Assembly: GCA_023150875.1 (NCBI GenBank)
Contig: JAKLKC010000012.1
Location: 5,565 to 69,564 of the forward strand
Source: Myxococcota bacterium
GTDB taxonomy: Bacteria > Myxococcota_A > UBA796 > UBA9615 > JAKLKC01
Reading direction: 5' to 3'
DNA length: 64,000 nt
In this document: positions 1 to 64,000 of the stretch, in pieces
How positions within the stretch are numbered: position 1 is the first letter of the stretch
How the letters are laid out: every line of letters begins with the position of its first letter
The notes under the pieces: model-generated
Told to the model about the DNA's origin: nothing
Databases searched by the model: none
What the model saw: only the letters and a program-made list of their open reading frames with translations
Position numbers and translations under genes: made by a program

Positions 1-99
1 CTGCCGGTCGCTACTTAGTGGCGCTTGGGGGCCCTCAGGCTCCTTCCCGCGGCCCTCCCGCGCCCCCCTCTCTCCCGGCCAGGCCCTCCTTCGGGTGGA

Positions 100-1365
100 T
101 CAACGCGGCGGTCTCCACCTCGCCGGCCCCCTCCCGGGGAGGGGCTCGGGCCTGCCGTTCCCCCCGCCCAACTCCACCTCGGTGGGCCGCCACCCCAGCA
201 GCGTCGCCGGGGCGTCCGGGGCGGGGGGAGGTCGCGGTGGGGCCGCCCCCGGGGCGGTGAGGGGCGCCGGTCTCCACCGGGCGAGGTCCGCGACCCGCAC
301 CTCCGGCGGGCGGTCCGCCGTCCCGGCTGGGGCGCCGATCTCCAACGGTGCCGCCACCGGCGACGGGGCGGAGCCCCGGGCGATCCGGGCCTGGGCGAAC
401 ACTTCCGCGACCCGGGTCGCCGTGGGGCGGTGGCGGGGATCCAGCGCCACGAGGAGGCCGATGGCCTCGTCCAGCACCTCCCAGGCCCCGTCGCCGAAGC
501 GCGCCGACAGGGGCTCCCGTCGCACCCGGGTCCCCTCGTCGTAGAGGCGGTCGGGGTCCAGGGCCACCTGCCGCAGGGAGGTCCGGATGGGGGCGCCCCC
601 CGCGGCGTCGTGCAGCAGGACCCCAAGGGCGAAGACGTCGGCGGCGGGGCCCACGTCGGCCTCGCCCCGGAGCTGCTCGGGCGCGGCGTACTCCGGGGTG
701 CCGACGAAGCCCCCCAGGACGGTGAGGGGCGCCCGGGGGGCGTAGTCGGCGTCCCGGGGGGCCCGGGCGATCCCGTAGTCCACGATCCGGGCGTGGAGCG
801 GCTCGAAGGACTGGATCAGGACGTTGGCGGGCTTCAGGTCCCTGTGGACGATCCCCGCGGCGTGGGCGTGGGCGAGGCCCAGGGCGAGCTGCCGGCCCAG
901 CTCCAGCGCGTCGTCGAGCCCGAGGGGCCCCCCGTAGCGCACCCGCCGGTCCAGGGTTCCCCCCGGGACCCAGTCCGTCGCCACCCAGTAGGGCGGCGGC
1001 CCGTCCACCCGCAGGTCCCGGAAGGCGACGACGTGGGGGTGGTCCAGGCGGCGCAGGACCTGCCCCTCCAGGCGCAGCCTCTCCCGCAGCACGCCGTGGG
1101 CGCGGTCCTGGTGGAGCACCTTCAGCGCCACCACCCGCCCGGCGTGGGCGGCCCCCAGGTCCACGGCGCGGTAGGTGACCCCGGCGCCCCCGGCGCCGAG
1201 CTTGCCCCGAATGGAGTACCGCTCCCCGACGACCTCCCCCGGCGCGAAGAAGCGGGGCCAGCCCCCCCGGGGGCGGGGCCGCTCGCACCCGGCACGGGGA
1301 CAGCGCCCCTCGGCCCCCACGAGGGAGGTCAGGCATGCGCTGCAGTAGTGCTGGAGATCGCTCAC
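100..1365 (-). CDS. Ser/Thr protein kinase (Hanks-type)
   Basis: Translation has GxGxxG-like 'GKLGAGGAGVTY', catalytic 'HRDLKPANVL', and 'GTPEYAAPE' activation-loop motif; 421-aa ORF. Confidence 0.85.
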   Translation of the reverse strand: MSDLQHYCSACLTSLVGAEGRCPRAGCERPRPRGGWPRFFAPGEVVGERYSIRGKLGAGGAGVTYRAVDLGAAHAGRVVALKVLHQDRAHGVLRERLRLEGQVLRRLDHPHVVAFRDLRVDGPPPYWVATDWVPGGTLDRRVRYGGPLGLDDALELGRQLALGLAHAHAAGIVHRDLKPANVLIQSFEPLHARIVDYGIARAPRDADYAPRAPLTVLGGFVGTPEYAAPEQLRGEADVGPAADVFALGVLLHDAAGGAPIRTSLRQVALDPDRLYDEGTRVRREPLSARFGDGAWEVLDEAIGLLVALDPRHRPTATRVAEVFAQARIARGSAPSPVAAPLEIGAPAGTADRPPEVRVADLARWRPAPLTAPGAAPPRPPPAPDAPATLLGWRPTEVELGGGNGRPEPLPGRGPARWRPPR

Positions 1366-1483
1366 CGCGTCCGTCCCCGGGGAGCCCCCTCGGGATCCCC
1401 CGATGGGGAGCCCCGAGGCAGCGTTCGGGCGAGCGCCCCGGGCGGTTACCGCGCCCGGCGGGCGGAGCCCCGGGGGAGGGGGA

Positions 1484-1651
1484 TCAGGCCCCGGCCTTCT
1501 CGCGCAGGAAGCGGGTGAGGGGACCCTCGAACTTCGAGAGGGCCTTGCGGTCCTTCCTGGTCAGGGCGGCGTAGGCCTCGCGGATCCGCTTGCGGGCGGC
1601 CCGCCGGGCCTTCTTGCGCTCGTCGTGGGGCAGCTTCTTGGTGTTGGCCAT
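1484..1651 (-). CDS. small basic hypothetical protein (55 aa, MANTKKLPHDERKKARRAARKR...)
   Basis: Internal ATG of the 1484..2065 ORF; Lys/Arg-rich helical peptide; rest of long ORF looks like GC-bias noise. Confidence 0.3.
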   Translation of the reverse strand: MANTKKLPHDERKKARRAARKRIREAYAALTRKDRKALSKFEGPLTRFLREKAGA

Positions 1652-1855
1652 CGGGGCTTCTCTCGTCGGCTCCCCGCGCCGGCCGGCGCTCCGGACCGGG
1701 GGGGAGGACCTGTGGGGTGTGACTGGGGCGGCCCCCACCGCCCGGGGGCACGGAGGGCGGTCGAGGTTAGGCGCGGCGAGGACTCCTGTCAATGGCGGAC
1801 CGGGTGGAAGGGAGTGTCGGTCGCGTCGTCGCCGCGGATCCCCGAGGGGCGCTGG

Positions 1856-1968
1856 GCGTGGACATCGCCGCGGCCCGCGAGGCCCGCACGAGGCCCCCGT
1901 GTCGCGGCATTGGAGGACCGCTTCTACGTCGACGCCGACGCCGCTCGGGACGCCGTGGTGCGTCGCAT
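1856..1968 (+). pseudogene. frameshifted fragment of a nucleotidyltransferase gene (paralog of CDS 3459..4031)
   Basis: nt 1856-1968 align to 3585-3700 of the NTase gene (e.g. 'gaggaccgcttctacgtcgacgcc...gacgccgtggtgcgtcg'), no intact frame. Confidence 0.45.
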
Positions 1969-2040
1969 GACCCATGGGGGCGGGAGCGGCCCGACTCCAG
2001 GGGGATGGATTCGGCGACGGTCCGTCGTCAGAATGGCCCC

Positions 2041-2727
2041 ATGAAGCCCACCGACAGCGCGGCACTCCCCGACTGGGAGAAGCTGCTCGCGGCCGAGCGC
2101 CATCTCCCGCACCTGGTCCCTGGGGCGCTCCTGGTCGGCGACACCGCGGCCGCGCCCCACGCCCGGCACCGCGCGAGCATCGACGGCGATCACGTCGTCG
2201 CCGACCTCCACGACCGTTACGACCCGGTGCTGGCCGCCCAGGAGGCTGCCGCCGGCTGGCGGACCGAGCGGGTGCGGCGCCCGGTGTCGATCCTCGGCAG
2301 CCCAGATGGCGTCTTGACCGGCATCCGCCAGTTGCGCCGGACGGCGCCGCTGGAGACCGAGGTGATCGAGGGAGTCCGGGTCCCGACCCTCGCCGAGAAT
2401 GCTCGAATCAAGGCGTGGCTCCTGGTCGTCCGGCGCACGGTGCGGGACTACCTGGACGTCGTGGTGCTCTTCGAGCGGCTCGGGCCCGTCGGTGTTGGCG
2501 CCGCCCTCGCGCGGTTCGACGACCTGTACCCCCAGCCGACGGGCGCTTCCCCGCTCGCGGAGCTGGCCGAACGATTGGCTGAGGCGCGGCCCGGCGACCT
2601 GGCCGTCGTCGATCTGCGAAGCTACAAGGGGCTCATCCCGCCCTGGAGCGACTGGGAACACGTCCGAGCGGCGGGGCGCAGGTGGGCGATGAGAGTGGCG
2701 GACCTGGTCCTGGGGAGCCCCCGATGA
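2041..2727 (+). CDS. AbiEii-like nucleotidyltransferase-fold protein (putative toxin)
   Basis: 'LLVGDTAAA...HRASIDGDHVV' resembles the GGTAL...RxSxDID motif of the AbiEii NTase family; stop TGA overlaps ATG of next gene (ATGA at 2724-2727); start choice (MKPTDS) uncertain. Confidence 0.5.
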   Translation: MKPTDSAALPDWEKLLAAERHLPHLVPGALLVGDTAAAPHARHRASIDGDHVVADLHDRYDPVLAAQEAAAGWRTERVRRPVSILGSPDGVLTGIRQLRRTAPLETEVIEGVRVPTLAENARIKAWLLVVRRTVRDYLDVVVLFERLGPVGVGAALARFDDLYPQPTGASPLAELAERLAEARPGDLAVVDLRSYKGLIPPWSDWEHVRAAGRRWAMRVADLVLGSPR

Positions 2728-3014
2728 CCGCGGGCGAGCTGGCTCGGTCGCGGGCGCTGTGGAACCGCGTGGGTCTCGACCTGGGGAGCGACGAGGTGCT
2801 CGCGCAAGTGCTCGACCGGGGCGAGCTGGCGGCCTGGCGTGAGCTGTACGCCGTCGCCCGGGAGGATCCGGAGCTGCGGCGGCGGATCGTCCGCGTCGTC
2901 CGGGAGGTCCCGCTGCCGCTCCCCCACCTCTGGCTGGCCGCGATGGCGTCCCTGGGCGAGCCCGTCGACCTGGATCTCCCGCTGCCGGTGTACGGGGAGG
3001 ACGGGGGGGTCTGA
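2724..3014 (+). CDS. small hypothetical protein (96 aa) translationally coupled to 2041..2727
   Basis: ATGA start/stop overlap; a near-identical second copy lies at 4088-4333. Confidence 0.45.
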   Translation: MTAGELARSRALWNRVGLDLGSDEVLAQVLDRGELAAWRELYAVAREDPELRRRIVRVVREVPLPLPHLWLAAMASLGEPVDLDLPLPVYGEDGGV

Positions 3015-3188
3015 AACACCGGGGCCGGAGGTCGGGTGCGGGCCGCGCGGGTCGCCGCCGAGGGGAAGGGGGGGCGGGCTGTTGGGGCGCTTCATGCTTG
3101 GGAGAATCGTCGGGTCCCGGCGGACCCGACGATTCAGGTCGGTCAGGCGTCGTTGCCCTCGACACCTCGGGTCCGTACCATGACGCCA

Positions 3189-3451
3189 TGCACTTCACCG
3201 GCGTTGAAGACACCCCGCCGGAGGTCCGCCAGGTTCTGATCGCGGGCTACCGTCGCATGACCCCAGCCCAGAAGCTGAGGCTGGTCGTCGCGCTGACTCA
3301 TGGGGTCCAGCAGGTTGCCCTGGCGCGCATCCGGGCGCAGCATCCCGGCGCGGGGGAGCACGAGTTGAAGATGCGCCTCGCCTCGCTCTGGCTGCCCGGC
3401 GACCTGATGCGCGACGTCTTCGGTTGGGATCCGGCGGTCCACGGCTACTGA
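3189..3451 (+). CDS. small hypothetical protein (87 aa) preceding the NTase gene, possible antitoxin-like partner
   Basis: ORF MHFTGVEDTPPEVRQVLIAGYRRMTPAQKLRL...; ends 8 nt before start of NTase gene 3459. Confidence 0.4.
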
Positions 3452-3458
3452 GCAGGGC

Positions 3459-4031
3459 GTGCTTGCCGAGCCCCTCGCGGTTGCGCTCCTGGTGGGAGAC
3501 GTCTTCGACGCGCTCGGGGTGCCTTGGGTCGTGGGAGGGTCTGTCGCGTCGTCGCTGCGTGGAGTCCCCCGCAGCACGCAGGACGTGGACATCGTCGCGG
3601 ACCTGCGCGGCCTGCACGTGGGCCCGTTCGTCGCGGCGCTGGAGGATCGCTTCTACGTCGATGCCGGCGCCGTCCGGGACGCCGTGGTGCGTCGTTCGTC
3701 CTTCAACCTCATCCACCTCGGTACCATGACCAAGGTGGACGTGTTCACGACGAAACCGGACCCGATGTCCCGCAGTGAGATGGGGCGGCGGCAACGCTAC
3801 GAGGCCGAGCCCGGGGTGATCCTCCCCGTCGCCAGCCCCGAGGACGTCGTGCTCCAGAAGCTCGACGGGTTCCGCAAGGGCGGCGGCGTGTCCGAACGCC
3901 AGTGGCGGGACGTGCTCGGCGTGCTGCAGGTGGGCGGACCTGGTCTCGACCACGACTACATGCGGCGTCTCGCAGGCGAGGTCGGACTTGCGGATCTGCT
4001 GGAGGACGCCCTGCGCGGCGCGGGGCCCTGA
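3459..4031 (+). CDS. nucleotidyltransferase family protein (190 aa)
   Basis: 'VVGGSVASSLRGVPRSTQDVDIVADL' = hG[GS]x9-13Dh[DE]h minimal NTase motif. Confidence 0.6.
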   Translation: MLAEPLAVALLVGDVFDALGVPWVVGGSVASSLRGVPRSTQDVDIVADLRGLHVGPFVAALEDRFYVDAGAVRDAVVRRSSFNLIHLGTMTKVDVFTTKPDPMSRSEMGRRQRYEAEPGVILPVASPEDVVLQKLDGFRKGGGVSERQWRDVLGVLQVGGPGLDHDYMRRLAGEVGLADLLEDALRGAGP

Positions 4032-4052
4032 GCCTCGCCCCCCCAACGGGCG

Positions 4053-4333
4053 ATGAGAGGGGCGGACCCGGTCCTGGGGAACCCCCGACGACCGCGGGCG
4101 AGCGGGCACCGTCGTGGGCGTTGTGGAGCCGCGTGGGTCTCGACCTGGGGAGCGACGAGGTGCTCGCCCAGGTGCTCGACCGGGGCGAGCTGGCGGCCTG
4201 GCGCGAGCTGTTCGCCGTCGCCCGGAAGTTCCCGCTGCCGCTCCCCCACCTCTGGCTGGCCGCGATGGCGTCCCCGGGCGAGCCCGTCGACCTGGATCTC
4301 CCGCTGCCGGTGTACGGGGAGGACGGGGGGATC
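4053..4333 (+). pseudogene. second copy of the tail of gene 2041..2727 plus the coupled small gene, with the ATG mutated (ATG->ACG)
   Basis: nt 4053-4333 ~ nt 2689-3000; 'ccgatgacc' of copy 1 is 'ccgacgacc' here, removing both the start of the small gene and the upstream stop. Confidence 0.45.
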
Positions 4334-4480
4334 CGACACCCATCCTCCCCCACGACGGTCCCTGACCCAGCGGCGATCAGCGTCCCTCCAGGCGCACTCG
4401 TCCTCGAATTCGCGTGGCGTGCCGACGATGCCGGGCGGCGGACGACCGGGGCCCCCGGCGCGGGGACCTGGGCGGCCCCG

Positions 4481-5191
4481 TCAGTGGGGGAGCGGGGCGG
4501 CGTCCATCCAGTCCCGGGCAAGCAGGCGGGTCCCGGTGGCGGGGGGAGGGTCGGCGTCCACCATGCGGAGGATCGCCTCGGCGACGGCGTCGGGGGTGGG
4601 CAGGGTGCCGGGATCCTCGTCGGGGTAGGCAGCCGCCCGCATCGCCGTGGCGGTGCCGCCGGGGTCGACGGCGTGTACCCGGATCCCGCCGTCCCCCAGC
4701 TCGTCGGCGAGCACCTGGGTGAGGCCCTCCACGGCGAACTTGCTGGCCGCGTAGGCGCCCCAGCAGGCCCGGCCCCTCACCCCCGCCCCCGACGACACGT
4801 TGAGCAGCACCGCCCGGCGGCTCCTCGCCAGGGCGGGCAGCAGGGACTGGATCACCCGGAAGGGGGTGGTGGCGTTGACCGCGAGCACCCGGTCCCACTC
4901 CTCGGGCGGGTAGCGATCGAGGGTCACTCGGGGGCCCAGGACGCCGGCGTTGTTCACCAGCAGGTCCAGGCCGCCCCCGTCCCGCTCCACCGCGTCCGCG
5001 AGGGCCCGCACCGTCCGCGGATCGGTGAGGTCGCCCACCAGGGCCCAGACCCCACGGGGCGCGTCGGGGACGGGGTGGCGGGAGACCGTCCACACCCTCG
5101 CGCCCCGGGCGGCCAGACGCTCCACCAGGGCCCGCCCGATCCCCGCGCCGCCGCCCGTCACCACCGCCCGCTTCGGCCCCCGCTCCGTCAT
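4481..5191 (-). CDS. short-chain dehydrogenase/reductase (SDR)
   Basis: 'VVTGGGAGIGRA' Rossmann motif, 'NNAG', 'YAASKFAV' catalytic YxxxK; start ATG at 5189-5191 within longer noise ORF. Confidence 0.8.
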   Translation of the reverse strand: MTERGPKRAVVTGGGAGIGRALVERLAARGARVWTVSRHPVPDAPRGVWALVGDLTDPRTVRALADAVERDGGGLDLLVNNAGVLGPRVTLDRYPPEEWDRVLAVNATTPFRVIQSLLPALARSRRAVLLNVSSGAGVRGRACWGAYAASKFAVEGLTQVLADELGDGGIRVHAVDPGGTATAMRAAAYPDEDPGTLPTPDAVAEAILRMVDADPPPATGTRLLARDWMDAAPLPH

Positions 5192-5311
5192 GCCCGATCC
5201 CGTGGCCCTCGCCCCGGCCCGCCGCGGTTGCGGCCGCAGGCCGGAGGTGCCAGTATAACCGGCCACCCGCCGGGGATCTGCCGGCGGCCCCCTCACCCCT
5301 CTCTGCAGCCC

Positions 5312-5896
5312 ATGTCGCACTCGATCGTCCCGGCCCCAGCTTCCTTGTTGACAGACGCGGTGGCTGGATATATCTCTGGCGCTCGCCCCGGCGCCGCGCC
5401 CCTCGCGACCGAGCCTGACGACCTCGCCTTCATGGCCCTGGCCCTGGAGGAGGCCCGTCTGGCGGAGCGGGAGGGGGAGGTACCGGTCGGGGCGGTGCTC
5501 GTCCGGAGGGGTGAGGTCATCGCCCGGGCGCGCAACCGCCGCGAGACCCATGGCGATCCGACCGCCCACGCCGAGATGCTCCTCATCCGGGAGGCGGTGG
5601 GATCGGGGACCATGGGGGGCGGGTGGAGGTTCACCGAGGTCACCCTGTACGTCACGCTGGAGCCCTGCGTGATGTGCATGGGGGCGTCCGTTCTGGCGAG
5701 GATTCCCCGACTGGTCTACGGTTGCTCCGACCCCAAGGGCGGGGCGGCGCGCACGCTCTACCAGCTCGGGAACGATCCCCGACTGAACCACCGGGTCGAG
5801 GTGGTCGGCGGGGTGAGGGGGGAGGAAGCGGGGGACCTGCTCCGCGACTTCTTCCGGCGGCTCCGGGCCCGCCCCCGCGGCGGGGCCGGACCCTAG
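5312..5896 (+). CDS. tadA: tRNA-specific adenosine deaminase TadA
   Basis: 'HAEMLLIREA' and 'TLEPCVMCMGA' zinc-binding CDA motifs; N-terminus aligns to E. coli TadA. Confidence 0.85.
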   Translation: MSHSIVPAPASLLTDAVAGYISGARPGAAPLATEPDDLAFMALALEEARLAEREGEVPVGAVLVRRGEVIARARNRRETHGDPTAHAEMLLIREAVGSGTMGGGWRFTEVTLYVTLEPCVMCMGASVLARIPRLVYGCSDPKGGAARTLYQLGNDPRLNHRVEVVGGVRGEEAGDLLRDFFRRLRARPRGGAGP

Positions 5897-5986
5897 CTCT
5901 TTGAACGATAGCGATGGCATGGCCCGCGGTGGCGGGGAGGCCCGGGTGCACAGATCGCCCGGCGCTCCGCTCCGCAGTCAAGTCGC

Positions 5987-6076
5987 GGAGAGGTGGCCGA
6001 GCGGTTGAAGGCGCCTGACTCGAAATCAGGTTTACCCGTGAGGGTAACGGGGGTTCGAATCCCTCCCTCTCCGCCA
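5987..6076 (+). tRNA. tRNA-Ser (anticodon CGA), CCA encoded
   Basis: GGAGAGG...CCTCTCC acceptor, long variable arm, anticodon loop cuCGAaa, T-loop GGTTCGAATCC. Confidence 0.85.
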
Positions 6077-6153
6077 CACGTTTCCTGCCGGCCCGGATCC
6101 CGTCCCCGAGCGCTTCCCGCCCCGGACCGGATCCCGCCGGGGCGGCTTCGTGG

Positions 6154-6244
<91 letters not shown>

Positions 6245-6502
6245 CCCCCACGGCGATCGGTCGGTGGCGAATCCAGGGGCCATCCACAGGTGCTCGCGGT
6301 CAGGAGGGATCGTCGGGTCCCGGGCGACCGGGTGCGGCGAACCCCGCCAGGTCCGGAAGGAAGCAACGGTAGTCGAATACCCGGTGTGTCCGGCCGACCC
6401 GGCGATCCCTCGTGACCGCGAGCGCCTCCCCCCGCGAGGCGTACTCCCCCTCCCCACGAACCCACCACCCGGCGCGCCCCTCCCGGCGCGTCCCCGGCGC
6501 CC

Positions 6503-8308
6503 ATGAGCTACCTGGCCATCGCGCGCAAGTGGCGGCCCCAGCGCTTCGAGGACCTGGTGGGACAGGGGCACGTCACCCGCACCCTCCAGAACGCGATCCG
6601 CATGGGGCGTGTCCACCACGCCTTCCTGTTCACCGGGGCGCGCGGGGTGGGCAAGACCTCGGCGGCGCGGATCCTCGCCAAGGCCCTCCAGTGCGAGAAC
6701 GGCCCGGCGGACAACCCTTGCAACGAGTGCGGGGCCTGCCGGGAGATCACCGCCGGATCCCACCCCGACGTCGTCGAGATCGACGCCGCCTCGAACAACC
6801 GGGTCGACGACGTCCGGGACCTCATCGAGAAGGTGCGCTACCTCCCCGCCCGGGGCAGGCGCCGCATCTACATCGTCGACGAGGTCCACATGGTGACCAC
6901 GCAGGCGTTCAACGCCCTGCTGAAGACCCTGGAGGAGCCTCCCCCCCACGTCGTCTTCATCTTCGCCACCACCGATCCCCAGAAGATCCTCGACACCGTC
7001 CTCAGCCGCTGCCAGCGCTTCGACTTCAAGATGATCCCGGTGCGGACCATCCACGAGCGGCTGAAGGAGATCTGCGCCACCGACGGGGTGAGGATCACCG
7101 ACGGGGCGCTTCTCCTGGTGGCCCGGGAGGCGGGCGGGTCGATGCGGGACGCCCAGAGCCTGCTGGACCAGGTGCTCTCCTTCGGCGAGGGGGAGCTGAC
7201 CGAGGAGCAGGTGGTCCAGACCCTGGGCTTCATCGACCGCACCCTGCTCCACGACGTGATCGAGGCCGTCGTCGTCGGCGATCCCGCCCGGGCCCTGGAC
7301 GGCGTGCGGCGGGTCCAGGAGTTCGGCTACGACGCCCGCCAGTTCGCCAAGGAGCTGCTGGAGGCGCTGCGCCACCTGATGGTCATCGCCCTCGTCCCGG
7401 ACGCCTCCCGCCTCGTGGACCTCCCCGCCGACGAGCAGCAGCGCCTGAAGGCCCTCGCCGCGGGGACCACCCCCGAGGCGATCCAGCGGCGGTTCGACCT
7501 GCTGGCGGGAGCCCTGGACGACATCGCCCGGTCGGAGACTCCGGGCATGATCCTGGAGGTCTCGGTCCTGCGCCTGGCGCGGGTGAGGCCGTACGTGCCC
7601 GTCGAGGCGCTGGTGGAGCGGCTGGTGGCCCTGGAGCGGCGCCTCGCCTCGGGCGCGGCCACCCCCGCGGCCACGGCCACCGCCCAGGCCCCCCCGACCC
7701 GGGCGTGGCGCACCGGCACCGTCCCCTCGGACCCACCGCCCCCGGCGGCGAGCCCGGCCGCCCCGCCCGCCCCGGCCCCCGCTCCGGCGGTCCGGCCCGC
7801 GGCAGTGGCGGTCGCCGAGCCGCCCGTGCCCGTCGCCCCGCCTGCCCCGGAGCCCGCCTCCGTGAGGTGCGATCCCGAGCGGTGGAAGGCGTTCCTGGCC
7901 CAGCTCAAGCCCGTGGACGCGCTGAAGTGGGCGGTGCTCAGCGAGGGGGCCTTCGTCTCGGCGGAGGGCGCCGCCCTCACGGTGGAGCTCTCGGGTCCCA
8001 AGCTGTCCCGCGCCCGCGCGTGGGCCGCCGACCGCAAGCTGCTGGACGCCGCGGCCCGGTTCTTCGGCGTCGAGGTGGCCTTCCAGTTCGTCGCCGCGGG
8101 CGCCGCCCCGGCCGCCTCCTCCGGTGGGGGGGGCTCGGCGGCGATCTCCCCGGCGGAGGAGGCCCGGCGGACCCGGCGGGCCCGCGAGGAAGCGGTGCTG
8201 GACCGCGCGGCGCGGGATCCCGCGGTGGCGCTCTTCCAGCGGGTGTTCCCGGGGACAACGTTGGAGCGCATCGTCCCCCTCGCGGAGGGGGGATCGGAGG
8301 GAGCATGA
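6503..8308 (+). CDS. dnaX: DNA polymerase III subunits gamma/tau
   Basis: N-terminus 'MSYLAIARKWRPQRFEDLVGQGHV...GARGVGKTS' typical DnaX; Pro/Ala-rich tau linker. Confidence 0.9.
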   Translation: MSYLAIARKWRPQRFEDLVGQGHVTRTLQNAIRMGRVHHAFLFTGARGVGKTSAARILAKALQCENGPADNPCNECGACREITAGSHPDVVEIDAASNNRVDDVRDLIEKVRYLPARGRRRIYIVDEVHMVTTQAFNALLKTLEEPPPHVVFIFATTDPQKILDTVLSRCQRFDFKMIPVRTIHERLKEICATDGVRITDGALLLVAREAGGSMRDAQSLLDQVLSFGEGELTEEQVVQTLGFIDRTLLHDVIEAVVVGDPARALDGVRRVQEFGYDARQFAKELLEALRHLMVIALVPDASRLVDLPADEQQRLKALAAGTTPEAIQRRFDLLAGALDDIARSETPGMILEVSVLRLARVRPYVPVEALVERLVALERRLASGAATPAATATAQAPPTRAWRTGTVPSDPPPPAASPAAPPAPAPAPAVRPAAVAVAEPPVPVAPPAPEPASVRCDPERWKAFLAQLKPVDALKWAVLSEGAFVSAEGAALTVELSGPKLSRARAWAADRKLLDAAARFFGVEVAFQFVAAGAAPAASSGGGGSAAISPAEEARRTRRAREEAVLDRAARDPAVALFQRVFPGTTLERIVPLAEGGSEGA

Positions 8309-8709
8309 GTAGCGGGGGGAAGCCAGAGTTCGATCTCCAGGGGATGCTCGGCGGGCTCCTGGGCCGCGCCCAGGAGATGAAGGACCGCATGGAGCAGGCC
8401 CAGGCCCGGGCCGCCACCAAGCGGGTCGAGGGCCAGGCGGGGGGCGGCGTGGTGCGGGTGGTGGTCACCGGCCAGATGGAGGTCAAGGAGGTCCGGATCC
8501 TCCCCCTGGCCTTCGAGTCCGGCGACGTGACCATGCTGGAGGACCTGGTGACCGCCGCGGTCAACGACGCCCTCCGGCGGGCGAAGGACGTGGTGGAGGG
8601 GGAGGCGAGCCGCGTCACCGGCGACCTGGACCCGGGCAACCTCGCCGCCATGCTGGGCGGGCTGATGGGTGGGGCGGGAGGGGACCCCGCCGGCGAAGAC
8701 GAAGGGTAG
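8305..8709 (+). CDS. ybaB: nucleoid-associated protein YbaB/EbfC
   Basis: ATGA overlap with dnaX stop; conserved dnaX-ybaB-recR order; helical ~134-aa protein. Confidence 0.8.
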   Translation: MSSGGKPEFDLQGMLGGLLGRAQEMKDRMEQAQARAATKRVEGQAGGGVVRVVVTGQMEVKEVRILPLAFESGDVTMLEDLVTAAVNDALRRAKDVVEGEASRVTGDLDPGNLAAMLGGLMGGAGGDPAGEDEG

Positions 8710-8724
8710 GGGGAGAGAGCGTCC

Positions 8725-9324
8725 ATGGCCGAAGCCGATCCAATCCGGCGGCTGATCCACCAGCTCAGCCGCCTTCCGGGCGTGGGGGAGAAGACCGCGA
8801 CCCGCCTGGCCTTCCACCTGCTCCGTGCCGACCGGGCGATCTGCCTGGACCTCGCCCGGGCGCTGGAGGAGGTCTCGGCCCAGGTGGGCCTGTGCGGGCG
8901 GTGCGCCAACCTGGCCGCCATCGATCCCTGCCCCACCTGCCGGGACGAGCGCCGCACCGACGACACGATCTGCGTGGTGGAGCGCCCCCAGGACCAGTGG
9001 GCGCTGGAGCGGGCCCCCGAGTACCGGGGCCGCTTCCACGTCCTCCACGGCGCCCTGGACCCCCTCTCGGGGATCGGCCCCGAGCAGCTCCAGATCGCCT
9101 CGCTGCTTCATCGGCTGGCTCCGGCGGCGGTCCGGGAGGTCATCCTCGCCACCAACCCCACCGTCGAGGGGGAGGCCACCGCCCTCTACCTGGCCCGCCT
9201 GCTCAAGCCCCTGGGGGTGAAGGTGACCCGGATCGCCCAGGGGGTGGCCCTGGGCTCGGAGATCGAGTACGCCGACCAGGGCACCCTATCCCGGGCCCTG
9301 GCCCACCGGCACGACTTCGGCTGA
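8725..9324 (+). CDS. recR: recombination protein RecR
   Basis: 'LPGVGEKTATRLAFHLL' HhH, C4 zinc finger 'CGRCANL...CPTC', Toprim region. Confidence 0.9.
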   Translation: MAEADPIRRLIHQLSRLPGVGEKTATRLAFHLLRADRAICLDLARALEEVSAQVGLCGRCANLAAIDPCPTCRDERRTDDTICVVERPQDQWALERAPEYRGRFHVLHGALDPLSGIGPEQLQIASLLHRLAPAAVREVILATNPTVEGEATALYLARLLKPLGVKVTRIAQGVALGSEIEYADQGTLSRALAHRHDFG

Positions 9325-11754
9325 TCGGCCCCGCAGCTCGAACACCCGCCACCCGGGCTCCGCCCTCCGGGCGGCGTCGGCGGGGGCCCGGCGGGCGAGC
9401 CTCCGCTCCATGGCGGCGAGGTCCGCCCCCCCGGGGGCGACGAGGACGGCGCGGACCCCCCGGCGGCCCAGCTCGGCAAGGGCCGAGGCGAGGGCCCGCC
9501 CCTCCGGGAGGCGGTCGCCGCGGGTCTGCGCCTCGGGATCGGGCTCGTCGCCCATCACCCCGGGCAGGATCAGGGCGTCGAGGCCACCCGGCGGCACCTC
9601 CGGGAGGCGCGTCCGCGCCGGGCGGTAGGGGTCGAGGCGCAGGGGCTCCCCCGCCACGTCGATCCGGGCGCGGCGTCCCGGCCAGCGCGTCCTCTCCGCC
9701 GCCAGGGCGAGCGCGTCCTCGTCGGTCAGGGCGACCTGGACGGGGAGTCCCGGGAAGGCGCCGGCCAGGGGCAGGGCGAGCCGCGCCCCGTCGGGCACGA
9801 CGACGACCCGCCGCGCCCCCCGCAGCGCGTCCCCCACGGCCATGCCCGCGCCCGGGGGGACGTCCACCGCCACCACGCCGTCCCGCCGAGCCACGAAGGC
9901 CCGCGTCCCGGAGGGGGACAGGGAGACCACCGCCACGCCCCGCGCCAGCCCCCCCGGAGCGGCCGCGGCCGGCGTCGAGGGCGCTCCGGCCGCGCCCGAG
10001 CCGGCGCCCGGCGTCCCCGGGACCGGAGCCGGCGGCGCGGCGAGGAGGGAGTGCCACAGCCGGGACCAGCGCCACCCCTCCTCGGCGCCGCCGCCCGCCA
10101 GCGCCACGAAAGGGCCCGCGGGCGAGGGCCGATCGACGATCCCCGCCGCGCTCCATGCGGCGTCGATCCCCACCCGGGCCACCGCCCCCGCCGCCTCGGC
10201 CCACGCGAGCCGCGCCCCCTCGGCGTCGCCGGCCTCGGCCCGAGCCCTGCCGAGGCAGTGGAAGCTCCTCCACAGGGCCGCCTCCATGCCCGCCTCCCTC
10301 GCGGCGCCCTGGGAGGCGCGGCACGCCTCCTCGGCGGACCGATCCCAGCCGGAGCCCCCGGACTGGAGGCGCGTCTCCGCCACTACCTCCGCGACCCGCG
10401 CCACCACCTCGGGCGATCCCGACCGGGAGGCCAGGTCCAACGCCCGGAGCGCCAGGGCCGGCGCGGCGTCGGGGTCGCCCCCGCCGGCCGCCCCCAGCGC
10501 CCAGCCCGCGGCCTGGAGGGCCGCGGCGTCCGGGAAGCGCGGGCCGCCGTCCGCGACCCGCGGGTGGGACTCCAGGGCGCGCCGGAACAGCCGCATCCCG
10601 AGGCGATGCCCCGACCGCTCGAGGTCCATGATCGCCCTCGCCGTCCACACCCCCGCCCGCTCCGCCTCGGAGAGCGCCGGGTCGTGGACGACCTCGGCGA
10701 GGACGTCCTCCGCCGCCGCCAGCCTCCCCGCCGCCCGTAGCGCCTCCCCCCGGCGCACCCCAAGCGAGGCCGCCCGCCCCGACTCCCCCTCCGTCCGGGC
10801 CGCGTCCGCCGCCTCGGCGTAGCGCGCCGCCGCCCCCACGGGATCCCCCTCCTCCCACTGCGCCAGGGCCAGGTTCGCCAGGAGCATCGAGCGCCGGCCG
10901 CCCTCGGGGACCCTGGCCAGCCCCTCCTCGATCACCCGCCGCCCCTCGGGATCCCCCCCGAGCACCATCGAGTGTCCGAGGGCGCCCAGGGCCTCGGGCA
11001 GCAGGGCGGCGAAGCCCTCTCCCCCGTCGTCGGCTCCGGAACGCGCCACCCTCACCGCAAGGTCCAGCAGGCGCCTCGCCCCCCCGGCGTCCGCCGCTCC
11101 CAGGGCCGCCACCCCCTGCCCGTACAGGGCCCGTGCCAGGTCCAGGGTGCCGCCGAAGCCCGGCAGCGGGGCGAGGCGCCCGCACAGGTCCCGGACGGCG
11201 CCGGACAGCACGGCGTCGCTGTCCTCGACGGCCAGGCTGGCGGCGAGGTACGCCTCCGCCACCACCCCCACCGCCGACGCCGCGCCCCTCGCCGCCACGG
11301 CGTCGGCGGCGGCGGCGGCCAGGGGCAGGGCCTCCCCGGGCCGTCCCGCCCCCACCGCCGCCCGCGCCAGGATCACCCGGATCGCGGCCCCCGCGGTGGC
11401 GTCGGGGGCGCGGTCCGCCACCGGCAGCACCGGCCGCAGGACGGCCTCGGCGTCCGACCACCGGCCGCCCTCCGCCAGCAGCCCCCCCAGGGCCGCGGCC
11501 GCCGCGAGGCGGGCGGCGTCGTCTCCGCTCGCGGCGGACTCCTCCACCGCCCGGCCGAACGCCTCCTCGGCCTCCCGGGTCCGCCCCTCCGCCAGGGCCC
11601 GCCGCCCCGCCACCAGGGCCTCCACCACGCCCGCGCCGGCTCCCCCGGGGGCATGCGGCGGGTCCTCCCCCCGGGCGGCCAGGGGCGACGTCGCGGCGAG
11701 GGCCGCGGCGAGCAGGGCGGCCATCGCCCGGGCGCGAGGAGGCGGGATCGGCAT
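9286..11754 (-). CDS. TPR-repeat protein with signal peptide (possible C-terminal CHAT-like domain)
   Basis: Ala-rich TPR-like repeats; N-terminal 'MPIPPPRARAMAALLAAALAATSPLAA'; C-terminal 'RVVVVPDGARLALPLAGAF' CHAT-like; start uncertain. Confidence 0.55.
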   Translation of the reverse strand: MPIPPPRARAMAALLAAALAATSPLAARGEDPPHAPGGAGAGVVEALVAGRRALAEGRTREAEEAFGRAVEESAASGDDAARLAAAAALGGLLAEGGRWSDAEAVLRPVLPVADRAPDATAGAAIRVILARAAVGAGRPGEALPLAAAAADAVAARGAASAVGVVAEAYLAASLAVEDSDAVLSGAVRDLCGRLAPLPGFGGTLDLARALYGQGVAALGAADAGGARRLLDLAVRVARSGADDGGEGFAALLPEALGALGHSMVLGGDPEGRRVIEEGLARVPEGGRRSMLLANLALAQWEEGDPVGAAARYAEAADAARTEGESGRAASLGVRRGEALRAAGRLAAAEDVLAEVVHDPALSEAERAGVWTARAIMDLERSGHRLGMRLFRRALESHPRVADGGPRFPDAAALQAAGWALGAAGGGDPDAAPALALRALDLASRSGSPEVVARVAEVVAETRLQSGGSGWDRSAEEACRASQGAAREAGMEAALWRSFHCLGRARAEAGDAEGARLAWAEAAGAVARVGIDAAWSAAGIVDRPSPAGPFVALAGGGAEEGWRWSRLWHSLLAAPPAPVPGTPGAGSGAAGAPSTPAAAAPGGLARGVAVVSLSPSGTRAFVARRDGVVAVDVPPGAGMAVGDALRGARRVVVVPDGARLALPLAGAFPGLPVQVALTDEDALALAAERTRWPGRRARIDVAGEPLRLDPYRPARTRLPEVPPGGLDALILPGVMGDEPDPEAQTRGDRLPEGRALASALAELGRRGVRAVLVAPGGADLAAMERRLARRAPADAARRAEPGWRVFELRGRSAEVVPVGQGPG

Positions 11755-12021
11755 CGCTGGCAAGACACTACCACCCCGCCCCGCGGCGCGCCCTCCCGCG
11801 CTCCGCCGCGGCCATCGCATCTCCGGCCGCCCCCGGGGCGCGTTGACACCGTTTTTTGGCGCGTGCTAGCGTGCCCTCGAACCCACCCGCCCGGCTCGGA
11901 CCGCGCCCCGCGCTCCCTCCGGTGGCGGGCGGTCCGGGGCGCCGACGCCCCGCGCCGCATTCCCGTAGAGCCGGCCCCTGGGGATCGCGGCCGGAGTCCC
12001 GTGGAAAGGAGACCGTTTCCC

Positions 12022-12564
12022 ATGGCCTCGAGCGCGACGGAGACCAGCGACGAGCGGCTGGTCCAGATCAACGACGAGCTATCGGCGATCCTCGAGGAGA
12101 AGCTCACCTTCCTCGCCACGGCCCTCAAGACCACCGAGAGGCTGACCCAGCAGATCGCCAGCAGCGAGCTGGACATCAAAAGGAACACGGACCTCCAGGG
12201 CCGCCTGGAGACCGACCTCGGCGCCATCGAGTCGGGCCTCGCGGGCCTGCGGGAGCGCACCGAGGCCCTCTCCGGCGATCACGACGCCCTCCAGAAGGAG
12301 AAGTACGCCCGCGAGAAGGAGATCAACCGCCTGGAGTGGGAGATCGCCGAGCGGCGCAAGGCCATCTCGAACGACCAGAGCACGATCTCCGAGATGGAGC
12401 GCGAGCTCTCGCGCCTCGACGCCGAGAACGGCCGCCTGCACAAGCAGGTGCAGGCCCTCGAGGTCCAGGTCACCCAGTTCCGCAAGGCCCGCGAGGACTA
12501 CCTCGCTCGGATCACCGCGATGAAGCGCGAGATGACCGAGTTCGCGGGTTCGAGCGAAGAGTAG
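12022..12564 (+). CDS. coiled-coil hypothetical protein
   Basis: Good RBS 'ggaaaggagacc' upstream of ATG 12022; heptad-rich translation. Confidence 0.55.
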   Translation: MASSATETSDERLVQINDELSAILEEKLTFLATALKTTERLTQQIASSELDIKRNTDLQGRLETDLGAIESGLAGLRERTEALSGDHDALQKEKYAREKEINRLEWEIAERRKAISNDQSTISEMERELSRLDAENGRLHKQVQALEVQVTQFRKAREDYLARITAMKREMTEFAGSSEE

Positions 12565-12586
12565 ACCCTCGCCCCGGGAAAGCCAC

Positions 12587-14527
12587 GTGACCCGCAAGCG
12601 CGCGCAGCCCGCTCCCAAGAGGGGCGCTTCCGAGGCCGCAGCGGCCCTCGCCTCCCCGCCGACGCGGGACACCCCCGACGCCATCGTGTCCGCGTGCGCC
12701 GGGATCCTGGCGGCCGTCCGCACGGCCGAGAACGAGCTCCGCCGCGTCGCCGATCCCTTCCTGGACCTCGCCCAGAAGCGGCGGGTGACCGAGGCGGGGC
12801 TGATCGCGGGGGGCCTGGCGTCCATGGCCGGCACCAGCGCGGCGGTGGATCGCCGCACCTTCGCGGTGGCGACGGCGGTGTCCGAGCCCGCCGGCCAGGC
12901 GGTGTCGGTCCAGGAGGTCGAGACCCTCGTCCGCCACCAGGTCCAGATGGGCCTGGAGCAGCTCGGCCGGGAGCGGAGCGCCGACCTGCGCGACGTGGTC
13001 GAGAAGTCGGTCCGGCGCGTCGCCGCAGGCCAGGAGGGGCGCCTCCTGGAGGTGCTCACCCGGAACCTGACCGAGTCCCTCCGCACCCTGGAGGCCCAGC
13101 TCGGCGATCGCCTGCACGACCTGCTCCCCGCCGCGGGCGCCCCCGTCGAGTTCTCCCCCGAGGAGCTCGAGGAGGTCCGCCCCGACGACGCCCAGGGATC
13201 CCGCCCCCGCTCCGGACACGGGACGGTGGAGGTGATCGAGGAGATCGAGGTCCAGGACACCGCCGCCCTGTCGGCGTCCCTGGACCTGGACGGCTCCGCG
13301 CCCGACGGGGTGGACGCCGCCTCGCAGGGCGCCGGAGACCCCCTACCCGCATCCCCGTGGACCGAGCAGGAGGAGGCCGCCGCGGAGGAGGAGGCCATCG
13401 CGGCCGAGAACGCGGCGGCCGACGCCGCCGGAGCGTCCGGCGCCGACGGCGGCGAGGCCGACGGCGGCGAGCCCGGCGAGCCGGAGGCCAGCGAGATCGA
13501 CGTCCGGCGCGCGTCCGGCGCCAACACGGAGCTGCTGGACGCCATCGAGGACGTCCGCACCCTGGACGTCCAGGTCGACACGTCCTTCGCCCTGGAGGGC
13601 TTCGCCGAGGTGATCAAGGGCGAAGCCATGACCGAGGACGCCGACGACCTCCCCGCCTTCGGCGAGGACGAGCCCGTGGCCTTGGGCGAGGAGGGCGCCG
13701 CCGGCGACGACGAGGCGGCGGTGGAGGTCACCATCGGCGGGGACGACGAAGGCCCGTACTCCCCCGGGGCGCTGGAGGAGGTGATCGTCTCCCTCCCGGG
13801 CGAGGCCATCGAGATCGGCGGGGGCCTGGAGGAGGTCGGGGGATTCGCCGACGGCGGGTTCGCCCCGTCCGCCGGCGACGACCCCATCGTCGTGGACCTG
13901 GGCGGTGGGGACGGGCTCGGAGAGGTCCCGAGGGAGGCCCTCCAGACCGCCGACGACCTGGCGAGCGAGGTGCGCTCCCTGGGCGGGGAGGACGAGGGCG
14001 GCGACTCCTTCGACCTCCCCCCCGCCAGCGCCGCCGCGCCCTCCCCCGAGGAGGTCGACACCGTCAACCGGTACCTGGAGCTGGCCGCGGACCTCCGGGT
14101 GCGGAAGAACTACCCCGCCGCCCTCGAGGTCTACGGGAAGGTCCTGGAGATCGATCCCCGGAGCTTCGATGCCTACGTAGGACGGGGCGTGCTCTACCTC
14201 GAGACCGCGGACCTCAAGAGGGCGGCGACGGAGTTCCGCAAGGCGCAGCACGTCGATCCCGACGCCCCCGAGGCGTACATGGGACTCGGGGAGGTCCACT
14301 TCGTCCACAAAGAGTACAGCCGCGCCGTCAAGTGCTTCTCCAAGAGCCTCTCCCTGGACGAGAACCTCGCCGACGCCTACTACAAGCGCGGGCTCAGCCA
14401 CTACCACGAGCGCGCCCACAAGAAGGCGTTCCTGGACCTGAACAAGGCCTACAAGCTCGACCCCGAGCTCCCCCACATCAAGAAGTACCTCCAGATGGTG
14501 ATGAAGCAGCTCCGGCCGGGGAGCTGA
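12587..14527 (+). CDS. acidic protein with C-terminal TPR repeats
   Basis: GTG start; very Asp/Glu-rich central region; C-terminal TPRs ('AYVGRGVLYLETADLKRAATEFRKAQHVDPD...'). Confidence 0.55.
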   Translation: MTRKRAQPAPKRGASEAAAALASPPTRDTPDAIVSACAGILAAVRTAENELRRVADPFLDLAQKRRVTEAGLIAGGLASMAGTSAAVDRRTFAVATAVSEPAGQAVSVQEVETLVRHQVQMGLEQLGRERSADLRDVVEKSVRRVAAGQEGRLLEVLTRNLTESLRTLEAQLGDRLHDLLPAAGAPVEFSPEELEEVRPDDAQGSRPRSGHGTVEVIEEIEVQDTAALSASLDLDGSAPDGVDAASQGAGDPLPASPWTEQEEAAAEEEAIAAENAAADAAGASGADGGEADGGEPGEPEASEIDVRRASGANTELLDAIEDVRTLDVQVDTSFALEGFAEVIKGEAMTEDADDLPAFGEDEPVALGEEGAAGDDEAAVEVTIGGDDEGPYSPGALEEVIVSLPGEAIEIGGGLEEVGGFADGGFAPSAGDDPIVVDLGGGDGLGEVPREALQTADDLASEVRSLGGEDEGGDSFDLPPASAAAPSPEEVDTVNRYLELAADLRVRKNYPAALEVYGKVLEIDPRSFDAYVGRGVLYLETADLKRAATEFRKAQHVDPDAPEAYMGLGEVHFVHKEYSRAVKCFSKSLSLDENLADAYYKRGLSHYHERAHKKAFLDLNKAYKLDPELPHIKKYLQMVMKQLRPGS

Positions 14528-14743
14528 CCTCGTCGTCCCGCCTCGATCCTCCGCCCCCGTCACCCGAAAGGTCCCCCGCCCGTAGGCGTCGCGGCCTCGG
14601 CGCGCCCGCCGGCCGCCCACTGAGGTCCGAGCGTGGCCCCATCTCCCTCCCGCGCACATGACAGGGATCGCTCGAAGGGTCCACGGACGCCCCGGCGCCC
14701 GGGCGCGCGGCGTCGCGATCGGACCGATCCCGGAGGTGGCGTC

Positions 14744-17212
14744 GTGCGCTGGCTCCTCACCCGCCTGCTCCTGCTCCTGATCCTCGCCACTGCCGCCGCC
14801 GCCGCGGGGGCCTGGGCGTGGTCGGGGGTCCTGGACGCCCGGATCGTCGATCGCATCGAGCGGGGGCGCGCCCTGGACGAGCCCTCGGTGGTGTGGGGCG
14901 CTCCCGTGGTGGTGCGGAAGGGGGAGTACCTCAGCATCTCCCGGGCCCGGGAGGCCCTCACCCGGGCGGGCTGGACCGAGGCCCGGGAGGTGGACGGCGA
15001 CCGCCGCTTCCACGTGTCCCGCAACGCGCTGCTCCTGGATCCTCCGGGGGACCCGCGGCTGGAGGTCCGCCTCGTCCAGGACCGCGTCACCTCCATCCGG
15101 GACGCGAAGGGCGTCGAGCGCCCCGAGTACGCGCTCCCCGCCGAGGAGATCGCCCCCCTGGTGGGCGAGGACCGCACCCGCAGGACGCCGGTGCCCCTGG
15201 CGGAGATCCCCCAGGTGGTCCAGGACGCCGTGCTCGCCATCGAGGACTCCCGCTTCCACCAGCACCCGGGCGTCGACCTGCGGTCCCTGGTCCGGGCCGC
15301 CTGGGCGGACCTGCGGGCGCGGGAGTTCGTGCAGGGCGGCTCCACCATCACCCAGCAGCTCGCCAAGAACCTCTTCCTGGCCCCCGAGAAGAAGCTCCTG
15401 CGCAAGGCCAACGAGCTGCTGATCGCCCGGGCGCTGGAGCGCCGCTACGGCAAGGACCGGATCCTGGAGCTGTACCTGAACCAGATCTACCTGGGGCAGC
15501 GGGGGGGCTTCGCCATCTACGGCGTCGAGCAGGGGGCGAGGGCCTACTTCGGGAAGACCCTGCGCCAGCTCGACCTGGCGGAGGCGGCCACCCTGGCGGG
15601 GGCGATCCAGGCCCCCAACCGGTGGGCCCCCTGGAAGCACCCCGAGGACGCCCGCCGCCGCCGAGACCAGGTCCTGGACCGCATGGTGACCACCGGGCTG
15701 GTCCCCCGGGAACGGGCCGAGACGGCCAAGGCGACGGCCCTGCACGTCAAGAAGGGGGAGGCGGTGCTGGCCCGCCGCGCCCCCTGGTTCCTGGAGCGGG
15801 TCCGCGACCTCCTCGAGGAGCGCTTCCCGGGCCCCGCCCTCGCCCGGGAGGGCTATCGGGTGGAGACCACCCTGGACCTCACCTTCCAGATCGCCGCCGA
15901 GGCGGCGGTGAAGGACGGCCTCGCCGCCCTGGAGGCGGGCTACCCCTCCCTCGCCCGGAAGGGGAGGCTGGAGGCCGGCCTCGTCTCGCTGGACCCCCGC
16001 ACCGGCGAGGTCCGCGCCTGGGTGGGGGGCCGGGACTACGGCGCCAGCCAGTTCGACCGGGTCCACCAGGCCCTCCGCCAGCCGGGATCGGCATTCAAGC
16101 CCCTGGTCCTGGCGGCGGCACTGGAGGCCGATCCCGAGGGCATCACGGGCGCCGCCACCTTCTCGGACGATCCCCTCACCGTCGAGGCGCCCGGCTCGGC
16201 GCCTTGGAGCCCCGGGAACTACGACGGCACCCACCGCGGACGGGTCACCCTCATGGAGGCCACCTGGGACAGCCGCAACCTCCCCTTCGTCCGCCTCGGG
16301 CAGCGGATCGGCCTCCCGGCGGTGGCGGCCACCGCCAGGGACATGGGGATCCGCTCCCCCGTGAAGCCGGTGCCCTCGGTGGTGCTGGGGGCCTCCGACA
16401 CTTCCCCTCTGGACCTGGCCGTCGCCTACGCCACCCTGGCGAACGGCGGCGCCCGGGTGAGCCCCTCGTGGGTGAGGGCCGTCCGCGACCCCGGCGGCGA
16501 GGCGCAGATGACGGTGGACCGGATCGCCCCCAAGCGGGTGCTCCGTCCCGACACCGCCCACCTGGTGACCGACCTGCTGCGGGGCGTGGTCCTGAGGGGG
16601 ACCGGGCGGGCCTCGTCCTCGGCGGTGAAGGTGCCCTTCGTGGGCAAGACCGGCACCACGGACCGCGCCCGGGACGCCTGGTTCGCCGGCTACTCGGCGG
16701 ACCTGGTGACGGTGGTGTGGGTGGGCTACGACGGGGAGGAGGTGGTGGGGCTGACGGGGGGACAGGCGGCCTTGCCCCTCTGGTCCCGCTACATGGCCTC
16801 CATCGGGAAGTACCTGTCTGGCCAGGACTTCTCGCCCCCGGAGGGCGTCGTCGCCGTCCCGGTGTGCCCCCGCTCCGGCCGGATCGCCCACCCCGGCTGT
16901 CCCCTCACCGTCCAGGCCGCCTTCCGGGCGGGCACCGATCCCCCGGAGTCGTGCCCGGTGCACGGGCTGGACGGGCAGGTGCTGGGGGAGGTCCCCCCCT
17001 GGCCTCCCGAGGACGCCGCCGCGGCCGCGGTGGCCATCGACGGCTCGCCGATCCCTGCAACCGCCCCGCCCGGGGACGGCGCCGCCCCGCCCTCCGCCGG
17101 AGAGGACCACCCGCGGGACCCCCTGGGCGCCCTCATCGCCCGCCGCAAGGCCGAGCGCGAGGCCCGCCGGCGGGCCCAGGAGGGGGAGGGCGCGGAGGCG
17201 GAGGGACGCTGA
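14744..17212 (+). CDS. penicillin-binding protein 1A (bifunctional transglycosylase/transpeptidase)
   Basis: GT51 motifs 'EDSRFHQHPGVD', 'GGSTITQQLAKN', 'RKANELLIARALERRYGKD'; transpeptidase region; GTG start at 14744 after RBS ggagg (ORF opens at 14633). Confidence 0.85.
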   Translation: MRWLLTRLLLLLILATAAAAAGAWAWSGVLDARIVDRIERGRALDEPSVVWGAPVVVRKGEYLSISRAREALTRAGWTEAREVDGDRRFHVSRNALLLDPPGDPRLEVRLVQDRVTSIRDAKGVERPEYALPAEEIAPLVGEDRTRRTPVPLAEIPQVVQDAVLAIEDSRFHQHPGVDLRSLVRAAWADLRAREFVQGGSTITQQLAKNLFLAPEKKLLRKANELLIARALERRYGKDRILELYLNQIYLGQRGGFAIYGVEQGARAYFGKTLRQLDLAEAATLAGAIQAPNRWAPWKHPEDARRRRDQVLDRMVTTGLVPRERAETAKATALHVKKGEAVLARRAPWFLERVRDLLEERFPGPALAREGYRVETTLDLTFQIAAEAAVKDGLAALEAGYPSLARKGRLEAGLVSLDPRTGEVRAWVGGRDYGASQFDRVHQALRQPGSAFKPLVLAAALEADPEGITGAATFSDDPLTVEAPGSAPWSPGNYDGTHRGRVTLMEATWDSRNLPFVRLGQRIGLPAVAATARDMGIRSPVKPVPSVVLGASDTSPLDLAVAYATLANGGARVSPSWVRAVRDPGGEAQMTVDRIAPKRVLRPDTAHLVTDLLRGVVLRGTGRASSSAVKVPFVGKTGTTDRARDAWFAGYSADLVTVVWVGYDGEEVVGLTGGQAALPLWSRYMASIGKYLSGQDFSPPEGVVAVPVCPRSGRIAHPGCPLTVQAAFRAGTDPPESCPVHGLDGQVLGEVPPWPPEDAAAAAVAIDGSPIPATAPPGDGAAPPSAGEDHPRDPLGALIARRKAEREARRRAQEGEGAEAEGR

Positions 17213-17240
17213 GGGCGGTCCCTCGTCCGGCGGAGCCAAG

Positions 17241-17303
17241 TCGAGTACCGAGCCCAGGACGAGCCCCCCGCGTTTCGTCACCAAGCACCCGAACGCCCGC
17301 CGT
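17241..17303. repeat. left copy of imperfect direct repeat (37-bp perfect core 17257-17293), putative attL
   Basis: 17257-17303 matches 59839-59885 with 1 mismatch; weaker identity extends to 17241/59823. Confidence 0.6.
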
Positions 17304-17427
17304 GGGGGTCATGGGGGCAATCGTCGCAGTGGATCGCCCGCGGCGATCTGCGCGTGCCCCGGCATCGAGTCGCCCCGGTGGACGCCAGGGACGACCATGA
17401 GCATACTGATGCACAGGAGGCATCGCG

Positions 17428-17676
17428 ATGGCCCCGACCCGCCGCGCCCAGATCCTGATGGACCCCGAGGAGTACGATGAGCTGGCCCGCATCGCCGAGG
17501 CCAGGATGGTCTCCGTCGCGGAGCTGATCCGCAACGCCGTGCGCGTCGTCTACCTTCGGTCCCGAGACGACCGGCTGGCGACCGTGGGGCGCATCGTGGC
17601 CATGGACCTCCCTGTAGAGCCCTGGCCGCGAACGAAAGCGGAGATCGAGGATGCCTATGACGCCGGCCTTCCTTGA
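17428..17676 (+). CDS. vapB: VapB-like antitoxin
   Basis: 82-aa ORF with RBS 'aggagg' upstream; overlaps downstream PIN gene by 26 nt. Confidence 0.6.
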   Translation: MAPTRRAQILMDPEEYDELARIAEARMVSVAELIRNAVRVVYLRSRDDRLATVGRIVAMDLPVEPWPRTKAEIEDAYDAGLP

Positions 17677-18070
17677 CTCCAACGTCTTCATCTACGCGGC
17701 CGGCGCCGACGGCCCGCTGAAGGCACCCTGCGCGGAGATCCTCCGTCGCGTGGGCGCCGGAGAACTGGACGCCAACACGAGCGTAGAGGTCGTCCAGGAA
17801 CTCCATCACGTCTTCCGCCGGCGCGGTCGGCTTGCCGACGGGGTACGCCTGGCGCGTGACGTCGTGCGCCTCTTCCCCGGGCTGTTGTCGATCACGCGGG
17901 CTGATGTGTTGAGGTCGGGAGACATCCTGATGGCGCGGCCTCAACTGTCCCCCCGGGACGCCCTCCACGCCGCGACCGCCCTGAACAACGGGATCACCAC
18001 CATCATCTCGGTGGACGCGGACTTGGAACACGTCGATGGCCTGTCAAGGCTGGATCCCGCCGGAATGTGA
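17651..18070 (+). CDS. vapC: PIN-domain toxin VapC
   Basis: 'FLDSNVFIYA...' N-terminal Asp, conserved acidic residues, 'ISVDADL' C-terminal; ~139 aa. Confidence 0.75.
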   Translation: MPMTPAFLDSNVFIYAAGADGPLKAPCAEILRRVGAGELDANTSVEVVQELHHVFRRRGRLADGVRLARDVVRLFPGLLSITRADVLRSGDILMARPQLSPRDALHAATALNNGITTIISVDADLEHVDGLSRLDPAGM

Positions 18071-18096
18071 CTCTCAGGGCGCCGCCCGAACCGTGG

Positions 18097-18180
18097 CGCC
18101 CGGGTGAGCCCCTCGTGGGTGAGGGCCGTTCGCGACCCCGGCGGCGAGGTGCGGATGACGGTGGACCGGGTCGCCCCTGA
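18097..18180 (+). pseudogene. fragment of PBP1A gene (copy of nt ~16456-16526)
   Basis: 'gcgcccgggtgagcccctcgtgggtgagggccgt.cgcgaccccggcggcgagg' near-identical to PBP1A. Confidence 0.5.
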
Positions 18181-18309
18181 TCGAGAGGGCATCGGCTTCC
18201 CACCGAGGAGGGCTGAAGGCGCTTTCGGACCGATCAGCGCTGCGCGGGGCGGGCCCTCAGTTCCCGCCCTCCATCCACCGGCAATCCGGCAGCTCGGGCC
18301 CGTGATGGC

Positions 18310-19505
18310 TCACCCGTCCCCCGAGGCCCCGCGGACAACTGCCTCGAGTGCCTCCCACGCGCCCGCCGGATCGAAGGCCCGCGCCGCATGGTCCGCGTCC
18401 AGCAGCGCATCCGGCAGGAACTCGTCGTACTTGTTGGCCGTCTTGTTCCTCACCGTCGCCGCGAGCTCGAGCGGATTCGCCGGCCCCGCCTCGACCAGCG
18501 CACGCAGGTGCTGCGCCATCCCCTCCGGCCGGACCCCGGACACTGCCAGCCCCAGCCCCATGCGCGTCACCGTGAGCCCGCGGGCCTGGAGCTGCACCTG
18601 GATCGTGTTCAGTGCGCGGTCCCCGACCCAGAGGAAGAGCAGCACTTCACTCCCGTAGGGCACGACGGCACGGCGCGCCAGGTCGTATCGGTCGAAGTTC
18701 TCGCGCCCCTCCCGCAGCAGGTCCGCTGCCCGGGCGTCGAGGAACGAGATCGGCTCCGTGGACGTGTACACCCGGTACATCTCCTTCCGCACCCCGTCGT
18801 GCACCGCCCCCCCCGTGCTCCCGAAGAACGGGACCCGCCCTCCCGGGGCTCGCACCAGGTCGAGCACCTTCCGGTCGCAGTCGACCGAGACCACCTTCCA
18901 GCGCCGCCCACCGAAGATCAGGAACATCTCCGGGTACACGGGGAAGGTGATCGGCAGCGTCCCCAGCGCCTTGCCGCCGCTCGTCAAGCGGTACTCCTCC
19001 GGCGTGACGAAGACCGCATAGAAGGTGTGGTGGTTGACCAGCCGCTCGCCCGCCAGCCCCAGCACCAGCACGCCGTCGTGCATCTGCGCGATCAGGTCGT
19101 GGCGGCCCATGCTTCGGAGCAGCTCGCCGAACATCGCCTGGCCGACGTTCGAGAACGGGCCGCCCCGGCAGAGCGCCTCCCACGCCCGGGCCGCGGAGAC
19201 TCCGCCGTGCTGGGCCACCAGCGACAGCACCTGCTGCAACAATGTCGACAGGTGGAGCATCCCCGCCGCGGGAGGCTCGTACCACCCGCGCAGCAGGAGG
19301 CGGACCGTCGCGACCGCCTGCACGAGTTCGGCGCGGAGCGCGTCCTGGGGTGATGGATCACCCGCCAGCTCTTCCTCGGTGACGTACATCCGGAGGATCG
19401 CCGGCTCACCCCGGCGGCCCGAGCGGCCGAGACGCTGTCGCAGGCTCGCGACCGACGGGGGAGCGCCGATCTGGGCCACGCTCCTCACCTGCCCGACGTC
19501 GAGGG
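18310..19505 (-). pseudogene. C-terminal remnant of an Lhr-like DEAD/DEAH helicase (truncated; no N-terminal helicase core)
   Basis: Translation starts matching at helicase motif VI 'LDVGQVRSVAQIGAPPSVASLRQRLGRSGR' and continues through the DEAD/H-associated domain; upstream part of ORF is noise. Confidence 0.55.
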
Positions 19506-20065
19506 GCGGCCGCGCCACCGGTCTGGGTGTCGCCGTTCCCTCGTGCCTGCGATCGTCAGCCGACGCAGTCTGTTGGGACGGCGTGCTCGCGCGAGGGCCC
19601 AGGGGGGCGCGCCCATGATTGGGTTCGTCGCCCTCGGCCAGCGGCTCTCCGTTGCGGTCGAGGGTGCCGTTGACGGTGTCCAGCGACCCTGCGGGGAGCA
19701 TCTCGACGCTGGTGCCGAGGGCCTCCCACTCCCCGCGGGTCCAGGAAGGCCGCTCCGCGAAGGCCCGCAGCAGCGCCGAGTGGGTGCCGTCCAAGCCCGC
19801 GATGATGGGCCCCCGCAACACCCCCCGGTACCCTCCCAGGCATCCACCCAGCACCAGCCAAGTCACACGCGAAGCTCGGACTCCGCACCGCATCGCCCCG
19901 AACGGACCCAGGTGGCCTCGCCCGGTAACAGGCACCCCAACGAGATCGCCGCGTTGTGTGTCCGATCCTCGGTCCGGCCGGCCTCGCCGGTAGGGCTCGA
20001 CGCATGGCCGCCCCCCTTCGCCCCCGGACCCACCGCGACTGGCCTCGGCTGGCGCTCGGCGTCGA

Positions 20066-20722
20066 CTACCCCATGGCCGGAACCTCGAGGGCGGCTCGGT
20101 GCAGGGTCAGGACGACCTCGGAGGCGCCCGGCGGGACTCCGTCGGCGGCCGCCCAGTGAAAGCGGGCACTCTCGACCTCGCTTACCACCCTCTTGAGCCA
20201 CGCGCGGGCGCTCGCCGAGACCGTGGGGCGCACCGACCCTTCGGCGAGCCTCGCCGCCCTCTCCGAGAAGTGGGTCCCGCCGCCGCGCTCATCGAGCATG
20301 ACGAGGGCCGGCACGACCTCGATCGCGTCGAGCGCGCCTCCCCCGAGCAGGTCCGAGATCCGGTACGGGCGCGTCCCCGAGAAGAGGGTCGGCTCCGGCT
20401 CCCCCAGCGCCTTCTTGAGCTGGATGGCGTAGCCGGCGGCCTGTGCGACGGCGGCCCCAGTCCGGTGGTGCCCGCGCCTCTTCGCCTCGACGACGAGCAG
20501 GAGCCGCCCGCGGGGGTCGTGGAGCAAGCCGTCAGGGCCGTTCTTGAACCCGCGCCCGCGAGCGCTCGCCTCGAAGCCCCACTCCGCATACCTGCCGTCC
20601 TGGTCCGTCAGCGGAATGGGTGTCAGCTCCCGCTCCTCGGCCGCGTCTCGCAGGATCCAGCGTACGCGCCCACCGGCGGGTGGTCGAAGCAGGTCCATCG
20701 TCCACTTCTGTTCCTTGAGCAT
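20066..20722 (-). CDS. restriction-endonuclease-like (HsdR N-terminal / PD-(D/E)xK) protein
   Basis: 'LHDPRGRLLLVVEAKRRG' resembles the D...hhhEaK nuclease core of HsdR_N/Mrr-type domains; ATG at 20720-20722. Confidence 0.45.
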   Translation of the reverse strand: MLKEQKWTMDLLRPPAGGRVRWILRDAAEERELTPIPLTDQDGRYAEWGFEASARGRGFKNGPDGLLHDPRGRLLLVVEAKRRGHHRTGAAVAQAAGYAIQLKKALGEPEPTLFSGTRPYRISDLLGGGALDAIEVVPALVMLDERGGGTHFSERAARLAEGSVRPTVSASARAWLKRVVSEVESARFHWAAADGVPPGASEVVLTLHRAALEVPAMG

Positions 20723-20871
20723 CGCTCGCTCCCGGGATCGCCGACATCGGGCCGGTGACGGTTCATCGTGGCACGAGGGCCGTTGGTCATGCCAACCAGG
20801 GCGACGCACCGTCGGCCCGACGAGGCATCCGCCGTCGGCGCACCGCCCGCCGAGACCTGCCAGCCTCGATA

Positions 20872-21150
20872 TGCTGGGCACCTCCGACACCTCCCCCCTG
20901 GACCTCGCCGTCGCCTACGCCACCCTGGCGAACGGCGGCGCCCGGGTGAGCCCCCCCTGCCCACCGAGGGCGAAGCGCCGGACGCGGCGGCCATCGACGG
21001 CTCGCCCGCCCCTTCCACCGCCTCGCCCGGCGGCGGCGCCGCCCCGCCATCCGCCGGGGGAGATCCCCCGCGGGATCCCCTGGCCCTCATCGCCCGCCGG
21101 AGGGCCGAGCGCGAGGCCCGGCAGCGGGGCCCAGGAGGGGTAGGGCGCGG
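20872..21150 (+). pseudogene. internally deleted copy of the PBP1A 3' end (matches 16384-16478 + 17025-17195)
   Basis: High nt identity to two PBP1A segments with ~550-nt internal deletion. Confidence 0.55.
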
Positions 21151-21201
21151 ACGAGGGCGGGCGTTGAGGCGGCCGGATGGCCCGGCGTGGGGAGGGAGAG
21201 G

Positions 21202-21405
21202 TCAGGGGACGGCGGAGTCGCCCTTCAGGTCGCCGGTGACGAGGTGGAGCAACTCGGTGGAGAGCTCGATCACCTGCTGGTGGGTGAGCCCGCTGCCCCG
21301 CAGCTCCTTGTAGAAGGAGCGGGCGAGGATCGAGCGCGCGCGGCGCCAGTCGTTGCCGGTGTACTGGGGACGCGTCTGCTGGGCCTGGGTCGCGACCTGC
21401 TTCAT
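21202..21405 (-). CDS. small hypothetical protein (67 aa)
   Basis: Strong RBS 'ggagga' 6 nt upstream of ATG; non-biased composition. Confidence 0.4.
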   Translation of the reverse strand: MKQVATQAQQTRPQYTGNDWRRARSILARSFYKELRGSGLTHQQVIELSTELLHLVTGDLKGDSAVP

Positions 21406-21595
21406 CGGAAGAGAGCCTCCTCCCCATGGGATGGGCCCGGGGTGGACCGGGAGTCGCGGCGTGCGGGTGCAGGCCCCGTGCCACGGCGGCGAACGAAAAT
21501 AGTCCAGTGATTCCGATGGTTTATGATCCAGGGGTGCGTAGCCCGCTGCGCGGTCGAGGGCCCAGGGGCGGGGCGCTGCGTAGCCGACTTCGCAC

Positions 21596-23161
21596 CTAGC
21601 CCCGGGCGAGGTCGTGGTCGTCCAGGTCGACCCGGAGGTGGCGGGCCAGGTGGGGGTGGACCCGCTGGACCTCCCGGAAGACCTGCTGGGCGACCCGCCG
21701 GTAGCTGACGTGGCCCTGTCGGGAGGAGCGCAGGGCCACGAAGTGGGCGAGGGAGCGCAGGTTCCAGGTGAAGAGCACCCGCTTGCGGAAGGCGAGGGGA
21801 ACGGCGTAGGGGGCGCACGCCGGGTGCTCGCGGCGGATCCGCTCCCAGGTCTCGTGGGAGCGCTCCATGTGGCGGCGGTAGGCGTCGCCGAGGCCCATCT
21901 CCTCCACCTCGACCGGGGTCGCGTAGCCCAGGTCGCACCCCAGATCCTGGTTGGACTGGGTGGCGATCCGGTGGCGCTGGACGTCCCGGAAGGCGCCGTA
22001 GTCCATCACCAGGTCGAAGGTGTAGGTGACGTGCTCCAGCTCCCGCAGGGGGGGATCGTGCCGGCCCCGGCGGCCCAGGTACTCGTCCAGGACCCGCCCC
22101 CGGGTCTCGGCGTCCATGGCCTCCGCCGCCCGGCGTGCCGCGCCGTAGGGAAGGTCCGAGAAGCGGTAGAGGATCGCCTCCACGAGGCGCACCTCGGCGT
22201 CGGCCTCCCACCGCACCAGGCGCACCCGGTTGCCCGCCCCCGCGTCGGAACCGAGGTCCTCGGGGAGGGCACCCGCCCCCCCTCCCGCCGCCTCCAGCCA
22301 CCCGGCGACCTCCTTCGCCATCGCCGCCTCGGTCTCCACCCGGTAGGGGCTCGCCTCGGCGTACTTGACCAGGGTGGGGATCACGTGGCGCGACTCCTCC
22401 TTCACGGACTCCCCGAGCCTCCGCACCTCGGCCAGGGGGTGGGAGAGCAGCTTGGAGATCGCCGACTCCAGCGAGCGGCCGTTGATCGTCACCCCCACGT
22501 TGGTGCAGGTGGAGGCGGGCAGGAGGTAGCGCAGCACGTCGCAGGCCTGGGCCCGGATGGCACCGTCGTGGACGGCCCGGGAGCGCCTGCCGGCGGGATC
22601 GTGGGGGGAGCGCCGCTCCAGCCACTCCCGGGCCACGGGCATCATCTCCCGGTAGCCGTCCATCAGGGCGTCGCAGTGCTCCTCCAGCAGCGCCCCCTCG
22701 GGGGTGCCCCGGAGCTCCGCCGGCCGGTGCCAGCGGTCCCGGTCGAAGACCACGTAGCGCGTGGACTTCTCGGTGAAGCTGGCCAGGCGCACGTCCTCCA
22801 GGGCCTTCGAGGCGAGGATGGACACGTCCTCGACGGCGACGTGGGCGACGGCGTGCTCGGCGACCGATCCGTGGCCGTAGCCGACGACCCACTTCTCGTG
22901 GAAGGCCCGGGCCTTGTCCCGGGCGCCGGCCAGGCCATCCCCGTCGGGCGTGGCCGGACCCGCCCCACCCACGTCCAGATCCCCCTGGCGGATCAGGCGC
23001 ACCAGGTTCCGGCGCAGGGAGTCGGGGCTCCGGCTGTAGTACGCGAAGAGCACCGCGATCACCTCCTCGGGGAGGTTCCGCAGGCAGAACACGTCGCCGT
23101 CCAGGCGGGTGACGTAGGGCGCCAGCAGGCGCGCCTCGCTCTCGGTGAAGGACTCGGTCAT
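21596..23161 (-). CDS. thyX: FAD-dependent thymidylate synthase ThyX-like (long, 521 aa)
   Basis: ThyX signature 'QRHRIATQSNQ' (RHRxxxxxS) in C-terminal half; ~2x usual ThyX length. Confidence 0.75.
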   Translation of the reverse strand: MTESFTESEARLLAPYVTRLDGDVFCLRNLPEEVIAVLFAYYSRSPDSLRRNLVRLIRQGDLDVGGAGPATPDGDGLAGARDKARAFHEKWVVGYGHGSVAEHAVAHVAVEDVSILASKALEDVRLASFTEKSTRYVVFDRDRWHRPAELRGTPEGALLEEHCDALMDGYREMMPVAREWLERRSPHDPAGRRSRAVHDGAIRAQACDVLRYLLPASTCTNVGVTINGRSLESAISKLLSHPLAEVRRLGESVKEESRHVIPTLVKYAEASPYRVETEAAMAKEVAGWLEAAGGGAGALPEDLGSDAGAGNRVRLVRWEADAEVRLVEAILYRFSDLPYGAARRAAEAMDAETRGRVLDEYLGRRGRHDPPLRELEHVTYTFDLVMDYGAFRDVQRHRIATQSNQDLGCDLGYATPVEVEEMGLGDAYRRHMERSHETWERIRREHPACAPYAVPLAFRKRVLFTWNLRSLAHFVALRSSRQGHVSYRRVAQQVFREVQRVHPHLARHLRVDLDDHDLARG

Positions 23162-23215
23162 CCCTTCCGATCCGGGCGCCGCTCGCGGGCGGCAGGTGGT
23201 TGGGGGGTGGACAGG

Positions 23216-24295
23216 CTAGAGGTAGTAGGTGAACGCCAGGCCCCCTCCGAGGGGGAACCAGTCGATCCAGTACCGCCACAGGTATGGGGCCGACACGGCG
23301 ACGGTCAGGTGCGCCCGGCCGGTAGGGCCGAGGACGATCTTCCCCCCCAGCGTCCCTTCGAAGAAGAGCGGCACCGCGGTCTCGTCGCCGGCGGTGCGGG
23401 TCGAGTAGTACTGCTCGAAGCCCATCTTCCCGTCGCTCTCGACGAAGAGATGGAAGCGCGGCGACAGGCGGAAGGCGAGGTTGAGGCCGAAGCGGAGCCG
23501 GGGCTCCAGGGGGGTGAACCGGAAGTCCCCCGCCGCCTGGAGCTGGATCTGCACGGGGGTTCCCGGCGGCGCGATCCCCAGGTGGAAGTAAGCCTCCAGG
23601 CCGAGGTCCAGGGCGGGGGCCTGCTGGTAGATCCCCCGGTCGAAGCCGAAGCGGAAGAGGCCGGCGGCGCTGACCAGCAGCCCGGTGCGGACGTCCTTGA
23701 CCAGGGCGTACCGCGCGCCCAGCTCCAGCGTCCCGCCCGAGCCGACGTCCCGGTTCGCCACCTGGGCGAAGGCGCTGAAGGAGCGCCGGAAGGCCCACTC
23801 GACCCCCGCCTCGTAGTTGAAGTAGGTGGTCGCGCCGTAGAAGAGGCTGCCGAAGGCCCGCTTTCGCGTGTTCCCCGGCAGGAACCGGTAGGGCTCGACG
23901 AAGGCCATCTCCTGGGTCCGGGCGTCCTCCACCTGCTTCGCCTGCTCGTCGGCGGCGACGTCCTCGTCGAACTCCTTCTCGACCCGCTTCCGGAGCTCCA
24001 CCGTGCGCTTCTCGATCTCGGCGCGGTACGGCGTCTCGGGATACTCCCGCAGGTAGTTCTGCCAGCCCTCGAGCTGTTCGTCCGCGGGGAGGGGCTTCAT
24101 CTCGCGCTGGAAGGCGAGGTAGAGCTCGGGGGAGTCCGCGGCGGCCTCGGAGAGGTCCTCCTCCGCGCCTCCTTCCCCTTCGACCCCCTCGTCGGGCGCG
24201 GGATCGTCCTCCTCGGCGAGGGCGGCCCCGGGGGCGAGGAGGCCCGTGCACAGGGCCAGGGCGGCGAGGCGGGAGCGGAGTGCGAACGGGCCCAT
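23216..24295 (-). CDS. outer-membrane beta-barrel protein
   Basis: Signal peptide 'MGPFALRSRLAALALCTGLLAPGAALA', alternating amphipathic strands, aromatic C-terminus '...FTYYL'. Confidence 0.55.
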   Translation of the reverse strand: MGPFALRSRLAALALCTGLLAPGAALAEEDDPAPDEGVEGEGGAEEDLSEAAADSPELYLAFQREMKPLPADEQLEGWQNYLREYPETPYRAEIEKRTVELRKRVEKEFDEDVAADEQAKQVEDARTQEMAFVEPYRFLPGNTRKRAFGSLFYGATTYFNYEAGVEWAFRRSFSAFAQVANRDVGSGGTLELGARYALVKDVRTGLLVSAAGLFRFGFDRGIYQQAPALDLGLEAYFHLGIAPPGTPVQIQLQAAGDFRFTPLEPRLRFGLNLAFRLSPRFHLFVESDGKMGFEQYYSTRTAGDETAVPLFFEGTLGGKIVLGPTGRAHLTVAVSAPYLWRYWIDWFPLGGGLAFTYYL

Positions 24296-24493
24296 AAGGG
24301 GCGACCTCCGGACGTTCAGCGGCGGCGGCGGCATGGAGCGGGACGGCCTCCCCCAGCGTCCGGGCGCGGCGGGGCCTCGCCCGCGGGGGGCCCCGATTCA
24401 ACAACAGAACGGCCGCCGGGCGCAAGGGACCGGGGTGGACCCGCATCCCCACGTCCGGGGATCGGCGAGGATCCCGTGATATACCGGGGCGGC

Positions 24494-25198
24494 ATGCGCG
24501 TCGCCATCGTCACCCCCACCTACAACGAGCGCGAGAACGTCGGGGAGCTGATCGCCCGGCTGGCCGCGGCCGTCCCCGGCGCCACCGTCGTCGTCGTGGA
24601 CGACGGCTCCCCCGACGGCACCGCCGACGCCGTCGACGAGGTCGCCCGGGAGCGCCCCGGCGTCCACCTGCTGCGGCGCCCCGGCAAGGCCGGGCTGGCC
24701 TCGGCCTACGTCACCGGCTTCCACCTCGCCCTGGCCCTGGGGGCGGAGCGGATCGTGCAGATCGACGCCGATCTCTCCCACGATCCCGCCGACGTGCCCC
24801 GCCTGCTGGCGGAGCCCGCCGACCTGGTGCTGGGCAGCCGCCACGTCCCGGGGGGCGGCACCCGGGACTGGTCCCTGCACCGGAGGATCCTGTCCCGCTT
24901 CGGCTCCGCCTACGCCCGCGCCTGCCTGGGCCTGCCCCAGCGGGACCTGACCGGCGGCTTCAAGGCCTGGCGCGCCGCCCCCCTGCGGCGCGTGCTCTCC
25001 AGGCCCCTCCTGGCCGACGGCTACGCGTTCCAGGTGGAGACCACCCAGAGGGCGGTGCGGGCGGGGTGCTCCGTCGTCGAGGTCCCTATCGTCTTCACCG
25101 AGAGGGCCCGGGGCGCCTCCAAGATGCGCCTGCCCATCGCCCTGGAGGCGGCGTTGCTGGTGCCCGCCCTCCGCCTGGCCCGCGGTGGCCCCCGGTGA
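24494..25198 (+). CDS. GT2 polyprenol-phosphate glycosyltransferase (Dpm1-like)
   Basis: 'IVTPTYNERENV', 'VVVVDDGSPDGT', 'QIDADLSHDP' GT-A motifs. Confidence 0.8.
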   Translation: MRVAIVTPTYNERENVGELIARLAAAVPGATVVVVDDGSPDGTADAVDEVARERPGVHLLRRPGKAGLASAYVTGFHLALALGAERIVQIDADLSHDPADVPRLLAEPADLVLGSRHVPGGGTRDWSLHRRILSRFGSAYARACLGLPQRDLTGGFKAWRAAPLRRVLSRPLLADGYAFQVETTQRAVRAGCSVVEVPIVFTERARGASKMRLPIALEAALLVPALRLARGGPR

Positions 25199-25295
25199 CC
25201 GCGGTCCCCCGAGGGCGCTTGCGGCCCCCCCGCCCCGGCCCCTACTCTTGGGCCGTCCCCCGGCCCTCGCCGCCACCTGTCCGCCGCGCCACCCC

Positions 25296-26055
25296 GATGG
25301 AAATCGCCCGCTACTTCCAGGAGGTCGAGCTGCTCCTGCTCCACCTGCGAGAGGAGGGTCACTCCCTCTCCTCCGAGGACCTCCAGGTGCTGGAGGCCTG
25401 GTGGGACGGGGGCGTGCCCCTCACGCCGGTGCTGGCGGGGGTCCGCAAGGGGGCGGCCCGCCTGGCCCGCCGCAAGCGCCGGCCCCGGGGGCTCCGCCTG
25501 AAGGCGGTGGGCACCGACGTCGCCCGCGAGGTCAAGAGGGCGGCGAGCCGGGGCGTGGTCTTCCCCCGGGACGACACCCCCGACGTCGTCCCTCCGCCCG
25601 GCGGTGAGATCCCGTGGGGCCTCGACGATCCCCCGGACCCCATCGCCCCCGACGGCGAGGGGGGGGGCTACGCGCCGGACGAGGGGGACGAGCGGGTCCA
25701 CGCCGCGCGGATCGCCGAGGCGCTGGCGGCCGAGGCCGCCCGGATCGCGGACACCTCCCCGGAGGCGGCGGCGTTGGTGCGCTCGGTGGCCGGCGAGGCC
25801 GCGGACCTGGGGGCCGAGAGGGCCTACGTCCGCCTGGTGGAGGTGTCCCGGGCCTTCTACGCCGCCCGCCTCGACGCCCTGGACGCGGTCCCCCGGGGGC
25901 GGCTGCTGGCGGAGTCCCGGGCCTCCCTGGGCCCGGCGGCGGCCCGCATGAAGCCCCAGGCCCTGGAGGAGACGGTGCGAGAGCTGGCCCTTCGCCGCGT
26001 GATGGCCGAGGATCCCGTCCTCGATCCCGACCGCGTCCTGGAGATCCTGCCGTGA
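25296..26055 (+). CDS. hypothetical protein, coupled to downstream AAA ATPase (possible loader/replication partner)
   Basis: Stop TGA overlaps GTG of next gene (GTGA at 26052-26055). Confidence 0.45.
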
Positions 26056-26939
26056 CCGGCCACACCCCTCCCCAGGCCCCCTGCGCCGTCCTGGCCGCCT
26101 TCGAGAACCCCCGCCCCGTCAACGCCGGCGGCCACGCCCGGGTGGACCTGCCGGTGCCCGTGAGCGCCTGCCCCGGATGCGAGGGCCAGGGGTTCCGGCG
26201 CGCCACCTTCGAGAACGGCTACGTCTACGTGCGGGACTGCGAGGGCAAGGCGGCCCTGCGCCGCGCCGAGCTGTACAACCGCTCCGGCCTGCCCGGGCGG
26301 TACGCGGAGTCGTCCCTGGAGCTGTTCCAGCCCCACCCCGTCTCGGTGGGGGCGGCGCGGGCGGTGGCGCTGGAGTTCGTCCGGGCGTGGCCGGCGGCGA
26401 AGGCGGGCGTCGTCTTCGTGGGGAGGCCCGGGGTGGGCAAGACCCACCTGCTGGCGGGGATCGTGCGCTCCCTGACCCTCGATAAAGGGGTGCCCTGCCG
26501 CTACGTGGACTTCACCCACCTGGTGAACGACCTGCGGGCCGCCATCGGCCGCCGGTCCAGCCCCGCGGAGATCGTCCGGCCCCTGGTGGAGGTGGACCTG
26601 CTGGCGGTGGACGACCTGGGGCGGGGCCTGCTGGAGACCGACTACGAGGCCTCGGTGATCGACGAGCTGGTCAGCCGGCGCTACAACGCCGACCGCGTCA
26701 CCCTCTTCGCCACCAACTTCCCCGACGACCCGGCGGCGGAGCCCTCGGCGTCGCGGCGGCGCGAGACGAACCTGAGCGAGCGGGACGTCCGCCCGCGCCC
26801 CCTGGCCGAGGTCGTGGGCGAGCGGGTGGTGTCCCGGATCCGCCAGATGTGCCGCTTCGTGGAGATCGAAGCCGAGGACTTCCGCGCCACCGCGGGTCCC
26901 CGGCCCCTGCGGGGGAGGCCGCGACCGGCGCGGGGCTGA
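26052..26939 (+). CDS. DnaC/IstB-like AAA+ ATPase with N-terminal Cys-rich region
   Basis: Walker A 'GRPGVGKTHLL', Walker B 'LLAVDDLG', 'CPGCEGQG...RDCEGKA' zinc-ribbon-like. Confidence 0.65.
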   Translation: MTGHTPPQAPCAVLAAFENPRPVNAGGHARVDLPVPVSACPGCEGQGFRRATFENGYVYVRDCEGKAALRRAELYNRSGLPGRYAESSLELFQPHPVSVGAARAVALEFVRAWPAAKAGVVFVGRPGVGKTHLLAGIVRSLTLDKGVPCRYVDFTHLVNDLRAAIGRRSSPAEIVRPLVEVDLLAVDDLGRGLLETDYEASVIDELVSRRYNADRVTLFATNFPDDPAAEPSASRRRETNLSERDVRPRPLAEVVGERVVSRIRQMCRFVEIEAEDFRATAGPRPLRGRPRPARG

Positions 26940-27044
26940 TGGGCTGGCGACACCTCCCCCCGTCGGTGGGGACGACGCCGCCCGGGGTGCGCTAGAATCC
27001 CCGCTTCGGCGCACCCCACCCCCCACCCCTCCCCGAGGACGCAG

Positions 27045-28724
27045 ATGGCCCGCGCCCACGGCGATCCCTGGCCGGAGCGGCGGCCCCCAGGCGGCTCCGC
27101 CGATCCCGACGAGACCTCCGATCCCCGTGGCCCGGGAAGGGGGTGGAGCCGCCTCCGCGCGGTGGCGCTGGTGGCCCTCGTCGTGACCCTGTTCGTGCTG
27201 GGCGTCTCGTGGATGCTGACGGCGCGCCGGGGCCAGGTGGAGGCCCTGCACCGGGTCGCCGGCAGGGCGGCCCAGGCCCGCCCAGCGGTGGAGCTGGTGG
27301 TGGAGGAGCAGGCGGTCCGGGACGGCGCGGTGGCGACGCGGATCTCGGTGGCGGACCTGGACCTCGCCGGGCGCCCCGGGGCGAGGCGCGACTTCTGGGT
27401 GGCGGGGGGGACGGCGCGGATCGGGGCGGCACGGGCGAGGGTGGTCGCCGCGCTGGCTCCCGAGGACCCCCTGGACCTTCCCTTCCTCGCCTCCCTGGCC
27501 GGGGAGGCGGAGGGGGCGGGCCAGGCCCAGTCCCTGTTGCCGGTGCGGGGCGCGCCCGGCTACCACGCCTATCGGGGGGACGAGGAGGAGCGGGTGGCCC
27601 GGGTGGAGCAGCTCGTGTGGGACGCGGTGCGTGCCGTGGCCGCGGGCACACCGTCCCCCGGGGGCTACGAGGCGTCCGTCGCCCGGGGCGAGGAGGCGGA
27701 GGTGGACCTGGTCCTCGGGGACCGGTGGATCGTGGAGGCCGACCACACGGGGCGGATCTCCGCCCGCGCCGCCCGCACGGCCGTCCCCGCGTTCGACCCG
27801 GCCCCCGTGCTCACCCGGTCCAGCCTGGAGTTCTCCGTCGCCCAGGTGGACCGCATGGTCGCCTTCGCCGGCCAGGTGGACCCCCGCGACGTCTTCTACC
27901 GGGTGACCCTGCGGGCCCGGAACCGCTCCCCCCAGGCCCTCGCGGTGGACACCTCGCTGCTCCGGCTGGTGGACTCCGGGGGGGGCCGGTGGAACCCCGA
28001 GTCCGCGGATCCGCTGGCCCTGGGCCCGGGGGCCGGCGCCTCCCTCCGCCTCGTGTTCCGGGTGCCTCCGGAGGCCGCGGGCCTGCGCCTGGAGATCCCG
28101 GGGGAGGAGATGGGCGCGGGGGAGCGGGGCCGCCCGGCGACCCTTCCCCTCCAGTCCCCGGAGCCGGGGATCGGGGACGTGGTGGCGTCGGGGCGCGTGC
28201 TCCTGGCGGTGCTGTCCGCCGATCGCCGGGTGGAGGCGGGCGAGTTCGTCTACGAGGTGGCCATCGGCGCCCTCAACCTCTCCCGGGAGCCCGTCGCCCT
28301 CGGTCCCGGCGACCTGTCCCTGGCCGATCTGCGCTGGGAGCACGCGCCGCCGGTGCGGGCGGAGGCCCTGTCGGCCGACCTCCCCCCGTTGGAGCCCCGC
28401 CGCCTCGCCGCCCGCTTCCCCGCCGGCCCCTCGGTCTTCCGCCACGACCCCACCCTCGTCATCAAGGACTCCGGGGATCCCGCCGCCCGGGAGGCGCGGG
28501 TGCGCCTCTCCCCGCCCCGCTCCTCCGAGCCCGAGGCCGTCGCCGACTACCTGGACCAGGTGGCCGCCGCCCGGCACTGGGCGTGGTCGCGGGAGCTCCT
28601 CGGCCGCAACCGCGGCCTGCTGGGCTGGCTCGGCGATCAGGAGGCCCGGCGCACCGACGCCGCCCTCCACGCCGACGCCGCCCGCCGCCTCTTCCCCGAC
28701 AGCGGCGTGTTCGGCGGGCCCTGA
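27045..28724 (+). CDS. membrane-anchored hypothetical protein
   Basis: Single N-terminal TM 'LRAVALVALVVTLFVLGVSWML'; 559 aa. Confidence 0.45.
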   Translation: MARAHGDPWPERRPPGGSADPDETSDPRGPGRGWSRLRAVALVALVVTLFVLGVSWMLTARRGQVEALHRVAGRAAQARPAVELVVEEQAVRDGAVATRISVADLDLAGRPGARRDFWVAGGTARIGAARARVVAALAPEDPLDLPFLASLAGEAEGAGQAQSLLPVRGAPGYHAYRGDEEERVARVEQLVWDAVRAVAAGTPSPGGYEASVARGEEAEVDLVLGDRWIVEADHTGRISARAARTAVPAFDPAPVLTRSSLEFSVAQVDRMVAFAGQVDPRDVFYRVTLRARNRSPQALAVDTSLLRLVDSGGGRWNPESADPLALGPGAGASLRLVFRVPPEAAGLRLEIPGEEMGAGERGRPATLPLQSPEPGIGDVVASGRVLLAVLSADRRVEAGEFVYEVAIGALNLSREPVALGPGDLSLADLRWEHAPPVRAEALSADLPPLEPRRLAARFPAGPSVFRHDPTLVIKDSGDPAAREARVRLSPPRSSEPEAVADYLDQVAAARHWAWSRELLGRNRGLLGWLGDQEARRTDAALHADAARRLFPDSGVFGGP

Positions 28725-28818
28725 CGCCGGCCCGCCGTGGCCGGCCCCTCCGGTCCGGTCCGGCCGGTCTCGCACGGTCTCACCGCCGGCCTCCCGGTCT
28801 CGCCCGGGGACGGATCTC

Positions 28819-28886
28819 GTCTCAGGATGAGACAACCAACGCGGCGCGTCCGTGTAAATACTCGAAATGGCAGGTGATTCGAGTAT
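28819..28886. promoter_or_regulatory. two adjacent palindromes (GTCTCAggaTGAGAC; ATACTCGAA-11nt-TTCGAGTAT) in an unusually AT-richer intergenic patch
   Basis: Seen directly; ~100 nt downstream of 27045..28724 and ~50 nt upstream of 28932. Confidence 0.3.
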
Positions 28887-28931
28887 CGGCCGGTCCGGCC
28901 CGGCCCTTGCTCCCTCCTCCGGGCGGAGGTG

Positions 28932-29222
28932 ATGAGCATGACCCGGATCCTCGCCGCCCTGGCCCTCGCCGCCGCCCTCGCCCCCGCCGCCGCCGCGGCC
29001 GGACCCCTCCCGGCCGGCCCGACCGCCCCCTCGGAGGGCGCCGCCCCCGAGGCCGTGGCCGGCGTGCGCGCCCCCGCGTGGGACGTGCTGCGGATCCGCC
29101 CCGAGGAGCGGGGCCGGAACGCCTGGGACTGCCAGGGCGAGTGCCAGGAGCGCCGCGACCGCCGCCGGGCGCTGCGGGTGCGGGTGGCGATGTCGGACGC
29201 GGGAGGGAGCGCCCTCCGCTGA
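28932..29222 (+). CDS. small secreted hypothetical protein
   Basis: RBS ggagg then ATG; signal peptide 'MTRILAALALAAALAPAAAAAG'. Confidence 0.4.
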   Translation: MSMTRILAALALAAALAPAAAAAGPLPAGPTAPSEGAAPEAVAGVRAPAWDVLRIRPEERGRNAWDCQGECQERRDRRRALRVRVAMSDAGGSALR

Positions 29223-29228
29223 GGCCGG

Positions 29229-30935
29229 CTATCGCCTCCGCCGCCAGAGCCACGCCCCGACGCCCCCGGCCACCGCCAGGCCCGGCACCAGGATCACCGC
29301 CACCAGGATGGTGACCATGAGCTGGGGCCCCGTGAGCGACAGGGGCTGGTGCCCCGCCTCCTTGGGCCGGATGGACAGCAGGTCCCCCTCCCGGGCGAGG
29401 TAGGACACGGCGTTCTGGAACAGGTCGGCGTTGGCGCCGAAGCCCGCCAGGGCGTTGCTGGCGAAGTCGCTGTCTCCGAAGACCGCCAGGTCCGCCCGCT
29501 GGATCGGCGCCTCCCCGGCGTCGTCTCCGGCCGGCGCGGCGGGGGCCTCTCCGCCGGGCGCGATCTCCGCCCGGGCCGCGTCCTCGGAGGGCGGTGCTCC
29601 CGCCGCTCCCTCGCCCGCCGATCCCCCCTCCGGCGCCGTCGCCGCGGCCAGCCCCGCCGCCCGCGGGTCGATGGAGGCGAGCATCGCCAGGGCGAGGGGA
29701 CCCGCGTGGTCCTTCCCCTCCGCGAAGCTCGGGTCCGGGGTCTGGAGGTCCACCTTGCCGTACGCGGCGTCGCTGCTCCGCACCAGGGAGCTGCGGAGCA
29801 CCCCCGCCGGTGCCGCCTCGGACTCCGCCAGGGACGTGGCCACCGGGAACACGGTGGCGATCCCGCTCAGCCGCTCGGTGATGTCGTGGGGGGAGTAGTC
29901 CACTCCCACGACGTAGGTGTAGTCCGCCCCGAGGCGCCCGCCGTTGGGGTCCAGCACCAGGTCCCCCCGGGACTCGATCCCGAAGCGCCGCGCCAGGTCG
30001 GCGAGGCCGTGCTCCACCCCGGGGTCCAACATCAGCAACAGGCCCCGGTTCCGGGCGAGGTGGTCCGTCAAGAGCCGCCGGTCCGACTCGGAAAACGGCT
30101 TGGTGGGGCCGGCCACCACCACCACGTCGGCGTCCTCGGGGACCTGGGGCGTCTGGAAGAGGTCCAGGGCCTTCACCTCGTAGCCCTGCTTGCGCAGGGC
30201 CTCGGCGACGTGGCTGAACCCCTGCTCCGCCGCTTCTTCCAACCCTCTCTCGCCGTGGCCGGTGGTGAAGTAGACCGTCTTCTTCCCCTCCCGGGTCACC
30301 TTGATGATGGCGTTGGTCAGGTCGCCCTCGCCGGGGGCGACCACCTTCTCCTCCCGCGTACCGGAGGCCACGAACACCGTGCCGTCCTGGACGACCCCCT
30401 TCTGCTGGGCGGCCCAGGGCGCCGCCTCGGGGTCCACCAGCTCCACCTTCAGGTGGGGGGAGAGGCGCTCGTACCGCTCCATCAGCGAGATGAAGGCGTC
30501 CCGCCCCCCCGGGGTGCCGGCCTCGCCGCCGGCCCGGAAGAAGGCGGTGACGGCGACGTCCCGGTCGAGCTTGCCCACGAGGTCCGTGGTCTGCTCGCTC
30601 AGGGTGTGGATCTTCGCCTGGGTGAGGTCCCGGCTGGCGGGATGGCGCGCGGCGACGTAGTTCGCCAGCACCACCACCCCCAGCGCCATGGAGACGGCCA
30701 GCCACGACGCCGCCTGCTTGCGGGTGGCCCGCTGCCCGCTGGCCAGGGCGATGGCCTCCCAGTCCAGCCAGATCCAGGACGCGAGGCCGAGGGCGGCCAC
30801 GACGGTGACGACGGTCCAGACGGTGTCCCCGGGGGGGCGGCCGTCGTAGTAGCCGAGTCGGAACAGCAGGGTGACGGCGGCGAGGGCGCCGACGCCGCCC
30901 GCGATCCGTCCGATGACGATCCCCGCGCGGCCCAT
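29229..30935 (-). CDS. GldG-like ABC-transporter-associated protein
   Basis: N- and C-terminal TM segments, central periplasmic domain; downstream of ABC permease/ATPase on same strand. Confidence 0.7.
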   Translation of the reverse strand: MGRAGIVIGRIAGGVGALAAVTLLFRLGYYDGRPPGDTVWTVVTVVAALGLASWIWLDWEAIALASGQRATRKQAASWLAVSMALGVVVLANYVAARHPASRDLTQAKIHTLSEQTTDLVGKLDRDVAVTAFFRAGGEAGTPGGRDAFISLMERYERLSPHLKVELVDPEAAPWAAQQKGVVQDGTVFVASGTREEKVVAPGEGDLTNAIIKVTREGKKTVYFTTGHGERGLEEAAEQGFSHVAEALRKQGYEVKALDLFQTPQVPEDADVVVVAGPTKPFSESDRRLLTDHLARNRGLLLMLDPGVEHGLADLARRFGIESRGDLVLDPNGGRLGADYTYVVGVDYSPHDITERLSGIATVFPVATSLAESEAAPAGVLRSSLVRSSDAAYGKVDLQTPDPSFAEGKDHAGPLALAMLASIDPRAAGLAAATAPEGGSAGEGAAGAPPSEDAARAEIAPGGEAPAAPAGDDAGEAPIQRADLAVFGDSDFASNALAGFGANADLFQNAVSYLAREGDLLSIRPKEAGHQPLSLTGPQLMVTILVAVILVPGLAVAGGVGAWLWRRRR

Positions 30936-30939
30936 GGCG

Positions 30940-31728
30940 CTACCTCCAGCGCAGCGCTTCGACGCGCTGCTCCGCCAGGAACAGGAAGAAGCCGATGAAG
31001 GTGCCGAAGTAGAGGACGTCGCGCGAGTCGATCACCCCCTTGCTCAGCCCCTCGAAGTGCTTGAAGAAGCTCAGGTATTCCGAGACCTGCGCCGCCCAGC
31101 CCGAGCCTCCGAACCCCCCCGCCGAGCTGGCGCTTCCCGCCTCGCCGATCACCCAGAAGACCAGGAGCAACGCGAAGGAGAGGGCGGCGGCGATGATCTG
31201 GTTCTCGGTCATCGCCGAGGCCGCGAGCCCCACGGCGAGGAAGGCGCCCCCGAGGAGGAAGACCCCGAGGTAGGTCAGCAGCATGGGGCCGGTGTCGGGG
31301 GTGCCGTAGGCGTACAGCAGGACGGGCTGGTACAGCAGCGTGAGCTGCATCGCCGCGAAGAGGCCCACGGCCCCCAGGAACTTGCCCAGGACGATCTCCC
31401 ACGAGCTCACGGGCGATGTGACCAGCAGCTCGATGGAGCGCTGCTTCCGCTCCTCGGCCAGGAGGCGCATGGTGAGGATCGGGGTGATCAGCAGCAGCAC
31501 CACGAACATGGTCTGGTGGTAGGGCCCCACCAGGTGCTCCGTCAGGTTCACCTCGCCTCCGCCGTAGGGGCTGGACGGGCCGGTGCTCGCCTCGACGTAC
31601 CAGGGCAGGAAGAAGATCGCGAAGAACCATCCCCCGAGGAACGCGTAGGCGCCCATCATCACGTAGGAGATGGGCGAGGTCAGGTAGGTCCGCAGCTCGC
31701 GGCCGGCGATGGTCAGCACGTTGCGCAC
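30940..31728 (-). CDS. ABC-2 family transporter permease (GldF-like)
   Basis: 6-TM hydrophobic profile, 262 aa. Confidence 0.75.
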   Translation of the reverse strand: MRNVLTIAGRELRTYLTSPISYVMMGAYAFLGGWFFAIFFLPWYVEASTGPSSPYGGGEVNLTEHLVGPYHQTMFVVLLLITPILTMRLLAEERKQRSIELLVTSPVSSWEIVLGKFLGAVGLFAAMQLTLLYQPVLLYAYGTPDTGPMLLTYLGVFLLGGAFLAVGLAASAMTENQIIAAALSFALLLVFWVIGEAGSASSAGGFGGSGWAAQVSEYLSFFKHFEGLSKGVIDSRDVLYFGTFIGFFLFLAEQRVEALRWR

Positions 31729-31731
31729 GGC

Positions 31732-32685
31732 TCAGCCCTCCGCCCCGGCGTCCCGGATCAGCCCGAGGAAGATGTCTTCGAGGGAGGTGGAGACGCGGTG
31801 CATGGAAAGCAGGCCGAAGCCCCCCTCCACCACCGCCCGGGCGATCCCCTCCCGGGGATCCTCGCCCAGGGCGATGTCCGCCAGGTACGCCGCCCCGCCT
31901 CCCTCCCCGAGGCCGGCGGGGCCGGGGGCGACTCCCAGGACCCCGGGGACGGCCCGGATCGCCGCCAGCACCTCCGGGGAGGGGCGGGCGACCACCACCT
32001 CCACCCCCGCGGACCCCTTCACCCGCCGCTCCAGGGCCGCGAGGGTGTCCTGGGCCACGATCCGGCCGCGGTCGATGACCAGCACCCGGTCGCAGACCTG
32101 CTGGACCTCGGGGAGGATGTGGGTGGAGAGGACCACGGTGTGCGCCCCCTTGAGCCCGCGGATCAGCTCCCGGATCTCGATGATCTGCTGGGGATCCAGT
32201 CCCTCGGTGGGCTCGTCCATGACCAGCACCTCGGGGTCGTGGACGATGGCCTGGGCGAGCCCCACCCTCTGGCGGTAGCCCTTGGAGAGGTTGCCCACCA
32301 GCCGCCCGGTGACCTGGGGGAGGCCCGCCTTGTCGATGGCCCGGTCCACGGCGGCCCGCACCCCCGCCCGGGGCACCTGCTTGATGCGGGCGGCGAAGGC
32401 GAGGAAGTCCCGCACGGTCATGTCCAGGTAGAGGGGGGGCTGCTCGGGGAGGTAGCCCAGGCGGCGCTTGGCGTCCTTGGGCTTCTCCACCACGTCGAAG
32501 CCGGCCACCCGCGCCGAGCCCCCGCTGGGACCCAGGGAGCCGGCCAGGATCCGCATGGTGGTGGTCTTCCCCGCCCCGTTCCGGCCGAGGAAGCCCAGGA
32601 TCTCCCCCTTGGTCGCCTGGAAGGTGACGTCCCGGATGGCGTCGACCTCGCCGTATCGCTTGGTGAGGTTGTTGACCTCTATCAC
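31732..32685 (-). CDS. ABC transporter ATP-binding protein (GldA-like)
   Basis: Walker A 'GRNGAGKTT', signature 'LSKGYRQR', Walker B 'LVMDEPT'; GTG start with RBS aggaga. Confidence 0.85.
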   Translation of the reverse strand: MIEVNNLTKRYGEVDAIRDVTFQATKGEILGFLGRNGAGKTTTMRILAGSLGPSGGSARVAGFDVVEKPKDAKRRLGYLPEQPPLYLDMTVRDFLAFAARIKQVPRAGVRAAVDRAIDKAGLPQVTGRLVGNLSKGYRQRVGLAQAIVHDPEVLVMDEPTEGLDPQQIIEIRELIRGLKGAHTVVLSTHILPEVQQVCDRVLVIDRGRIVAQDTLAALERRVKGSAGVEVVVARPSPEVLAAIRAVPGVLGVAPGPAGLGEGGGAAYLADIALGEDPREGIARAVVEGGFGLLSMHRVSTSLEDIFLGLIRDAGAEG

Positions 32686-33614
32686 GCCTCGATCTCCTGC
32701 GCCCGCGGCCGCCCCGCGCTTCGGGGCCGCACCAACACGCGAGCCTCCGCCCATCTTCCCCCGCGGCGCCCCCTCCCGGCCGCCCCCGTCCGCCCGGCGC
32801 CGCTCCCGGGAGCGCCGGGGGCGGCCATTCTATTCCTTCCGCCCGGGATTTCACCCCCGCCCGGCGGGACCGTGCTCCCCCGCCCGCGTCCGGGCCCGGG
32901 CCCGGGCCCGTTCAGTCCCACCTCGGGAACAAGCGGCGCGCGACCGGGGGGCCATCCCGCCCTCCGGGGAGGGCGAGGGCGGGCGCGACAGTGGGGGCCT
33001 GACCGCCGCTCCGTCGCTCACCACGCCCCGTACGGCCCCCCTTCGGGGGGTCGGCGGCGAAACGTGAGTGACTGGGTGGGCGTCGAGGTCAAGCGTCCCC
33101 GCGGTCGCGGGCCAGCCGGAGGATCTCCTCGTGGAGCCAGCGGGTGAGCTGCTCCTCGGAGGAGGATAGGACGGACAAAGCGCCGATCTCGAGGGGGGCG
33201 CCGGGTATCGGGGGAGGCCACCTGGGTCCGCTCGGGGCGATTCGGCGCGGTAGCGAGCTGCGTGTGTGAGTTGTGTGGCATCGTGTGGACGCCTGGAAGG
33301 GCATCGGGCCTGCTGCGAGCGCTCGCCGGAGGGGGGATCGGCGGGGGTGCGCCGCGGAGGTCGGGCGAGTGAGGAGGTCGGGGCATGGGGGTGGGCCTGC
33401 GTGGCGGGGAGATGATCGCACATCGATGCCCGGGCATGCCTCGTCTGGACGGGGGAGTCGCCGGGAGCGCCGCGCGCGCCGGTGCGGAGCGGCTGCACTC
33501 TTGTCTTGAAGATGACGTTCGGGGCGCATTGATACCCATAGGGAAGGATTGGCCGCCCCGGTGAAAGCGGGCGCCGCCGGTCCGGTGTCCCCGCGCGCGA
33601 CGGGAGGCAGCCGC

Positions 33615-34127
33615 ATGGAGAAGCTGAAGTTGGAGTTCCGGGTGGAGATAGCCGACTACGCCAGTCCGATGCCCGCGGCGGTCGAGGTGCGCCTGAGGCG
33701 CAAGTCGGAGGAAGAGTACCTGAAGCTGAAGAAGCCCAAGGTCACCGGGTTCGTGTGGACGTTCGAGGGTGCGATCGAGGCAGAGGAGGCGGATGTCCGC
33801 TTCATGGTCTGGTTCCGAGCCCACCGGGGAGTGCGCTACGCCGTCGACGTGCACCGACTGACCTCGGAGGGGGCCAAGGACGAACCATCGGCGAGCCCGT
33901 CGGCAGCGGGGACCGAGGTAGTCCCGGACGAGGCGTCGACGAGCCGATCGGCACCAGAGCGCAAGGAAGCGTCGACCGACGCGCCCGAGGCCGGATCCGG
34001 CGGGAAGACGCATCGCCACCACTACGAGGGCGAGGTCGCCGCTGAGGACGTCAAGGACGGAATGGTTACCTACCGTGGAGGTCTCAATGAGGTTCCCAAG
34101 GGTACTGAGGTCGGCCTGGCTCGCTAG
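33615..34127 (+). CDS. hypothetical protein
   Basis: ATG MEKLKLEF... within 33549 ORF; moderate composition. Confidence 0.35.
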   Translation: MEKLKLEFRVEIADYASPMPAAVEVRLRRKSEEEYLKLKKPKVTGFVWTFEGAIEAEEADVRFMVWFRAHRGVRYAVDVHRLTSEGAKDEPSASPSAAGTEVVPDEASTSRSAPERKEASTDAPEAGSGGKTHRHHYEGEVAAEDVKDGMVTYRGGLNEVPKGTEVGLAR

Positions 34128-35238
34128 CTCGGTGATGGTCGTGCCCGCGGCCGCGGACGCGGCCGAGCCGGAGCCGCTCCTCCAGCTCACCGGGCCGGCT
34201 GGCTTCACGTTGTCGTTCCAGGAGAAGGAGAAGATCGCGACCGTCGCCACCGGCGGTGTGTCGCGGGACGGGACTCGGGTGAAGGTGTCCCTCAGCGCGC
34301 CGCTGGACGAGGAGTCCCGCATCGCCGCCCTGGCCGACGGCGACGGGCTGGCGGCCGGGTTCAAGCTTCGCTTCGACCTGGAGTACGACTCGGCTCACCA
34401 CTGGATGTTCGGAGACGCGTCGCGATTCGAGGCGCTCGAAGAGGCCGCCTGCGAGCTGGCCTACGAGCGGAATCCCGAGAAGCCGAAGCATTGCCCTCCG
34501 GGGACCATGCGCCAGTTCCTGGCGGAGGCTGTCGCCCAGCAGCGGGCGATCGGCGTCGGAACTCCCGATGTGGTCGCCGTCGCGCGGCGGGCGGACCGAG
34601 TGCCGTTCCGCGCTGGTCCTTCGGTTGCGGTGGCATTCGACCGCAAGGACGCCTACCTGGGCGACGTCGGCATCGACCCCCGGGCGTACACCGCGTGGTC
34701 GGTGTCCGTGGGAGGACACCTCACCGTCCAGCCGACCTTCTGGCTCCTGCTCCGGGTGGACGGAGGCGTCGAGATGGGGCAGGAGCTCGAGGGGGAGTCG
34801 GTCGAGCGATGCGAGCCCGTGGCCAGCAGCGACGCGTCGGTGACGGGCACGGCGTGCGAGGACGTCCTGCTGCTGGATGCCGAGCCGAAGCCGCAGGCGA
34901 CCGCCCGGGTGGGCTTCGCGGCGGCGTTGTTCGCCCAGAAGGCGTTCGACGGAAAGCTGGGGAAGGACGTGGTCCGTGTCCTCCCCGGCGTCGAGCTGCG
35001 TGCCGGCCTCGACGAGCTCTCGACGGACGGGGACGAGGACCTCATCGCGCTCCAGGTCCTCGGCTTCGTCACGCCCGTCACCGTCGCCACGCCGGACAGC
35101 TCGCCCGCCTTCGGAGGCGCCGCGCGCTTCGGGGTGGGGCTCCGGGTGCGCTTCGCCCTGGAGGACGACGACGAGGCAGCGTGGACGCCCGGGTTCCGGG
35201 ACGCCGCGCCCATACTGGTCGTCGGCGCCACGCTCTGA
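34087..35238 (+). CDS. secreted hypothetical protein
   Basis: Signal peptide 'MRFPRVLRSAWLASSVMVVPAAADA'. Confidence 0.45.
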   Translation: MRFPRVLRSAWLASSVMVVPAAADAAEPEPLLQLTGPAGFTLSFQEKEKIATVATGGVSRDGTRVKVSLSAPLDEESRIAALADGDGLAAGFKLRFDLEYDSAHHWMFGDASRFEALEEAACELAYERNPEKPKHCPPGTMRQFLAEAVAQQRAIGVGTPDVVAVARRADRVPFRAGPSVAVAFDRKDAYLGDVGIDPRAYTAWSVSVGGHLTVQPTFWLLLRVDGGVEMGQELEGESVERCEPVASSDASVTGTACEDVLLLDAEPKPQATARVGFAAALFAQKAFDGKLGKDVVRVLPGVELRAGLDELSTDGDEDLIALQVLGFVTPVTVATPDSSPAFGGAARFGVGLRVRFALEDDDEAAWTPGFRDAAPILVVGATL

Positions 35239-35295
35239 TCCCGCAACCTCCCCCGCTTCGTTCGCCGGCGTCCGCGCAGCGCGGGCGGGTTCGCG

Positions 35296-38100
35296 TCAGC
35301 CGTCCGTAGCCGCGCCCGCCGGGGCGAGCGGCTTGGCCAGCGCCGACCAGATCCGCCACGCCTCGCGCCAGCCAGCATCGCGATCCGCCACCACCGTGCC
35401 CAGCCGGCGCCGGACGGCCTCTCGCGTGCCGGGGAGCTCCTCGACGAGCCGCGGAGCCAGATCCAGGACGACCGCCGTCGGCGCCGTGGCGAGCAGTCTA
35501 CCGAGCCGACCCTCCGGACCGTTCGCCGCCACCGCCCGCAGGAGCCCCGTCATCGACCCGGGGTCGTGGTGCCACGCCGAGACCAGCGCGTCCTGGACCC
35601 CGTCCGCCGCCGACCCCAGCACCGGGTCCAGGAACGCCTCCGCCAGTATCGGGATCGGCATGGCCTCCCACAGTGCTCGATGGAGGACGAGACCCGTGTC
35701 CGCCCTCATCGCGGCCAGGACGTGCCCCCATGCCTCGTCGTCCAGGTCCGCCAGGGGCAGGCCCCGATGGAGGAGGCTCCTCAGCTCGCCGTGCGGTGCC
35801 GGCGAGGACAGCCGGGACGGTGGACACGCGCGCCACAGCGTCGCGGCCTCCTCCGGGTCGCCGGGCCGCAGCCAGGCGTTGAGATATGTTCCCCCGACGT
35901 CGTCCCACCCCCCGCGCCAGAGCGCGGCCAGGGTCTGGTCGCGCGTGCATCCGAGCTCTTCGCACTCCGCGATCAGCTCGGTCGGCGGCAGGCCGAGCAG
36001 CACCCAGGGGTCGGGGACCTGCGCCATGCCCCCGCCGTCCAGGGCCGCCGCGGCGAAGCGGGAGACGGCGAAGACCTGCGCCGCGCCGACGAGGGCGTTG
36101 GGGATGGCGGCGGCCTTCCCCCAGCGCCGCTCCAGGCGGGCGCCGAGCCGGAACGATCCGCGGGCCCACGGGGCCAGGGTCCCCGGCTCCCCCGACTTTC
36201 CCCCTTCGTACAGGCGGACGCCCCGGAGCGCCTCGAGCAGGTCCAGACTCGGATCCGCGTCGCACCAGGGGGCGAATACGCGGGGGAGCGCGCCGAGGGC
36301 CGCCCCGTCGAGCCCCTCGGTGAGCGCGAGGGACGCCACAACGAACGACCCGAAGCCGGCGGATCGCTCCGTGTCACTGTAGGAGCCGAGGAGCGGAAGG
36401 AGACGGGGCGGCGCCCCCCCCGCGAGGTCCATGAACCGACCCTGCGCGCGGACGAGCCTGCCGCGGAGCGCCGGGTCGACGCGGGCGCCGTCCAGGACGG
36501 CCAGCCCGGCCGCCCGGAACCCTGCCTCGACCGCCGCCACGACGGACACGTCGGCGAGGCCCGCCCCGTCGGCCGCATCGAGGATCCGCTCGAGCACCGG
36601 GTGAGCCGGGTTCCCGTGGAGGGCCTGCTCCAGGGCGAGCACCACCGGCGCGTTCCACCCCGGCCTCAGGAACGCCTCGCCGATCTCCTCGGCACGCCAT
36701 TCTCCGCAACGGGCGAGCTCGTCCCGGAGCAGCCAGGCCGCCAGCCAGCCATGGCGGATCCGGTACCGGCCCCCCGAGCATCGGCCCAGCCACCGGCCGG
36801 CGACCATCAGGCGGACGACCTCACGGCCGTCCGGTCGGAGAGCTGCTCGAAGGCCTTCGACCGGGACGTGCCCGGACCGCTCCTCCGCCCGCGCCAGGAA
36901 CCGATCCACCTCCTCCCGGTCCTCGCCGGGAGCCGCCTCCGTGGGGACGAGTCCAGACCACTCGTCTGGGGTGAGCCCTTCGTCTACGAAGGATCGGGCT
37001 GCGTCCGTGGGGACGTCCGGGCTCGTGAGGAGGCGCCGCAGCATCGTCCGCGCCAGACTCGGGCCCTCCCTGCGCATCCATTCCCCGTGCAGGGCTTCCT
37101 GGGGCACCCGGGCGAAGGTGGCCTTGAGGGTCATCCTTAGCGCTTTTTCCGGCGTCTCCTCGAACGCTTCCCAGGGCACCTCGTCCAGGACGCCGCACAG
37201 CGCGAGCACGTCTCCGGGCGTGCGCAGCCCGAGGTAAGGGTTCGTGGCGACCTCCTCGGCCCTGCGCCGGGAGAAACCGCCGTCCCGAGGGAGGCGGCGT
37301 TCGACCCACTTGAGGAAGGCCGCGATCCAGGACCGCAGGGGCGGCGTCTCGACGACGCTCCAGCCCGCCCCATCGTCCCCATCCGCCGCGTCCTCGTCCC
37401 GGTCCCGCCCAGCCCGGAGCCGGAAGGAACCCGTCCGTCCCTGCGGCGATCTTCCCGGCGGCGCGAACGGCGCCGCGACGGTAATCCACGCGTCCTCGGG
37501 CAGGCTCTCGAATCGCAATGCGTCGATGCCCTCGTCCGACTCCAGGTCGACGTAGACCCACTCGCCGAGCCGTATGGCCTCGCGGGCGGCCCGCGCGTCC
37601 GGCGCGACGACGACACGCGCGGAGCGACGGGCGGCGAGCCAGCGACCCAGCAGGGTCACGCCCGCGCCGGTAGGCGCGATCCACCAGGTGGCGCCGAAGG
37701 GCCCGAGGAACCCCGTCAGCTCCGGCGGAATCCCCGGGAACAAGCTTTCGGAAGCCAGATCGATCGGTCTCGCCGCGGGGAGGTCGTCCAGGGGGACGAG
37801 CGTCGGTCGTGGCTGCCCCTGCGCGTCGAGGACCTCCCGCAGGCGTTCCTCGAGGTCCGCCGCCTCCATTTCCAGCAGACGCGCCAGGGCCGCGCCTCGC
37901 GCGGGGTTCGTCCCGAACCACCACTCGGAGTGATCCCCGCGGTCGAGCTTCCGCAGCTCGTTGCCGACGGAGCGGGGATTCATGTCGGCATTCGGCCACC
38001 CGTCTGCCGCGACGAGCCGCCGGCCGAGGGCGTCGAACGACTCCCCGGGTTGGAGCAGCTCCTTGAGCCATCCCATCGTCACCTCCGACGTCCCGAGCAT
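35296..38100 (-). CDS. large uncharacterised protein (934 aa), divergent neighbour of pVip
   Basis: Long non-Gly/Pro-biased ORF; no recognisable catalytic motifs by eye. Confidence 0.55.
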   Translation of the reverse strand: MLGTSEVTMGWLKELLQPGESFDALGRRLVAADGWPNADMNPRSVGNELRKLDRGDHSEWWFGTNPARGAALARLLEMEAADLEERLREVLDAQGQPRPTLVPLDDLPAARPIDLASESLFPGIPPELTGFLGPFGATWWIAPTGAGVTLLGRWLAARRSARVVVAPDARAAREAIRLGEWVYVDLESDEGIDALRFESLPEDAWITVAAPFAPPGRSPQGRTGSFRLRAGRDRDEDAADGDDGAGWSVVETPPLRSWIAAFLKWVERRLPRDGGFSRRRAEEVATNPYLGLRTPGDVLALCGVLDEVPWEAFEETPEKALRMTLKATFARVPQEALHGEWMRREGPSLARTMLRRLLTSPDVPTDAARSFVDEGLTPDEWSGLVPTEAAPGEDREEVDRFLARAEERSGHVPVEGLRAALRPDGREVVRLMVAGRWLGRCSGGRYRIRHGWLAAWLLRDELARCGEWRAEEIGEAFLRPGWNAPVVLALEQALHGNPAHPVLERILDAADGAGLADVSVVAAVEAGFRAAGLAVLDGARVDPALRGRLVRAQGRFMDLAGGAPPRLLPLLGSYSDTERSAGFGSFVVASLALTEGLDGAALGALPRVFAPWCDADPSLDLLEALRGVRLYEGGKSGEPGTLAPWARGSFRLGARLERRWGKAAAIPNALVGAAQVFAVSRFAAAALDGGGMAQVPDPWVLLGLPPTELIAECEELGCTRDQTLAALWRGGWDDVGGTYLNAWLRPGDPEEAATLWRACPPSRLSSPAPHGELRSLLHRGLPLADLDDEAWGHVLAAMRADTGLVLHRALWEAMPIPILAEAFLDPVLGSAADGVQDALVSAWHHDPGSMTGLLRAVAANGPEGRLGRLLATAPTAVVLDLAPRLVEELPGTREAVRRRLGTVVADRDAGWREAWRIWSALAKPLAPAGAATDG

Positions 38101-38218
38101 ATCCGGCCCCGAAGCGAGGTCAACCCGTCTGCATCGAGCACATCACGATGTGCATCATGCAAGCGGAATGCAGGCCACTCGCGCTCCGCCTCGCGAGCCT
38201 CCAAGCTGATGGCCGGAG

Positions 38219-39052
38219 GTGCCCGTGAGACCGATCGCCGCCAACTACCACCTGCTCCAACCCTGCGACGCCGCCTGCCGCTTCTGCTTCGCCACGTTCC
38301 GCGACGTCCGCGGGCGTCTGCCGCTCGCCGACGCGCTGCGCGTCCTCGACCTGCTCCGCGCGGCCGGGATCGAGAAGATCAACCTCGCCGGAGGCGAGCC
38401 GACCCTGCATCCGCGGATCGGGGACATCGTCGCCCACGCCCGCCGCATCGGGTTCGTCACCAGCATCGTCACCAACGGGTCCCGCCTCGGGGAGCTGCTG
38501 GACCACCACGCGGCCGACCTCGACTGGGTGGGCCTCTCGGTCGACTCGGCGGACGAGGCCACCGAGATCGGGATCGGCCGCGGCCGCGGCGACCACGTCC
38601 GGCGCGCCGTGGCGCTGGCGTCGCGCTGCCGGACGCTGGGGATCCGCGTCAAGCTCAACACGGTGGTCTGCGCCCTCAACTGGCGGGAGGACCTGAGCCC
38701 GCTGGTGCTCGCCGTGCGCCCCGACCGTTGGAAGATCTTCCAGGTCCTCCCCATCGCCGGCCAGAACGACGGGGCCATCGACGACCTGCTCGTCACCGCG
38801 GATCAGCTCCACGCCTTCGTCGAGCGGCACCGGGACCTCGCCCGCCGGGGCTTCCCGCCCGTGGTCGAGGACAACGACGCCATGAAGGGGTCCTACGTCA
38901 TGGTCGACCCTCTCGGACGCTTCTACGGCAACGCCACCGGCCGGCACGTATACAGCGACCCGATCCTAGATGTCGGCGTCGAGGCCGCGCTCTCGCAGGT
39001 CGGCTTCGACGCCGCGAAGTTCGACCGCCGCGGGGGGAGGTACGCGTGGTAG
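38219..39052 (+). CDS. prokaryotic viperin (pVip) radical-SAM antiviral enzyme
   Basis: Near-colinear similarity to human viperin/RSAD2: 'NYHLLQPCDAACRFCF' (CxxxCxxC), 'EKINLAGGEPTL', 'RWKIFQVL', 'MKGSYVMVD', C-terminal 'ILDVGVEAAL...GFD...RGGRYAW'. Confidence 0.9.
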   Translation: MPVRPIAANYHLLQPCDAACRFCFATFRDVRGRLPLADALRVLDLLRAAGIEKINLAGGEPTLHPRIGDIVAHARRIGFVTSIVTNGSRLGELLDHHAADLDWVGLSVDSADEATEIGIGRGRGDHVRRAVALASRCRTLGIRVKLNTVVCALNWREDLSPLVLAVRPDRWKIFQVLPIAGQNDGAIDDLLVTADQLHAFVERHRDLARRGFPPVVEDNDAMKGSYVMVDPLGRFYGNATGRHVYSDPILDVGVEAALSQVGFDAAKFDRRGGRYAW

Positions 39053-39311
39053 CGCCGGGGCCCCGGGTGGCGATCCTCGGCGGTGACGGACGCCAGTGCG
39101 GGAGGTGGGGGGGAGAGGGGATCGCCGTCCACTTCATGGCCGGCCGCGCGGGTGGCAACGGGGAGCCGAGGCGGCTGGAGGCGGCCCTGAGATCGGGGTC
39201 CATCACCCGCGTCGTGATCCTCGCGCGGTGGAACGGCCACGCGACCACCCGGCGCATTCGGCGGGTGTGCCGAACCCTGGGGGTGCCGGTCGAGGTCGTG
39301 CCGTGACGTCC

Positions 39312-41348
39312 TCAGGCCACCCCCAGCGCCTTGAACGCCGCCTGCCGCACGTCTCCGAAGAAGATCGGGTCCACCCGCTCCAGGACGTCGGGATGGACGT
39401 CCAGGATCTGGCGCTTGTTCTCGATGGGGACGAGGGCGCGGCGGGCGCCATTGTCCATGGCGACCTGGAGGGGCTCGGTCAGGGAGCGGACCGGCTTGAT
39501 GTTGCCCTGCACGCTCATGTCGCCCAGCACCAGCAGGCTCGCCTGGGGCGGGGACCGGCGCAGGATGGAGTAGGCGGCGACGAAGAAGGCGACGCCGATC
39601 TCCGCCTCCACCCGGTTGCCCAGCAGGTCGATGACCTCGACGTGCAGGTCCGACGTGTCGAGCTCCCGGGCCACGCCGAAGGGGGTCTTCTGGGCGTGGA
39701 GGTGGGCGAAGGCGCGCTGGACCGACTCCTTCATCGCCCCGCTCACGCCCCCCGCCAGCTTCAGCTTGCCGGTCCCCGACGACTGCGACACCTCCACCCG
39801 GTACAGGCCCACCGTGCCGTCCCCGCTGACCGAGGCCGTGTAGACCGTGCCCGGCGGCAGGGGGTCGGTGGAGATCAGGTCGCGCCCCCCCTGCTCGGGA
39901 ACGCCGACGAAGCGCTCCTCGCCCGTCTCGTGGTCGACATAGCTGAAGCTCGTCTGGTAGTACTCGAAGGAGCCCATCTTCTTGAGCTGCTCCTTCACCC
40001 GGCGCCGGCCCTCCAGGGCGAAGGCCAGGACCTCCTCCAGGTCCTCCTTGGAGACCTCGCCGTGGGGGTGCAGGACCTTCACCAGCCCCGACACCGTGCG
40101 CCGCACCGCCTTGCGGTCCCGGGCGTTCAGGTGGGAGCCGAGGTCGAAGTGGTGGTCCAGCGTCTCGGTGAAGTTGAGGCGGCGCAGCTCCCGCATCGCC
40201 TCGGCCAGGTAGTCCACCACGAAGCCGTAGTGGTCGGTGAAGTGTTCGTTGCGCATCTTCGGCACCTCCCACCCCGGCAGGTAGAAGTGCAGCCGGTCGA
40301 TGAACGCCATGTCGTCCCGGATCACGTCCGGCATCGGCGCGAACAGGTGTCCCGTCTGGACCATCACGTCCACCGGCTGCTGGGTGTTGCCGAACATCGC
40401 CACGCTGGCGTAACCCGACGCCTCCTCCTGGCCCCGCTGGTAGCGCCCCGACTCGCAGTAGGTCTTGAGGGTGGTCACCACCTCCTTCGGCATCTTCTGC
40501 AGGTCGGCCACCTCGTCGAAGCCCACCACGTCCCAGATCTGCACCATCCCCTTCTGGCGACCGCTCATGTGGCCGAAGAGGTTGGCCACCGTCGTCGGAC
40601 CCGTCAGCAGCGCCGCGTAGGGCGACAGCTCCTGCACCGCGTAGCTCTTGCCCGTGCCCCGCGGGCCCAGCTCCACCAGGTTGAAGTTCTGCTCGCACAG
40701 GGGCACCAGGCGCGCCAGGAAAAGCAGCTTCAGCCGCCGCGCCATCACCGTCGGCTCGTAGCCCATGCTGCGAAGGAGCAGGTCGATCCACTCGTCGGTC
40801 GTGAACCCGGCCCGCGTCCGCCGGTAGTCGTCCAGGTCGAAGGTGGCGAGCTGGATGGGGGTCAGCTTCTCGATCCAGAACGGGTACCTGCCCCGGTTCT
40901 CGTCGTCGGGCAGGAAGCGCAGGTCCACCTGAGCCCAGATCCCGCCGGTGAGCAGGCGGTCGTAGGAGCGGACGTAGTGCTCGGGCACGCGCACGTGCTG
41001 GTGGCCGAAGTTCGCCAGCTCCGCCCAGTAGTCCGAGTCTACCAGCCGCACCTTCACTTTGTCGATGAAGGTCCAGCGCCCCTTCTCCCGGACCCGGCTC
41101 TGGGCCTTCATGGACTCGTCGGGCCGGATGTAGTTCTCGGCCAGCGTGTCCTTCACCACCTGCAGCCCCATCTGGATCGCCATCTCGTCCGACGAGGCGC
41201 AGTACTTGCCGAGCAGGTACTCCAGGACGAAGACCGGGACGTTCGCCCCCACCTTCACCTTGCGGACGAGGTCCTTGCGGACCACGCGCCCCGCGAAGAG
41301 GCGGTTCACTTTGTCGTCGAGCGCGTCGCGCGTCGGGGGCACGTTCAC
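39312..41348 (-). CDS. brxL: BREX Lon-like protease BrxL
   Basis: N-terminus 'DDKVNRLFAGRVVRKDLVRKVKVGANVPVFVLEYLLGKYCASSDE' matches BrxL family; Walker A 'LGPRGTGKS'; C-terminal Lon-like domain; GTG start. Confidence 0.9.
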   Translation of the reverse strand: MNVPPTRDALDDKVNRLFAGRVVRKDLVRKVKVGANVPVFVLEYLLGKYCASSDEMAIQMGLQVVKDTLAENYIRPDESMKAQSRVREKGRWTFIDKVKVRLVDSDYWAELANFGHQHVRVPEHYVRSYDRLLTGGIWAQVDLRFLPDDENRGRYPFWIEKLTPIQLATFDLDDYRRTRAGFTTDEWIDLLLRSMGYEPTVMARRLKLLFLARLVPLCEQNFNLVELGPRGTGKSYAVQELSPYAALLTGPTTVANLFGHMSGRQKGMVQIWDVVGFDEVADLQKMPKEVVTTLKTYCESGRYQRGQEEASGYASVAMFGNTQQPVDVMVQTGHLFAPMPDVIRDDMAFIDRLHFYLPGWEVPKMRNEHFTDHYGFVVDYLAEAMRELRRLNFTETLDHHFDLGSHLNARDRKAVRRTVSGLVKVLHPHGEVSKEDLEEVLAFALEGRRRVKEQLKKMGSFEYYQTSFSYVDHETGEERFVGVPEQGGRDLISTDPLPPGTVYTASVSGDGTVGLYRVEVSQSSGTGKLKLAGGVSGAMKESVQRAFAHLHAQKTPFGVARELDTSDLHVEVIDLLGNRVEAEIGVAFFVAAYSILRRSPPQASLLVLGDMSVQGNIKPVRSLTEPLQVAMDNGARRALVPIENKRQILDVHPDVLERVDPIFFGDVRQAAFKALGVA

Positions 41349-41352
41349 GGGG

Positions 41353-43920
41353 CTACCTCAGGAGGCTCGTGGGCAGGGCGGGGGACGAGGCGAGGACCGC
41401 CCCCGAGGCCGGATCCAGGACCACCACCTTCACCGACGCCGCGTCCTCGCCGCCCAGCGTCAGGCCGACGTGGGCCTTCGCGCCCGGCCGGACCCGCAGC
41501 ACCCCCCGCTCCCGGTCGAGCTCGCCCCCGCTGACCATGCCCGCCGCGCCCACCTGCTGCTGCTCCGACAGGACCACCACCCGCAGCTCCACCGCCTCGG
41601 GCGCGAACAGCGGCGGCGCCTTCACCTCGACCTCCACCACGAAGACCCGGTTCGTGATGCGCTCGGGCAGCCCCGCCAGGACCACCTCGATCCCGCCCGT
41701 CCCCGGCGCCGGCTCCCCCGCCGGGATCCGGAAGGAGAGGACCGGGATCACCAGCTCCTGGAGGCTCGTGCTCCCGTGGTGGAAGCTCAGGTCCCCGCCG
41801 GCCTTGAACACCCCCAGGCCCGCCGGGAACACGAGCTCCAGGTCGCCGGCGTAACCGAGCTCCCCCGCCGACACCCGCACCGTCCCGGGGGGCGTCGCGC
41901 CGCCGCGGCCGATCCAGACCCGCCGGTGGAGCTCCACCGTATCGCCGCCGGGGGCGTCGGTCTTCATGTCGTCCCCCTTCCGCAGCCCGAAGAGGTGGCC
42001 GTGGTCGGCGGTCACCACGAAGTGCTCCACCCCCGCGGCCGAGAGGCGCCGGGCCGCCCGGGCGAGGTCGCCGATCACCCCCTCCATTGCCCGCCGGGCC
42101 AGGTGGTCGTCCCCTGTCTCGCCCAGGTAGTCGATCTCCGTCGACCGCACCACCACCAGGGACCGGCCCGCGACCCGCCGCCGCAGCTCGGACGCCTTGT
42201 CCTGGAGCACCCGGCTCAGGGTCAGGTCCACGACGTCGGGCACCCGCGCCTGCAGGTACCTCGTCCGCTCCGTCACCCCCGAGAGCGGCACCCCGTCCAC
42301 CAGGGCCGCCACCTTCCCCTTGTGGGCCACCACCGACAGGTTCGCGGACGCCCCCGGCAGCAGCGCCGCCATGCCCACGGGCGTGATGGTGGGCAGGGCC
42401 GCCACGGCGGGGAGCAGGTGGAGGTCCAGGGCCCCCGGGAGCTGCCGCGCGAGCTCCACCCCCATCTCGTACCGCAGCGCGTCGACCAGGAAGTACGCCA
42501 CCGGCCCTCCCCGGGTCGCCACCACGTCCGGGTGGACGCGCGCCTGGTGCAGGACCCCCGGCACGCTCCAACCCGCCCGGGCGAGGGCCGCGGTGAAGCC
42601 CCGGGCCATGTCGTGGAGCAGCCGCTCCGCGTCCCGGAGCACGACGCTGATCGCCTTCTCGAACAGGGACTCGTCGCCGACCCGCCCCCGCCACGTCTCC
42701 AGCGCCCGCTGGGCGGCGTCCACCCGGTGCCACCCGTCCTCGGCGGCGTAGCCCGCCACCCAGGTCTCCGGACCCGCCGAGGTCGGGGGCAGGCTGCCCT
42801 TCACCGCCCCGATCCGCAGGCCGAGCACGGCGACGCGCCGCGCCACCTCCCATTGCTCCTTGCGGGGGACGCGGGTGGCCTCGTCGGTCCACTCCACCCA
42901 GAAGCTCCGCTCGCGATCCTCCACCACCTCCAACGCCTCGCCGAACCGTCCCCGCTCCAGCAGCTCGGCGCACCAGGAGAGCAGGAGCCGCTCCTCGAAC
43001 TCGAAGGTGTCGATGCGCCCCAGGTCCTCCGCCCGCACCTTCGCCCTCGCCAGGTGGAACTCCTGCTCCACCTGCCGGGCCCGGGCCGCGTAGGCCGGGG
43101 CGTGGTCCCGCCGGAAGCGCCGGGCCAGCTCCCGCACCTGCTCGCGTTGGGCCTCGGTCTCTGGCGCCGGCTGCCCGGACATCGACGCGGGCGGAGGCGC
43201 CCGGAGGTCCATCCGGAACTCGCCCAGCAGGACGTAGCGGGCGAGGCGGCCGCGGGCCTGGGCCAGGGGAAGGCCGTCGTCGAGGTGCAGGCCCACCTTC
43301 GAGGCGACGAGGCGGTACAGCTCCGCGGCGGCGCCCTTCTCGGCGATCTCCGCGTCCCGGGCCTCGTCGGCGAGCCACCGGACCAGGATCTCGGAGTCGG
43401 CGGCGTCCCCGAAGATCACCTTCAGCCGCGACGCCTCGCCGCCGTCCCGCTGCGCCAGGAAGGCCACCACGTCGTCGTAGGTGGCGCGCCCTCCCTCCAG
43501 CACCTCGTCGATGACCCCGTCGGTGTAGCGCCGGCGCAGGCAGTCCCGGGCCTGTCGGGGGAAGTCCCAGTCCAGGCGGCGCCCGGCCTTCTGCAGCTCC
43601 ATGAGCACGTCCCGGGCGGGCTCGGGCAGCTCCGCGGGCACGTAGACCAGGAGGGGCGGATCGGGGGGGCCGTCCCCCGCGAAGAAGGGCTCGACGGCGT
43701 CCCGCACCGCGAACCACGAGCCCTCGAAGGTGACGAGGCGGGCCCGACCGTCGCCCAGGTCCACCTCGAAGACGTCGGGGTGCTCGTCGCTCCAGGCACA
43801 CGCGCCGGCCAGGTCGTCGAAGAAGGGCCGGAAGGCGCCGGCGGGGTCCACGACGACGGCGACACCCCGACGCAGCGCGGCGCGCACCTGCTCGGCGAGG
43901 TGGGTGTGGAAGGGGTTCAT
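41353..43920 (-). CDS. pglZ: BREX alkaline-phosphatase-superfamily protein PglZ
   Basis: 'YFLVDALRYEMGVEL', 'VVTADHGHL' PglZ motifs; ATG at 43918-43920 overlaps stop of upstream gene (ATGA). Confidence 0.9.
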   Translation of the reverse strand: MNPFHTHLAEQVRAALRRGVAVVVDPAGAFRPFFDDLAGACAWSDEHPDVFEVDLGDGRARLVTFEGSWFAVRDAVEPFFAGDGPPDPPLLVYVPAELPEPARDVLMELQKAGRRLDWDFPRQARDCLRRRYTDGVIDEVLEGGRATYDDVVAFLAQRDGGEASRLKVIFGDAADSEILVRWLADEARDAEIAEKGAAAELYRLVASKVGLHLDDGLPLAQARGRLARYVLLGEFRMDLRAPPPASMSGQPAPETEAQREQVRELARRFRRDHAPAYAARARQVEQEFHLARAKVRAEDLGRIDTFEFEERLLLSWCAELLERGRFGEALEVVEDRERSFWVEWTDEATRVPRKEQWEVARRVAVLGLRIGAVKGSLPPTSAGPETWVAGYAAEDGWHRVDAAQRALETWRGRVGDESLFEKAISVVLRDAERLLHDMARGFTAALARAGWSVPGVLHQARVHPDVVATRGGPVAYFLVDALRYEMGVELARQLPGALDLHLLPAVAALPTITPVGMAALLPGASANLSVVAHKGKVAALVDGVPLSGVTERTRYLQARVPDVVDLTLSRVLQDKASELRRRVAGRSLVVVRSTEIDYLGETGDDHLARRAMEGVIGDLARAARRLSAAGVEHFVVTADHGHLFGLRKGDDMKTDAPGGDTVELHRRVWIGRGGATPPGTVRVSAGELGYAGDLELVFPAGLGVFKAGGDLSFHHGSTSLQELVIPVLSFRIPAGEPAPGTGGIEVVLAGLPERITNRVFVVEVEVKAPPLFAPEAVELRVVVLSEQQQVGAAGMVSGGELDRERGVLRVRPGAKAHVGLTLGGEDAASVKVVVLDPASGAVLASSPALPTSLLR

Positions 43921-44915
43921 CCGGGGTCCTCGGTCGCGGGCTGGCTCTCGTCGTCCAGGATCACCAGGCGGGTGACTTGCAAGCGCCCCGTCCGGCGTCC
44001 GCCACCCGCGCGTCGGACTCCGTGGACCTCGACCCGTCGGTCGAGGGCCTCGATGGCCGTGTCGAGCAGCTCCGGCTCGAAGCCGCACGGGACCTCCAGG
44101 GCCGCATCGCCGACGTTCCGCAGCGTGAACGACAGGTTGTCGAGGTCGATCTCCCGCAGGTCCCCCGCGTAGGTCAGGACGACCTCCGAGGCGGCGGCGT
44201 CGATGGCCGCGTCGATCCGCCGATGGGCCGCGCGTGTCAGCGAGACGGGGCGCCCGCCGGCCGAAGGTCCCGACAGCTCGACCGCGTCGACCCCTCCCCG
44301 GGGGCGCGGGGCGAGGCGCTTGACTTCGGTCAGCAGCACCCGGCGGAGCCCCGCGTCGGGGACGCGCCGCGCGAGGGCGCCCTCGTCCTCGTCCGACCCC
44401 GCCCAGGCGGCCACCGTCGCGTACTTGTCCAGCGCTTCCCTCGCCGCGCCCGCGACGCTCCCCGCGTCGGCGTCCTCGCGCTCGGGAAGGCGCAGGCCGA
44501 CGCGGACGCTGCCCGGCCGCAGGCTCAGCACCTCCAGGTCGCAGGCCCGCTGGATGGCGAGGGTCGGACGGGTCGAGAGGGACCCGGTGGCGATCCACTC
44601 GGTCCCCGACTGGATCCCCTTGCGGAGCGTGTTGAGGAAGGTGGTCAGGACGCTCGTCGGCGTGGCGGGCCAGTCGATCCCGGCGCCGCGGACTCCGAGC
44701 CAGAGGGGGGCCTCCGCCTCCTCGGCCACCGCCCGCCCGGTGTACTCGCGCAGGTCGGCCTCCATCCGCCGGATCTGGTCGAGGGGCCCCTCCGACATGA
44801 CCGCGAACCAGGCGTCGCTCAGGCGGGGACGGTCCCGCTCCAGAGCGGCCAGCGACTCGTACATCCGAGCGAGCTGCTGGAGCGTGACGCGGAGCTCGGT
44901 GTCGTTGCGGATCAT
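43917..44915 (-). CDS. uncharacterised protein (332 aa) translationally coupled between an NTase-like gene and pglZ
   Basis: ATGA overlaps at both ends (44912-44915 and 43917-43920); no known motifs recognised. Confidence 0.55.
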   Translation of the reverse strand: MIRNDTELRVTLQQLARMYESLAALERDRPRLSDAWFAVMSEGPLDQIRRMEADLREYTGRAVAEEAEAPLWLGVRGAGIDWPATPTSVLTTFLNTLRKGIQSGTEWIATGSLSTRPTLAIQRACDLEVLSLRPGSVRVGLRLPEREDADAGSVAGAAREALDKYATVAAWAGSDEDEGALARRVPDAGLRRVLLTEVKRLAPRPRGGVDAVELSGPSAGGRPVSLTRAAHRRIDAAIDAAASEVVLTYAGDLREIDLDNLSFTLRNVGDAALEVPCGFEPELLDTAIEALDRRVEVHGVRRAGGGRRTGRLQVTRLVILDDESQPATEDPG

Positions 44916-45355
44916 GGCGTCACCTTCAGGATGCCCTTCGCCCGACCGTCCCGGGTGAGCTGGAAGTATTCCATGTGGCGTGCCAGCGCGGGCGTGCCTT
45001 CCGCGCCGACGAGCACGTCGAACCCGTACCTCGTCCCCACGCGCCGGCGGGAGAGGAGGTTGTACTCGAAAGGGCGCAGCTCGGACTGGAAGTCGTGGTC
45101 CGCACGGAGGGCGAGCACGAGGTCGATGTCCCCGGGATCGGGCTCGGCGGTCACGAAGCTCCCGTCGACGGCGAGCCAGGCGATGGCGGGCGTGGTCCTC
45201 GCCTCGGCCAGGAAGGCGCGCAACCTCTCCACGAGCACATGGCGACCGGGATGCCCCAGGCAGAAGCGCCCGAAGCGCTCGCGCACCTCCGCGAAGGTGC
45301 ACTCGTGCACCCCCGGAGGCAGCAGCCCGTCGGGGGTCAGCTCCGGGATCGGCAT
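44912..45355 (-). CDS. nucleotidyltransferase-like small protein (DUF-type, 'TPDGLLPPGVH' family)
   Basis: 'LAVDGSFVTAEPDPGDIDLVL' fits GSx9-13DxD NTase motif; N-terminal 'PELTPDGLLPPGVHECTFAEV' signature. Confidence 0.55.
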   Translation of the reverse strand: MPIPELTPDGLLPPGVHECTFAEVRERFGRFCLGHPGRHVLVERLRAFLAEARTTPAIAWLAVDGSFVTAEPDPGDIDLVLALRADHDFQSELRPFEYNLLSRRRVGTRYGFDVLVGAEGTPALARHMEYFQLTRDGRAKGILKVTP

Positions 45356-45482
45356 GGCGCCTCGGGGAGAAGCGGGGAGAGCTGGCGGGCGGAACGGCTC
45401 ATGCACGGTCCCCGACCGGCCTGCGGTCCGCCACATCGGGCGCACCGATCCGGGGGATGCTGCCGGAGGGCGGGAGCGCGGC

Positions 45483-45542
45483 GACGCCCCGGCGCCGCGC
45501 GGCGCGCACCAGCTCGGCGAGGTGGGTGTGGAACGGGCTCAT
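45483..45542 (-). pseudogene. remnant of a second pglZ 5' end (20 codons, MSPFHTHLAELVRAARRRG...)
   Basis: 45483-45542 ~ 43861-43920 at nt level incl. ATGA junction; similarity stops abruptly. Confidence 0.5.
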
Positions 45543-46228
45543 CCGGGGCCCTCGGCGCGGAGGCGGCCCTGGCGGCGGAGCTGCCTCGCCACCAGCGGGC
45601 ACTCGCAGGCCAGCCAGGAAAGGGGCCACGGTTCCGGCGGATCGTCCGGGTCGGTCCGCAGGCCGTGGTACCGGTCGTGGTATTCCGCACGTGCGTCACA
45701 GAAGACGGGGTCGTTGAGGCCCAGCCTCGAGATCGTCGCCTCGACCTTCGCCCGGACCTCGGCTTCCAGGTCGTCCGCCGGGGCGATCTCGAAGCTCGCC
45801 ACGTCCAGCGTGAACCAGTGGTCCTGGACCTCGAAAGGGTCCAGCACGTCCTCGTGGTCGCCCTTGTTGGTGTTCACCTGGGCGGCCGCGAGGCGGAAGT
45901 TCGACCACTCGTAGGCGAGGCGCCGGTCCCTCGACTTGGGGACGAAGTGGTCGACCGTGGCGGCTCCCGTCGCCTCGTGGATGCGCATGCCCAGGTAGCC
46001 GCACACGTTCCCGTAGCGCCGCCGGAGCTCGGGCAGCGCGCGGGTCCAGAACGTGGGGAGGTTCTCCACGGGGATGGCGTCGATGGTCGTCGCCACGACG
46101 CTCCGCTTGCGGCCTCGCCGTGGGGGACCCGAGGTATCACCGACGAGTTCACGGAGGGCTCGCTCGCCCGGGATCCTCACGAGCTCGTCGAAGTCGGCCG
46201 GTTCCTCGGCGGGATCGACGTGGATCAC
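45539..46228 (-). CDS. HNH endonuclease (PtuB-like)
   Basis: 'CGYLG...VDHFVPKS...WSNFRLAAAQVNTNK' HNH motif; GTGA overlap with upstream ATPase. Confidence 0.7.
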   Translation of the reverse strand: MIHVDPAEEPADFDELVRIPGERALRELVGDTSGPPRRGRKRSVVATTIDAIPVENLPTFWTRALPELRRRYGNVCGYLGMRIHEATGAATVDHFVPKSRDRRLAYEWSNFRLAAAQVNTNKGDHEDVLDPFEVQDHWFTLDVASFEIAPADDLEAEVRAKVEATISRLGLNDPVFCDARAEYHDRYHGLRTDPDDPPEPWPLSWLACECPLVARQLRRQGRLRAEGPG

Positions 46229-47511
46229 GCGGGCTCCGGCGGAAGGTGCTGCGACATGAAGTGCCGCCAGCGGACGAAGAAGGGGTCCATCGCCGGGAGG
46301 AGGCGGCCGAGATCGGCATCGACGTTCCGGATCCGGTCCGGGTCGGGTGAGGGCTCACGAATGAGCCGGCGGGCGGCTTCGATGGCCCTCTCCGCGTCTA
46401 CCGACGTCGCCTCGCCGAGATCGAATACGTCGGAGCGGAGCCACCGGCTCGCGTCGCCCCTCAGGTGCCACTCGTCCTTTGCGATCTGGACCATCCCGTC
46501 CACCAGGTCGAGCTTCCACAGGGCGTCCCGGGAGGGGTCGAACACGGGCTCCATCGAGGCGAGGATCAGGGGGGAATGGGTCGCCACCAGGAACTGGACG
46601 TCGGGAGCGGCGTCGTCGTGCCACCCGCGCACGGCCTCGTGGATGCCACGAAGCACCGTCCGCTGCCACCTGGGGTGGAGGTGGGTCTCGGGCTCGTCGA
46701 TGAGCACGATCAACTGGCGCGACATGGGCCTGCCCATGCTGGCGCTCTCCCGCTCGTGGGCGGACAGGGACCAGGCCAGCAGGTAGGCCAGCTTGCACAT
46801 CCGCTGCACCCCCGCCGGGGCGTATGTGATGGGGACGTCCTGGCCGTAGGGCATGGATACGGTGGGGATCGCCCGGTCGTCGTCGGGGTACGGGTACCGT
46901 GGCTCTCCCGGCCGCAAGGGTTCTCCTTCGGGGCCCAGGGCGGCCAGCAGCCTGCGGAGCAGCTCGAACCTCGGGTCCTCGCTGCGCTGCCAGAGGATCC
47001 AGTCCAGGATCAGCCCGGAGCAGATCGTCTGCTCCCGCTCCTGGCCGCCCTCGGTGATGGTCCGACGCAGGCCGTGGAAGACCTGGCGTGGGCTGAACTG
47101 GTATGCCGGTGGCGCCTCGATGTTACCGCCGTCGGGGCGCTGATAGAGGCGGTAGTTCCGAGCCGGGTCCCAGGCCGAGAACGAGCCGTCCACGCGAGCG
47201 TACAGGACGAGGCCCGGGTTCGGGGGGCGGCCCGGGGCCCGCCGCCAGGTCTGGGCTCCCGGGAGCCACTTGGAGACCGCTTGGTGGGGTCGCCGTTCCC
47301 CGTCGAAGGCGAAGGCGATCTCGGCGTCCTGCGCGTTCGGGACCGCGGGCGACTCGTGCCAGGTGCGGGTCAGGGCCCACCACCCCACATCCAGCAGGAA
47401 CGACTTCCCGAGCCCGTTGTCCCCGGTGATCAGGTTGAAGCGGCGCGCGATGGGGTCCATCACCAGCGACGCGCCGGGCCCGACCCGGGTGAGCTTCAGC
47501 TTCCTCAGCAT
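46225..47511 (-). CDS. AAA/ABC-type ATPase (PtuA/OLD-like)
   Basis: Walker A 'TGDNGLGKS', Walker B 'LIVLIDEPETHLHP', 'ATHSP'; ATG overlaps pglX stop (TGATG at 47509-47513). Confidence 0.7.
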   Translation of the reverse strand: MLRKLKLTRVGPGASLVMDPIARRFNLITGDNGLGKSFLLDVGWWALTRTWHESPAVPNAQDAEIAFAFDGERRPHQAVSKWLPGAQTWRRAPGRPPNPGLVLYARVDGSFSAWDPARNYRLYQRPDGGNIEAPPAYQFSPRQVFHGLRRTITEGGQEREQTICSGLILDWILWQRSEDPRFELLRRLLAALGPEGEPLRPGEPRYPYPDDDRAIPTVSMPYGQDVPITYAPAGVQRMCKLAYLLAWSLSAHERESASMGRPMSRQLIVLIDEPETHLHPRWQRTVLRGIHEAVRGWHDDAAPDVQFLVATHSPLILASMEPVFDPSRDALWKLDLVDGMVQIAKDEWHLRGDASRWLRSDVFDLGEATSVDAERAIEAARRLIREPSPDPDRIRNVDADLGRLLPAMDPFFVRWRHFMSQHLPPEPA

Positions 47512-50500
47512 CAGGAATCCTCGGCGGGCGGCGCCTTGGGCAGCGCCAGGTCGAGCTGGTGACTGCGCTCCTGACCGCGCCGGGGGCGCTCGGGAGCGGC
47601 TCGCGCCGGACGCCCCGGGGACCGGCGGGCCGGCGCGGGCGGCGGCGTGTGGGTGAGCTTCGCCAGGGCGTCCTTCACGGCGGGGGAGGTGCGCTCCCTC
47701 ACGAGGGACTCTACGACGTCGCCCTCGACCTCGCGGGGAGACCACCGACCGTCCTCGTCCGGGCACCAGAAGACGTCCTCCAGGCCGTGGGCGATGGCGA
47801 GGCTGCGGTCCAGGGCGCACTTCGGGACCACGCGCTCGGGCCACAGGCGCATGGCCAGGTGGGACCAGTCGTACTCGGCCTCGCAAAGGCGGGCGAAGGC
47901 GCCCTCGCACTCCTTCTGCCAGCTCCGGGTGTGGGCGAAGAGGCGGTGCAGCGGCGCGGCGTTGAGGATCACGCCGTCGTCGAGGTCCGGGTCCCACAGG
48001 GGGGCCACCCGGGCGACCTCGTCCCGGAAGGCGCGAAGCTCGTCCACGAAGGCCTCCTGCTCGGCCAGGGCGCGCCGCTGGGAGGGCGTGGGCGTGCCGC
48101 CGACCTCGGCGCGGAGGTGGGCGAGGCGCCCCTCCTCGAAGCGCAGCTTGGGCGCGACGTGGTCGTGGAGGACGCGGTGCAGGGTGTCCCGGGCGAAGCG
48201 GTGGATGTAGACCCACACGCTGTAGCTGCCCGAGGGGGTGCCCAGGCGCCAGTAGATGGGGGCCTTGCGGCGGCTCCGCGAGTAGCGCTGGACGTGCTCG
48301 GCGAAGAAGGCCCGCCTCAGCCAGGGGCGCAGGTCATCGGCGCCGGGGTCGAGGAGGGCGGTCGCCTCCCTGAGGCGCTCGTCGCCGTCGTCGCCGAAGA
48401 CCACGTCGAAGACCCGCCGGATGCACCCGAGCAGGTCGCGCTCGTGGCCGGGGTCGTCGACGAGGATCCCGTCGGTGGGGAAGGCGATGGGGTAGCCGGC
48501 GGGCGGTGCGTCCGCGGGCAGGCCGTCCTCGCCGGTCAGCATGCCCGGGGAGCAGGGGGGGAGGGGATCGAAGGGGTCGGGCTCGGGCGGTAGCGGGCGC
48601 TCGCCGGTGGCGAGGCGGATGTCGAAGCGGCCGTATGCCGTGCCCACGAGCGCGCTGACTACGGGCATCACCACCTCAGCAGCACCGAACTCGGGGGACC
48701 ACGCCGTGCTGAGTTTGCGCACATCGTCGGACGCGGTCACCCCGAACAGTTGTGCGATTTCGTCATCAATGACAGCTAACGCTTCATTGAATTTGTGGAG
48801 CTCCACCTTCCTCCGGCAATGCTCATCCGCAACAAGGCCGCGACCGACTCCAGTTCCGTAGATATGCGCAGGCATTCCACCAAACGTAGGATCCAATTCA
48901 TCCAAGCCGCGAAGAGCCCTAGCCGCGCTAATCGCTATCATACTGGCATGTTCAACGCGCTTCTTGACCTCCTCTTGTGGCCACCGCCAATTCAGCGACT
49001 TCACCAGCCCGGTCGGGAATGCGGAAGCTGTGGACCGGCTCATTACGGCCTTTCGCGTAACGGCGGCGTTCAACCATCCGACGAGATATGCATTGCTAAC
49101 GGACTCTGTGATGGAAATAACGGCGGGGCCGACAATCGACATGATGACACCCCGGGGTAGGTTCCGAACTGCAAATCCGAGCGTCGACCGGTACGAGTAC
49201 GTTGCCCCGCCCCTGTACCACCACGAAGATCCCGTTCGGCACTGCGCCGTCTGTCCATTGATGGCCATGTTCACAGCATCTAGCTCCGCTCCGTCCTGCC
49301 TTCGGTTCAGGACCAGATGGACGTCGCCGTAGAATGGCTGGAATTCGCCCCCTTTGGCATACCGTGCCCAGCACTTGGGTGATAGATCTCTGGCATTGAC
49401 TTCAGTCCAGATGCGGAGGAACCGCTCGTCGTCATGAGTCAGCGGCCCTTGACGAGCTGTTCCTGCTGCGGGTTCGAACGACTCGCTTTGTTCCCCGATC
49501 TGCGTGGATGCCAGTGCTCCACCTGTCAATACTTGATGTGCTACGCTCATGACTATTTGCCGCCGCGCCCGCCACGCTGGATCACGAGGACGACCGGCAG
49601 AAGCAGCGAGGAGGGCTTCCGCGCTTTGCCCCGGTTCGCCCGAGACCACGAATACCGAGTCTTCTGCACTTCCGGGGGCGCCGGCCAGTACAAAGTAACA
49701 GGCCCGGACTACAGCATCGTCCATGAGCCCCATTCCAGCATCGACCAGTATTGCGAAGCGATCGTTGAACTTGTGCCTCCTCCAGCGACCAAGTCTCTTG
49801 GTTGTCAGCACGCTATTGGGAGCCACAACACCGATCGGTCCATTCGTCAGTTCGGCTGCACGGTCGACAAGAGCCGCAGATGCCTCGACGTACGAGAGGG
49901 AGCGATTTCGCCTTAGAAGCAGGAATGGAGAATCGGGGAGCCTCCCAAACGGCGGATTCATCAACACCACGTCGTACCGCCCCCGGCACACGTCGATGAA
50001 CGCGAACCCCCGCGCCGCGTCCTCGGCGAACAGCCTCCTCCGGTACGCGTTCCCGGTCGTCGCCCCCTCGGCGTACTCCCTCAGCGCCTCGTAGACCTTG
50101 CCCTCGACCTCCTCCCACCGCTCCCGGTCCAGCCGCGCGTACATCGGCCCCCGGCTGAACCGCTTCTCCAGCTCCTGGCGCACCGTGTCCTCGATGCGCA
50201 GCAGGGTCCCGGCCTCGCCCGCGAGCCTCATCTCTTCGAACACCCGCCGCACCAGGGCGGCGACGTCGGGGTCCAGGCCCCAGCAGAACTCGTCCAGCAG
50301 GTCCGCCTCCCCCGGCATGGGCTCGGCGATCACCACGTTCGTCCGGGTCACGAGCGGTCGCTTCGCGCGGTCCAGGCCCAGGTCCTTCCACGCCCTCTGG
50401 GCCCGCATCCACAGCGCCAGTGCCGCGATCTGGGCGGCCCGGGGGTCGATGTCCACCCCGTACAGGTTGTGCCTCAGGACCAGCCCCGGCAGCTCCCGCC

Positions 50501-51617
50501 GCAGCGCCTCCCGCGTCGCGTAGTCCTCGCGCAGGCTCCTCCCGGTGGCCTCCGACGCCGGGGAGCCCTCGTCCTCCCACGCCTCCTCGTAGATCACCAG
50601 GAGCAGGTCGAAGGCGTAGAGCAGGAAGTGACCCGACCCGCAGGCCGGGTCCAGGATCTTCAGGTCCCGCGGGTCCTTCTTCGCCCGGAAGGGCAGGTGG
50701 ACCGGCCGCTGCTCGGGCGGGACCGTCTCGTCGGGCTCGGGCGCGGCCTCGCCCTCCGCCAGGAACACGGTGCCCGGCCGGCGCACGAGGTAGCGGCAGA
50801 GCTCCGCGAGCCGCGTCCCGCCCCGGCGCATCTCCAGCCAGGTCTGGCCGAGGGTGTTGTCGGTCAGGAACTCCACGACGTAGCGCGGGGTGAAGAACTG
50901 GTTGCGGACCGCGAGCTCCCGGCTGTCGCGGGGGGCCTGGGACTCGGCCCGCATCCGCCGCCGCTCGTCCTCGCCGTTGAAGTACTGGTAGACCCAGCCG
51001 ATGGTCTCGTCCTCGCCCCACACCTGGGCCAGCTCGGGGTCGTTCAGGACCCCCAGCAGATCCTCCAGCGCGTTGCGCCGGGGCCAGAGCAGGCTCGCGG
51101 GGTCGCGGCGGTCGAAGAGGACCCGCACCTCGCGGCCCACCTCGTCGAAGAGGCACTCCAGGTAGAGGCGGTAGGCCTCGTGGGGCCGCACCTTCAGCCC
51201 CTCGGCCAGGCCCTGGAACTCGCGGAAGCCCGACGATGCCAGGGCCCCCCTCACGCTCTCCCTCACGATCCCCCGCGCCTCCAGCATCTTCAGGGCGACG
51301 AAGCGGTTGAGGGTGGTGAAGGCGCACTCCCGGGTGAGCGCCGCCACCGCCTCGGGCGCGGTCCGGCCCTGGGCGCGGTGGTGGGCGACGGCGTCCACCA
51401 GCCTCCGCCGCACCCGGCGGGCCGCGGGGTCCTCATCGAGATGGCGCCCCGCCTCCTCCGCCACCGTGCCGTCCGGGCGGATGTCGAAGGTGCCCTCGAG
51501 CTGGGCGGCGATCTCCCCCTCGAGCAGGCGGCGGGCGGCCTGGGTGGCGCGCTGGATGCGGTTGCGGGTGTCCTTGTCCATGCCTCGGGGCCGTGGGCGC
51601 GGGGCGGCGGGGATCAT
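47511..51617 (-). CDS. pglX: BREX N6-adenine methyltransferase PglX
   Basis: 1368 aa; 'VVLMNPPFG' motif IV at ~49948-49962, 'DPACGSGHFL' motif I; position between brxC and pglZ. Confidence 0.85.
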   Translation of the reverse strand: MIPAAPRPRPRGMDKDTRNRIQRATQAARRLLEGEIAAQLEGTFDIRPDGTVAEEAGRHLDEDPAARRVRRRLVDAVAHHRAQGRTAPEAVAALTRECAFTTLNRFVALKMLEARGIVRESVRGALASSGFREFQGLAEGLKVRPHEAYRLYLECLFDEVGREVRVLFDRRDPASLLWPRRNALEDLLGVLNDPELAQVWGEDETIGWVYQYFNGEDERRRMRAESQAPRDSRELAVRNQFFTPRYVVEFLTDNTLGQTWLEMRRGGTRLAELCRYLVRRPGTVFLAEGEAAPEPDETVPPEQRPVHLPFRAKKDPRDLKILDPACGSGHFLLYAFDLLLVIYEEAWEDEGSPASEATGRSLREDYATREALRRELPGLVLRHNLYGVDIDPRAAQIAALALWMRAQRAWKDLGLDRAKRPLVTRTNVVIAEPMPGEADLLDEFCWGLDPDVAALVRRVFEEMRLAGEAGTLLRIEDTVRQELEKRFSRGPMYARLDRERWEEVEGKVYEALREYAEGATTGNAYRRRLFAEDAARGFAFIDVCRGRYDVVLMNPPFGRLPDSPFLLLRRNRSLSYVEASAALVDRAAELTNGPIGVVAPNSVLTTKRLGRWRRHKFNDRFAILVDAGMGLMDDAVVRACYFVLAGAPGSAEDSVFVVSGEPGQSAEALLAASAGRPRDPAWRARRQIVMSVAHQVLTGGALASTQIGEQSESFEPAAGTARQGPLTHDDERFLRIWTEVNARDLSPKCWARYAKGGEFQPFYGDVHLVLNRRQDGAELDAVNMAINGQTAQCRTGSSWWYRGGATYSYRSTLGFAVRNLPRGVIMSIVGPAVISITESVSNAYLVGWLNAAVTRKAVMSRSTASAFPTGLVKSLNWRWPQEEVKKRVEHASMIAISAARALRGLDELDPTFGGMPAHIYGTGVGRGLVADEHCRRKVELHKFNEALAVIDDEIAQLFGVTASDDVRKLSTAWSPEFGAAEVVMPVVSALVGTAYGRFDIRLATGERPLPPEPDPFDPLPPCSPGMLTGEDGLPADAPPAGYPIAFPTDGILVDDPGHERDLLGCIRRVFDVVFGDDGDERLREATALLDPGADDLRPWLRRAFFAEHVQRYSRSRRKAPIYWRLGTPSGSYSVWVYIHRFARDTLHRVLHDHVAPKLRFEEGRLAHLRAEVGGTPTPSQRRALAEQEAFVDELRAFRDEVARVAPLWDPDLDDGVILNAAPLHRLFAHTRSWQKECEGAFARLCEAEYDWSHLAMRLWPERVVPKCALDRSLAIAHGLEDVFWCPDEDGRWSPREVEGDVVESLVRERTSPAVKDALAKLTHTPPPAPARRSPGRPARAAPERPRRGQERSHQLDLALPKAPPAEDS

Positions 51618-51663
51618 ACCAGCCGTCCCCGACGTTGGCGCGGGCGGGGGCGCGCCGCCGACG

Positions 51664-54600
51664 CTACTGCACCCAAACCTTCTTGCCCTCCCCGATCAGC
51701 CGCTCGCACTCGTCCCGCAGGGCCTGGATCGCCGCGTCGAGCTGCTCGGGGGTCTCGACGCCCCCCGGGAAGAACGACGACACCCGCACCCGCACCACGC
51801 GGTTGCCGTCGATCATGCGGAGCATCTCCTCCGTCGCCGCCTGGAGCCGCGCCGGGCACGCCTCGGTCTCGGCGCGCACCTGGGGGATGGGGGTGGGGGG
51901 CGGCAGGGCGGTGGTGGCGGGGCCCGCGAGGGGGGCCTCCACCCGGGCCTGCTGGGCAGCGTCGAGCTGGGACCACTCCGGCGCCCCGCGCAGGCGCTCC
52001 ACGGCGGCGGCGTAGGCGGCGCGCCGGGCCTCGACGGCGGCGTCGAAGCGGGCCCGCCAGGCGGCGCCGACCTCCCGGGCGTGCTCGTCGATCCGCGGCA
52101 GCTCCCGGAAGAAGGTCTCGCGCCGCAGCAGGTCGTCCAGCTCCTCGGCCCGCGCCGCCAGGCCTTCGGGGAGGTCCGGCTCCTCCTTCAGGAACGGCCA
52201 CTGGCGGCGCACCGCGTCCCGGGCACGGGCGAGGTCCAGGAGGCGCGGCTCGGTCAGGGCGTCGTCCAGCTCGGCGGCGCGCTTGATGCCCGCCTTGATC
52301 TCCCCGCAGCTCGCGTTGAACGTGGTGATGGCGTTGTCGTCGCCGCCCGTGCGGATCACGCGGACCTGCTCCAGGGCGCGGGCCAGCACCTCGGCCCCCG
52401 GCAGGTCGTCGCGGACCAGGCGGTTGTGGACGTCCTGAAGGGCCTGCTCGTGGCGATGGACCTCGTCCTTGATGGCGCGGGCGACGACTCCCGGCTCCAG
52501 CTCGGCGATCTCCTTGCCGAACACGTCGCGGAAGTGCCCGTCCGCCTTGACCAGCTCCCCGTAGTCGACGCTGACCTTCGGCCGGAACGTCGCCTGCCGG
52601 AAGAGGTTGTTGTTGGTGAACGTCGTCCGCGCGTCGAGGGAGAGGGCGTTGTCGATCACCTGCCCCCGGGAGACCGCCTCCACCTTCCCGGCGCGCAGAA
52701 GGCTCGCCACCAGCAGGCGCACCACGTCGAAGTCCCAGCCGAAGGGCTCCTTGCCCAGCTCGTCGGCCAGCGCCCGGCCGCTCACCAGCTCGCCATAGGC
52801 CGCCTTGTGGGCGATCCGGTTCATCACCTCGGAGAGGGGACCGCCCTCGGTGCGGAACGCGGGCTTGCCCCTCGTCTCCTGGACGAGCTGGAGCTGGGAG
52901 AAGACCGGCGGGAGGCCCCGGAGGTTCTCGGTGGTCAGCAGGGCCTCCAGGTCCTTCGCGGACACCTTCGCGGCGCCGTCCGAGAAGCGGTCGAAGACCT
53001 CGGGGAGCACCCTCGCGAGCACGCCCGCGCAGGCGCGGCCCACGTCGGCGGCGCCGGCCTCGGGGTTGCGCTCGTTGCCGCGGAAGTAGACGGTGCCGGA
53101 GAGCAGGGCTTCCCGCAGGCGCCGCCTCAAGTCGTCCTGGTGGCGCTGGCGGCGGCGCTTCTCCTCGGCCACGAGGGCGGTCTCGTCCCGGGTGGTGGCG
53201 TTGCGCTCGCGTCGGGCCAGGATCTCCTGGCTGCGGAAGACCTCCTCGGTCACGCGGTCCACGGCGTCGTCCAGGCGGGCGATCCAGAAGACGGCGGTGC
53301 GCTCCTCGCGGCTGCGCTGCCGCCACTCCTCGCGCAGGCGGCCCCACTCGGCCTCGTCCGGCGCCAGGGAGACGTGGACCGGAACGTCGCCGGGGGTGAC
53401 GAGGCGGTTGTTCAGGAAGAGCCCGGCCCGGAAGGGCTTGACGTCACGCAGGAGGTGGGACGGCTGGGGCGTCCACAGCCCGTCCACCACCTCGGCGTGG
53501 ATCCGGGCGGCGTCGGCGGGCCGGAGGGAGAGCTTGCCCCGCTGGCCCTCCCAGTCGTCCTCGGCGGGCGTGGGGATCCGGTAGCCGTCCTCGCCCAGGC
53601 GGATGCGGCCCGCGGCGACGAGGGCGTCCAGGGCCGCCTTGACCTCGGGGAGCTGGGAGTCGGCGGTGACGCTCGGGTGGAGGGTGGCGGCGACGTTCTC
53701 GGCGGTGCGGGGGATCCGCTGCTCGTACTGGAGCAGGCAAACCGCCTTGGCGACGGCCTGGGCGCGGGGGTGCGGCACCTCGCGGCCGATGTCGTCGATC
53801 TTCCGGCGCACGTCGCTCGAGACGTTGCCCGAGACGAGGTCGTACACGCGATCGAGGGTGACGAGGGTCCCCTCGGGCTTCGAGGCGAGGTCCACCTCGG
53901 GGTGGATGAGGAGCTGCTGGGCGAGCTTGATGATGGTGCGGGCGGCGCCGCCGACGTGTTTGCTGGCGCCGCCCTGGGTGCGCAGGCCCGAGACGACGTT
54001 GATCACGAGGTCGATCTGGTAGGGGAGGAGGGGGTAGAGGTCGATGAAGCCCTGGTCGGTCAACTCGGGCAGGGCGACGTTGGGGGCGTGGACGCGGGTG
54101 TGGTCCACGAGGCGGCCCCGGTGCTCCCGGTGGAGGGCGCGCAGGCGGGCCTGGGCGTCGGCGTGCTTCTCGAGGACGCGGCGGCTGGTGACCTCGGAGA
54201 TGTCCGAGGGCTCCAGGTGCACCTGGAGGGGGAAGCGGTCCTTCACCTTCGGCAGCTCGATGCGCGTCTGGTCGAGGCCGCCGACCAGCTCCGAGAGGGC
54301 CTCCTGGGAGGTGACCATGACCCAGATCCGCCCGCCGCCCCGCTGGCCCAGGCGCTCGACCACGGCGCGGAGGTCCTCGAGCTTACCGCCGTCCTTGGCG
54401 ACGAACTGGCCGACCTCGTCGATGACGAAGAGCAGGTTGCGCTTTTCGGGCCGGCGCCTCGACAGCAGCTCCAGGCAGCGGTCCGCCAGCAGGGCCGGGG
54501 TGACGTCGCCCCGGCCCTTCGCCCCCTTCACCCAGGAGTCGGGGGCGTTGTAGGTGCGGGGCTCCAGGGCGTGCATGACCGCCGAGGCCCGGCCGATGGC

Positions 54601-55218
54601 GAGGGCGGGCAGGCCCTTGTCGTGGTCCCAGGCCCGGCGGTCGTGGAGCTCGGCGTACTTCGCGACGAAGGCGCCGAGGCGGCCCTCGGCCTCCAGCGTG
54701 ATCTCCAGCTCGGCCAGGTCCAGCTCCCGGGCGTAACCGAGCCGCTGGAGGAAGAGGCGGTACATGATCTCGGTGATCGACTGGTTTCCGGCGCGGATCC
54801 CCCGGTCGGTCGAGACGTCGAAGATCACCGCCTCGGTGGGGACCATCTCGTTCACCTGGCGGAGCAGGACCTCGGCCTTGTTGTCCTTGGGGACGCTGAG
54901 CCGCCGGGCGAGGAGGTCGCCCGCGCGCGCGCCGCCGCCCAGGTCGCGGTCCTCGATGGCGAGGCCTAGCATCTTGGCGAAGCTGGACTTGCCCGAGCCG
55001 AAGAAGCCCGAGATCCACACCGCGGTGCCGTCGTGGGGCTTGCGGAACGCCTCCAGGTAGGCCTCGAGGATGGCGATCTGCTGCCTCCGGATGGAGTCGG
55101 TGACGACGTACTCCGACAGCTCGTGGCGGATCCGCGCCAGGTCGTCGTCGTCGACCTTCACGACCTCCTCGATCCGGCGGTCGACGTCGCGGGCAAAGAG
55201 CTCGGCGATGCGTTCCAT
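51664..55218 (-). CDS. brxC: BREX ATPase BrxC
   Basis: 1184 aa; P-loop 'GFFGSGKSSFAK', 'LLFVIDEVGQF' Walker B; N-terminus 'MERIAELFARDVDRRIEEVVKV' typical. Confidence 0.9.
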   Translation of the reverse strand: MERIAELFARDVDRRIEEVVKVDDDDLARIRHELSEYVVTDSIRRQQIAILEAYLEAFRKPHDGTAVWISGFFGSGKSSFAKMLGLAIEDRDLGGGARAGDLLARRLSVPKDNKAEVLLRQVNEMVPTEAVIFDVSTDRGIRAGNQSITEIMYRLFLQRLGYARELDLAELEITLEAEGRLGAFVAKYAELHDRRAWDHDKGLPALAIGRASAVMHALEPRTYNAPDSWVKGAKGRGDVTPALLADRCLELLSRRRPEKRNLLFVIDEVGQFVAKDGGKLEDLRAVVERLGQRGGGRIWVMVTSQEALSELVGGLDQTRIELPKVKDRFPLQVHLEPSDISEVTSRRVLEKHADAQARLRALHREHRGRLVDHTRVHAPNVALPELTDQGFIDLYPLLPYQIDLVINVVSGLRTQGGASKHVGGAARTIIKLAQQLLIHPEVDLASKPEGTLVTLDRVYDLVSGNVSSDVRRKIDDIGREVPHPRAQAVAKAVCLLQYEQRIPRTAENVAATLHPSVTADSQLPEVKAALDALVAAGRIRLGEDGYRIPTPAEDDWEGQRGKLSLRPADAARIHAEVVDGLWTPQPSHLLRDVKPFRAGLFLNNRLVTPGDVPVHVSLAPDEAEWGRLREEWRQRSREERTAVFWIARLDDAVDRVTEEVFRSQEILARRERNATTRDETALVAEEKRRRQRHQDDLRRRLREALLSGTVYFRGNERNPEAGAADVGRACAGVLARVLPEVFDRFSDGAAKVSAKDLEALLTTENLRGLPPVFSQLQLVQETRGKPAFRTEGGPLSEVMNRIAHKAAYGELVSGRALADELGKEPFGWDFDVVRLLVASLLRAGKVEAVSRGQVIDNALSLDARTTFTNNNLFRQATFRPKVSVDYGELVKADGHFRDVFGKEIAELEPGVVARAIKDEVHRHEQALQDVHNRLVRDDLPGAEVLARALEQVRVIRTGGDDNAITTFNASCGEIKAGIKRAAELDDALTEPRLLDLARARDAVRRQWPFLKEEPDLPEGLAARAEELDDLLRRETFFRELPRIDEHAREVGAAWRARFDAAVEARRAAYAAAVERLRGAPEWSQLDAAQQARVEAPLAGPATTALPPPTPIPQVRAETEACPARLQAATEEMLRMIDGNRVVRVRVSSFFPGGVETPEQLDAAIQALRDECERLIGEGKKVWVQ

Positions 55219-55229
55219 GGCGGGTCTCC

Positions 55230-55817
55230 TCAGAAGATGCGGGGCCGGTAGTTGTGCTCGGCGTCGATCGCGCCCATGAAGCGCAGGCCGGCGGGGCCGT
55301 CGGTCTCGCCGGGGTAGAAGAGCACCGTGGGAACGGCCACCTGGCCCACGAGCTGCTCCAGAAGGGCCGAGGTGCGGTAGAGGGGGTACAGGGCGCCGGC
55401 GCGGACGAGGAGGACGACGTCCCGGAGGGGATCAGCGTCCTTCGGGACCCGGGCGGCGACGAGGCGGTCGAGGCGCTGGTACTCGGCCAGGACCGAGAAG
55501 GCGGTCTCGATCGCCAGGGGGAGGCCGGCCTCGCGCTCCGCCGCGGCGAGGGCGCCGCCCCCCAGCCCCTCGGCAGCGAGGGCGGCGGCGAGGCACTCGG
55601 CGAGGGAGATCCGGGTGACGCGCTTGCCCTTCTGGCCGAGGCGGGTGGCGAGGAGGGTGACCTCCTTGCGGAGCTCGAGCTCGTCCTCGGGCGGGTAGAC
55701 GAAGACCACGAAGGGCATGTCGTGGTAGGCGCTGATCCCCGGGCGGGGGTCCTCCTTGATCAGCGCGGGCTCGAGCCGCCCGGTCAGGCGGGCCTTCCAA
55801 GAGGGAGTGGGGGTCAA
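55230..55817 (-). CDS. brxB: BREX protein BrxB (DUF1788)
   Basis: 'VVFVYPPEDELELRKEV' BrxB N-terminal signature; inferred TTG start with RBS aggag, overlapping brxA stop (TTGA). Confidence 0.7.
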   Translation of the reverse strand: MTPTPSWKARLTGRLEPALIKEDPRPGISAYHDMPFVVFVYPPEDELELRKEVTLLATRLGQKGKRVTRISLAECLAAALAAEGLGGGALAAAEREAGLPLAIETAFSVLAEYQRLDRLVAARVPKDADPLRDVVLLVRAGALYPLYRTSALLEQLVGQVAVPTVLFYPGETDGPAGLRFMGAIDAEHNYRPRIF

Positions 55818-56602
55818 GGCGACAACTCCTCCCGCGCGAACTCCTCGGCGGACGCGCGGGGCAGGCGGAGCTCGGCGACGCTGCCGGCGACCTCGTAGCG
55901 GAGCCGGCCGAGCTGGTGGAGGCGGAACAGCTCCCGTTGCACGTCGTCGGGCCCCATGAGGTACATCCGCCAGTCCGGGGCGTGGACCAGGCGGTGGGGG
56001 TTGGGCTCCTCCCGGGCGGCGGCGTGGAGCAGGTAGAGGAAGGCGTCGTCGGGCAGGTGGTAGGGGACGAACTCCCGGGCGAGGGTCCCGGTCATCAGCC
56101 CGAAGTCCACGGCCATGCGGAGCAGGCCCGAGGCGACGCGGGAGGTGGTGGAGGGGGACCAGCGCTCCTTGATCTCCACGTCCTCGCGGTCGTGGAGGCC
56201 GTCGAGGTAGGGCGCGACGTCCTCGGTGCGGATCCGGAAGGCGCCGGCGGCGTGCTGGTCGTAGAGCCACCGCGACAGGAAGTCGCGCACCAGGAACTCG
56301 TCCCGGGTCATGTGCCACAGGAGCAGGGGGCGGAAAGTCTCGAGGGCGAGGCCGCGCCGGGCCAGCTCGACGAGGACTCGGTCGCGGCCCTCGGTGTCGA
56401 AGCGACGGTTGACGGTCTTGGCCAGGTCCCGCCACCAGTTCGCGCTGCCGGCGCCGACGGGGTCCGCGGACTTGAGGCGGTCGAGGTTCCACTTCCGGGG
56501 CCGGGAGAGGTCCCAGTGGCGGAAGAGGTCGTAGGTGGGCTCGACGAGGGCCCCCTTGATGACGGTGAACGACGAGACGACCCGGGCGCGCGCGCCGGCC
56601 AT
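55814..56602 (-). CDS. brxA: BREX protein BrxA (DUF1819)
   Basis: N-terminal 'VVSSFTVIKGALVEPTYDLF' matches BrxA 'YSSGF...' start; ATG overlaps upstream stop (TGATG). Confidence 0.7.
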   Translation of the reverse strand: MAGARARVVSSFTVIKGALVEPTYDLFRHWDLSRPRKWNLDRLKSADPVGAGSANWWRDLAKTVNRRFDTEGRDRVLVELARRGLALETFRPLLLWHMTRDEFLVRDFLSRWLYDQHAAGAFRIRTEDVAPYLDGLHDREDVEIKERWSPSTTSRVASGLLRMAVDFGLMTGTLAREFVPYHLPDDAFLYLLHAAAREEPNPHRLVHAPDWRMYLMGPDDVQRELFRLHQLGRLRYEVAGSVAELRLPRASAEEFAREELSP

Positions 56603-57156
56603 CACCCCTCCAGGCGGGCGTAGGGGATGGCGGGGGCCTCCCTCTCGCCCCGGAAGAAGCCGGCGGCGAGCAGGCCGAGGGTCTCGTCGTCGAGGGCGCA
56701 CACCCCGGGGAGGGGGACGGCGCGCCCGTCGACGGAGCGCTTGAGGTGGCGGGCCCGGGCCAGCTCGGCCTCGCCGAGGACCTCCAGGGAGCGCAGGCCG
56801 TGGAGCACGTCGCCCTGCAGCCCCGTCAGCGCGGCGAAGAAGGGCGCCCAGCGGTCGGGCTGGTCCATCCAGTCCTGGAGGTGGTCCTCGAAGACCTCCT
56901 CGACCTCGGGGGGGAGGCTGAACAGGGTGGCGCAGGCCGGGGGGTTCCAGAGCTCCCGCGTGCGGGCGCGGGCCACGGCGAGCGCGACCCGGGCCTGGGC
57001 GAACGGGGCGGTGCGAGGGAAGCTCCGCTCGTACAGGGTGCGTCCCAGCGGCCCGAGGACGCCCCGGGTGTTCCACCAGCCCAGCCGGTCCATCTCGCCG
57101 AGGCGCGCCACCACGAGGCGGAGCCGGAAGAGGCGGTCGAAGTCGATCGCGTGCAT
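56602..57156 (-). CDS. hypothetical protein (185 aa) translationally coupled upstream of brxA
   Basis: ATG at 57154-57156; stop overlaps brxA ATG; no recognised motifs. Confidence 0.5.
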   Translation of the reverse strand: MHAIDFDRLFRLRLVVARLGEMDRLGWWNTRGVLGPLGRTLYERSFPRTAPFAQARVALAVARARTRELWNPPACATLFSLPPEVEEVFEDHLQDWMDQPDRWAPFFAALTGLQGDVLHGLRSLEVLGEAELARARHLKRSVDGRAVPLPGVCALDDETLGLLAAGFFRGEREAPAIPYARLEG

Positions 57157-57625
57157 TCGAGACCCGCGGGGAGGGCGGTGGCGGCGGCCCCCGTCCCGGC
57201 GGGCGCACCCGGCGCGAGCGCGCCCGCCCGGGCGCATTCTCTCGCGTCGGCGACGGCGGGTGAAGGGGAGGGGAGCGTGGGGAGGGGCGATTGCCGGGAT
57301 CGATCCGGGATCCCCCACGGTCGGGGAAGGGGAGTCGAGGCGGTAGACCCGGCGTCCCCGAGGGTCGAGGAAGGGTGGTCTACCCCCTCGATCCGGCATG
57401 ACCCGAGGCAGCCGCAGTCAAGGCGTAGCCGGATCGCCCGCCACGGCAGAGCCAGCGCGTCGCGAGGAGCCGTGCGAGGTCGGGGTGATCCCCACCGCGG
57501 TCCCCGAGCCGCCGGACGATCATGCCAGGGCCGGCGAGGGCCAAGACGGCAGCATCCACGCATGTCATCCCTCGGTCGCGCATGTCAGGACGCGGATACC
57601 GGCTTCCGCTGGCCGCGGAAGGCCC

Positions 57626-57786
57626 TGACCACGTGCCCGAACTGTGGTCAGCTCGCCTGACCACGCCGTTGACCGCGCCGTGCCAGCCCGTTGACCGCGC
57701 GCTGACCCCGCTCCGCCCCGCCGCCGACCACGCCCCGAGGGGTCGCTGACCACGTCCGGGAGCCTCCGCCGCGTCCATGTGGTCAG
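57626..57786. promoter_or_regulatory. array of GCTGACCAC[AG] repeats (3 direct, 2 inverted) plus 2x GTTGACCGCGC
   Basis: CTGACCACG at 57625, 57657, 57746; inverted GTGGTCAGC at 57644 and 57780; between BREX operon 5' end and recombinase gene. Confidence 0.4.
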
Positions 57787-58312
57787 CGGATCTGCTGGCC
57801 CGGCGCGGGGTTGGCTGGCTACCGTCAGAGGCAACGACGGGCGCTGGATCCACCCCGGGCCCTCGTTGTCCCTGGACCGTCGGCGCAGCCAACTGCGCGC
57901 CGCCGGTCGGAGGCGAGATGATGCCCGCCGCCGCCGACGCGCCCGCCATCTCCGACGGCACCCCGCGCCCGTTCGGGGGCAATGATCCCGACGACGGCGC
58001 ATTGACGTGGCCCGTCGCGGCGGCCGTCGGCGCCTGCCCGTCCTGCGATCTGACGGCGCCGGACGCTGCCAACGGTGCCGTCGGCGTCGGCATGGGACCG
58101 AACAGCGGCCAGGCGGCATGCACCGTTCGCGGCACCCGTCCTCGCGTCCCGACGGTGGGTCTCCGCCTGACCGCGACGGGGCCCCCCTCGTTCCGGGCGT
58201 GGGCGTCCTGCCTGACCCTCGGCGACCTGGAGGACGTGCTGCGGAAGGCGGTCGCGTAGGCGGCGACGTTACGTCAAGTTCTCGGCGTCCCACCCCATCT
58301 GGAGCCTCCGCC

Positions 58313-60082
58313 ATGCCCATCGTCGGAGCCGCCTACCTGCGGTGCAGCGACCCCCGCCAGGACAAGAGCATCGAGCAGCAGCGAGAGGAGATCCTCCGCC
58401 GCGCCGAGGCCGACGGCGTCGTGATCCCGCCCGAGAACTGGTTCGTGGACGAGGGCCTCAGCGGGCGCTCGACACGGAAGCGCCGCGCCTATCTGGATCT
58501 CATCCGCGTGGCCGAGGTCCAGCGCGACGCCCGCACCGAAAAGCGCCGCGCCCAACCCCAGCGCATCGACCGGCTCTACGTCTGGGCCTTCAGTCGCCTC
58601 GCCCGCAACATGTTCGATGCCCTCCGCGCCTTGGCGGCACTCGACGAGGCCGACATCGACGTGGTCTCGCTCACCGAGCCCGATGCCGGGGATCGCTCCT
58701 TCCGGAAGCTGATCCGGCCAATCCTGGCATGGCTCGCCGAGAGGTACAGCGAGGAGTTGTCCCGCAACGTCCAGCGCGGCATGCGGTCCCAGGCCGAGCG
58801 GGGTTTCTGGCAGTACGGGAACCCGCCCTACGGTTACGCGCTCGAGGAGGGCCGGCTCGTCGTCACCGACGAGACCCGCGCCGACTTCGAGACCGTCCGG
58901 CGCGTCTTCGCGGTCTACCTCGAAGGCCGAGACGGGGCGAAGCGTCTCGCCGAGAGACTCACCGCCGAGAGCATCCGGCCGCCCTCGCGGCGCGATTGCC
59001 CGCGCGATCGGCTCGGCTACGCCTGGCGCCCCAAGCACGTCCTCCAGATCCTTCGAAACCCGGTGTACTGCGGCCACATCGTCCACGACGGCGAGGTCGT
59101 CGCCCGCGGGGTCCACGAGGCCGCGGTGTCCGACGAGGACTTCGCCCGGGTCGCGGCGCTCCGAAAGCTCAAGGAGCGCGTCAAGCTCGACGGAATCGGG
59201 AACGGCCACCACCCGATCCACATCGGCGAGCGCGGGCTGTTCACCCCCTGGCTCCGCTGCGGCTCCTGTAGCGGGCGCATCCGCGTCACCGTCGGCGGGC
59301 GCTCGGGGAAGGCCGACTACTTCTACTACTCATGCGCCTCCCGCGCCGAGAACAAGGCCACCTGTCCCGGCCTGTCCATCCGGACCGAGAAGCTGGACGA
59401 GGCGGTCCTCGCCTACATCCACGACCACGTCCTGTCCCCCGTCAACGTCCAGGCCCTCATCGATCGGTCCCTCGCCGATCTGGCCGAGCAGCCCGACGAC
59501 ATCGCCCAGCAGCGCGCCGCGATTGAAGCGACCATCGCCGAGCTGGACCGCCGTATCCGCCTCGTCGGCCACCAAGTCCTGGACGGCATCCTGGCCCCGT
59601 CCGACGCGAAGGCGCTCAACGCCCCGCTGCTCGCCCAGCGCGAGACCGCCCAGCTCCGGCTCGCCTCCCTGCCGCAGCGGCGCGAGTTGCCCACCGTCGT
59701 CGACTGCGACCGCTTCCGCGCGGCCGTGCTGGAGGCGTGGACGGCGAAGCCCCTCGACGACCGCCGCGCCGCGCTGGACCGTCTGCTCGACCGGATCACC
59801 CTCGGCGAAGCCGGCGCCCATATCGAGTACCGCGCGAAGGACGAGCCCCCCGCGTTTCGTCACCAAGCACCCGAAGGCCCGCCGTACACCCCCATGTCCG
59901 CGCGGGTGCCGTCGGGGTCGTTCCAGGTGGGATCGGGGTCGGCGGCGTCTCGGAGGGGGGAGGTGGGGCGGAGGTGCCAGTCGTCGTTGTCGGGGTCGCC
60001 GTCGGGAGTGGCGGTCACGAAGGCGGGGTCCACCGAGAGGTTGCCGTCGGTGCCCGTCCAGGGGCGGATGGCGCCGTCGTAG
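58313..60082 (+). CDS. large serine recombinase (integrase)
   Basis: 'AAYLRCSDPRQ' catalytic Ser region, 'VWAFSRLARN', recombinase domain, zinc ribbon 'CGSCSGR...CASRAENKATC', coiled-coil; ORF reads through the repeat so true C-terminus is uncertain. Confidence 0.8.
   Translation: MPIVGAAYLRCSDPRQDKSIEQQREEILRRAEADGVVIPPENWFVDEGLSGRSTRKRRAYLDLIRVAEVQRDARTEKRRAQPQRIDRLYVWAFSRLARNMFDALRALAALDEADIDVVSLTEPDAGDRSFRKLIRPILAWLAERYSEELSRNVQRGMRSQAERGFWQYGNPPYGYALEEGRLVVTDETRADFETVRRVFAVYLEGRDGAKRLAERLTAESIRPPSRRDCPRDRLGYAWRPKHVLQILRNPVYCGHIVHDGEVVARGVHEAAVSDEDFARVAALRKLKERVKLDGIGNGHHPIHIGERGLFTPWLRCGSCSGRIRVTVGGRSGKADYFYYSCASRAENKATCPGLSIRTEKLDEAVLAYIHDHVLSPVNVQALIDRSLADLAEQPDDIAQQRAAIEATIAELDRRIRLVGHQVLDGILAPSDAKALNAPLLAQRETAQLRLASLPQRRELPTVVDCDRFRAAVLEAWTAKPLDDRRAALDRLLDRITLGEAGAHIEYRAKDEPPAFRHQAPEGPPYTPMSARVPSGSFQVGSGSAASRRGEVGRRCQSSLSGSPSGVAVTKAGSTERLPSVPVQGRMAPS
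59823..59885. repeat. right copy of imperfect direct repeat (perfect core 59839-59875), putative attR
   Basis: See 17241..17303; covers the last 8 codons + stop of gene 59860..61527. Confidence 0.6.
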
Positions 60083-61527
60083 TCGGTGGGGTCGTTGTCG
60101 AAGACGTCGTTGAAGGCCACGGTGGAGAGGTCGTTGGTGCCGTAGATGCCCGCGCCGCCGGTGTTGCGCCACACGACGTTGCCCCGGAGATCGGGGGAGT
60201 TGCTGGCCCGCACCAGGACGCCGCCGCCCTGGCCGCCGGGGCAGTCGTTCCAGGCGATGACGTTGTGGAAGAGGGCCGGCGACGCCTCGCCCTCGTAGAA
60301 GGCGATCCCGCCGCCGAAGGCGTTGGCCTCGTTGGCCGCGATCACGTTGTTCTCCACCACCAGGGCCACCGAGTTGTGGACCTCGATCCCGCCGCCCTGG
60401 CCCCCCTGGGTGGCGTCCACGTCGTAGGCGGAGTTCCCGTAGATCACGTTGTGGACGATGTGGTCCGAGGAGCCGGCCAGCCAGATCCCGCCACCGTCCC
60501 CCGCCGTGTTGAAGCGGATGACGTTGCCCTCCACCAGGCAGGAGGAGGAGCGGACGAAGATCGCCCCGCCGTCGTTGCCCTCCTCCACTCCCCCCCAACC
60601 CGCGTCGTTGCCCTCGATGAGGTTCCCCAGGATCGAGGGCGCTCCCGAGCGGACGAAGATCGCCCCGCCCTGGGCGAAGTCGATGGCCGCGTTGGAGGAG
60701 ATCACGTTGCCCTCGATGACCGGCGAGGCGGAGTCGACGTGGATCCCGCCCCCCTCCACCGCCGCGCCGTTCGTCAGGGTGAAGCCGGAGATCTGCGAGG
60801 CCGAGCCCTCGCCGCTGGCGAAGGTGACGACCGAGCCCGCGCCCCCGCCGTCGATGAAGGTGTCCGGGGGGCCGGTCACCGCCTCCACCCGGACCGCCGC
60901 GCCCCGGAAGTCCACGTTCTCGTAGTAGGTCCCCTGGAAGACCCGCACCAGGGAGCATCCCACCGCGGCGGCGTGGTCCAATCCCCCCTGCACCGTCGCG
61001 AACGGGCGGGTGAGGGTGCCCTCGTAAGGAGCCGTGGCCACCTGGTTCACGTAGGTCGGGCAGTCGTCCAGGCAGTCCACCAGCCCGTCGCCGTCGTCGT
61101 CCCAACCCTCGTCCACCGCGCCGTCGCAGTCGTCGTCCACGGAGTTGCACTGCTCGCTCGCCGACGGATGGATGGAGGCGTCCGAGTCGTCGCAGTCGCC
61201 CCCCTCCAACGTCCAGCCGTCCCCGTCGTCGTCCGTGCCCGAGGGGGTGGTGTCGTCGTCCGTGGGGGCGGTGTCGTCGTCGGGCGTGGTGTCGTCGTCC
61301 GGCGGGGTGGTGTCGTCGTCGGGCGTGGTGTCGTCGTCGGGCGGCGTGGTGTCGTCGTCCCCCGCCGAGTCGTCGTCGGCGGGGGTGGTGTCGTCGTCCA
61401 CCGGCGCCGAGTCGTCGTCGGAGCCCCCACCGCCCAGCAGCGGGTCCTCGTCCCAGTCGGAGCACCCCCCGACCAGGAGGGCGAGCAGCGGCGGGAGGGC
61501 CGCCCGGACGTAGCGTGCAAGGTGCAT
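59860..61527 (-). CDS. putative lipoprotein with parallel beta-helix repeats and acidic DDDTTPP tandem repeat
   Basis: Signal/lipobox 'LLALLVGGCS'; repeated 'GGxIxVxxSSxxVxGNVI' beta-helix units; C-terminus ...GGPSGAW lies in the repeat. Confidence 0.65.
   Translation of the reverse strand: MHLARYVRAALPPLLALLVGGCSDWDEDPLLGGGGSDDDSAPVDDDTTPADDDSAGDDDTTPPDDDTTPDDDTTPPDDDTTPDDDTAPTDDDTTPSGTDDDGDGWTLEGGDCDDSDASIHPSASEQCNSVDDDCDGAVDEGWDDDGDGLVDCLDDCPTYVNQVATAPYEGTLTRPFATVQGGLDHAAAVGCSLVRVFQGTYYENVDFRGAAVRVEAVTGPPDTFIDGGGAGSVVTFASGEGSASQISGFTLTNGAAVEGGGIHVDSASPVIEGNVISSNAAIDFAQGGAIFVRSGAPSILGNLIEGNDAGWGGVEEGNDGGAIFVRSSSCLVEGNVIRFNTAGDGGGIWLAGSSDHIVHNVIYGNSAYDVDATQGGQGGGIEVHNSVALVVENNVIAANEANAFGGGIAFYEGEASPALFHNVIAWNDCPGGQGGGVLVRASNSPDLRGNVVWRNTGGAGIYGTNDLSTVAFNDVFDNDPTDYDGAIRPWTGTDGNLSVDPAFVTATPDGDPDNDDWHLRPTSPLRDAADPDPTWNDPDGTRADMGVYGGPSGAW
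61230..61440. repeat. in-frame tandem ~21-bp repeats (gtcgtcgtc-rich) encoding (DDDTTPP)n
   Basis: Visible periodic 'ggtggtgtcgtcgtcgggcg' units. Confidence 0.5.
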
Positions 61528-61549
61528 GATCCCGCGCCCCGCCACCGGC

Positions 61550-63463
61550 TCACGAGGCCAGCACGAAGTTGTTCAGGACGGCGACCAGCACCCCCATGAT
61601 GGACACGCCGGCGATGATGCCCGAGGCCAGGGGCACGAGGTAGGCGTCGGCGGTCTTGGGAGAGCCCTTCGACCAGAAGTGGGCCACCACGGCGCCCAGG
61701 AACATCGAGAGGGGGTACTGGAAGGGCAGGATCAGCCCGAGGCCGAGGCCCGTGGCCGAGGGCAGCCACTTGCGGGCCTTGGGGAGGAGCTGCTCCAGGG
61801 CCACCATCGCCGCTCCAAGCCCCAGGCCCCAGAAGATCGCCTGGCGGTGCATGGGGTGCATGTTGTCCAGGCCCAGCTTGAAGACCTCGGCGACCGCCTT
61901 CCACGCCTGCGCCGCCGGGGCGGGGAACGCCGGTGCCGATCCCCCGACTCCCGTGAGCACCGTCGCGTCGGGCACCAGCAGATAGAAGCCCGTGACCGTC
62001 GCCGCCGTCCCGGCGAAGATCCCCATGAACTGGGCGACGAACTGGCGGCGGGGGTTGGCGCCCAGCAGGTAGCCGCTCTTGAGGTCGTTGAGCAGGTCGG
62101 CGGCGGAGCCGGCCGAGCTCGCGGTGATCCCCGCGGTCATCAGGTTGGCGGTGGTCGACTGGGGGATCAGCACTCCGTAGGTGAGCTGCATGATCTTGCC
62201 CATCGCGCCCACGGGCGTGATGTCCGACTCGCCCGTCGCCCGGCAGGCCACCAGGGCCAGCAGGAACGTCAGCAGGACCGCCAGGACGCCGTAGTGCGCG
62301 GGCACGTCGAAGAACGCGAACGCCACGCCCACCACCGCCGCCCCCGCGATGACCGTGCCCCAGGCGAACCAGGACATCGGGACCTCGGTGCGGCGGACGA
62401 GGTCGCTGTCACCCCCCGCGCCGCCCGCTCCCCCCGCGAGCCCCCGGAAGGCGCGGGCGATGGTGCGCCACTGGAGCGCGAACGAGAGCAGCCCCGAGCT
62501 CACCATGATGGGCACGCCCAGCCACAGCCCGATCTCCTTCCACGCCTTCCAGGGCTCGGTGGCGGCGCGGACCTCCTGCCCCGTGGCGGCGCTGGTCCAC
62601 AGGGACTCGTAGGCCACGGGACCGGCGACGTACACGAGGAGCAGGCCGCCCAGCATCATGTAGATCGTCACCCTCAGCCCCACCAGGGCGCCGGCGGCGA
62701 TCATGATGGGGTTGTGGTCCAGGACCATGGTCCAGTGGGAGGGCTCGTTGGCCACGGCCTTCCCCCCCTCCAGGTGCGTCCCCCTGGCCGGCAGGCCCAC
62801 GAGGTCGAAGATCGGCGAGTCCGCGGGGAGCAGGGGGGCCCGGCCGTCGGCGGTCTTCCGGACCTGAAGGTCGATGAGGAGGGGGAACAGCGCACCGGCG
62901 AACCCCGACACCGCCAGCGCCCGGGCCTTCCGGATCGCCTCGCTCCCCTCGGAGTAGAGGGACTGGAGGGTCACCGCCGCCGCCGTCCCCGAAGGGAACT
63001 TCAGGCGCTCCTTGTTGATGAGGTTGCGCTTCATCGGGATAGCGAGCACCGTGCCCAGCGCCGCCAGGAAGACCGTCCACGCCGTGAGCACCGGCCAGGG
63101 CAGGTGCTGTCCCTGGGGGTGCTCCGGGGTGACCGACAGCATCAGCAGCGCCGCGATCGCCGAGATCATCGTGCCGCCCGTCGAGTAGCCCGCCGCCGAG
63201 GCCGTGGACTGCATGCAGTTGGTCTCGAGGATCGTCATGGGGGTCTTCGCCACCCCGATCCCCAGCAGCAGGTTCCAGATCCCGTAGGAGAGGATGCAGG
63301 CGGTGATGGCGACGCCGAGGCCCCACCCCGTCTTGAGGCCCACGTACAGGTTGGTGAAGGCGAGCAGGAATCCCAGGGCCGAGCCCATCAGCACGGCCCG
63401 GACCGTGAGCTGGGGCACGTCCTCGCCCCGGTAGATCCGGGCGTACCACTCCTCCTCGGTCAT
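61550..63463 (-). CDS. OPT-family oligopeptide transporter
   Basis: Multi-TM translation 'LTVRAVLMGSALGFLLAFTNLYVGLKTGWGLG' typical OPT N-terminus; start (MTEEEW vs upstream MPDRR at 63628) uncertain. Confidence 0.7.
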   Translation of the reverse strand: MTEEEWYARIYRGEDVPQLTVRAVLMGSALGFLLAFTNLYVGLKTGWGLGVAITACILSYGIWNLLLGIGVAKTPMTILETNCMQSTASAAGYSTGGTMISAIAALLMLSVTPEHPQGQHLPWPVLTAWTVFLAALGTVLAIPMKRNLINKERLKFPSGTAAAVTLQSLYSEGSEAIRKARALAVSGFAGALFPLLIDLQVRKTADGRAPLLPADSPIFDLVGLPARGTHLEGGKAVANEPSHWTMVLDHNPIMIAAGALVGLRVTIYMMLGGLLLVYVAGPVAYESLWTSAATGQEVRAATEPWKAWKEIGLWLGVPIMVSSGLLSFALQWRTIARAFRGLAGGAGGAGGDSDLVRRTEVPMSWFAWGTVIAGAAVVGVAFAFFDVPAHYGVLAVLLTFLLALVACRATGESDITPVGAMGKIMQLTYGVLIPQSTTANLMTAGITASSAGSAADLLNDLKSGYLLGANPRRQFVAQFMGIFAGTAATVTGFYLLVPDATVLTGVGGSAPAFPAPAAQAWKAVAEVFKLGLDNMHPMHRQAIFWGLGLGAAMVALEQLLPKARKWLPSATGLGLGLILPFQYPLSMFLGAVVAHFWSKGSPKTADAYLVPLASGIIAGVSIMGVLVAVLNNFVLAS

Positions 63464-63837
63464 CTCCAGGACCTGGTCGGGGGGAATGGCGAGGGGGCGG
63501 CTCCGCTCCACCTCGTCGGGGGTGGAGGGCGGGCGCTGGAACAGGGGCGCGGGCCGGGGCGGCGGGCCGGGCGCCCGGGAGGAGGCGGTGGCGACCTTCG
63601 GAGAGTGAGGGGGGCGGCGGTCGGGCATGGGGGGCTCCGGCGCGGCCGGGCGGGTCCGCGCTCGGTGGGGGTCAGTCTGGGGAGGGGATGATGCCGGAAC
63701 CGAAACGGAAAGGACACCGCGGGGCGGCGAAGCTTCCGTCCCGGGGCCTTCGGGGGACACCGCGGGGCGGGACGTACCGCCGGGGGCGCATCGGCCGGGT
63801 GGAGGGGCGGGAGGTGTCGGGCCCGGGCCTCGAGGAT

Positions 63838-64000
63838 CAGCCGTTACCGCGCTCGCTGTAGGTCCCGCCGTACTGCTCCCAGGTGGGGATCGACGGCCAG
63901 GCGCTCGAAGAGTCGGGCCTCTTGAAGTTGTTCTCCATGAACGTCTTCGCCAGGGCGGTCGCGGTGGCGCGGGCCTCGGCGAGGCTGGACGCGGAGATCC
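63838..64000 (-). CDS. 3' end of an unidentified gene (partial, runs off window)
   Basis: Open frame to window edge with stop at 63838-63840; not identifiable. Confidence 0.2.

Follow-up and report, generated by a model that had tools for sequence, protein, structure and literature searches.

The mobile unit in this stretch of Myxococcota DNA is a 26.8-kb island (33043-59885) that carries a prokaryotic viperin, a complete BREX type 1 set with an embedded Septu and, as its last gene, a large serine recombinase (LSR). The sequence analysed, here termed the window, is 64,000 nucleotides long and comes from a metagenome-assembled contig. In the explanation that we favour, at a probability of about three in four, this LSR island sits at the tail of a beta-helix protein gene, and the left copy of a direct repeat that brackets a larger region is a stray junction relic. 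Activity of the island at this locus is inferred, for neither an empty site nor a circular junction nor strain polymorphism was seen. Below, P and P' denote the two arms of the attachment site that the element carries, B and B' those of the host target, and a junction is written as left arm|right arm.

At the right end of the island the recombinase and its target gene overlap in a single junction:

58313-60082, plus strand: LSR open reading frame (Pfam Resolvase, Recombinase and Zn_ribbon_recom).
59823-59910, unstranded: attR, with the P arm (59823 to ~59879, with the right repeat), the core GGCCCGCC and the B' arm (TACACCCCCATGTCC..., antisense of ..DMGVY), from junction tables and palindrome reconstruction.
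59860-61545, minus strand: gene for a MopE-motif/right-handed beta-helix protein, into which the element integrates (Pfam Beta_helix, NosD and Cu-binding_MopE).

The conserved recombinase protein ends in ...FRHQAPEGPP at 59884, and past GPP the reading frame, which runs through the right repeat copy as the preliminary description had noted, consists of 65 further codons antisense into the beta-helix gene, up to the first stop met. The catalytic-serine motif YLRCSD is nearly invariant among the homologues, 120 of which are conserved up to GPP and diverge beyond it: about 33 continue as the antisense beta-helix tail, 12 run into a P' arm of one of three types, and 19 terminate immediately. Among related loci with DNA, some 19 have the P|B' fusion to '...D[MVI]G.[YFW]|GGPxGxW*'. 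The beta-helix gene is convergent with the recombinase, and its last eight codons (GGPSGAW*) lie inside the right copy and are element-supplied, so that the gene is kept intact to its end at 59860, also as first described. Its 120 homologues mostly end '...GAYGGPxGxW(P)*', with tails also of the form '...DMGAYGGPxGxW(P)*', and therefore the P arm mimics the native tail. The right copy is the conserved LSR 3' end and at the same time the P arm of a genuine attR.

Insertion would have been an ordinary LSR exchange between attP and attB, probably at the central CC within GGCCCGCC, with a ~60-bp imperfect palindrome, GTTTCG...GGCC^CGCC...CGAAAC, as the likely attP. Because the last ~8 recombinase codons (HQAPEGPP) lie antisense to a copy of the target tail (GGPSGAW*), the beta-helix gene is rebuilt by the P arm upon insertion, and its original tail (GGPYGAW*, 33019-33042) moves to the far end of the island. 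The stop codon of the recombinase is supplied by whichever DNA follows the crossover.

Head-to-tail arrays at the beta-helix tails of related loci combine units that bear a recombinase with cassettes of ~1 kb that lack one and are often toxin-antitoxin pairs, and at their internal junctions a recombinase 3' end or a tail mimic is joined to the P' arm of the next unit. In locus L067 four tail|P' junctions, spaced at about 1 kb and carrying Phd/PIN, Zeta and HepT/MNT, precede a 7.7-kb recombinase-bearing unit, L012 has two tail|P' junctions, and in L063 a BLUF cassette stands alone with a displaced tail. L013, a simple element of 8.2 kb, has a single attL and a single attR. A 207-kb contig carries two such recombinases 8.6 kb apart, the first with a P|P'-type end and the second overlapping the beta-helix gene. 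Several related metagenome contigs break right at the att core.

The left end of the island is marked by three features:

33019-33042, minus strand: displaced native beta-helix tail (antisense GGPYGAW*), the probable B arm of attL, from regex and pattern scans.
33043-33110, plus strand: P' arm of type 2 (..GGGGGGTCGGCGGCGAAACG..), the left end that is cognate to the recombinase-bearing island, by its match to L067.
33162-33308, plus strand: stop-containing remnant from the 5' end of a reading frame homologous to the Shango relic described below (inverted match to 19824-19970, 78% identical).

L067 is the closest homologue, with a recombinase gene 85% identical in nucleotide sequence, and the 73 bp at 33017-33089 are 82% identical (E = 7e-14) to its positions 3849-3921, there the left end of the recombinase-bearing unit. 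In leave-one-out nhmmer searches the 33.04-kb site scored E = 5e-11 with the whole junction and 2.6e-4 when the P' arm was taken by itself. The type-2 arm was aligned with L013 and L028, and the read-through peptide of the homologue P0046 matches it (tblastn, E = 2e-4). An attP rebuilt from this arm and the recombinase arm is symmetric at 21 of 30 positions (L013, 22/30; L067, 21/30), and at 16 of 30 when the 17-kb P' arm is used. The B arm is identical to the P arm at attR at 19 of 26 positions. These comparisons indicate that 33042/33043 is the cognate attL of the resident recombinase.

The tail at 33019-33042 could instead be the last 24 bp of another unit's P arm, for the ~25-bp tail mimics that end recombinase-less cassettes in L067 and L012 are indistinguishable in look from a displaced native tail. 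The site would then be a mere internal junction of stacked units, the true attL of the array would have been lost, and the boundary between the ABC operon and the island would stem from a later rearrangement. A distant relative, L062 (ThyX 68% identical), fits this, as its ABC operon adjoins a DEAD_2 helicase on that side, with no beta-helix gene. Left of 33019, however, there is just a 264-bp promoter-like spacer followed by core genes, and the P' arm there is cognate to the P arm of the resident recombinase. A tblastn search with recombinase C-termini found no recombinase-like coding left of 33019-33042. We regard this alternative as improbable; if it were true, history alone would change, and 33043-59885 would still be the recombinase-bearing unit. 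For an ancestral adjacency of ABC operon and beta-helix tail, the displaced 24-bp tail is the sole indication.

The cargo between the two ends is the defence island that had already been recognised in the interior:

38219-39052, plus strand: pVip, prokaryotic viperin (PADLOC pVip, E = 2e-83; Pfam Radical_SAM).
39312-57399, minus strand: BREX type 1 set (Pfam, PADLOC and NCBIfam BrxE).
39312-41348, minus strand: brxL.
41353 to ~43920, minus strand: pglZ.
44912-45445, minus strand: DUF6932 gene, inserted between pglZ and pglX.
45539-46228, minus strand: Septu ptuB, likewise inserted between pglZ and pglX.
46225 to ~47510, minus strand: Septu ptuA, in the same insertion between pglZ and pglX.
47511-51617, minus strand: pglX.
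51664-55218, minus strand: brxC.
~55230 to 55760, minus strand: brxB.
55814 to ~56596, minus strand: brxA.
56602-57399, minus strand: brxE (NCBIfam BrxE).

Far to the left, a scar zone of ~4 kb between the PBP1A gene and thyX holds decayed defence genes, PBP1A 3'-end scars and the left copy of the repeat:

14633-17212, plus strand: PBP1A gene, functional copy (Pfam Transgly and Transpeptidase).
17229-17303, plus strand: left repeat, a P-arm relic that retains ~21-25 codons from the end of a second, closely related LSR gene (94% over 63 bp to 59823-59885).
17304-17371, plus strand: P' arm of type 1 (GGGGTCATGGGGGCAAT...), which bounds a small vapBC cassette on the left (exact match to a motif common to L012).
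17428-17676, plus strand: vapB (Pfam RHH_1, weak).
17651-18070, plus strand: vapC (Pfam PIN).
18083-18177, plus strand: PBP1A fragment A (equivalent to 16440-16530, 93% identical).
18310-19935, minus strand: decayed relic of a Shango defence system, in which a C-terminal piece of SngA is fused to the second half of SngC (PADLOC, Pfam TerB_C).
20872-21169, plus strand: displaced original PBP1A 3' end, now a pseudogene (fragments B and C).

Internal similarity shows the last ~750-830 bp of PBP1A duplicated as scars farther right, in agreement with the pseudogene scars reported earlier; fragment B corresponds to 16383-16465 (94%) and fragment C to 16993-17214 (82%, with indels and an in-frame stop). 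The Shango relic covers residues 332-717 of the 720 of SngC (E = 1e-117), together with a SngA C-terminal match (PADLOC). The vapBC cassette, whose two genes are the first to the right of the left copy, is without a right arm of its own; the analogous cassette in L067 is Phd/PIN.

The direct repeat itself is real and lies where it was first reported, BLASTN extends it to 63 bp at 93.7% identity (17241-17303 versus 59823-59885), and its left copy does lie just after the PBP1A stop at 17212. Its 37-bp perfect core, GGACGAGCCCCCCGCGTTTCGTCACCAAGCACCCGAA, has exactly two copies in the 64-kb window (17257-17293 and 59839-59875), with GCCCGCCGT in both one mismatch past the core; the repeat is unique within the window, and 100 shuffles of the sequence gave no match to the core even with three mismatches tolerated. 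Compared with the recombinase gene of L067, the similarity of the left copy reaches back to ~17229, about 75 bp ahead of the crossover, and from there the copy is 85% identical to that gene's 3' end; tblastn with recombinase C-termini finds it as well. Its antisense reads GGRSGAW*, it is conserved at the codon level (VEYRAQDEPPAFRHQAPERPP versus IEYRAKDEPPAFRHQAPEGPP), and where it departs from the right copy, the changes resemble those of a coding sequence. The type-1 P' arm has a read-through peptide, WGSWGQ, common to the homologues P0021, P0042 and P0051; in leave-one-out nhmmer 17275-17370 scored E = 5e-8 and the arm alone a weak 0.12.

The left copy is not a B|P' junction of host and element, for it is recombinase-gene sequence conserved at the codon level. 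With the P' arm that follows, it forms a junction of the inter-element or attP type. In the favoured explanation it is one of the internal array junctions, at which ~75 bp from the end of a second, nearly identical LSR gene meet the P' arm of the vapBC cassette. The two copies are related by descent, as 3' ends of recombinase genes, and do not mark opposite ends of a single mobile unit.

The scar zone and the island are separated by 11.6 kb of core chromosome:

21202-32754, minus strand: core block of a 67-aa gene, thyX, a 372-aa protein, GT2, an IstB-like ATPase, a 559-aa protein, an ABC auxiliary protein, an ABC-2 permease and an ABC ATPase (by synteny and composition).

L062 has the same genes in the same order, ABC ATPase through thyX and the small gene, contiguous with a convergent PBP1A gene and without the repeat or the recombinase. 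Tetranucleotide composition, which the preliminary description would have compared across the whole region, correlates with the flanks at r = 0.992 for the block, which matches them, and at 0.968 for the island. On this evidence the thyX-to-ABC block is core chromosome and part of no mobile element.

This block bears on a further alternative, in which 17.3-59.9 kb is a single tandem array at the beta-helix tail, thyX through ABC would be carried by a middle unit, and a deletion reaching PBP1A would have truncated the units farthest to the left. Arrays of relatives do have several internal junctions, and those of the window at 17303 and 33042 are both oriented like attR. The block, however, is native in composition and housekeeping in content (thyX), and the PBP1A-thyX adjacency is ancestral, not deletion-made, because the displaced 3' end of PBP1A borders on the small gene and thyX just as the intact PBP1A gene does in L062. 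We find this array quite improbable.

An assembly artefact, in which the contig is chimeric or mis-joined at the repeats and the left copy or its context is unreal, is very improbable. The source is a metagenome-assembled genome, related contigs end exactly at the att core, and independent confirmation, by a strain contig 98.8% identical (L061), covers 21127-28636 only. Against this, a collapsed repeat is unlikely because the two copies differ (4 of 63 positions), and their flanks are unlike on both sides; the 37-bp core is shorter than the usual final assembler k-mer, a mis-join would still require a repeat beside PBP1A, and the PBP1A scars are diverged (82-94%) and not exact repeats.

As improbable is the claim of the preliminary description that 17.3-59.9 kb is one 42.6-kb integrative element, possibly composite, which moves as a unit with the repeats as attL and attR: a long, statistically secure repeat brackets the region, a recombinase and a toxin-antitoxin pair lie at its opposite ends, and serine-recombinase cassette chromosomes can carry ~50-bp end direct repeats (PMC6222049), but the left site is a recombinase relic and a P' arm in place of a host arm and a P' arm, the cognate attL lies inside, at 33042/33043, as does the original 3' end of PBP1A, now displaced, thyX would be lost together with the unit, and synteny beside PBP1A in L062 already contradicts it. 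The right copy stands as a real attachment junction of an LSR element, the suspicion of a composite region was correct, and the repeat sequence is a 3' end conserved across a widespread family of recombinases.

The favoured reading, an LSR island at the beta-helix tail, has parallels in several known systems. Phage-type serine integrases such as phiC31, Bxb1 (groEL1) and SPbeta SprA (spsM) also insert within genes (PMC5499854; PMC3836970). With these the present family shares a three-domain enzyme, a ~50-60-bp imperfect-palindrome attP by the integrase gene and an attB within coding sequence; they usually disrupt the target and share a 2-bp core only, whereas in the present case the P arm reproduces the final ~8 target codons and the gene is restored. 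A scan of viral contigs found no close relative, and the elements are not prophages. Chromosomal integrons (IntI, attC) likewise have head-to-tail ~1-kb single-function cassettes, many of them toxin-antitoxin or defence (10.1101/2024.07.02.601686; compare L067), each with a palindromic recombination site and no recombinase of its own. The LSR, which presumably moves the recombinase-less cassettes here, is a serine and not a tyrosine enzyme, the array is anchored in a gene 3' end and not at an attI beside intI, and the sites are probably double-stranded and LSR-type, unlike the folded single-stranded attC.

In tRNA and tmRNA islands, following the Islander logic, a restored target and a displaced fragment mark the two island ends (PMC4383910), a pair represented here by GGPSGAW* at attR and GGPYGAW* at 33019-33042. 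Those islands use tyrosine integrases and longer identical cores, whereas the shared core here is ~10 bp with partial tail mimicry (19/26). The SSV1-type archaeal integrase is a tyrosine recombinase with attP inside its gene, which integration splits in two. Here too the recombinase gene overlaps its own attachment site and integration alters the gene product, but only the residues past GPP and the stop codon are swapped.

The psiSCC elements belong with the SCCmec and ECC cassette chromosomes of staphylococci and enterococci, which are moved by the large serine recombinases CcrAB or CcrC. Such cassette chromosomes have att direct repeats, and composite arrays, multiple attR, recombinase-less units and remnants are common among them (PMC6222049). 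The present family shares with them an LSR that inserts into the 3' end of a conserved gene, kept intact by the element's matching end, as well as composite arrays, recombinase-less units, remnants and variable accessory or defence cargo. It differs in that its LSR is not a Ccr (NCBIfam CcrA, CcrB and CcrC give 64, 52 and 22 bits versus cut-offs of 700-900), a single recombinase is the terminal gene and reads across the att site, the target is a MopE/beta-helix tail and not rlmH, the att core is GGCCCGCC and not TATCATAA, and the host is a member of the Myxococcota. The family behaves like the SCCmec and ECC elements, but with a different recombinase clade, target and phylum.

The gene at 58313.. 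encodes a recombinase with a catalytic domain (Pfam PF00239, E=1e-22) and a C-terminal part that matches PF07508 (E=1e-14) and PF13408 (E=1e-10); in its motif AAYLRCSDPRQD, residues S12 and R10 are nearly invariant among 33 homologues. The same precomputed domains are present in nearly all homologues, and this domain architecture (catalytic serine, Recombinase domain and zinc ribbon) is that of a large serine recombinase (LSR). A protein search returned 120 homologues, all conserved up to a C-terminal "...GPP" and diverging directly past it into a few discrete junction classes. The largest class, about 33 proteins including that of the window, continues "[YN][AT]PMSxRxPS...", which is the antisense reading of the β-helix family motif "...DGSRxDMGAY", and at the DNA level the same recombinase/β-helix fusion occurs at ~19 independent loci. 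The recombinase codons H-x-x-P-x-G-P-P are the reverse complement of those for GGPxGxW-stop, with the "..DMGAY" of the target next on the other strand. Since homologues of the β-helix protein mostly end "...GAYGGPxGxW(P)-stop", the arm borne by the element copies the native tail and restores the gene. Recurrence of the fusion, together with this tail mimicry, thus identifies the right repeat as the P arm (one of the two arms, P and P', of the element's attP) of a genuine attR. No stop codon of the recombinase lies before the crossover, and in the window the frame continues past residue 524 for 65 more codons, antisense into the β-helix gene. In more distant family members (L032:9359 and L033:11578) the final "...GPP" is followed by the antisense of "..AYYVRxGGP", which points to a second family of target genes for a sister clade. 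The 5' part of the window's β-helix gene (61204-61458) carries 18/21-nt tandem repeats encoding an Asp/Thr/Pro-rich linker.

Upstream of the recombinase start, the sole stretch conserved with family elements is ~125 bp long (58131-58256), with matches on both strands, and may be a regulatory region; the usual upstream module of an HTH gene and a ~160-aa ORF is missing. Because upstream conservation is limited to these ~125 bp, no directionality factor can be named. In a scan of viral contigs the recombinases found were just 31% identical, which makes a phage-borne family look unlikely. The literature searched gave no description of the family, and look-ups for the recombinase, PBP1A, the β-helix protein and VapC found no exact-protein record.

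The preliminary description had placed a 42.6-kb element between two direct repeats, taken as attL and attR. The repeat itself is borne out: the window has two copies of its 37-bp core (17257-17293 and 59839-59875), shuffles have none even with 3 mismatches allowed, and BLASTN extends the match to 63 bp at 93.7% identity (17241-17303 versus 59823-59885). The right copy lies within the 3' end of ORF 58313.. (Resolvase, Recombinase and zinc-ribbon domains) and also holds the final 8 codons of the convergent MopE/β-helix gene, ending ...DMGVYGGPSGAW-stop; the left copy follows the PBP1A stop at 17212 and precedes vapBC. As for the element, its right end, recombinase, target restoration and cargo stand, while its left end and 42.6-kb extent do not. 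The left copy differs from the right by changes that resemble those of a coding sequence (VEYRAQDEPPAFRHQAPERPP versus IEYRAKDEPPAFRHQAPEGPP), its similarity to the closest homologous recombinase gene begins at 17229, and rightward it continues into GGGGTCATGGGGGCAAT... and not into host sequence. A motif of the GGGGTCATGGGGGCAAT type is also found past "...GPP" in other recombinase genes, for example that of contig L012 and those for homologues P0021, P0042 and P0051 ("...GPPWGSWGQ"). The coding-type changes and the continuation into a P' arm therefore mark the left copy as the 3' end of a recombinase gene fused to a P' arm. It is by sequence an attP-type or inter-element junction, not the host arm joined to a P' arm of an attL, and such junctions are what stacked elements produce. 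A decayed second target can be dismissed as the site of the 17-kb junction, since tblastn with 121 β-helix proteins found no second β-helix relic in the window.

Zero-mismatch matches to the tail pattern are confined, in the window, to 17280, 33020 and 59862. The middle one belongs to a second junction, CACCACGCCCCGTACGGCCCCCCT / TCGGGGGGTCGGCGGCGAAACG... at 33042/33043, found by tblastn with the read-through tails of P'-class homologues. The 24 bp on its left (33019-33042) encode GGPYGAW-stop in antisense, a native-type tail displaced from the β-helix gene, and no recombinase-like coding lies left of it. To its right the junction has a P' arm of type 2, which matches the left end of the recombinase-bearing unit on the related contig L067 at 82% identity across 73 bp (E=7e-14) and also aligns with loci L013 and L028. 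Profiles built without the window recover the site (full junction E=5e-11; P' arm alone 2.6e-4). The cognate P' arm and the displaced tail therefore place the unit at 33043-59885, or 26.8 kb.

The attP of an LSR is a ~50-60-bp imperfect inverted repeat around a central dinucleotide, and the attB is shorter, with dyad symmetry; the reconstructed sites have the predicted symmetry. Joining the recombinase P arm to the 33043 P' arm gives a 60-bp imperfect palindrome, symmetric at 21/30 positions about GGCC^CGCC and with outer motifs GTTTCG/CGAAAC. Relatives give comparable values (22/30 in L013 and 21/30 in L067, with ~9/30 expected by chance), and the 17-kb P' arm joined likewise is only 16/30 symmetric. 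The reconstructed attB is 17/30 symmetric, with symmetry at positions 2-8 from the centre (GTACGGC C^C GCCGTAC). The predicted empty attB is CCGCTCCGTCGCTCACCACGCCCCGTACGGCC / CGCCGTACACCCCCATGTCCGCGCGGGTGCCG, the predicted circular attP of the 26.8-kb unit is CCCCGCGTTTCGTCACCAAGCACCCGAAGGCC / CCCCTTCGGGGGGTCGGCGGCGAAACGTGAGT, and crossover would take place at the CC within GGCCCGCC. An inner 8-bp inverted repeat is perfect in the window's attP and fails in L013, so it was left out as a site criterion. Downstream of the displaced tail, a terminator pattern scan with folding gave z=-1.2, and no Rfam RNA family was found in the region. A PBP1A scan of the genome collection for an empty site returned only ~33%-identical relatives. 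Locus L063 was rejected as an empty site as it holds a solo BLUF cassette, and no truly empty attB was among the loci obtained.

Synteny also contradicts the view of 17.3-59.9 kb as one element. Among the closest ThyX relatives are a 99%-identical protein (contig L061) and a 68%-identical one (contig L062, GCA_964426935.1). In L062, a distant reference at that ThyX identity for a window that is a metagenome-assembled contig, the gene order is as in the window: ABC ATPase, ABC-2 permease, auxiliary protein, 568-aa protein, IstB-like ATPase, 270-aa protein, 359-aa protein, thyX and a 69-aa gene, with a convergent PBP1A only ~10 bp beyond the last. This gene order shows the 21.2-32.8 kb stretch to be conserved core DNA with PBP1A as its ancestral neighbour. 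In tetranucleotide usage the block correlates with the flanks at r=0.992, as against 0.968 for the island and 0.967 for the 4-kb zone described below. For annotation, the long, conspicuous repeat misleads: the true island measures 26.8 kb, and repeat-based island finders would wrongly take in thyX and the ABC transporter.

Relative to L062, the window has ~4 kb extra between PBP1A and the small gene, and this scar zone contains the following.

Features of the 4-kb scar zone
18083-18177: PBP1A fragment
18310-19935 (-): decayed Shango system, an SngA'/SngC' fusion of a SngA C-terminal piece and the C-terminal half of SngC
20872-21169: displaced original PBP1A 3' end, with indels and an in-frame stop
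within the zone: recombinase relic, P' arm and vapBC
within the zone: one further, unassigned ORF

The PBP1A 3' region is present in three partial copies (16383-17214 versus 18083-18177 and 20872-21169; 82-94% identity). The two fragments differ in their left limit, and the rightmost copy has an internal deletion bounded by microhomology. These scars suggest successive insertions, each replacing the PBP1A 3' end; no integrase remains beside them. The Shango-relic ORF and the left end of the island share a 149-bp inverted match; just inside that end, the relic's promoter and first ~37 codons recur as an inverted, 78%-identical copy with a stop (33162-33308, +). Comparison of the scar zone with the rest of the window by tblastx gave high-GC noise only. 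Upstream of the whole region, two tRNA-Ser genes (CGA, GGA) and a small SRP RNA lie at 5987-6407; paralogous gene segments at 1810-3017 and 3533-4339, ~80% identical and 1.3-1.7 kb apart, have no relation to the finding.

Related loci hold arrays of similar units. On L067, whose recombinase gene is 85% identical to the window's in nucleotide sequence, four tail-mimic/P' junctions ~1 kb apart delimit Phd/PIN, Zeta-toxin and HepT/MNT cassettes and are followed by a 7.7-kb recombinase-bearing unit; L012 has two such junctions, 1.45 kb apart. The solo BLUF cassette of L063 is 1.15 kb long and has a displaced tail, GGPLGGW-stop. A 207-kb contig carries one recombinase with a P/P'-type end and, 8.6 kb further on, another whose gene overlaps the β-helix gene. 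Locus L013 is a simple element of 8.2 kb, with only GGCCCGCCGT common to its attL and attR.

Recombinase-less ~1-kb units, with Phd/PIN, Zeta toxin, HepT/MNT, a 364-aa ORF or BLUF as cargo
L067:1049-11569
L012:11626-13079
L063:7557-8737

The boundary of each recombinase-less unit is a tail mimic of ~25 bp fused to a P' arm, and the units lie head-to-tail at β-helix gene tails, stacked like psiSCC units or integron cassettes. Two metagenome contigs start exactly at GGCCCGCCGT joined to the P' arm, that is, at the att core (L015:1-74 and L018:1-72); a possible cause of these assembly breaks is that the sampled population contained integrated, excised and stacked forms side by side.

The defence cargo named in the preliminary description was found in full. 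The island encodes a viperin (pVip), a complete BREX type 1 set by PADLOC (BrxA, E=3e-82; BrxB, E=5e-50; BrxC, E=0; PglX, E=0; PglZ, E=3e-238; BrxL, E=5e-287; BrxE is also present) and, again by PADLOC, a Septu system (PtuA ATPase, E=8e-141; PtuB HNH nuclease, E=4e-60). Inside the BREX operon, the ptuAB genes and a DUF6932 gene (44912-48216) lie between pglZ and pglX, and this block has the appearance of a secondary insertion. On either side of the DUF6932 gene is one copy of an 83-bp direct repeat (43857-43939 and 45479-45560; 90% identity). Taken as its longest reading frame, ptuA shares ~700 bp with pglX, and between 46 and 50 kb the GC content falls to 64-68%.

As a mechanism, the recombinase would carry out attP x attB exchange at the GGCCCGCC core, the regenerated tails could serve again as targets and lead to stacking, and recombinase-less cassettes would be mobilised in trans. 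An LSR would also be expected to excise its element by attL x attR recombination with a directionality factor; for this locus, neither an empty site nor a circular junction was recovered. The broader reading, to which we give a probability of about 0.4, is that, in Myxococcota and other phyla, this recombinase clade runs a capture system akin to cassette chromosomes or integrons, with site-bearing units, serial pile-up and a state sensor. Every recombinase-bearing island and every ~1-kb recombinase-less cassette (toxin-antitoxin, BLUF and defence genes) would have a palindromic site of LSR type, with an inner arm that reproduces the "...YGGPxGxW-stop" tail of MopE/β-helix genes; each insertion would regenerate a usable target, so that units would accumulate serially. 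Since the recombinase gene and the site overlap on opposite strands, the protein would end in a different C-terminal extension and at a different stop in integrated, excised and stacked forms, and this state-dependent C-terminus could be a built-in state sensor.

This clade of serine-recombinase elements is apparently undescribed. Its target is a short, widely conserved protein tail, which it restores by antisense mimicry within the recombinase coding sequence, and its arrays accumulate defence and toxin-antitoxin cargo, a parallel to SCCmec/ECC in a distant phylum. If sites and enzyme work as proposed, the serine-integrase toolbox would gain a compact attP/attB pair whose core is defined and GC-rich. 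The locus also offers a model for the growth of defence islands by serial site-specific capture outside integrons.

The closest known system is the SCCmec/ECC cassette chromosome. Its target is a conserved gene, at whose 3' end LSRs act and which is preserved, with att repeats at unit boundaries, multiple attR sites, remnants and sizes of 21-78 kb (PMC6222049). The likeness lies in the regenerated tail GGPxGxW-stop, the arrays of L067, L012 and the 207-kb contig, and the solo cassette of L063. The differences are that the recombinase scores only 64 bits against NCBIfam CcrA (cut-off 700), 52 against CcrB (900) and 22 against CcrC (900), and that the target, in the window and at the ~19 loci, is a MopE/β-helix gene and not the 3' end of rlmH; with scores so far below the Ccr cut-offs and another target, membership in SCC/ECC fails. 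Integrons share a similar array logic, but the window's only recombinase is of the serine type and not IntI, and its sites resemble LSR attP palindromes rather than attI/attC. Overall, we would class the locus with cassette chromosomes mobilised by a serine recombinase, as a variant of them.

Follow-up and report, generated by a model that had tools for sequence, protein, structure and literature searches.

The window examined here, a stretch of 64,000 nucleotides from the genome of an uncultured Myxococcota bacterium, contains an intact PBP1A gene followed by direct repeats of its own 3' region, an assortment of accessory genes and gene remnants, and a small conserved gene (Table 1). The PBP1A translation has Transgly and Transpeptidase domains (Pfam, 2.7e-63 and 1.2e-26), carries the SxxK, SxN, and KTG motifs, and is 100% identical to protein P0001, with the next protein match at 47%. 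Look-ups by exact protein sequence gave matches for RecR, the 67-aa ORF, VapB, and the nuclease ORF and none for PBP1A, the PIN protein, or the beta-helix protein with either of two starts. The block between PBP1A and the distal repeat (fragment 2) spans positions 17215-20871, or ∼3.7 kb, and is a mosaic. Because the GC3 values of its vapBC genes, Shango pieces, and nuclease open reading frame (ORF), 0.83 to 0.91, lie below the 0.95 to 0.97 of PBP1A, the 67-aa gene (0.97, core-like), thyX, and other core genes, the block looks foreign. A first-pass annotation of this DNA had placed the PBP1A fragments inside an island, but the 3.7-kb zone is not continuous with the BREX/Septu/recombinase island at 39 to 60 kb; thyX and a GldAFG-like ABC transporter, with core-like codon usage, lie between the two. 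No integrase gene was found in 17215-20871, a scan for promoters and terminators found none, and Rfam gave no match in the block or in the 149-nt repeat at the edge of the Shango remnant.

Table 1. Features of the PBP1A locus and of the distant sequences related to it (window coordinates)
Feature	Coordinates	Strand	Description
PBP1A, class A penicillin-binding protein, intact	14744-17212	+	822 aa; MCK6527572.1, Myxococcota MAG
Source block within PBP1A	16383-16530	+	Template of fragments 1 and 2a; encodes the transpeptidase block LGASDTSPLDLAVAYATLANGG
63-nt scar	17241-17303	+	28 nt past the PBP1A stop; direct repeat of 59823-59885 (59/63, E 4e-21)
vapB-like ribbon-helix-helix antitoxin gene, intact	17428-17676	+	82 aa; Pfam RHH_1 9.4e-4 (weak, just below cut-off)
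vapC PIN-domain toxin gene, intact	17651-18070	+	Pfam PIN 8.5e-15; overlaps vapB by 26 nt
PBP1A fragment 1	18087-18177	+	Copy of 16440-16530 (85/91, 93.4%; self-BLASTN E 1e-33); codons 603-633 from ORF start 14633; non-coding debris
sngC C-terminal half, Shango helicase	18310-19500	-	Profile positions 332-717 of 720; PADLOC SngC 1.3e-117
sngA piece, Shango TerB-like	19624-19803	-	Profile positions 450-510 of 528; PADLOC SngA 1.4e-6
149-nt repeat	19824-19970	.	5' edge of Shango remnant; inverted copy at 33162-33308, intergenic
Orphan ORF, PD-(D/E)xK nuclease fold, apparently intact	20066-20722	-	218 aa; MCK6527576.1
PBP1A fragment 2	20872-21169	+	20872-20954 = 16383-16465 (fragment 2a; 78/83, 94%; self-BLASTN E 3e-30); 20951-21169 = 16993-17214 (tail; 183/223, 82%, 3 indels; E 2e-56)
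67-aa gene, conserved PBP1A neighbor	21202-21405	-	Adjoins fragment 2; marks the ancestral PBP1A 3' end
Large serine recombinase ORF	58007-60082		Probable start near 58313
Right-hand 63-nt copy	59823-59885	+	Where the serine recombinase ORF meets the beta-helix lipoprotein gene (3' end)
Beta-helix lipoprotein gene	59860-61527	-	

Accessory genes and gene remnants

Shango comprises genes for a TerB-like protein, an ATPase, and a DEAD/DEAH helicase (PMC10250203, which gives the content together with the PA14 gene listing). The hypothetical ORF at 18310-19821 (MCK6527575.1) resembles this system in its strong SngC match, its match to the SngA C terminus, and its gene order, in which sngA sequence comes before sngC sequence on one strand, but these two partial matches are all that is present, in a single ORF, and SngB and helicase motifs I to V are absent. 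The sngC remnant lacks the N-terminal half of the helicase and starts ∼20 residues before motif VI (QRLGRSGRRG, aligned with PDB entries); it has no Pfam DEAD or Helicase_C match and also matches PADLOC BrxHI (7e-40). The sngA piece, whose sole Pfam match is TerB_C (5.5e-6), is fused to it in frame, with 41 residues between the SngA and SngC matches, and covers too little of the profile to represent the TerB-like protein. Between the two pieces there is neither an ORF for sngB nor room for one. An internal deletion has fused sngA to sngC; sngB is gone, and ∼1.3 kb of the 5' part of sngA is absent as well. A fusion of this kind without sngB shows that deletion followed later; judged from its sequence, the Shango copy is a gutted, non-functional remnant. 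The helicase had first been described as an Lhr-like, C-terminal-only remnant beginning exactly at motif VI. It is indeed C-terminal only, but it begins somewhat earlier and is specifically Shango SngC (E 1e-117), fused to an SngA piece; NCBIfam Lhr-type models match weakly and far below cut-off (E 1e-4 and 8e-3), with TIGR04121 reaching 20 bits versus a cut-off of 850 and PRK09751 13.5 bits versus 1496, and the likeness to Lhr appears to be at the superfamily 2 level only, near motif VI.

The 218-aa ORF carries a PD-(D/E)xK catalytic motif on a conserved alpha-beta core and is a predicted nuclease. The motif and fold bear out its initial description as a small nuclease; the HsdR-N-like label does not survive, with no Pfam match (HSDR_N included) even at E ≤ 5 and none in NCBIfam or PADLOC. 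A homolog of this ORF, P0242, is on a contig of 1.6 kb, too short to be informative on its genomic context, and a variant with 96% aa identity, P0247, is encoded on a Logan contig of 5.1 kb. Two "hypothetical proteins" of the MAG can accordingly be reannotated, one as a fused remnant of Shango and the other as an orphan protein with a nuclease fold. The copies of the 149-nt repeat are 78% identical over 149 nt (E 2e-25), and the repeat folds no better than shuffled sequences.

The PIN toxin gene is preceded by an overlapping small gene for a putative DNA-binding antitoxin, the arrangement of a VapBC type II toxin-antitoxin pair. A second strain (SRR32236738), 98.3 to 98.8% identical to the window and thus ∼1.5% diverged, encodes an identical VapB protein, with 4 synonymous nucleotide differences, and its vapC differs at 9 nucleotides, 8 of them at codon position 3 and one giving an S-to-T change. 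Hence 12 of the 13 differences are synonymous, which directly indicates purifying selection on vapBC.

At its distant position, the 63-nt repeat takes in the final codons of the large serine recombinase ORF together with the last 8 codons and stop of the beta-helix lipoprotein gene, which is on the opposite strand. The two copies stop at equivalent positions. A 19-mer search for further copies recovered these two only, a search for the left att arm of the recombinase found the reverse complement of the right arm only at the same two places, and viral contigs searched for recombinase relatives or the 63-nt core contained neither.

Repeats of the PBP1A 3' region

Self-BLASTN and a repeat search identified three direct repeats of the PBP1A 3' region, all downstream of the intact gene. 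The strongest unrelated matches in the same self-BLASTN reached at most 42 bits (E ≥ 3e-4), and the edges of the repeats are sharp, with identity in the fragment flanks falling abruptly to 25 to 45% (ungapped). The first-pass annotation had reported two non-contiguous copies of PBP1A 3' sequence downstream of the gene, with the caveat that formal alignment might find them below significance; the E values in Table 1 confirm the copies, all three repeats being highly significant, and the fragment positions given there were essentially right, if slightly short at each side. Four breakpoints fall within the source block (16383, 16440, 16465, and 16530), and a 26-nt segment, 16440-16465, is common to all three copies of it. 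The longest exact match to the source block is 48 nt for fragment 2a and 35 nt for fragment 1. A PBP1A paralog was considered as the source of the fragments and rejected, because the non-conserved disordered tail was copied too, at 82% identity. Fragment 1 has unrelated sequence on both sides.

Fragment 2 consists of two pieces of PBP1A joined over a deletion of 16466-16992 (527 to 531 nt), with CCCC microhomology at the joint, and its right end lies 2 nt beyond the PBP1A stop codon. The copy in the window carries both a frameshift and a TAG, whereas in the second strain the last 14 codons and the stop are in frame, ending RRAQEGEGADEGGR*. Four of the five mismatches in fragment 2a are at codon position 3, and divergence in the tail, with 35 mismatches, exceeds that in the conserved block by a factor of 2.5 to 3 (Fisher p = 0.02), statistics that rest on few sites; such a pattern would be expected of two once-functional alleles rather than of one decaying duplicate.

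The gene next to fragment 2 bears on its origin. The 67-aa protein is 62% identical (E 4e-22) to the product of a 66-aa gene in a relative with 47% identity in PBP1A; there the gene lies 215 nt downstream of PBP1A, and the upstream synteny, dnaX-ybaB-recR-...-TPR-PBP1A, is kept. Because fragment 2 adjoins this conserved neighbor and retains an in-frame stop in the second strain, it is most plausibly the older PBP1A 3' end, now displaced, although the orientation of the 67-aa gene is inverted relative to the distant relative, which counts against this explanation. The relative age of the two alleles may be obscured by gene conversion, since the tail of fragment 2 in the second strain is identical to the intact gene over at least 30 nt. 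The next PBP1A relative being only 47% identical, the empty site was never seen directly: a genome contig scan with PBP1A gave relatives of 28 to 44% only and no island-free one, the C-terminal 330 aa, used as a query, recovered no partial sequence that was nearly identical, and a scan of metagenome contigs with a degenerate pattern of the PBP1A tail gave two chance matches only.

The junctions of the window are matched at 100% by Logan contigs from independent runs (at least 8 runs, 3 projects), which are 100% identical to the window over 16453-17953 (L029 and L031), 17264-18234 (L032), 18100-20954 (L036 and L037), and from 20925 rightwards (L017 to L024); the deletion junction of fragment 2 is present in eight independent contigs. 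The sole part left unspanned at k = 31 is a 48-nt exact repeat (16418-16465 = 20907-20954). The second strain reproduces the junctions and has fragment 1 as well as both PBP1A tails (contigs L020 and L033). Its identity to the window is 98.3% over the block at 17215-20871 and 98.4 to 98.8% over the core, and because the divergence of the block about equals that of the core, the block is old and vertically inherited.

Proposed history of the locus

The repeats and their boundaries, the gene identities, the conserved neighbor, the architecture common to two strains, and the selection on vapBC can be read off directly, and from them we infer a sequence of events, a donor, and a recombination mechanism. 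We consider it most probable, at roughly 0.58, that the region represents scars of recombination and no working device: the 3' end of a donor PBP1A was imported together with accessory genes, and deletions followed. Ancestrally, the 67-aa gene and thyX would have come immediately after PBP1A. The incoming DNA would have come from a related but distinct lineage, ∼6% different in the transpeptidase block and ∼16 to 18% in the disordered tail, with a cargo of the 3' part of the donor PBP1A, a Shango sngABC operon, and the PD-(D/E)xK nuclease gene; vapBC and a serine-recombinase element may have arrived with the same DNA or later. Homologous recombination inside PBP1A would have made the left end and an illegitimate join at resident position 16383 the right end, either by one-sided homology-facilitated illegitimate recombination or by Campbell-type integration of a circle carrying a piece of PBP1A. 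By either route the product would be a complete, chimeric PBP1A, with the resident 3' end (fragment 2) moved ∼3.7 kb downstream and its native neighbor still attached.

Most simply, then, the current 3' end of the intact PBP1A is the copy brought in with the inserted block, because fragment 2 behaves as the displaced former end beside the conserved neighbor; this supports the original suggestion that the intact gene was restored from a carried copy. Fragment 1 would be the relic of a second displacement, in this lineage or already in the donor. Subsequent deletions would have removed 16466-16992 of fragment 2 at the CCCC microhomology, sngB with the flanking halves of sngA and sngC, the recombinase element down to 63 nt, and the bulk of the copy of which fragment 1 remains, while vapBC survived under purifying selection and the nuclease ORF stayed full length. 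Repeated insertion and deletion had been proposed at the outset. The deletions are evident in the CCCC joint and the sngA-sngC fusion; repeated insertion is suggested by fragment 1 only, and a single complex event would account for it just as well, as would a donor in which fragment 1 was present beforehand. A purely illegitimate process does not predict that the left ends of the two fragments (16383 and 16440) and one deletion end (16465) fall within 83 nt, and this clustering hints at a site preference, although the longest perfect identity between the alleles is in the same block and could favor exchange there.

Alternative readings

Clustering of this kind, with three or four breakpoints in 16383-16530 and 16440-16465 common to three copies, would be expected if site-specific elements target the transpeptidase block (∼16383-16530) and carry a replacement 3' end, stacked integrations displacing prior ends. 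The serine-recombinase scar just past the PBP1A stop, and matches of the recombinase to the Ccr and XisF models, enzymes known for insertion at gene ends, also agree with this. We nevertheless regard such targeting as unlikely: the left ends of the fragments differ (16383 for fragment 2 and 16440 for fragment 1), the block has no integrase gene of its own, and recombinase arm (P-arm) sequence was found beside neither fragment, so that the block does not look like an att-duplicating site-specific element; moreover, the carried copy must be ∼830 nt, far above known att cores, and serine recombinases do not make long duplications.

The 63-nt direct repeats, exactly at both ends of 17304-59885, raise the further prospect that these 42.6 kb are one composite element inserted between convergent PBP1A and beta-helix genes. 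Fragment 2, the 67-aa gene, thyX, and the genes of the ABC transporter would then be chromosomal DNA picked up in an earlier host. Removal of the segment would leave the two genes convergent and ∼65 nt apart with their ORFs intact, and a single Logan contig (L030, SRR17665570) leads from the 3' end of the recombinase via the repeat to 17304-17738, as a circular or tandem junction would. This account strikes us as improbable, because the switch in L030 lies inside a 38-nt identical core, where a chimera of a low-coverage de Bruijn graph at k = 31 looks alike, the genes at 21 to 33 kb are core-like (GC3 0.94 to 0.97), the adjacency of PBP1A and the 67-aa gene is kept in a distant relative, and a 63-nt duplication is atypical for large serine recombinases and not made by their integration; fragment 1 would still need a separate explanation.

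Local origin without any foreign PBP1A is likewise doubtful. The fragments would then be short patches copied from the nearby gene in end-joining repair or replication template switching during insertion or deletion of accessory DNA, followed by neutral decay. Fragment 1, only 91 nt long between unrelated flanks and with mismatches spread evenly over codon positions (2/2/2), speaks for this, and the deletion in fragment 2, with microhomology at its joint, shows repair of this type at work in the locus. Fragment 2, however, reaches the stop codon and adjoins the conserved neighbor gene, its conserved block has a third-position bias while its tail is more diverged, and a divergence of 6 to 18% is large compared with the 1.2 to 1.7% between strains that already share the architecture.

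As a more speculative suggestion, which we make with little confidence, mobile defense cargo in this Myxococcota lineage may repeatedly land or be exchanged at the "AYATLANGG" block of PBP1A, each arrival rebuilding the last 830 nt of the gene; instead of this, or as well, the segment of 42.6 kb that the 63-nt repeats enclose might be a serine-recombinase element that can still excise and that carries BREX, Septu, and housekeeping genes it has captured, as the lone junction contig L030 would suggest. An assembly or binning artefact, with strain variants merged into one contig, is very improbable: the window derives from a metagenome-assembled genome and the 48-nt repeat is unspanned by k = 31 contigs, but every other junction is reproduced exactly in independent runs, the second strain has both tails, and collapsed variants would create neither fragment 1 nor the deletion junction.

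Discussion

The locus is an ordinary scar of horizontal gene transfer, a piece of genome-plasticity debris that reveals no new mechanism. It offers a clear example of an essential core gene, one of the cell wall, that survives a foreign insertion in its own coding region, a carried 3' end replacing the resident one, and in which the old PBP1A end persists as a datable pseudogene fragment. The Shango defense system erodes in place while the toxin-antitoxin pair is kept, and the locus may add a little to what is known of island turnover in Myxococcota.

Islands that insert at gene 3' ends, such as tRNA/tmRNA islands and SCCmec arrays at rlmH, leave displaced or duplicated ends. As in those cases, the host gene here is intact, 3' direct repeats flank foreign DNA in more than one layer, and a Ccr/XisF-like serine-recombinase scar lies at the gene end. 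Unlike in those cases, the repeats begin ∼830 nt inside the gene rather than at a short core, the copies are 6 to 18% diverged, the breakpoints are not common to them, and the block is without its own integrase.

Homology-facilitated illegitimate recombination and Campbell-type single crossover yield an intact chimeric gene and a displaced 3' fragment on the native flank. The predicted product matches the locus, which has a one-sided homologous anchor in a core gene, an illegitimate far join, and microhomology at deletions; a single genome shows the product of such a process and not the process itself.

Core defense hotspots are sites flanked by core genes where diverse defense systems gather and turn over, and Shango was itself described from one (Johnson et al. 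2023, PMC10250203). The locus differs from these in that two strains only are compared, with the same content in both, and in that its Shango copy is a non-functional remnant; it is like them in that Shango, a nuclease, and a toxin-antitoxin pair, with BREX and Septu further right, adjoin core genes.

Copies of the PBP1A 3' end and their neighborhood

Three direct repeats of the 3' portion of PBP1A (fragments 1, 2a, and 2b, with 2a and 2b forming fragment 2) emerged from aligning 13-23 kb to the window by self-BLASTN and from a separate repeat search; unrelated matches in the same self-BLASTN reached at most 42 bits, and similarity is lost abruptly at every fragment boundary. The proposal of the first-pass annotation that PBP1A 3' copies lie in this island is borne out, while its wider reading, repeated insertion and deletion at the PBP1A 3' end, is supported only in part. 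Fragments 2a and 2b meet across a deletion of 16466-16992, with CCCC microhomology at an out-of-frame joint, and the tail copy (2b) contains a 1-nt insertion and a TAG and ends 2 nt beyond the site that corresponds to the PBP1A stop. The block from which copies derive, 16383-16530, codes for the conserved transpeptidase stretch LGASDTSPLDLAVAYATLANGG.

The window has a GC content of ~73%. Its PBP1A protein has 100% identity to NCBI MCK6527572.1, from a 128-kb MAG contig of an uncultured Myxococcota bacterium; the next relative has only 47% identity, and the gene order dnaX-ybaB-recR-x-x-TPR-PBP1A is also kept in that genome. A homolog search with the C-terminal 330 amino acids of PBP1A missed P0001, a protein that contains the query at 100% identity, indicating that the word-based candidate step can overlook even identical sequences and that the negatives of this search are weak.

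Features of the PBP1A locus, the wider window, and the contigs covering it
Feature	Position	Strand or orientation	Details
Core genes left of fragment region	PBP1A, 14744-17212	PBP1A, plus	tRNA-Ser, SRP RNA, dnaX, ybaB, recR, TPR protein, PBP1A
63-nt scar	17241-17303	Direct	Repeat of 59823-59885; 59/63, E 4e-21
vapB	17428-17676		Left of fragment 1
vapC	17651-18070		PIN domain, 8.5e-15
Fragment 1	18087-18177	Direct	Copy of 16440-16530; 85/91, E 1e-33
Shango remnant ORF	18310-19935	Minus	Annotated start at 19821
149-nt repeat	19824-19970	Inverted	Copy at 33162-33308
Nuclease-fold ORF	20066-20722		218 aa
Fragment 2a	20872-20954	Direct	Copy of 16383-16465; 78/83, E 3e-30
Fragment 2b	20951-21169	Direct	Copy of 16993-17214; 183/223, three indels, E 2e-56
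67-aa gene	21202-21405	Minus	Directly right of fragment 2
BREX locus, type 1-like	39312-57399	Minus	BrxL, PglZ, PglX, BrxC (DUF6079), BrxE-like gene
PDC-M63A/DUF6932 gene	44912-45445		Embedded in BREX locus
Septu PtuB	45539-46228		Embedded in BREX locus; E 4e-60
L029 + L031	16453-17953		100% identical to window
L032	17264-18234		100% identical to window
L036 + L037	18100-20954		100% identical to window
Eight contigs from right side	Reach 20925		Exactly 30 nt (k-1) into 48-nt exact repeat
L033 (strain 2)			PBP1A tail, 63-nt scar, vapBC, start of fragment 1
L020 (strain 2)			Fragment 2b tail, 67-aa gene, thyX and beyond

An assembly artifact was ruled out: the Logan contigs (k=31, independent runs) obtained through exact-protein look-ups were all 100% identical to the window and leave unspanned only a 48-nt exact repeat, which the MAG contig crosses. 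In a second strain (SRR32236738), 98.3 to 98.8% identical to the window, the contigs covering the two PBP1A tails begin on the same 30-mer and diverge afterwards, which indicates that this strain carries both tails and that the architecture is older than the strain split. The strain 2 fragment 2 tail (equivalent to 21127-21170) matches the intact PBP1A tail over a stretch of 30 nt or more in which the window copy differs at three places, suggesting either gene conversion between PBP1A and its displaced fragment or a faster decay of the copy in the window strain.

Gene content between the fragments

Between the two strains, 12 of 13 nucleotide differences in vapBC are synonymous, indicating that the pair is kept by selection. 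Shango consists of a TerB-like protein, an ATPase, and a DEAD/DEAH helicase (PMC10250203), and pieces of two of its genes are joined in one ORF, which makes it a gutted Shango operon: residues 146-530 correspond to PADLOC SngC positions 332-717 of 720 (E 1.3e-117), and residues 45-104 to SngA positions 450-510 of 528, the same stretch as a Pfam TerB_C match. The operon has lost sngB, the sngC N-terminal half with motifs I-V, and ~1.3 kb of sngA. The earlier description of an Lhr-like remnant starting at motif VI was right in substance, with QRLGRSGRRG ~20 residues into the match, but the family to which the remnant belongs is SngC, Lhr models falling far below the cut-off. The 149-nt repeat pair is 78% identical; one copy lies upstream of the Shango remnant and the other upstream of a plus-strand ORF at 33549, with the same orientation in each case. 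Rfam gave no match to the repeat, and folding gave no signal.

The 218-aa ORF has only three remote homologs among 1.84 billion representatives, with an invariant motif, GPD...V-EAKR. Family profile searches returned no match; the designation REase-like holds, and the narrower label HsdR-N-like is not demonstrated.

Probable origin of the fragments

Fragment 2 is best read as the displaced former PBP1A 3' end and the block at 17215-20871 as foreign DNA, with which the current PBP1A 3' end would have arrived. Several observations lead to this reading. First, the 67-aa gene is 62% identical (E 4e-22) to a 66-aa gene after PBP1A in the 47% relative, although its orientation differs between the two genomes. 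Second, the final 14 codons of the strain 2 fragment 2 tail are in frame, reading RRAQEGEGADEGGR before the stop, where the intact PBP1A ends in RRAQEGEGAEAEGR. Third, 4 of 5 differences between fragment 2a and the intact gene fall at third codon positions and the tail is 2.5 to 3 times as diverged as the conserved block (Fisher p = 0.02), favoring two once-functional alleles over a decaying local duplicate. Fourth, GC3 sets the two kinds of DNA apart, at 0.83 to 0.91 in vapBC, the nuclease ORF, and the pieces of Shango, against 0.95 to 0.97 in core genes, PBP1A, thyX, and the 67-aa gene among them. The ThyX homolog (21596-23161) is unusually long at 521 aa, its Thy1 domain being matched in two stretches.

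The layout, an intact chimeric PBP1A followed by the insert and after that by a displaced 3' fragment continuous with the native flank, is predicted exactly by three processes: homology-facilitated illegitimate recombination, Campbell-type integration of a circle that would have carried a PBP1A piece, and a site-specific element bringing a replacement gene end. The last could account for the notable clustering of breakpoints in 16383-16530, but the fragments' left ends are unequal (16383 versus 16440), neither an integrase nor recombinase arm sequence lies beside them, and the carried copy would need ~830 nt, so that the recombination models are favored; the clustering may simply reflect the longest perfect identity between the diverged alleles (48 nt) in that block. 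Fragment 1 implies either a second displacement or a donor scarred beforehand; a repair patch would also fit, its mismatches being spread evenly over codon positions.

A minority rival holds that the 42.6 kb bracketed by the 63-nt copies is one element. Both copies lose similarity at the same relative position. The right-hand copy sits at the junction of a large serine recombinase ORF (Resolvase, Recombinase, and Zn_ribbon_recom domains; XisF/Ccr-like) with a beta-helix lipoprotein gene 3' end, and with the interval excised, PBP1A and the beta-helix gene would both be intact and would converge. A single low-coverage contig (L030, from SRR17665570) joins the recombinase 3' end (59163-59885) through the repeat to 17304-17738, upstream of vapB, as expected of a circular or tandem junction. 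Its switch, however, lies within the 38-nt identical core of the repeat, where a chimera of the k=31 graph would give the same picture, and the interval holds genes with core-like codon usage as well as the conserved 67-aa neighbor of PBP1A; the single-element reading is therefore kept only as the minority one. The recombinase ORF lacks a stop at the element boundary and runs on for 66 codons antisense into the beta-helix gene 3' end (59860-60082), and the last 8 codons and stop of the lipoprotein gene lie within the repeat.

Elsewhere in the window, the BREX operon holds the PDC-M63A-like gene and ptuB between its pglX and pglZ, and GC falls to 0.60 in pglX at 49-50 kb. A 106-nt pglZ-internal piece (43828-43933) has a copy (80%) that falls between ptuB and the PDC-M63A-like gene (45450-45555), giving what looks like another scar in the style of the PBP1A fragments. 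At 25297-26939, amid housekeeping-like genes, a 252-aa ORF without a family match precedes an IstB_IS21/DnaA-like ATPase gene (26052-26939), which could be what remains of an IS21-type element or a replication loader.

Comparison with known systems

What is new is only the particular locus, together with the identification of a Shango remnant and of an orphan family with a nuclease fold in a Myxococcota lineage that has been little sampled. The locus is otherwise an instance of known phenomena: gene-end duplication at island borders, erosion of a defense system at a hotspot adjoining core genes, and retention of an addiction module.

Follow-up and report, generated by a model that had tools for sequence, protein, structure and literature searches.

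Stand-alone prokaryotic viperins (pVips) were reportedly described by Bernheim et al. in 2021. Prokaryotic viperins are active against phages by themselves, and the majority lack an associated kinase (PMC10865869; bioRxiv 10.1101/2023.09.13.557418). Pairs with a nucleotide kinase (CMPK2-like) make up 12% of bacterial viperins (bioRxiv 10.1101/2023.09.13.557418). Genes for HicA or RelE adjoin some pVips (Gerdes 2024, PMC10865869). Usually the prokaryotic viperins are treated as single-gene systems, occasionally aided by a kinase.

The 64-kb window considered here, meaning the whole stretch of DNA that was analysed, holds a known enzyme within a previously undescribed two-gene cassette (Table 1). 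The locus can probably be read as a pVip gene translationally coupled to a small DUF2325-like gene, the two standing next to brxL at the end of a type 1 BREX + Septu island, with the divergent 934-aa gene outside the system.

Table 1. Features at the pVip locus and in the adjoining island (positions within the window).
Feature	Position	Strand	Remarks
926-aa gene (934 aa from ATG 38100)	35296..38076	-	neighbour of the pVip cassette, most likely not part of it
sigma70-like promoter of the 926-aa gene	38096..38123	-	TTGACC-16-TATGCT; 1 site, 0.1 expected in shuffles
palindrome, imperfect	38125..38166		20-nt arms; core GCACATC-AC-GATGTGC; overlaps TGCAT/ATGCA cluster
pVip	38219..39052	+	prokaryotic viperin, radical-SAM, predicted ddhNTP synthase; ORF of 277 aa, probable start GTG 38225 (275 aa)
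Shine-Dalgarno GGAGG	39036..39040	+	formed by the codons GGG AGG (Gly-Arg) in the GGRYAW tail of pVip; the 86-aa gene starts after a 5-nt spacer
DUF2325-related gene, 86 aa	39046..39306	+	shares 7 nt (GTGGTAG) with the end of pVip, stop codon included; NCBI L6R50_08520
brxL	39312..41348	-	Lon-like protease of BREX; Pfam BrxL_N, BrxL_ATPase, Lon_C; PADLOC BrxL 952 bits
PglZ	41353-43920 (ORF to 44598)	-	BREX
DUF6932/PDC-M63A gene	44912-45445	-	
PtuB	45539-46228	-	Septu
PtuA	46225-47562	-	Septu
PglX	47511-51617	-	BREX
BrxC	51664-55218	-	BREX
BrxB	in ORF 55230-56492	-	BREX
265-aa gene	56602-57399	-	weak BrxE match only
large serine recombinase	58007..60082	+	divergent from the BREX operon; Pfam Resolvase, Recombinase, Zn_ribbon_recom

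The preliminary description recognized the first gene of the cassette as a prokaryotic viperin colinear with human RSAD2, and this holds. The 277-aa translation carries the C16xxxC20xxC23 cluster motif and a C-terminal GGRYAW. It scores 282.6 bits against the NCBIfam equivalog model NF038283 (viperin_w_prok, cutoff 180) and 278 bits against the PADLOC pVip models, and the radical-SAM core is present (Pfam PF04055, Radical_SAM, 68.3 bits with a cutoff of 29.5). With phmmer against the PDB, residues 4-277 align full length to the RSAD2 structures 5vsl and 6q2p at E values of about 1e-48 (8e-48 and 2.5e-48, respectively); other viperin-like enzymes in the PDB are matched by the same residues. Judged by motif, family threshold and full-length colinearity together, this is a genuine prokaryotic viperin, and by homology its product would be a ddhNTP. 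Public gene calls start the gene at GTG 38225, 5 nt after a GGAGG. As had been stated, no nucleotide kinase is adjacent: none was matched with Pfam, PADLOC or NCBIfam in the genes scanned on both sides, from 29229 to 45445, and the window pVip has none within the roughly three genes that define a viperin–kinase pair. A search for a sigma54 promoter upstream of the gene also found none. That the cassette came from a phage or plasmid was considered and rejected. Neither plasmids nor viral contigs gave a match to the DUF2325 subfamily, and viral pVips are just 37-42% identical.

The pVip had been placed directly tail-to-tail with brxL, with the 934-aa gene as its sole immediate partner. Both statements overlooked the 86-aa gene, which overlaps the pVip stop and stands between the two. 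It ends 5 nt from the stop of the convergent brxL and has a GC3 of 0.90. Its protein has 65 homologues, many flagged PF10087. Of 52 close homologues, at 43-74% identity, 34 match that model at E<=0.01 (best E 1.4e-6), and the window protein itself matches nothing in Pfam, PF10087 included, at E<=1. It is best described, on these similarities, as a member of a divergent DUF2325-related subfamily, one that is strongly conserved among the homologues compared. The predicted fold is a four-stranded beta-alpha structure, a parallel beta-alpha-beta sandwich; three conserved loops rich in glycine (GGDGR, GGNGE, RWNGH) lie along the C-terminal edge of its sheet. No kinase similarity was detected in Pfam, NCBIfam or PADLOC, and the protein is without a Walker A motif. 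Flavodoxins are much longer than 86 aa, and the conserved loops are unlike the FMN-binding motif; a role as electron donor of the flavodoxin kind is unlikely.

The overlap of the two genes recurs in all four of the closest pVip relatives found. The junction with its embedded GGAGG reads GGGAGGTAYGCNTGGTAG in the window and in the sister loci L076 and L078. In L021 the variant GGGAAGTACTCGTGGTGA is found, with a Lys codon, a TGA stop and GGAAG for GGAGG; the overlap is kept, and the N-terminus of the 86-aa protein is conserved downstream of the pVip. The pVips of these three sister loci are 61-70% identical to that of the window. Gene tables give an identical overlap in the P0030 locus and in L078-L081. 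The pair occurs in three contexts: at a BREX edge (the window), at a locus with a CHAT protein, and at one that encodes a helicase, a PLD protein and a CARF-sigma54 activator. A start with [MV]V, seen in 42 of the 65 DUF2325 homologues, is the signature of overlap with a gene whose last codons are ...W-stop, and it correctly predicts the presence or absence of pVip in 7/7 loci of known context. Selection appears to keep the rare AGG codon that forms the Shine-Dalgarno sequence. By these comparisons the 86-aa DUF2325 gene accompanies this pVip clade as its conserved partner. No PADLOC 2.0 model matches the partner, and in 5 papers mentioning DUF2325 no link to viperin is drawn. In L075, L076 and the P0030 locus the gene immediately upstream of the pVip–DUF2325 pair, or of the DUF2325 gene, encodes an RtcR-type activator, and the promoter TGGCAC-N5-GTGCT is found in L075, L076 and L021.

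The location in a defence island, also part of the preliminary description, stands: the cassette adjoins brxL at one end of a BREX island in which Septu is present too. Strong matches for BrxB, BrxC, PglX, PglZ and BrxL give a probable type-1 BREX set in which BrxA was not identified. On the right the island probably ends with the large serine recombinase, and at the other end a boundary appears to lie toward the 934-aa gene.

On the far side of the cassette, the ORF 35296-38100 (-) has a coding-type GC3 of 0.88 and is a real gene, probably of 926 aa. ATG 38076 is its likely start because MGWL is the N-terminus of every homologue and of the 926-aa NCBI model, and the position of the sigma70-like promoter fits this start. 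The predicted architecture comprises an N-terminal helical region, a degenerate AAA+/STAND-like alpha/beta domain, a helical and beta-hairpin region and a C-terminal alpha-solenoid. A P-loop NTPase fold (STAND or AAA+) is recognizable in the protein. An intact Walker A motif, GxxxxGK[ST], is absent; the protein has APTGAGVT, where Val replaces Lys. In the family the motif is mostly GxGR[ST], with Arg, and K occurs in 8 of the 79 representatives in which the motif was located. The protein has no real match in Pfam, PADLOC, NCBIfam or the PDB sequences, and a Foldseek search of its model against the PDB gave nothing significant (Avs match at E 0.023, TM 0.12). Upstream of the gene, four TGCAT/ATGCA pentamers overlap the palindrome and extend just past it, forming the only such cluster in the window. 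Across 17 loci, genes of this family have the TGCAT pentamer upstream at about 30-fold enrichment. From this enrichment, the repeat in the pVip/934-aa intergenic region is the 934-aa family's own conserved cis-element; it is contained in the stretch 38101-38218 that had been taken for a shared promoter. A 387-aa convergent gene was also considered as a partner and rejected. Its N-terminus resembles a signal peptide, it matches no known family, and no locus of the 934-aa family or of pVip shares it.

For the 934-aa protein, a role as accessory to pVip or an independent role in defence had been put forward, and the distribution of its family bears on both ideas. An exhaustive search gives at least 598 representative clusters of proteins of ~870 aa; a word-indexed homologue search, even with a profile, had returned just 9 family proteins. 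The genome scan for the family used an N-terminal sub-alignment, the full-length alignment being too divergent. All sampled loci are in Myxococcota, in Polyangiaceae-type MAGs. The neighbours are mostly housekeeping genes (2-oxoglutarate dehydrogenase sucA/sucB/lpd, rpoD, a fadB-like gene, an M50 peptidase), and this synteny across many MAGs points to vertical inheritance. Neither pVip nor BREX occurs in any of 17 loci of the family, and no family member occurs in any of 49 pVip loci. A family this widespread with no pVip association makes it highly improbable that the 934-aa protein is a STAND/Avs-like sensor or regulator serving pVip from a shared divergent promoter. The four closest pVip loci have upstream genes that differ from the 934-aa family, the Walker A Lys is replaced by Val in the window protein and by Arg in most family members, the intergenic element belongs to the family, and the housekeeping synteny and the lack of PADLOC and Pfam matches also speak against the idea, which the co-occurrence data have largely refuted. 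It is improbable too that the gene is an independent, undescribed defence gene, a STAND-like pseudo-ATPase lying by chance at the island edge, even though it adjoins a defence island and its architecture recalls Avs/NLR proteins. Defence-like genes do stand upstream in two to three family loci (PDC-M51 in L009, BrxD-like and EVE genes in L001), and Dcm and Vsr are found at one. The family neighbourhoods hold little defence signal, however; vertical inheritance, the uniform length, architecture and upstream cis-element of the family, its degenerate P-loop and the non-significant Foldseek match to Avs all speak against a defence gene. The 934-aa gene is most likely a host gene unrelated to the pVip system. 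The window copy is an outlier, its nearest representative being 34% identical compared with a family median best match of 43%, and it lies outside the canonical synteny of the family; it could therefore be a captured paralogue.

A different alternative concerns the cassette itself. pVip may act alone, with DUF2325 belonging elsewhere, e.g., as an output or feedback part of CARF-sigma54 (RtcR-like) circuits, and merely co-transcribed. In L075 the DUF2325 gene is placed after a CARF-AAA-HTH activator and a sigma54 promoter with pVip absent, and in L077 it has neither pVip nor such an activator, so that the function of DUF2325 may not be viperin-specific. The anti-phage activity of prokaryotic viperins by themselves, most of them without a kinase (PMC10865869; bioRxiv 10.1101/2023.09.13.557418), is consistent with this. 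However, the pair and its 7-nt overlap are kept in the window and in L078, contexts without a sigma54 activator. With the overlap signature in well over half of the homologues and the apparent selection on the AGG codon, a pVip that acts alone is considered unlikely.

In the coupled cassette that is favoured here, pVip would convert an NTP (CTP, GTP or UTP) to the 3'-deoxy-3',4'-didehydro-NTP, as predicted by homology, and the ddhNTP would then terminate phage RNA synthesis. The 86-aa DUF2325-like protein would be translated from the pVip mRNA by way of the overlapping start and the ribosome-binding site within the GGRYAW codons. As a weak guess, it could serve as an accessory subunit or a regulator, with pVip itself or a phosphorylated ligand, either the NTP substrate or the ddhNTP product, as its binding target. 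Cassette and island would merely abut the 934-aa gene, whose product would be a divergent member of a pseudo-AAA+/alpha-solenoid family that keeps its own TGCAT-repeat promoter element. A stronger version can be offered tentatively, with the balance somewhat against it: a two-component viperin immunity, in which ddhNTP synthesis depends for its control, supply or detoxification on an 86-aa alpha/beta protein that binds phosphate or nucleotides, and in which the cassettes of the sister loci are switched on by the RtcR-like CARF sigma54 activator.

A pVip clade invariably co-translated with a small conserved protein points to an unstudied accessory step, be it substrate supply, regulation or self-protection. 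DUF2325, nearly absent from the literature, gains a functional context that can be tested, the first it has had. To judge from the sister loci, viperin expression may be inducible via a CARF-sigma54 regulator; if true, a signal-induced bacterial viperin would be a functional parallel to the interferon-induced viperin of animals. Recognition of the 934-aa neighbour as a probable bystander saves experimental effort.

Among known systems, stand-alone pVips share with the window gene the CxxxCxxC motif, full-length colinearity with RSAD2, the terminal W, a location in a defence island and the lack of a kinase. In contrast to them, the window clade always has a translationally coupled 86-aa DUF2325-like gene after pVip. 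The cassette resembles viperin–kinase pairs in being a two-gene arrangement, with genetic linkage of viperin to a small accessory gene. Unlike the kinases, this accessory, half as large as an NMP kinase, has the GGDGR/GGNGE/RWNGH loops, and shows neither a Walker A motif nor a kinase match. The 934-aa protein differs from Avs and from AAA+ initiator/clamp-loader ATPases, as it is without the Walker A Lys, has no HMM matches and belongs to a family with a housekeeping context. CARF-AAA+-HTH sigma54 activators of the RtcR type (PADLOC RtcR_PspF1), upstream in L075, L076 and the P0030 locus, have no counterpart in the window, where the cassette is without a sigma54 promoter and faces the promoter region of the 934-aa gene. 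The small HicA and RelE genes likewise stand immediately beside pVip, up- or downstream of it; HicA and RelE have RNase toxin folds, whereas the DUF2325 partner is predicted to form a parallel beta-alpha-beta sandwich.

Genes were called from third-position GC, because stop codons are scarce at the 73% G+C of the window, and were cross-checked with the public gene calls for the same strain. By this measure both genes of the preliminary description, a prokaryotic viperin (pVip) and its divergent 934-aa neighbour, are real. Gene callers start pVip at GTG 38225, right behind a GGAGG. For the 934-aa gene the most likely start is ATG 38076, since every homologue and the NCBI model (926 aa) begin with MGWL; a sigma70-like promoter at 38123-38096 agrees with this start.

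Features of the window
Feature	Position	Strand	Remark
Two tandem tRNA-Ser genes (CGA, GGA anticodons), then further ORFs	5987-9324		
IS21-family element (IstA-like ORF, IstB)	25066-26939	+	
ORF of about 170 aa	33549-34127	+	just before 387-aa gene
387-aa gene	34075-35238	+	converges on 934-aa gene
934-aa gene	35296-38100	-	GC3 0.88
pVip	38219-39052	+	GC3 0.96
86-aa gene	39046-39306	+	GC3 0.90
brxL	39312-41348	-	
DUF6932/PDC-M63A gene	44912-45445	-	same insertion as Septu
Septu PtuB	45539-46228	-	201 bits
Septu PtuA	46225-47562	-	470 bits
Large serine recombinase	58007-60082	+	divergent from BREX
Beta-helix/NosD-like ORF	59860-61545	-	convergent with recombinase

The pVip is a genuine viperin. 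It scores 282.6 bits against a cutoff of 180 for the NCBIfam equivalog NF038283 ("viperin family antiviral radical SAM protein") and 278 bits with the PADLOC pVip models, and its residues 4-277 align to solved structures of viperin (RSAD2) and further viperin-like proteins with E ~1e-48. The motifs are as first described, C16xxxC20xxC23 and a C-terminal GGRYAW, and no nucleotide kinase was matched among the flanking genes.

The divergent gene had been taken for the only immediate neighbour of pVip, and pVip for lying directly tail-to-tail with brxL. Neither is the case, as an 86-aa gene that had been missed fills the gap. Its GTG start at 39046 lies inside the end of pVip (...TAC GCG TGG TAG), so that the two genes overlap by 7 nt, and the GGAGG 5 nt before it is formed by the Gly-Arg codons (GGG AGG) of the pVip GGRYAW. 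The 86-aa and 934-aa proteins are identical to the hypothetical proteins L6R50_08520 and L6R50_08510 of a Myxococcota MAG. The small protein has 65 homologues with 43-74% identity; PF10087 (DUF2325) matches 34 of 52 homologues at E<=0.01, though not the window protein itself. In an AF2 model (pLDDT 80) it folds into a beta-alpha-beta sandwich of four strands, and the residues that are invariant in the family cluster in the three loops that follow strands 1-3 (GGDGR, GGNGE, RWNGH). The protein might, tentatively, bind a phosphorylated ligand or pVip itself.

The same overlap is found in other genomes, after the pVips of L021 (70% identical; the contig ends within the small ORF), L076 (69%), L078-L081 (61%) and the P0030 locus. 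The gene pair is seen in three contexts. In the window it sits at the BREX edge; in L078 it comes after the gene for a CHAT protein and two unknown genes; and in L076 and the P0030 locus it has upstream of it the genes for a helicase (AAA_11/12), a PLD nuclease and a CARF-AAA-HTH sigma54 activator. A gene overlapping ...W-stop must begin with M/V-V. This signature occurs in 42 of the 65 homologues and correctly predicts the presence or absence of pVip in all seven loci with known context. DUF2325 also occurs without pVip (L075, L077), and it is absent beside more distant pVips (<=52% identical, 48 loci).

In three of these loci, the start of pVip or DUF2325 is preceded at 30-31 nt by a sigma54-type promoter (TGGCAC-N5-GTGCT; YGGCAYG-N4-GTGCY): L075 5956-5971, L076 5128-5143 and L021 349-364. 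Each is directly downstream of a gene for a CARF-AAA-HTH (RtcR-like) activator, which in L075 scores 416 bits with PADLOC RtcR_PspF1. The pattern TGGCAC-N5-GTGCT has four matches in 84 loci, three of them at this position. An AAA_11/12 helicase and a PLD nuclease are also encoded at these loci, as is an unknown gene of ~390 aa. The arrangement suggests that viperin expression is signal-induced in relatives. Neither the TGGCAC-N5-GTGCT promoter nor the activator is present in the window.

A partnership of the 934-aa protein with pVip, as proposed at first, is not supported. Co-occurrence was checked in both directions: none of 17 distinct family loci, all from Polyangiaceae-type or "deltaproteobacterial" MAGs, encodes pVip, any BREX protein or another of the window neighbours, and none of 49 pVip loci (290 kb) holds a family member. 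The family gene is instead followed by 2-oxoglutarate dehydrogenase E1/E2/E3 in five loci, lies near a FadB-like enzyme in four, and is preceded by an M50 peptidase in four and by RpoD and a nitroreductase in three. Recurrence of the same neighbours indicates that the family is vertically inherited. Among 50 neighbours of family genes, PADLOC found two MzaA-like proteins and one Dcm plus Vsr pair, and no others. There are exceptions. In L009 (1304-3383) the candidate system PDC-M51 lies divergently upstream, with PDC-M51A, a B12-binding radical-SAM protein (464 bits, PADLOC) and the sole radical-SAM neighbour among the 17 loci, PDC-M51B, which is thymidylate-kinase/VakA-like (182 bits), and an 82-aa ORF. 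In L001 a BrxD-like ATPase and an EVE protein are nearby.

The intergenic region had been described as a shared promoter region. An element is indeed present there, but it is the 934-aa family's own conserved cis-element. TGCAT/ATGCA pentamers, usually arranged as TGCATnATGCA repeats, are enriched upstream of every family member examined (L001-L020). Within 200 nt upstream of the gene they occur 83 times across the 17 loci, or 4.9 times per 200 nt where the background is 0.16 (~30-fold). The only cluster of the window is at 38077-38276, centred on an imperfect palindrome (38125-38166), and so the region between the two genes carries this element. The repeats are a conserved, operator-like element; autoregulation of the family through its N-terminal helical domain at these repeats is a possibility.

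Searches of Pfam, PADLOC, NCBIfam and PDB sequences gave no match for the 934-aa protein itself. An AF2 model from nine family members (pLDDT 76, pTM 0.62) predicts four parts: the N-terminal domain is helical, a beta-alpha-beta domain follows at ~residues 138-251, next comes a helical region that includes a beta-hairpin, and the last part is a long alpha-solenoid. Foldseek returned nothing at E<=1e-3, with weak HEAT/ARM-like similarity alone. The Walker A lysine is lost across the family (mostly GxGR[ST]); the window copy reads APTGAGVT and alone has valine at that position. An exhaustive profile search gave 598 representative clusters, 363 with E<=1e-30, nearly all of 850-900 aa with full-length matches. 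The window copy is an outlier, 34% identical to its nearest representative versus a median best hit of 43%, and the canonical synteny is absent around it.

The defence-island setting of pVip is borne out by the BREX genes (BrxL, PglZ, PglX, BrxC, BrxB), Septu, the DUF6932/PDC-M63A gene and the large serine recombinase around it. The adjacency of pVip to BREX genes recurs in L023 (164-8882 of a 261-kb contig), where a 52%-identical pVip adjoins BrxC and BrxA, with an overlapping 147-aa ORF upstream and no DUF2325 at the locus. Between pglX and pglZ the BREX operon of the window is interrupted by a complete Septu pair and the DUF6932/PDC-M63A gene. In the public gene calls PglZ is shorter (855 aa), with an uncharacterised 332-aa gene upstream of it. 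Within pglX (48001-50000) the G+C is locally 0.64 versus ~0.73 elsewhere. The 3' ends of the serine recombinase and the NosD-like ORF overlap by ~220 nt, which might mark where the island integrated.

The tandem tRNA-Ser genes and the ORFs behind them, whose N-termini by eye resemble DnaX and RecR, suggest that the window is core chromosome in its left third. Core genes on one side and a 559-aa gene/ABC-transporter block on the other flank the IS21-family element, in which IstB is assigned from the Pfam hit precomputed for the contig of the same strain. The stretch 32830-33550 is seemingly non-coding. The N-terminus encoded by the 387-aa gene resembles a signal peptide (MRFPRVLRSAWLASSVMVVPAAADA), and the gene matches no family.

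No PADLOC or NCBIfam model matches the 86-aa protein, and no link to viperin or defence was found in the five papers that mention DUF2325. The literature consulted describes as pVip-linked genes kinases (bioRxiv 10.1101/2023.09.13.557418), HicA and RelE (PMC10865869). The enzyme at this locus is a known one; the conserved two-gene cassette in which it lies, pVip–DUF2325, is undescribed.
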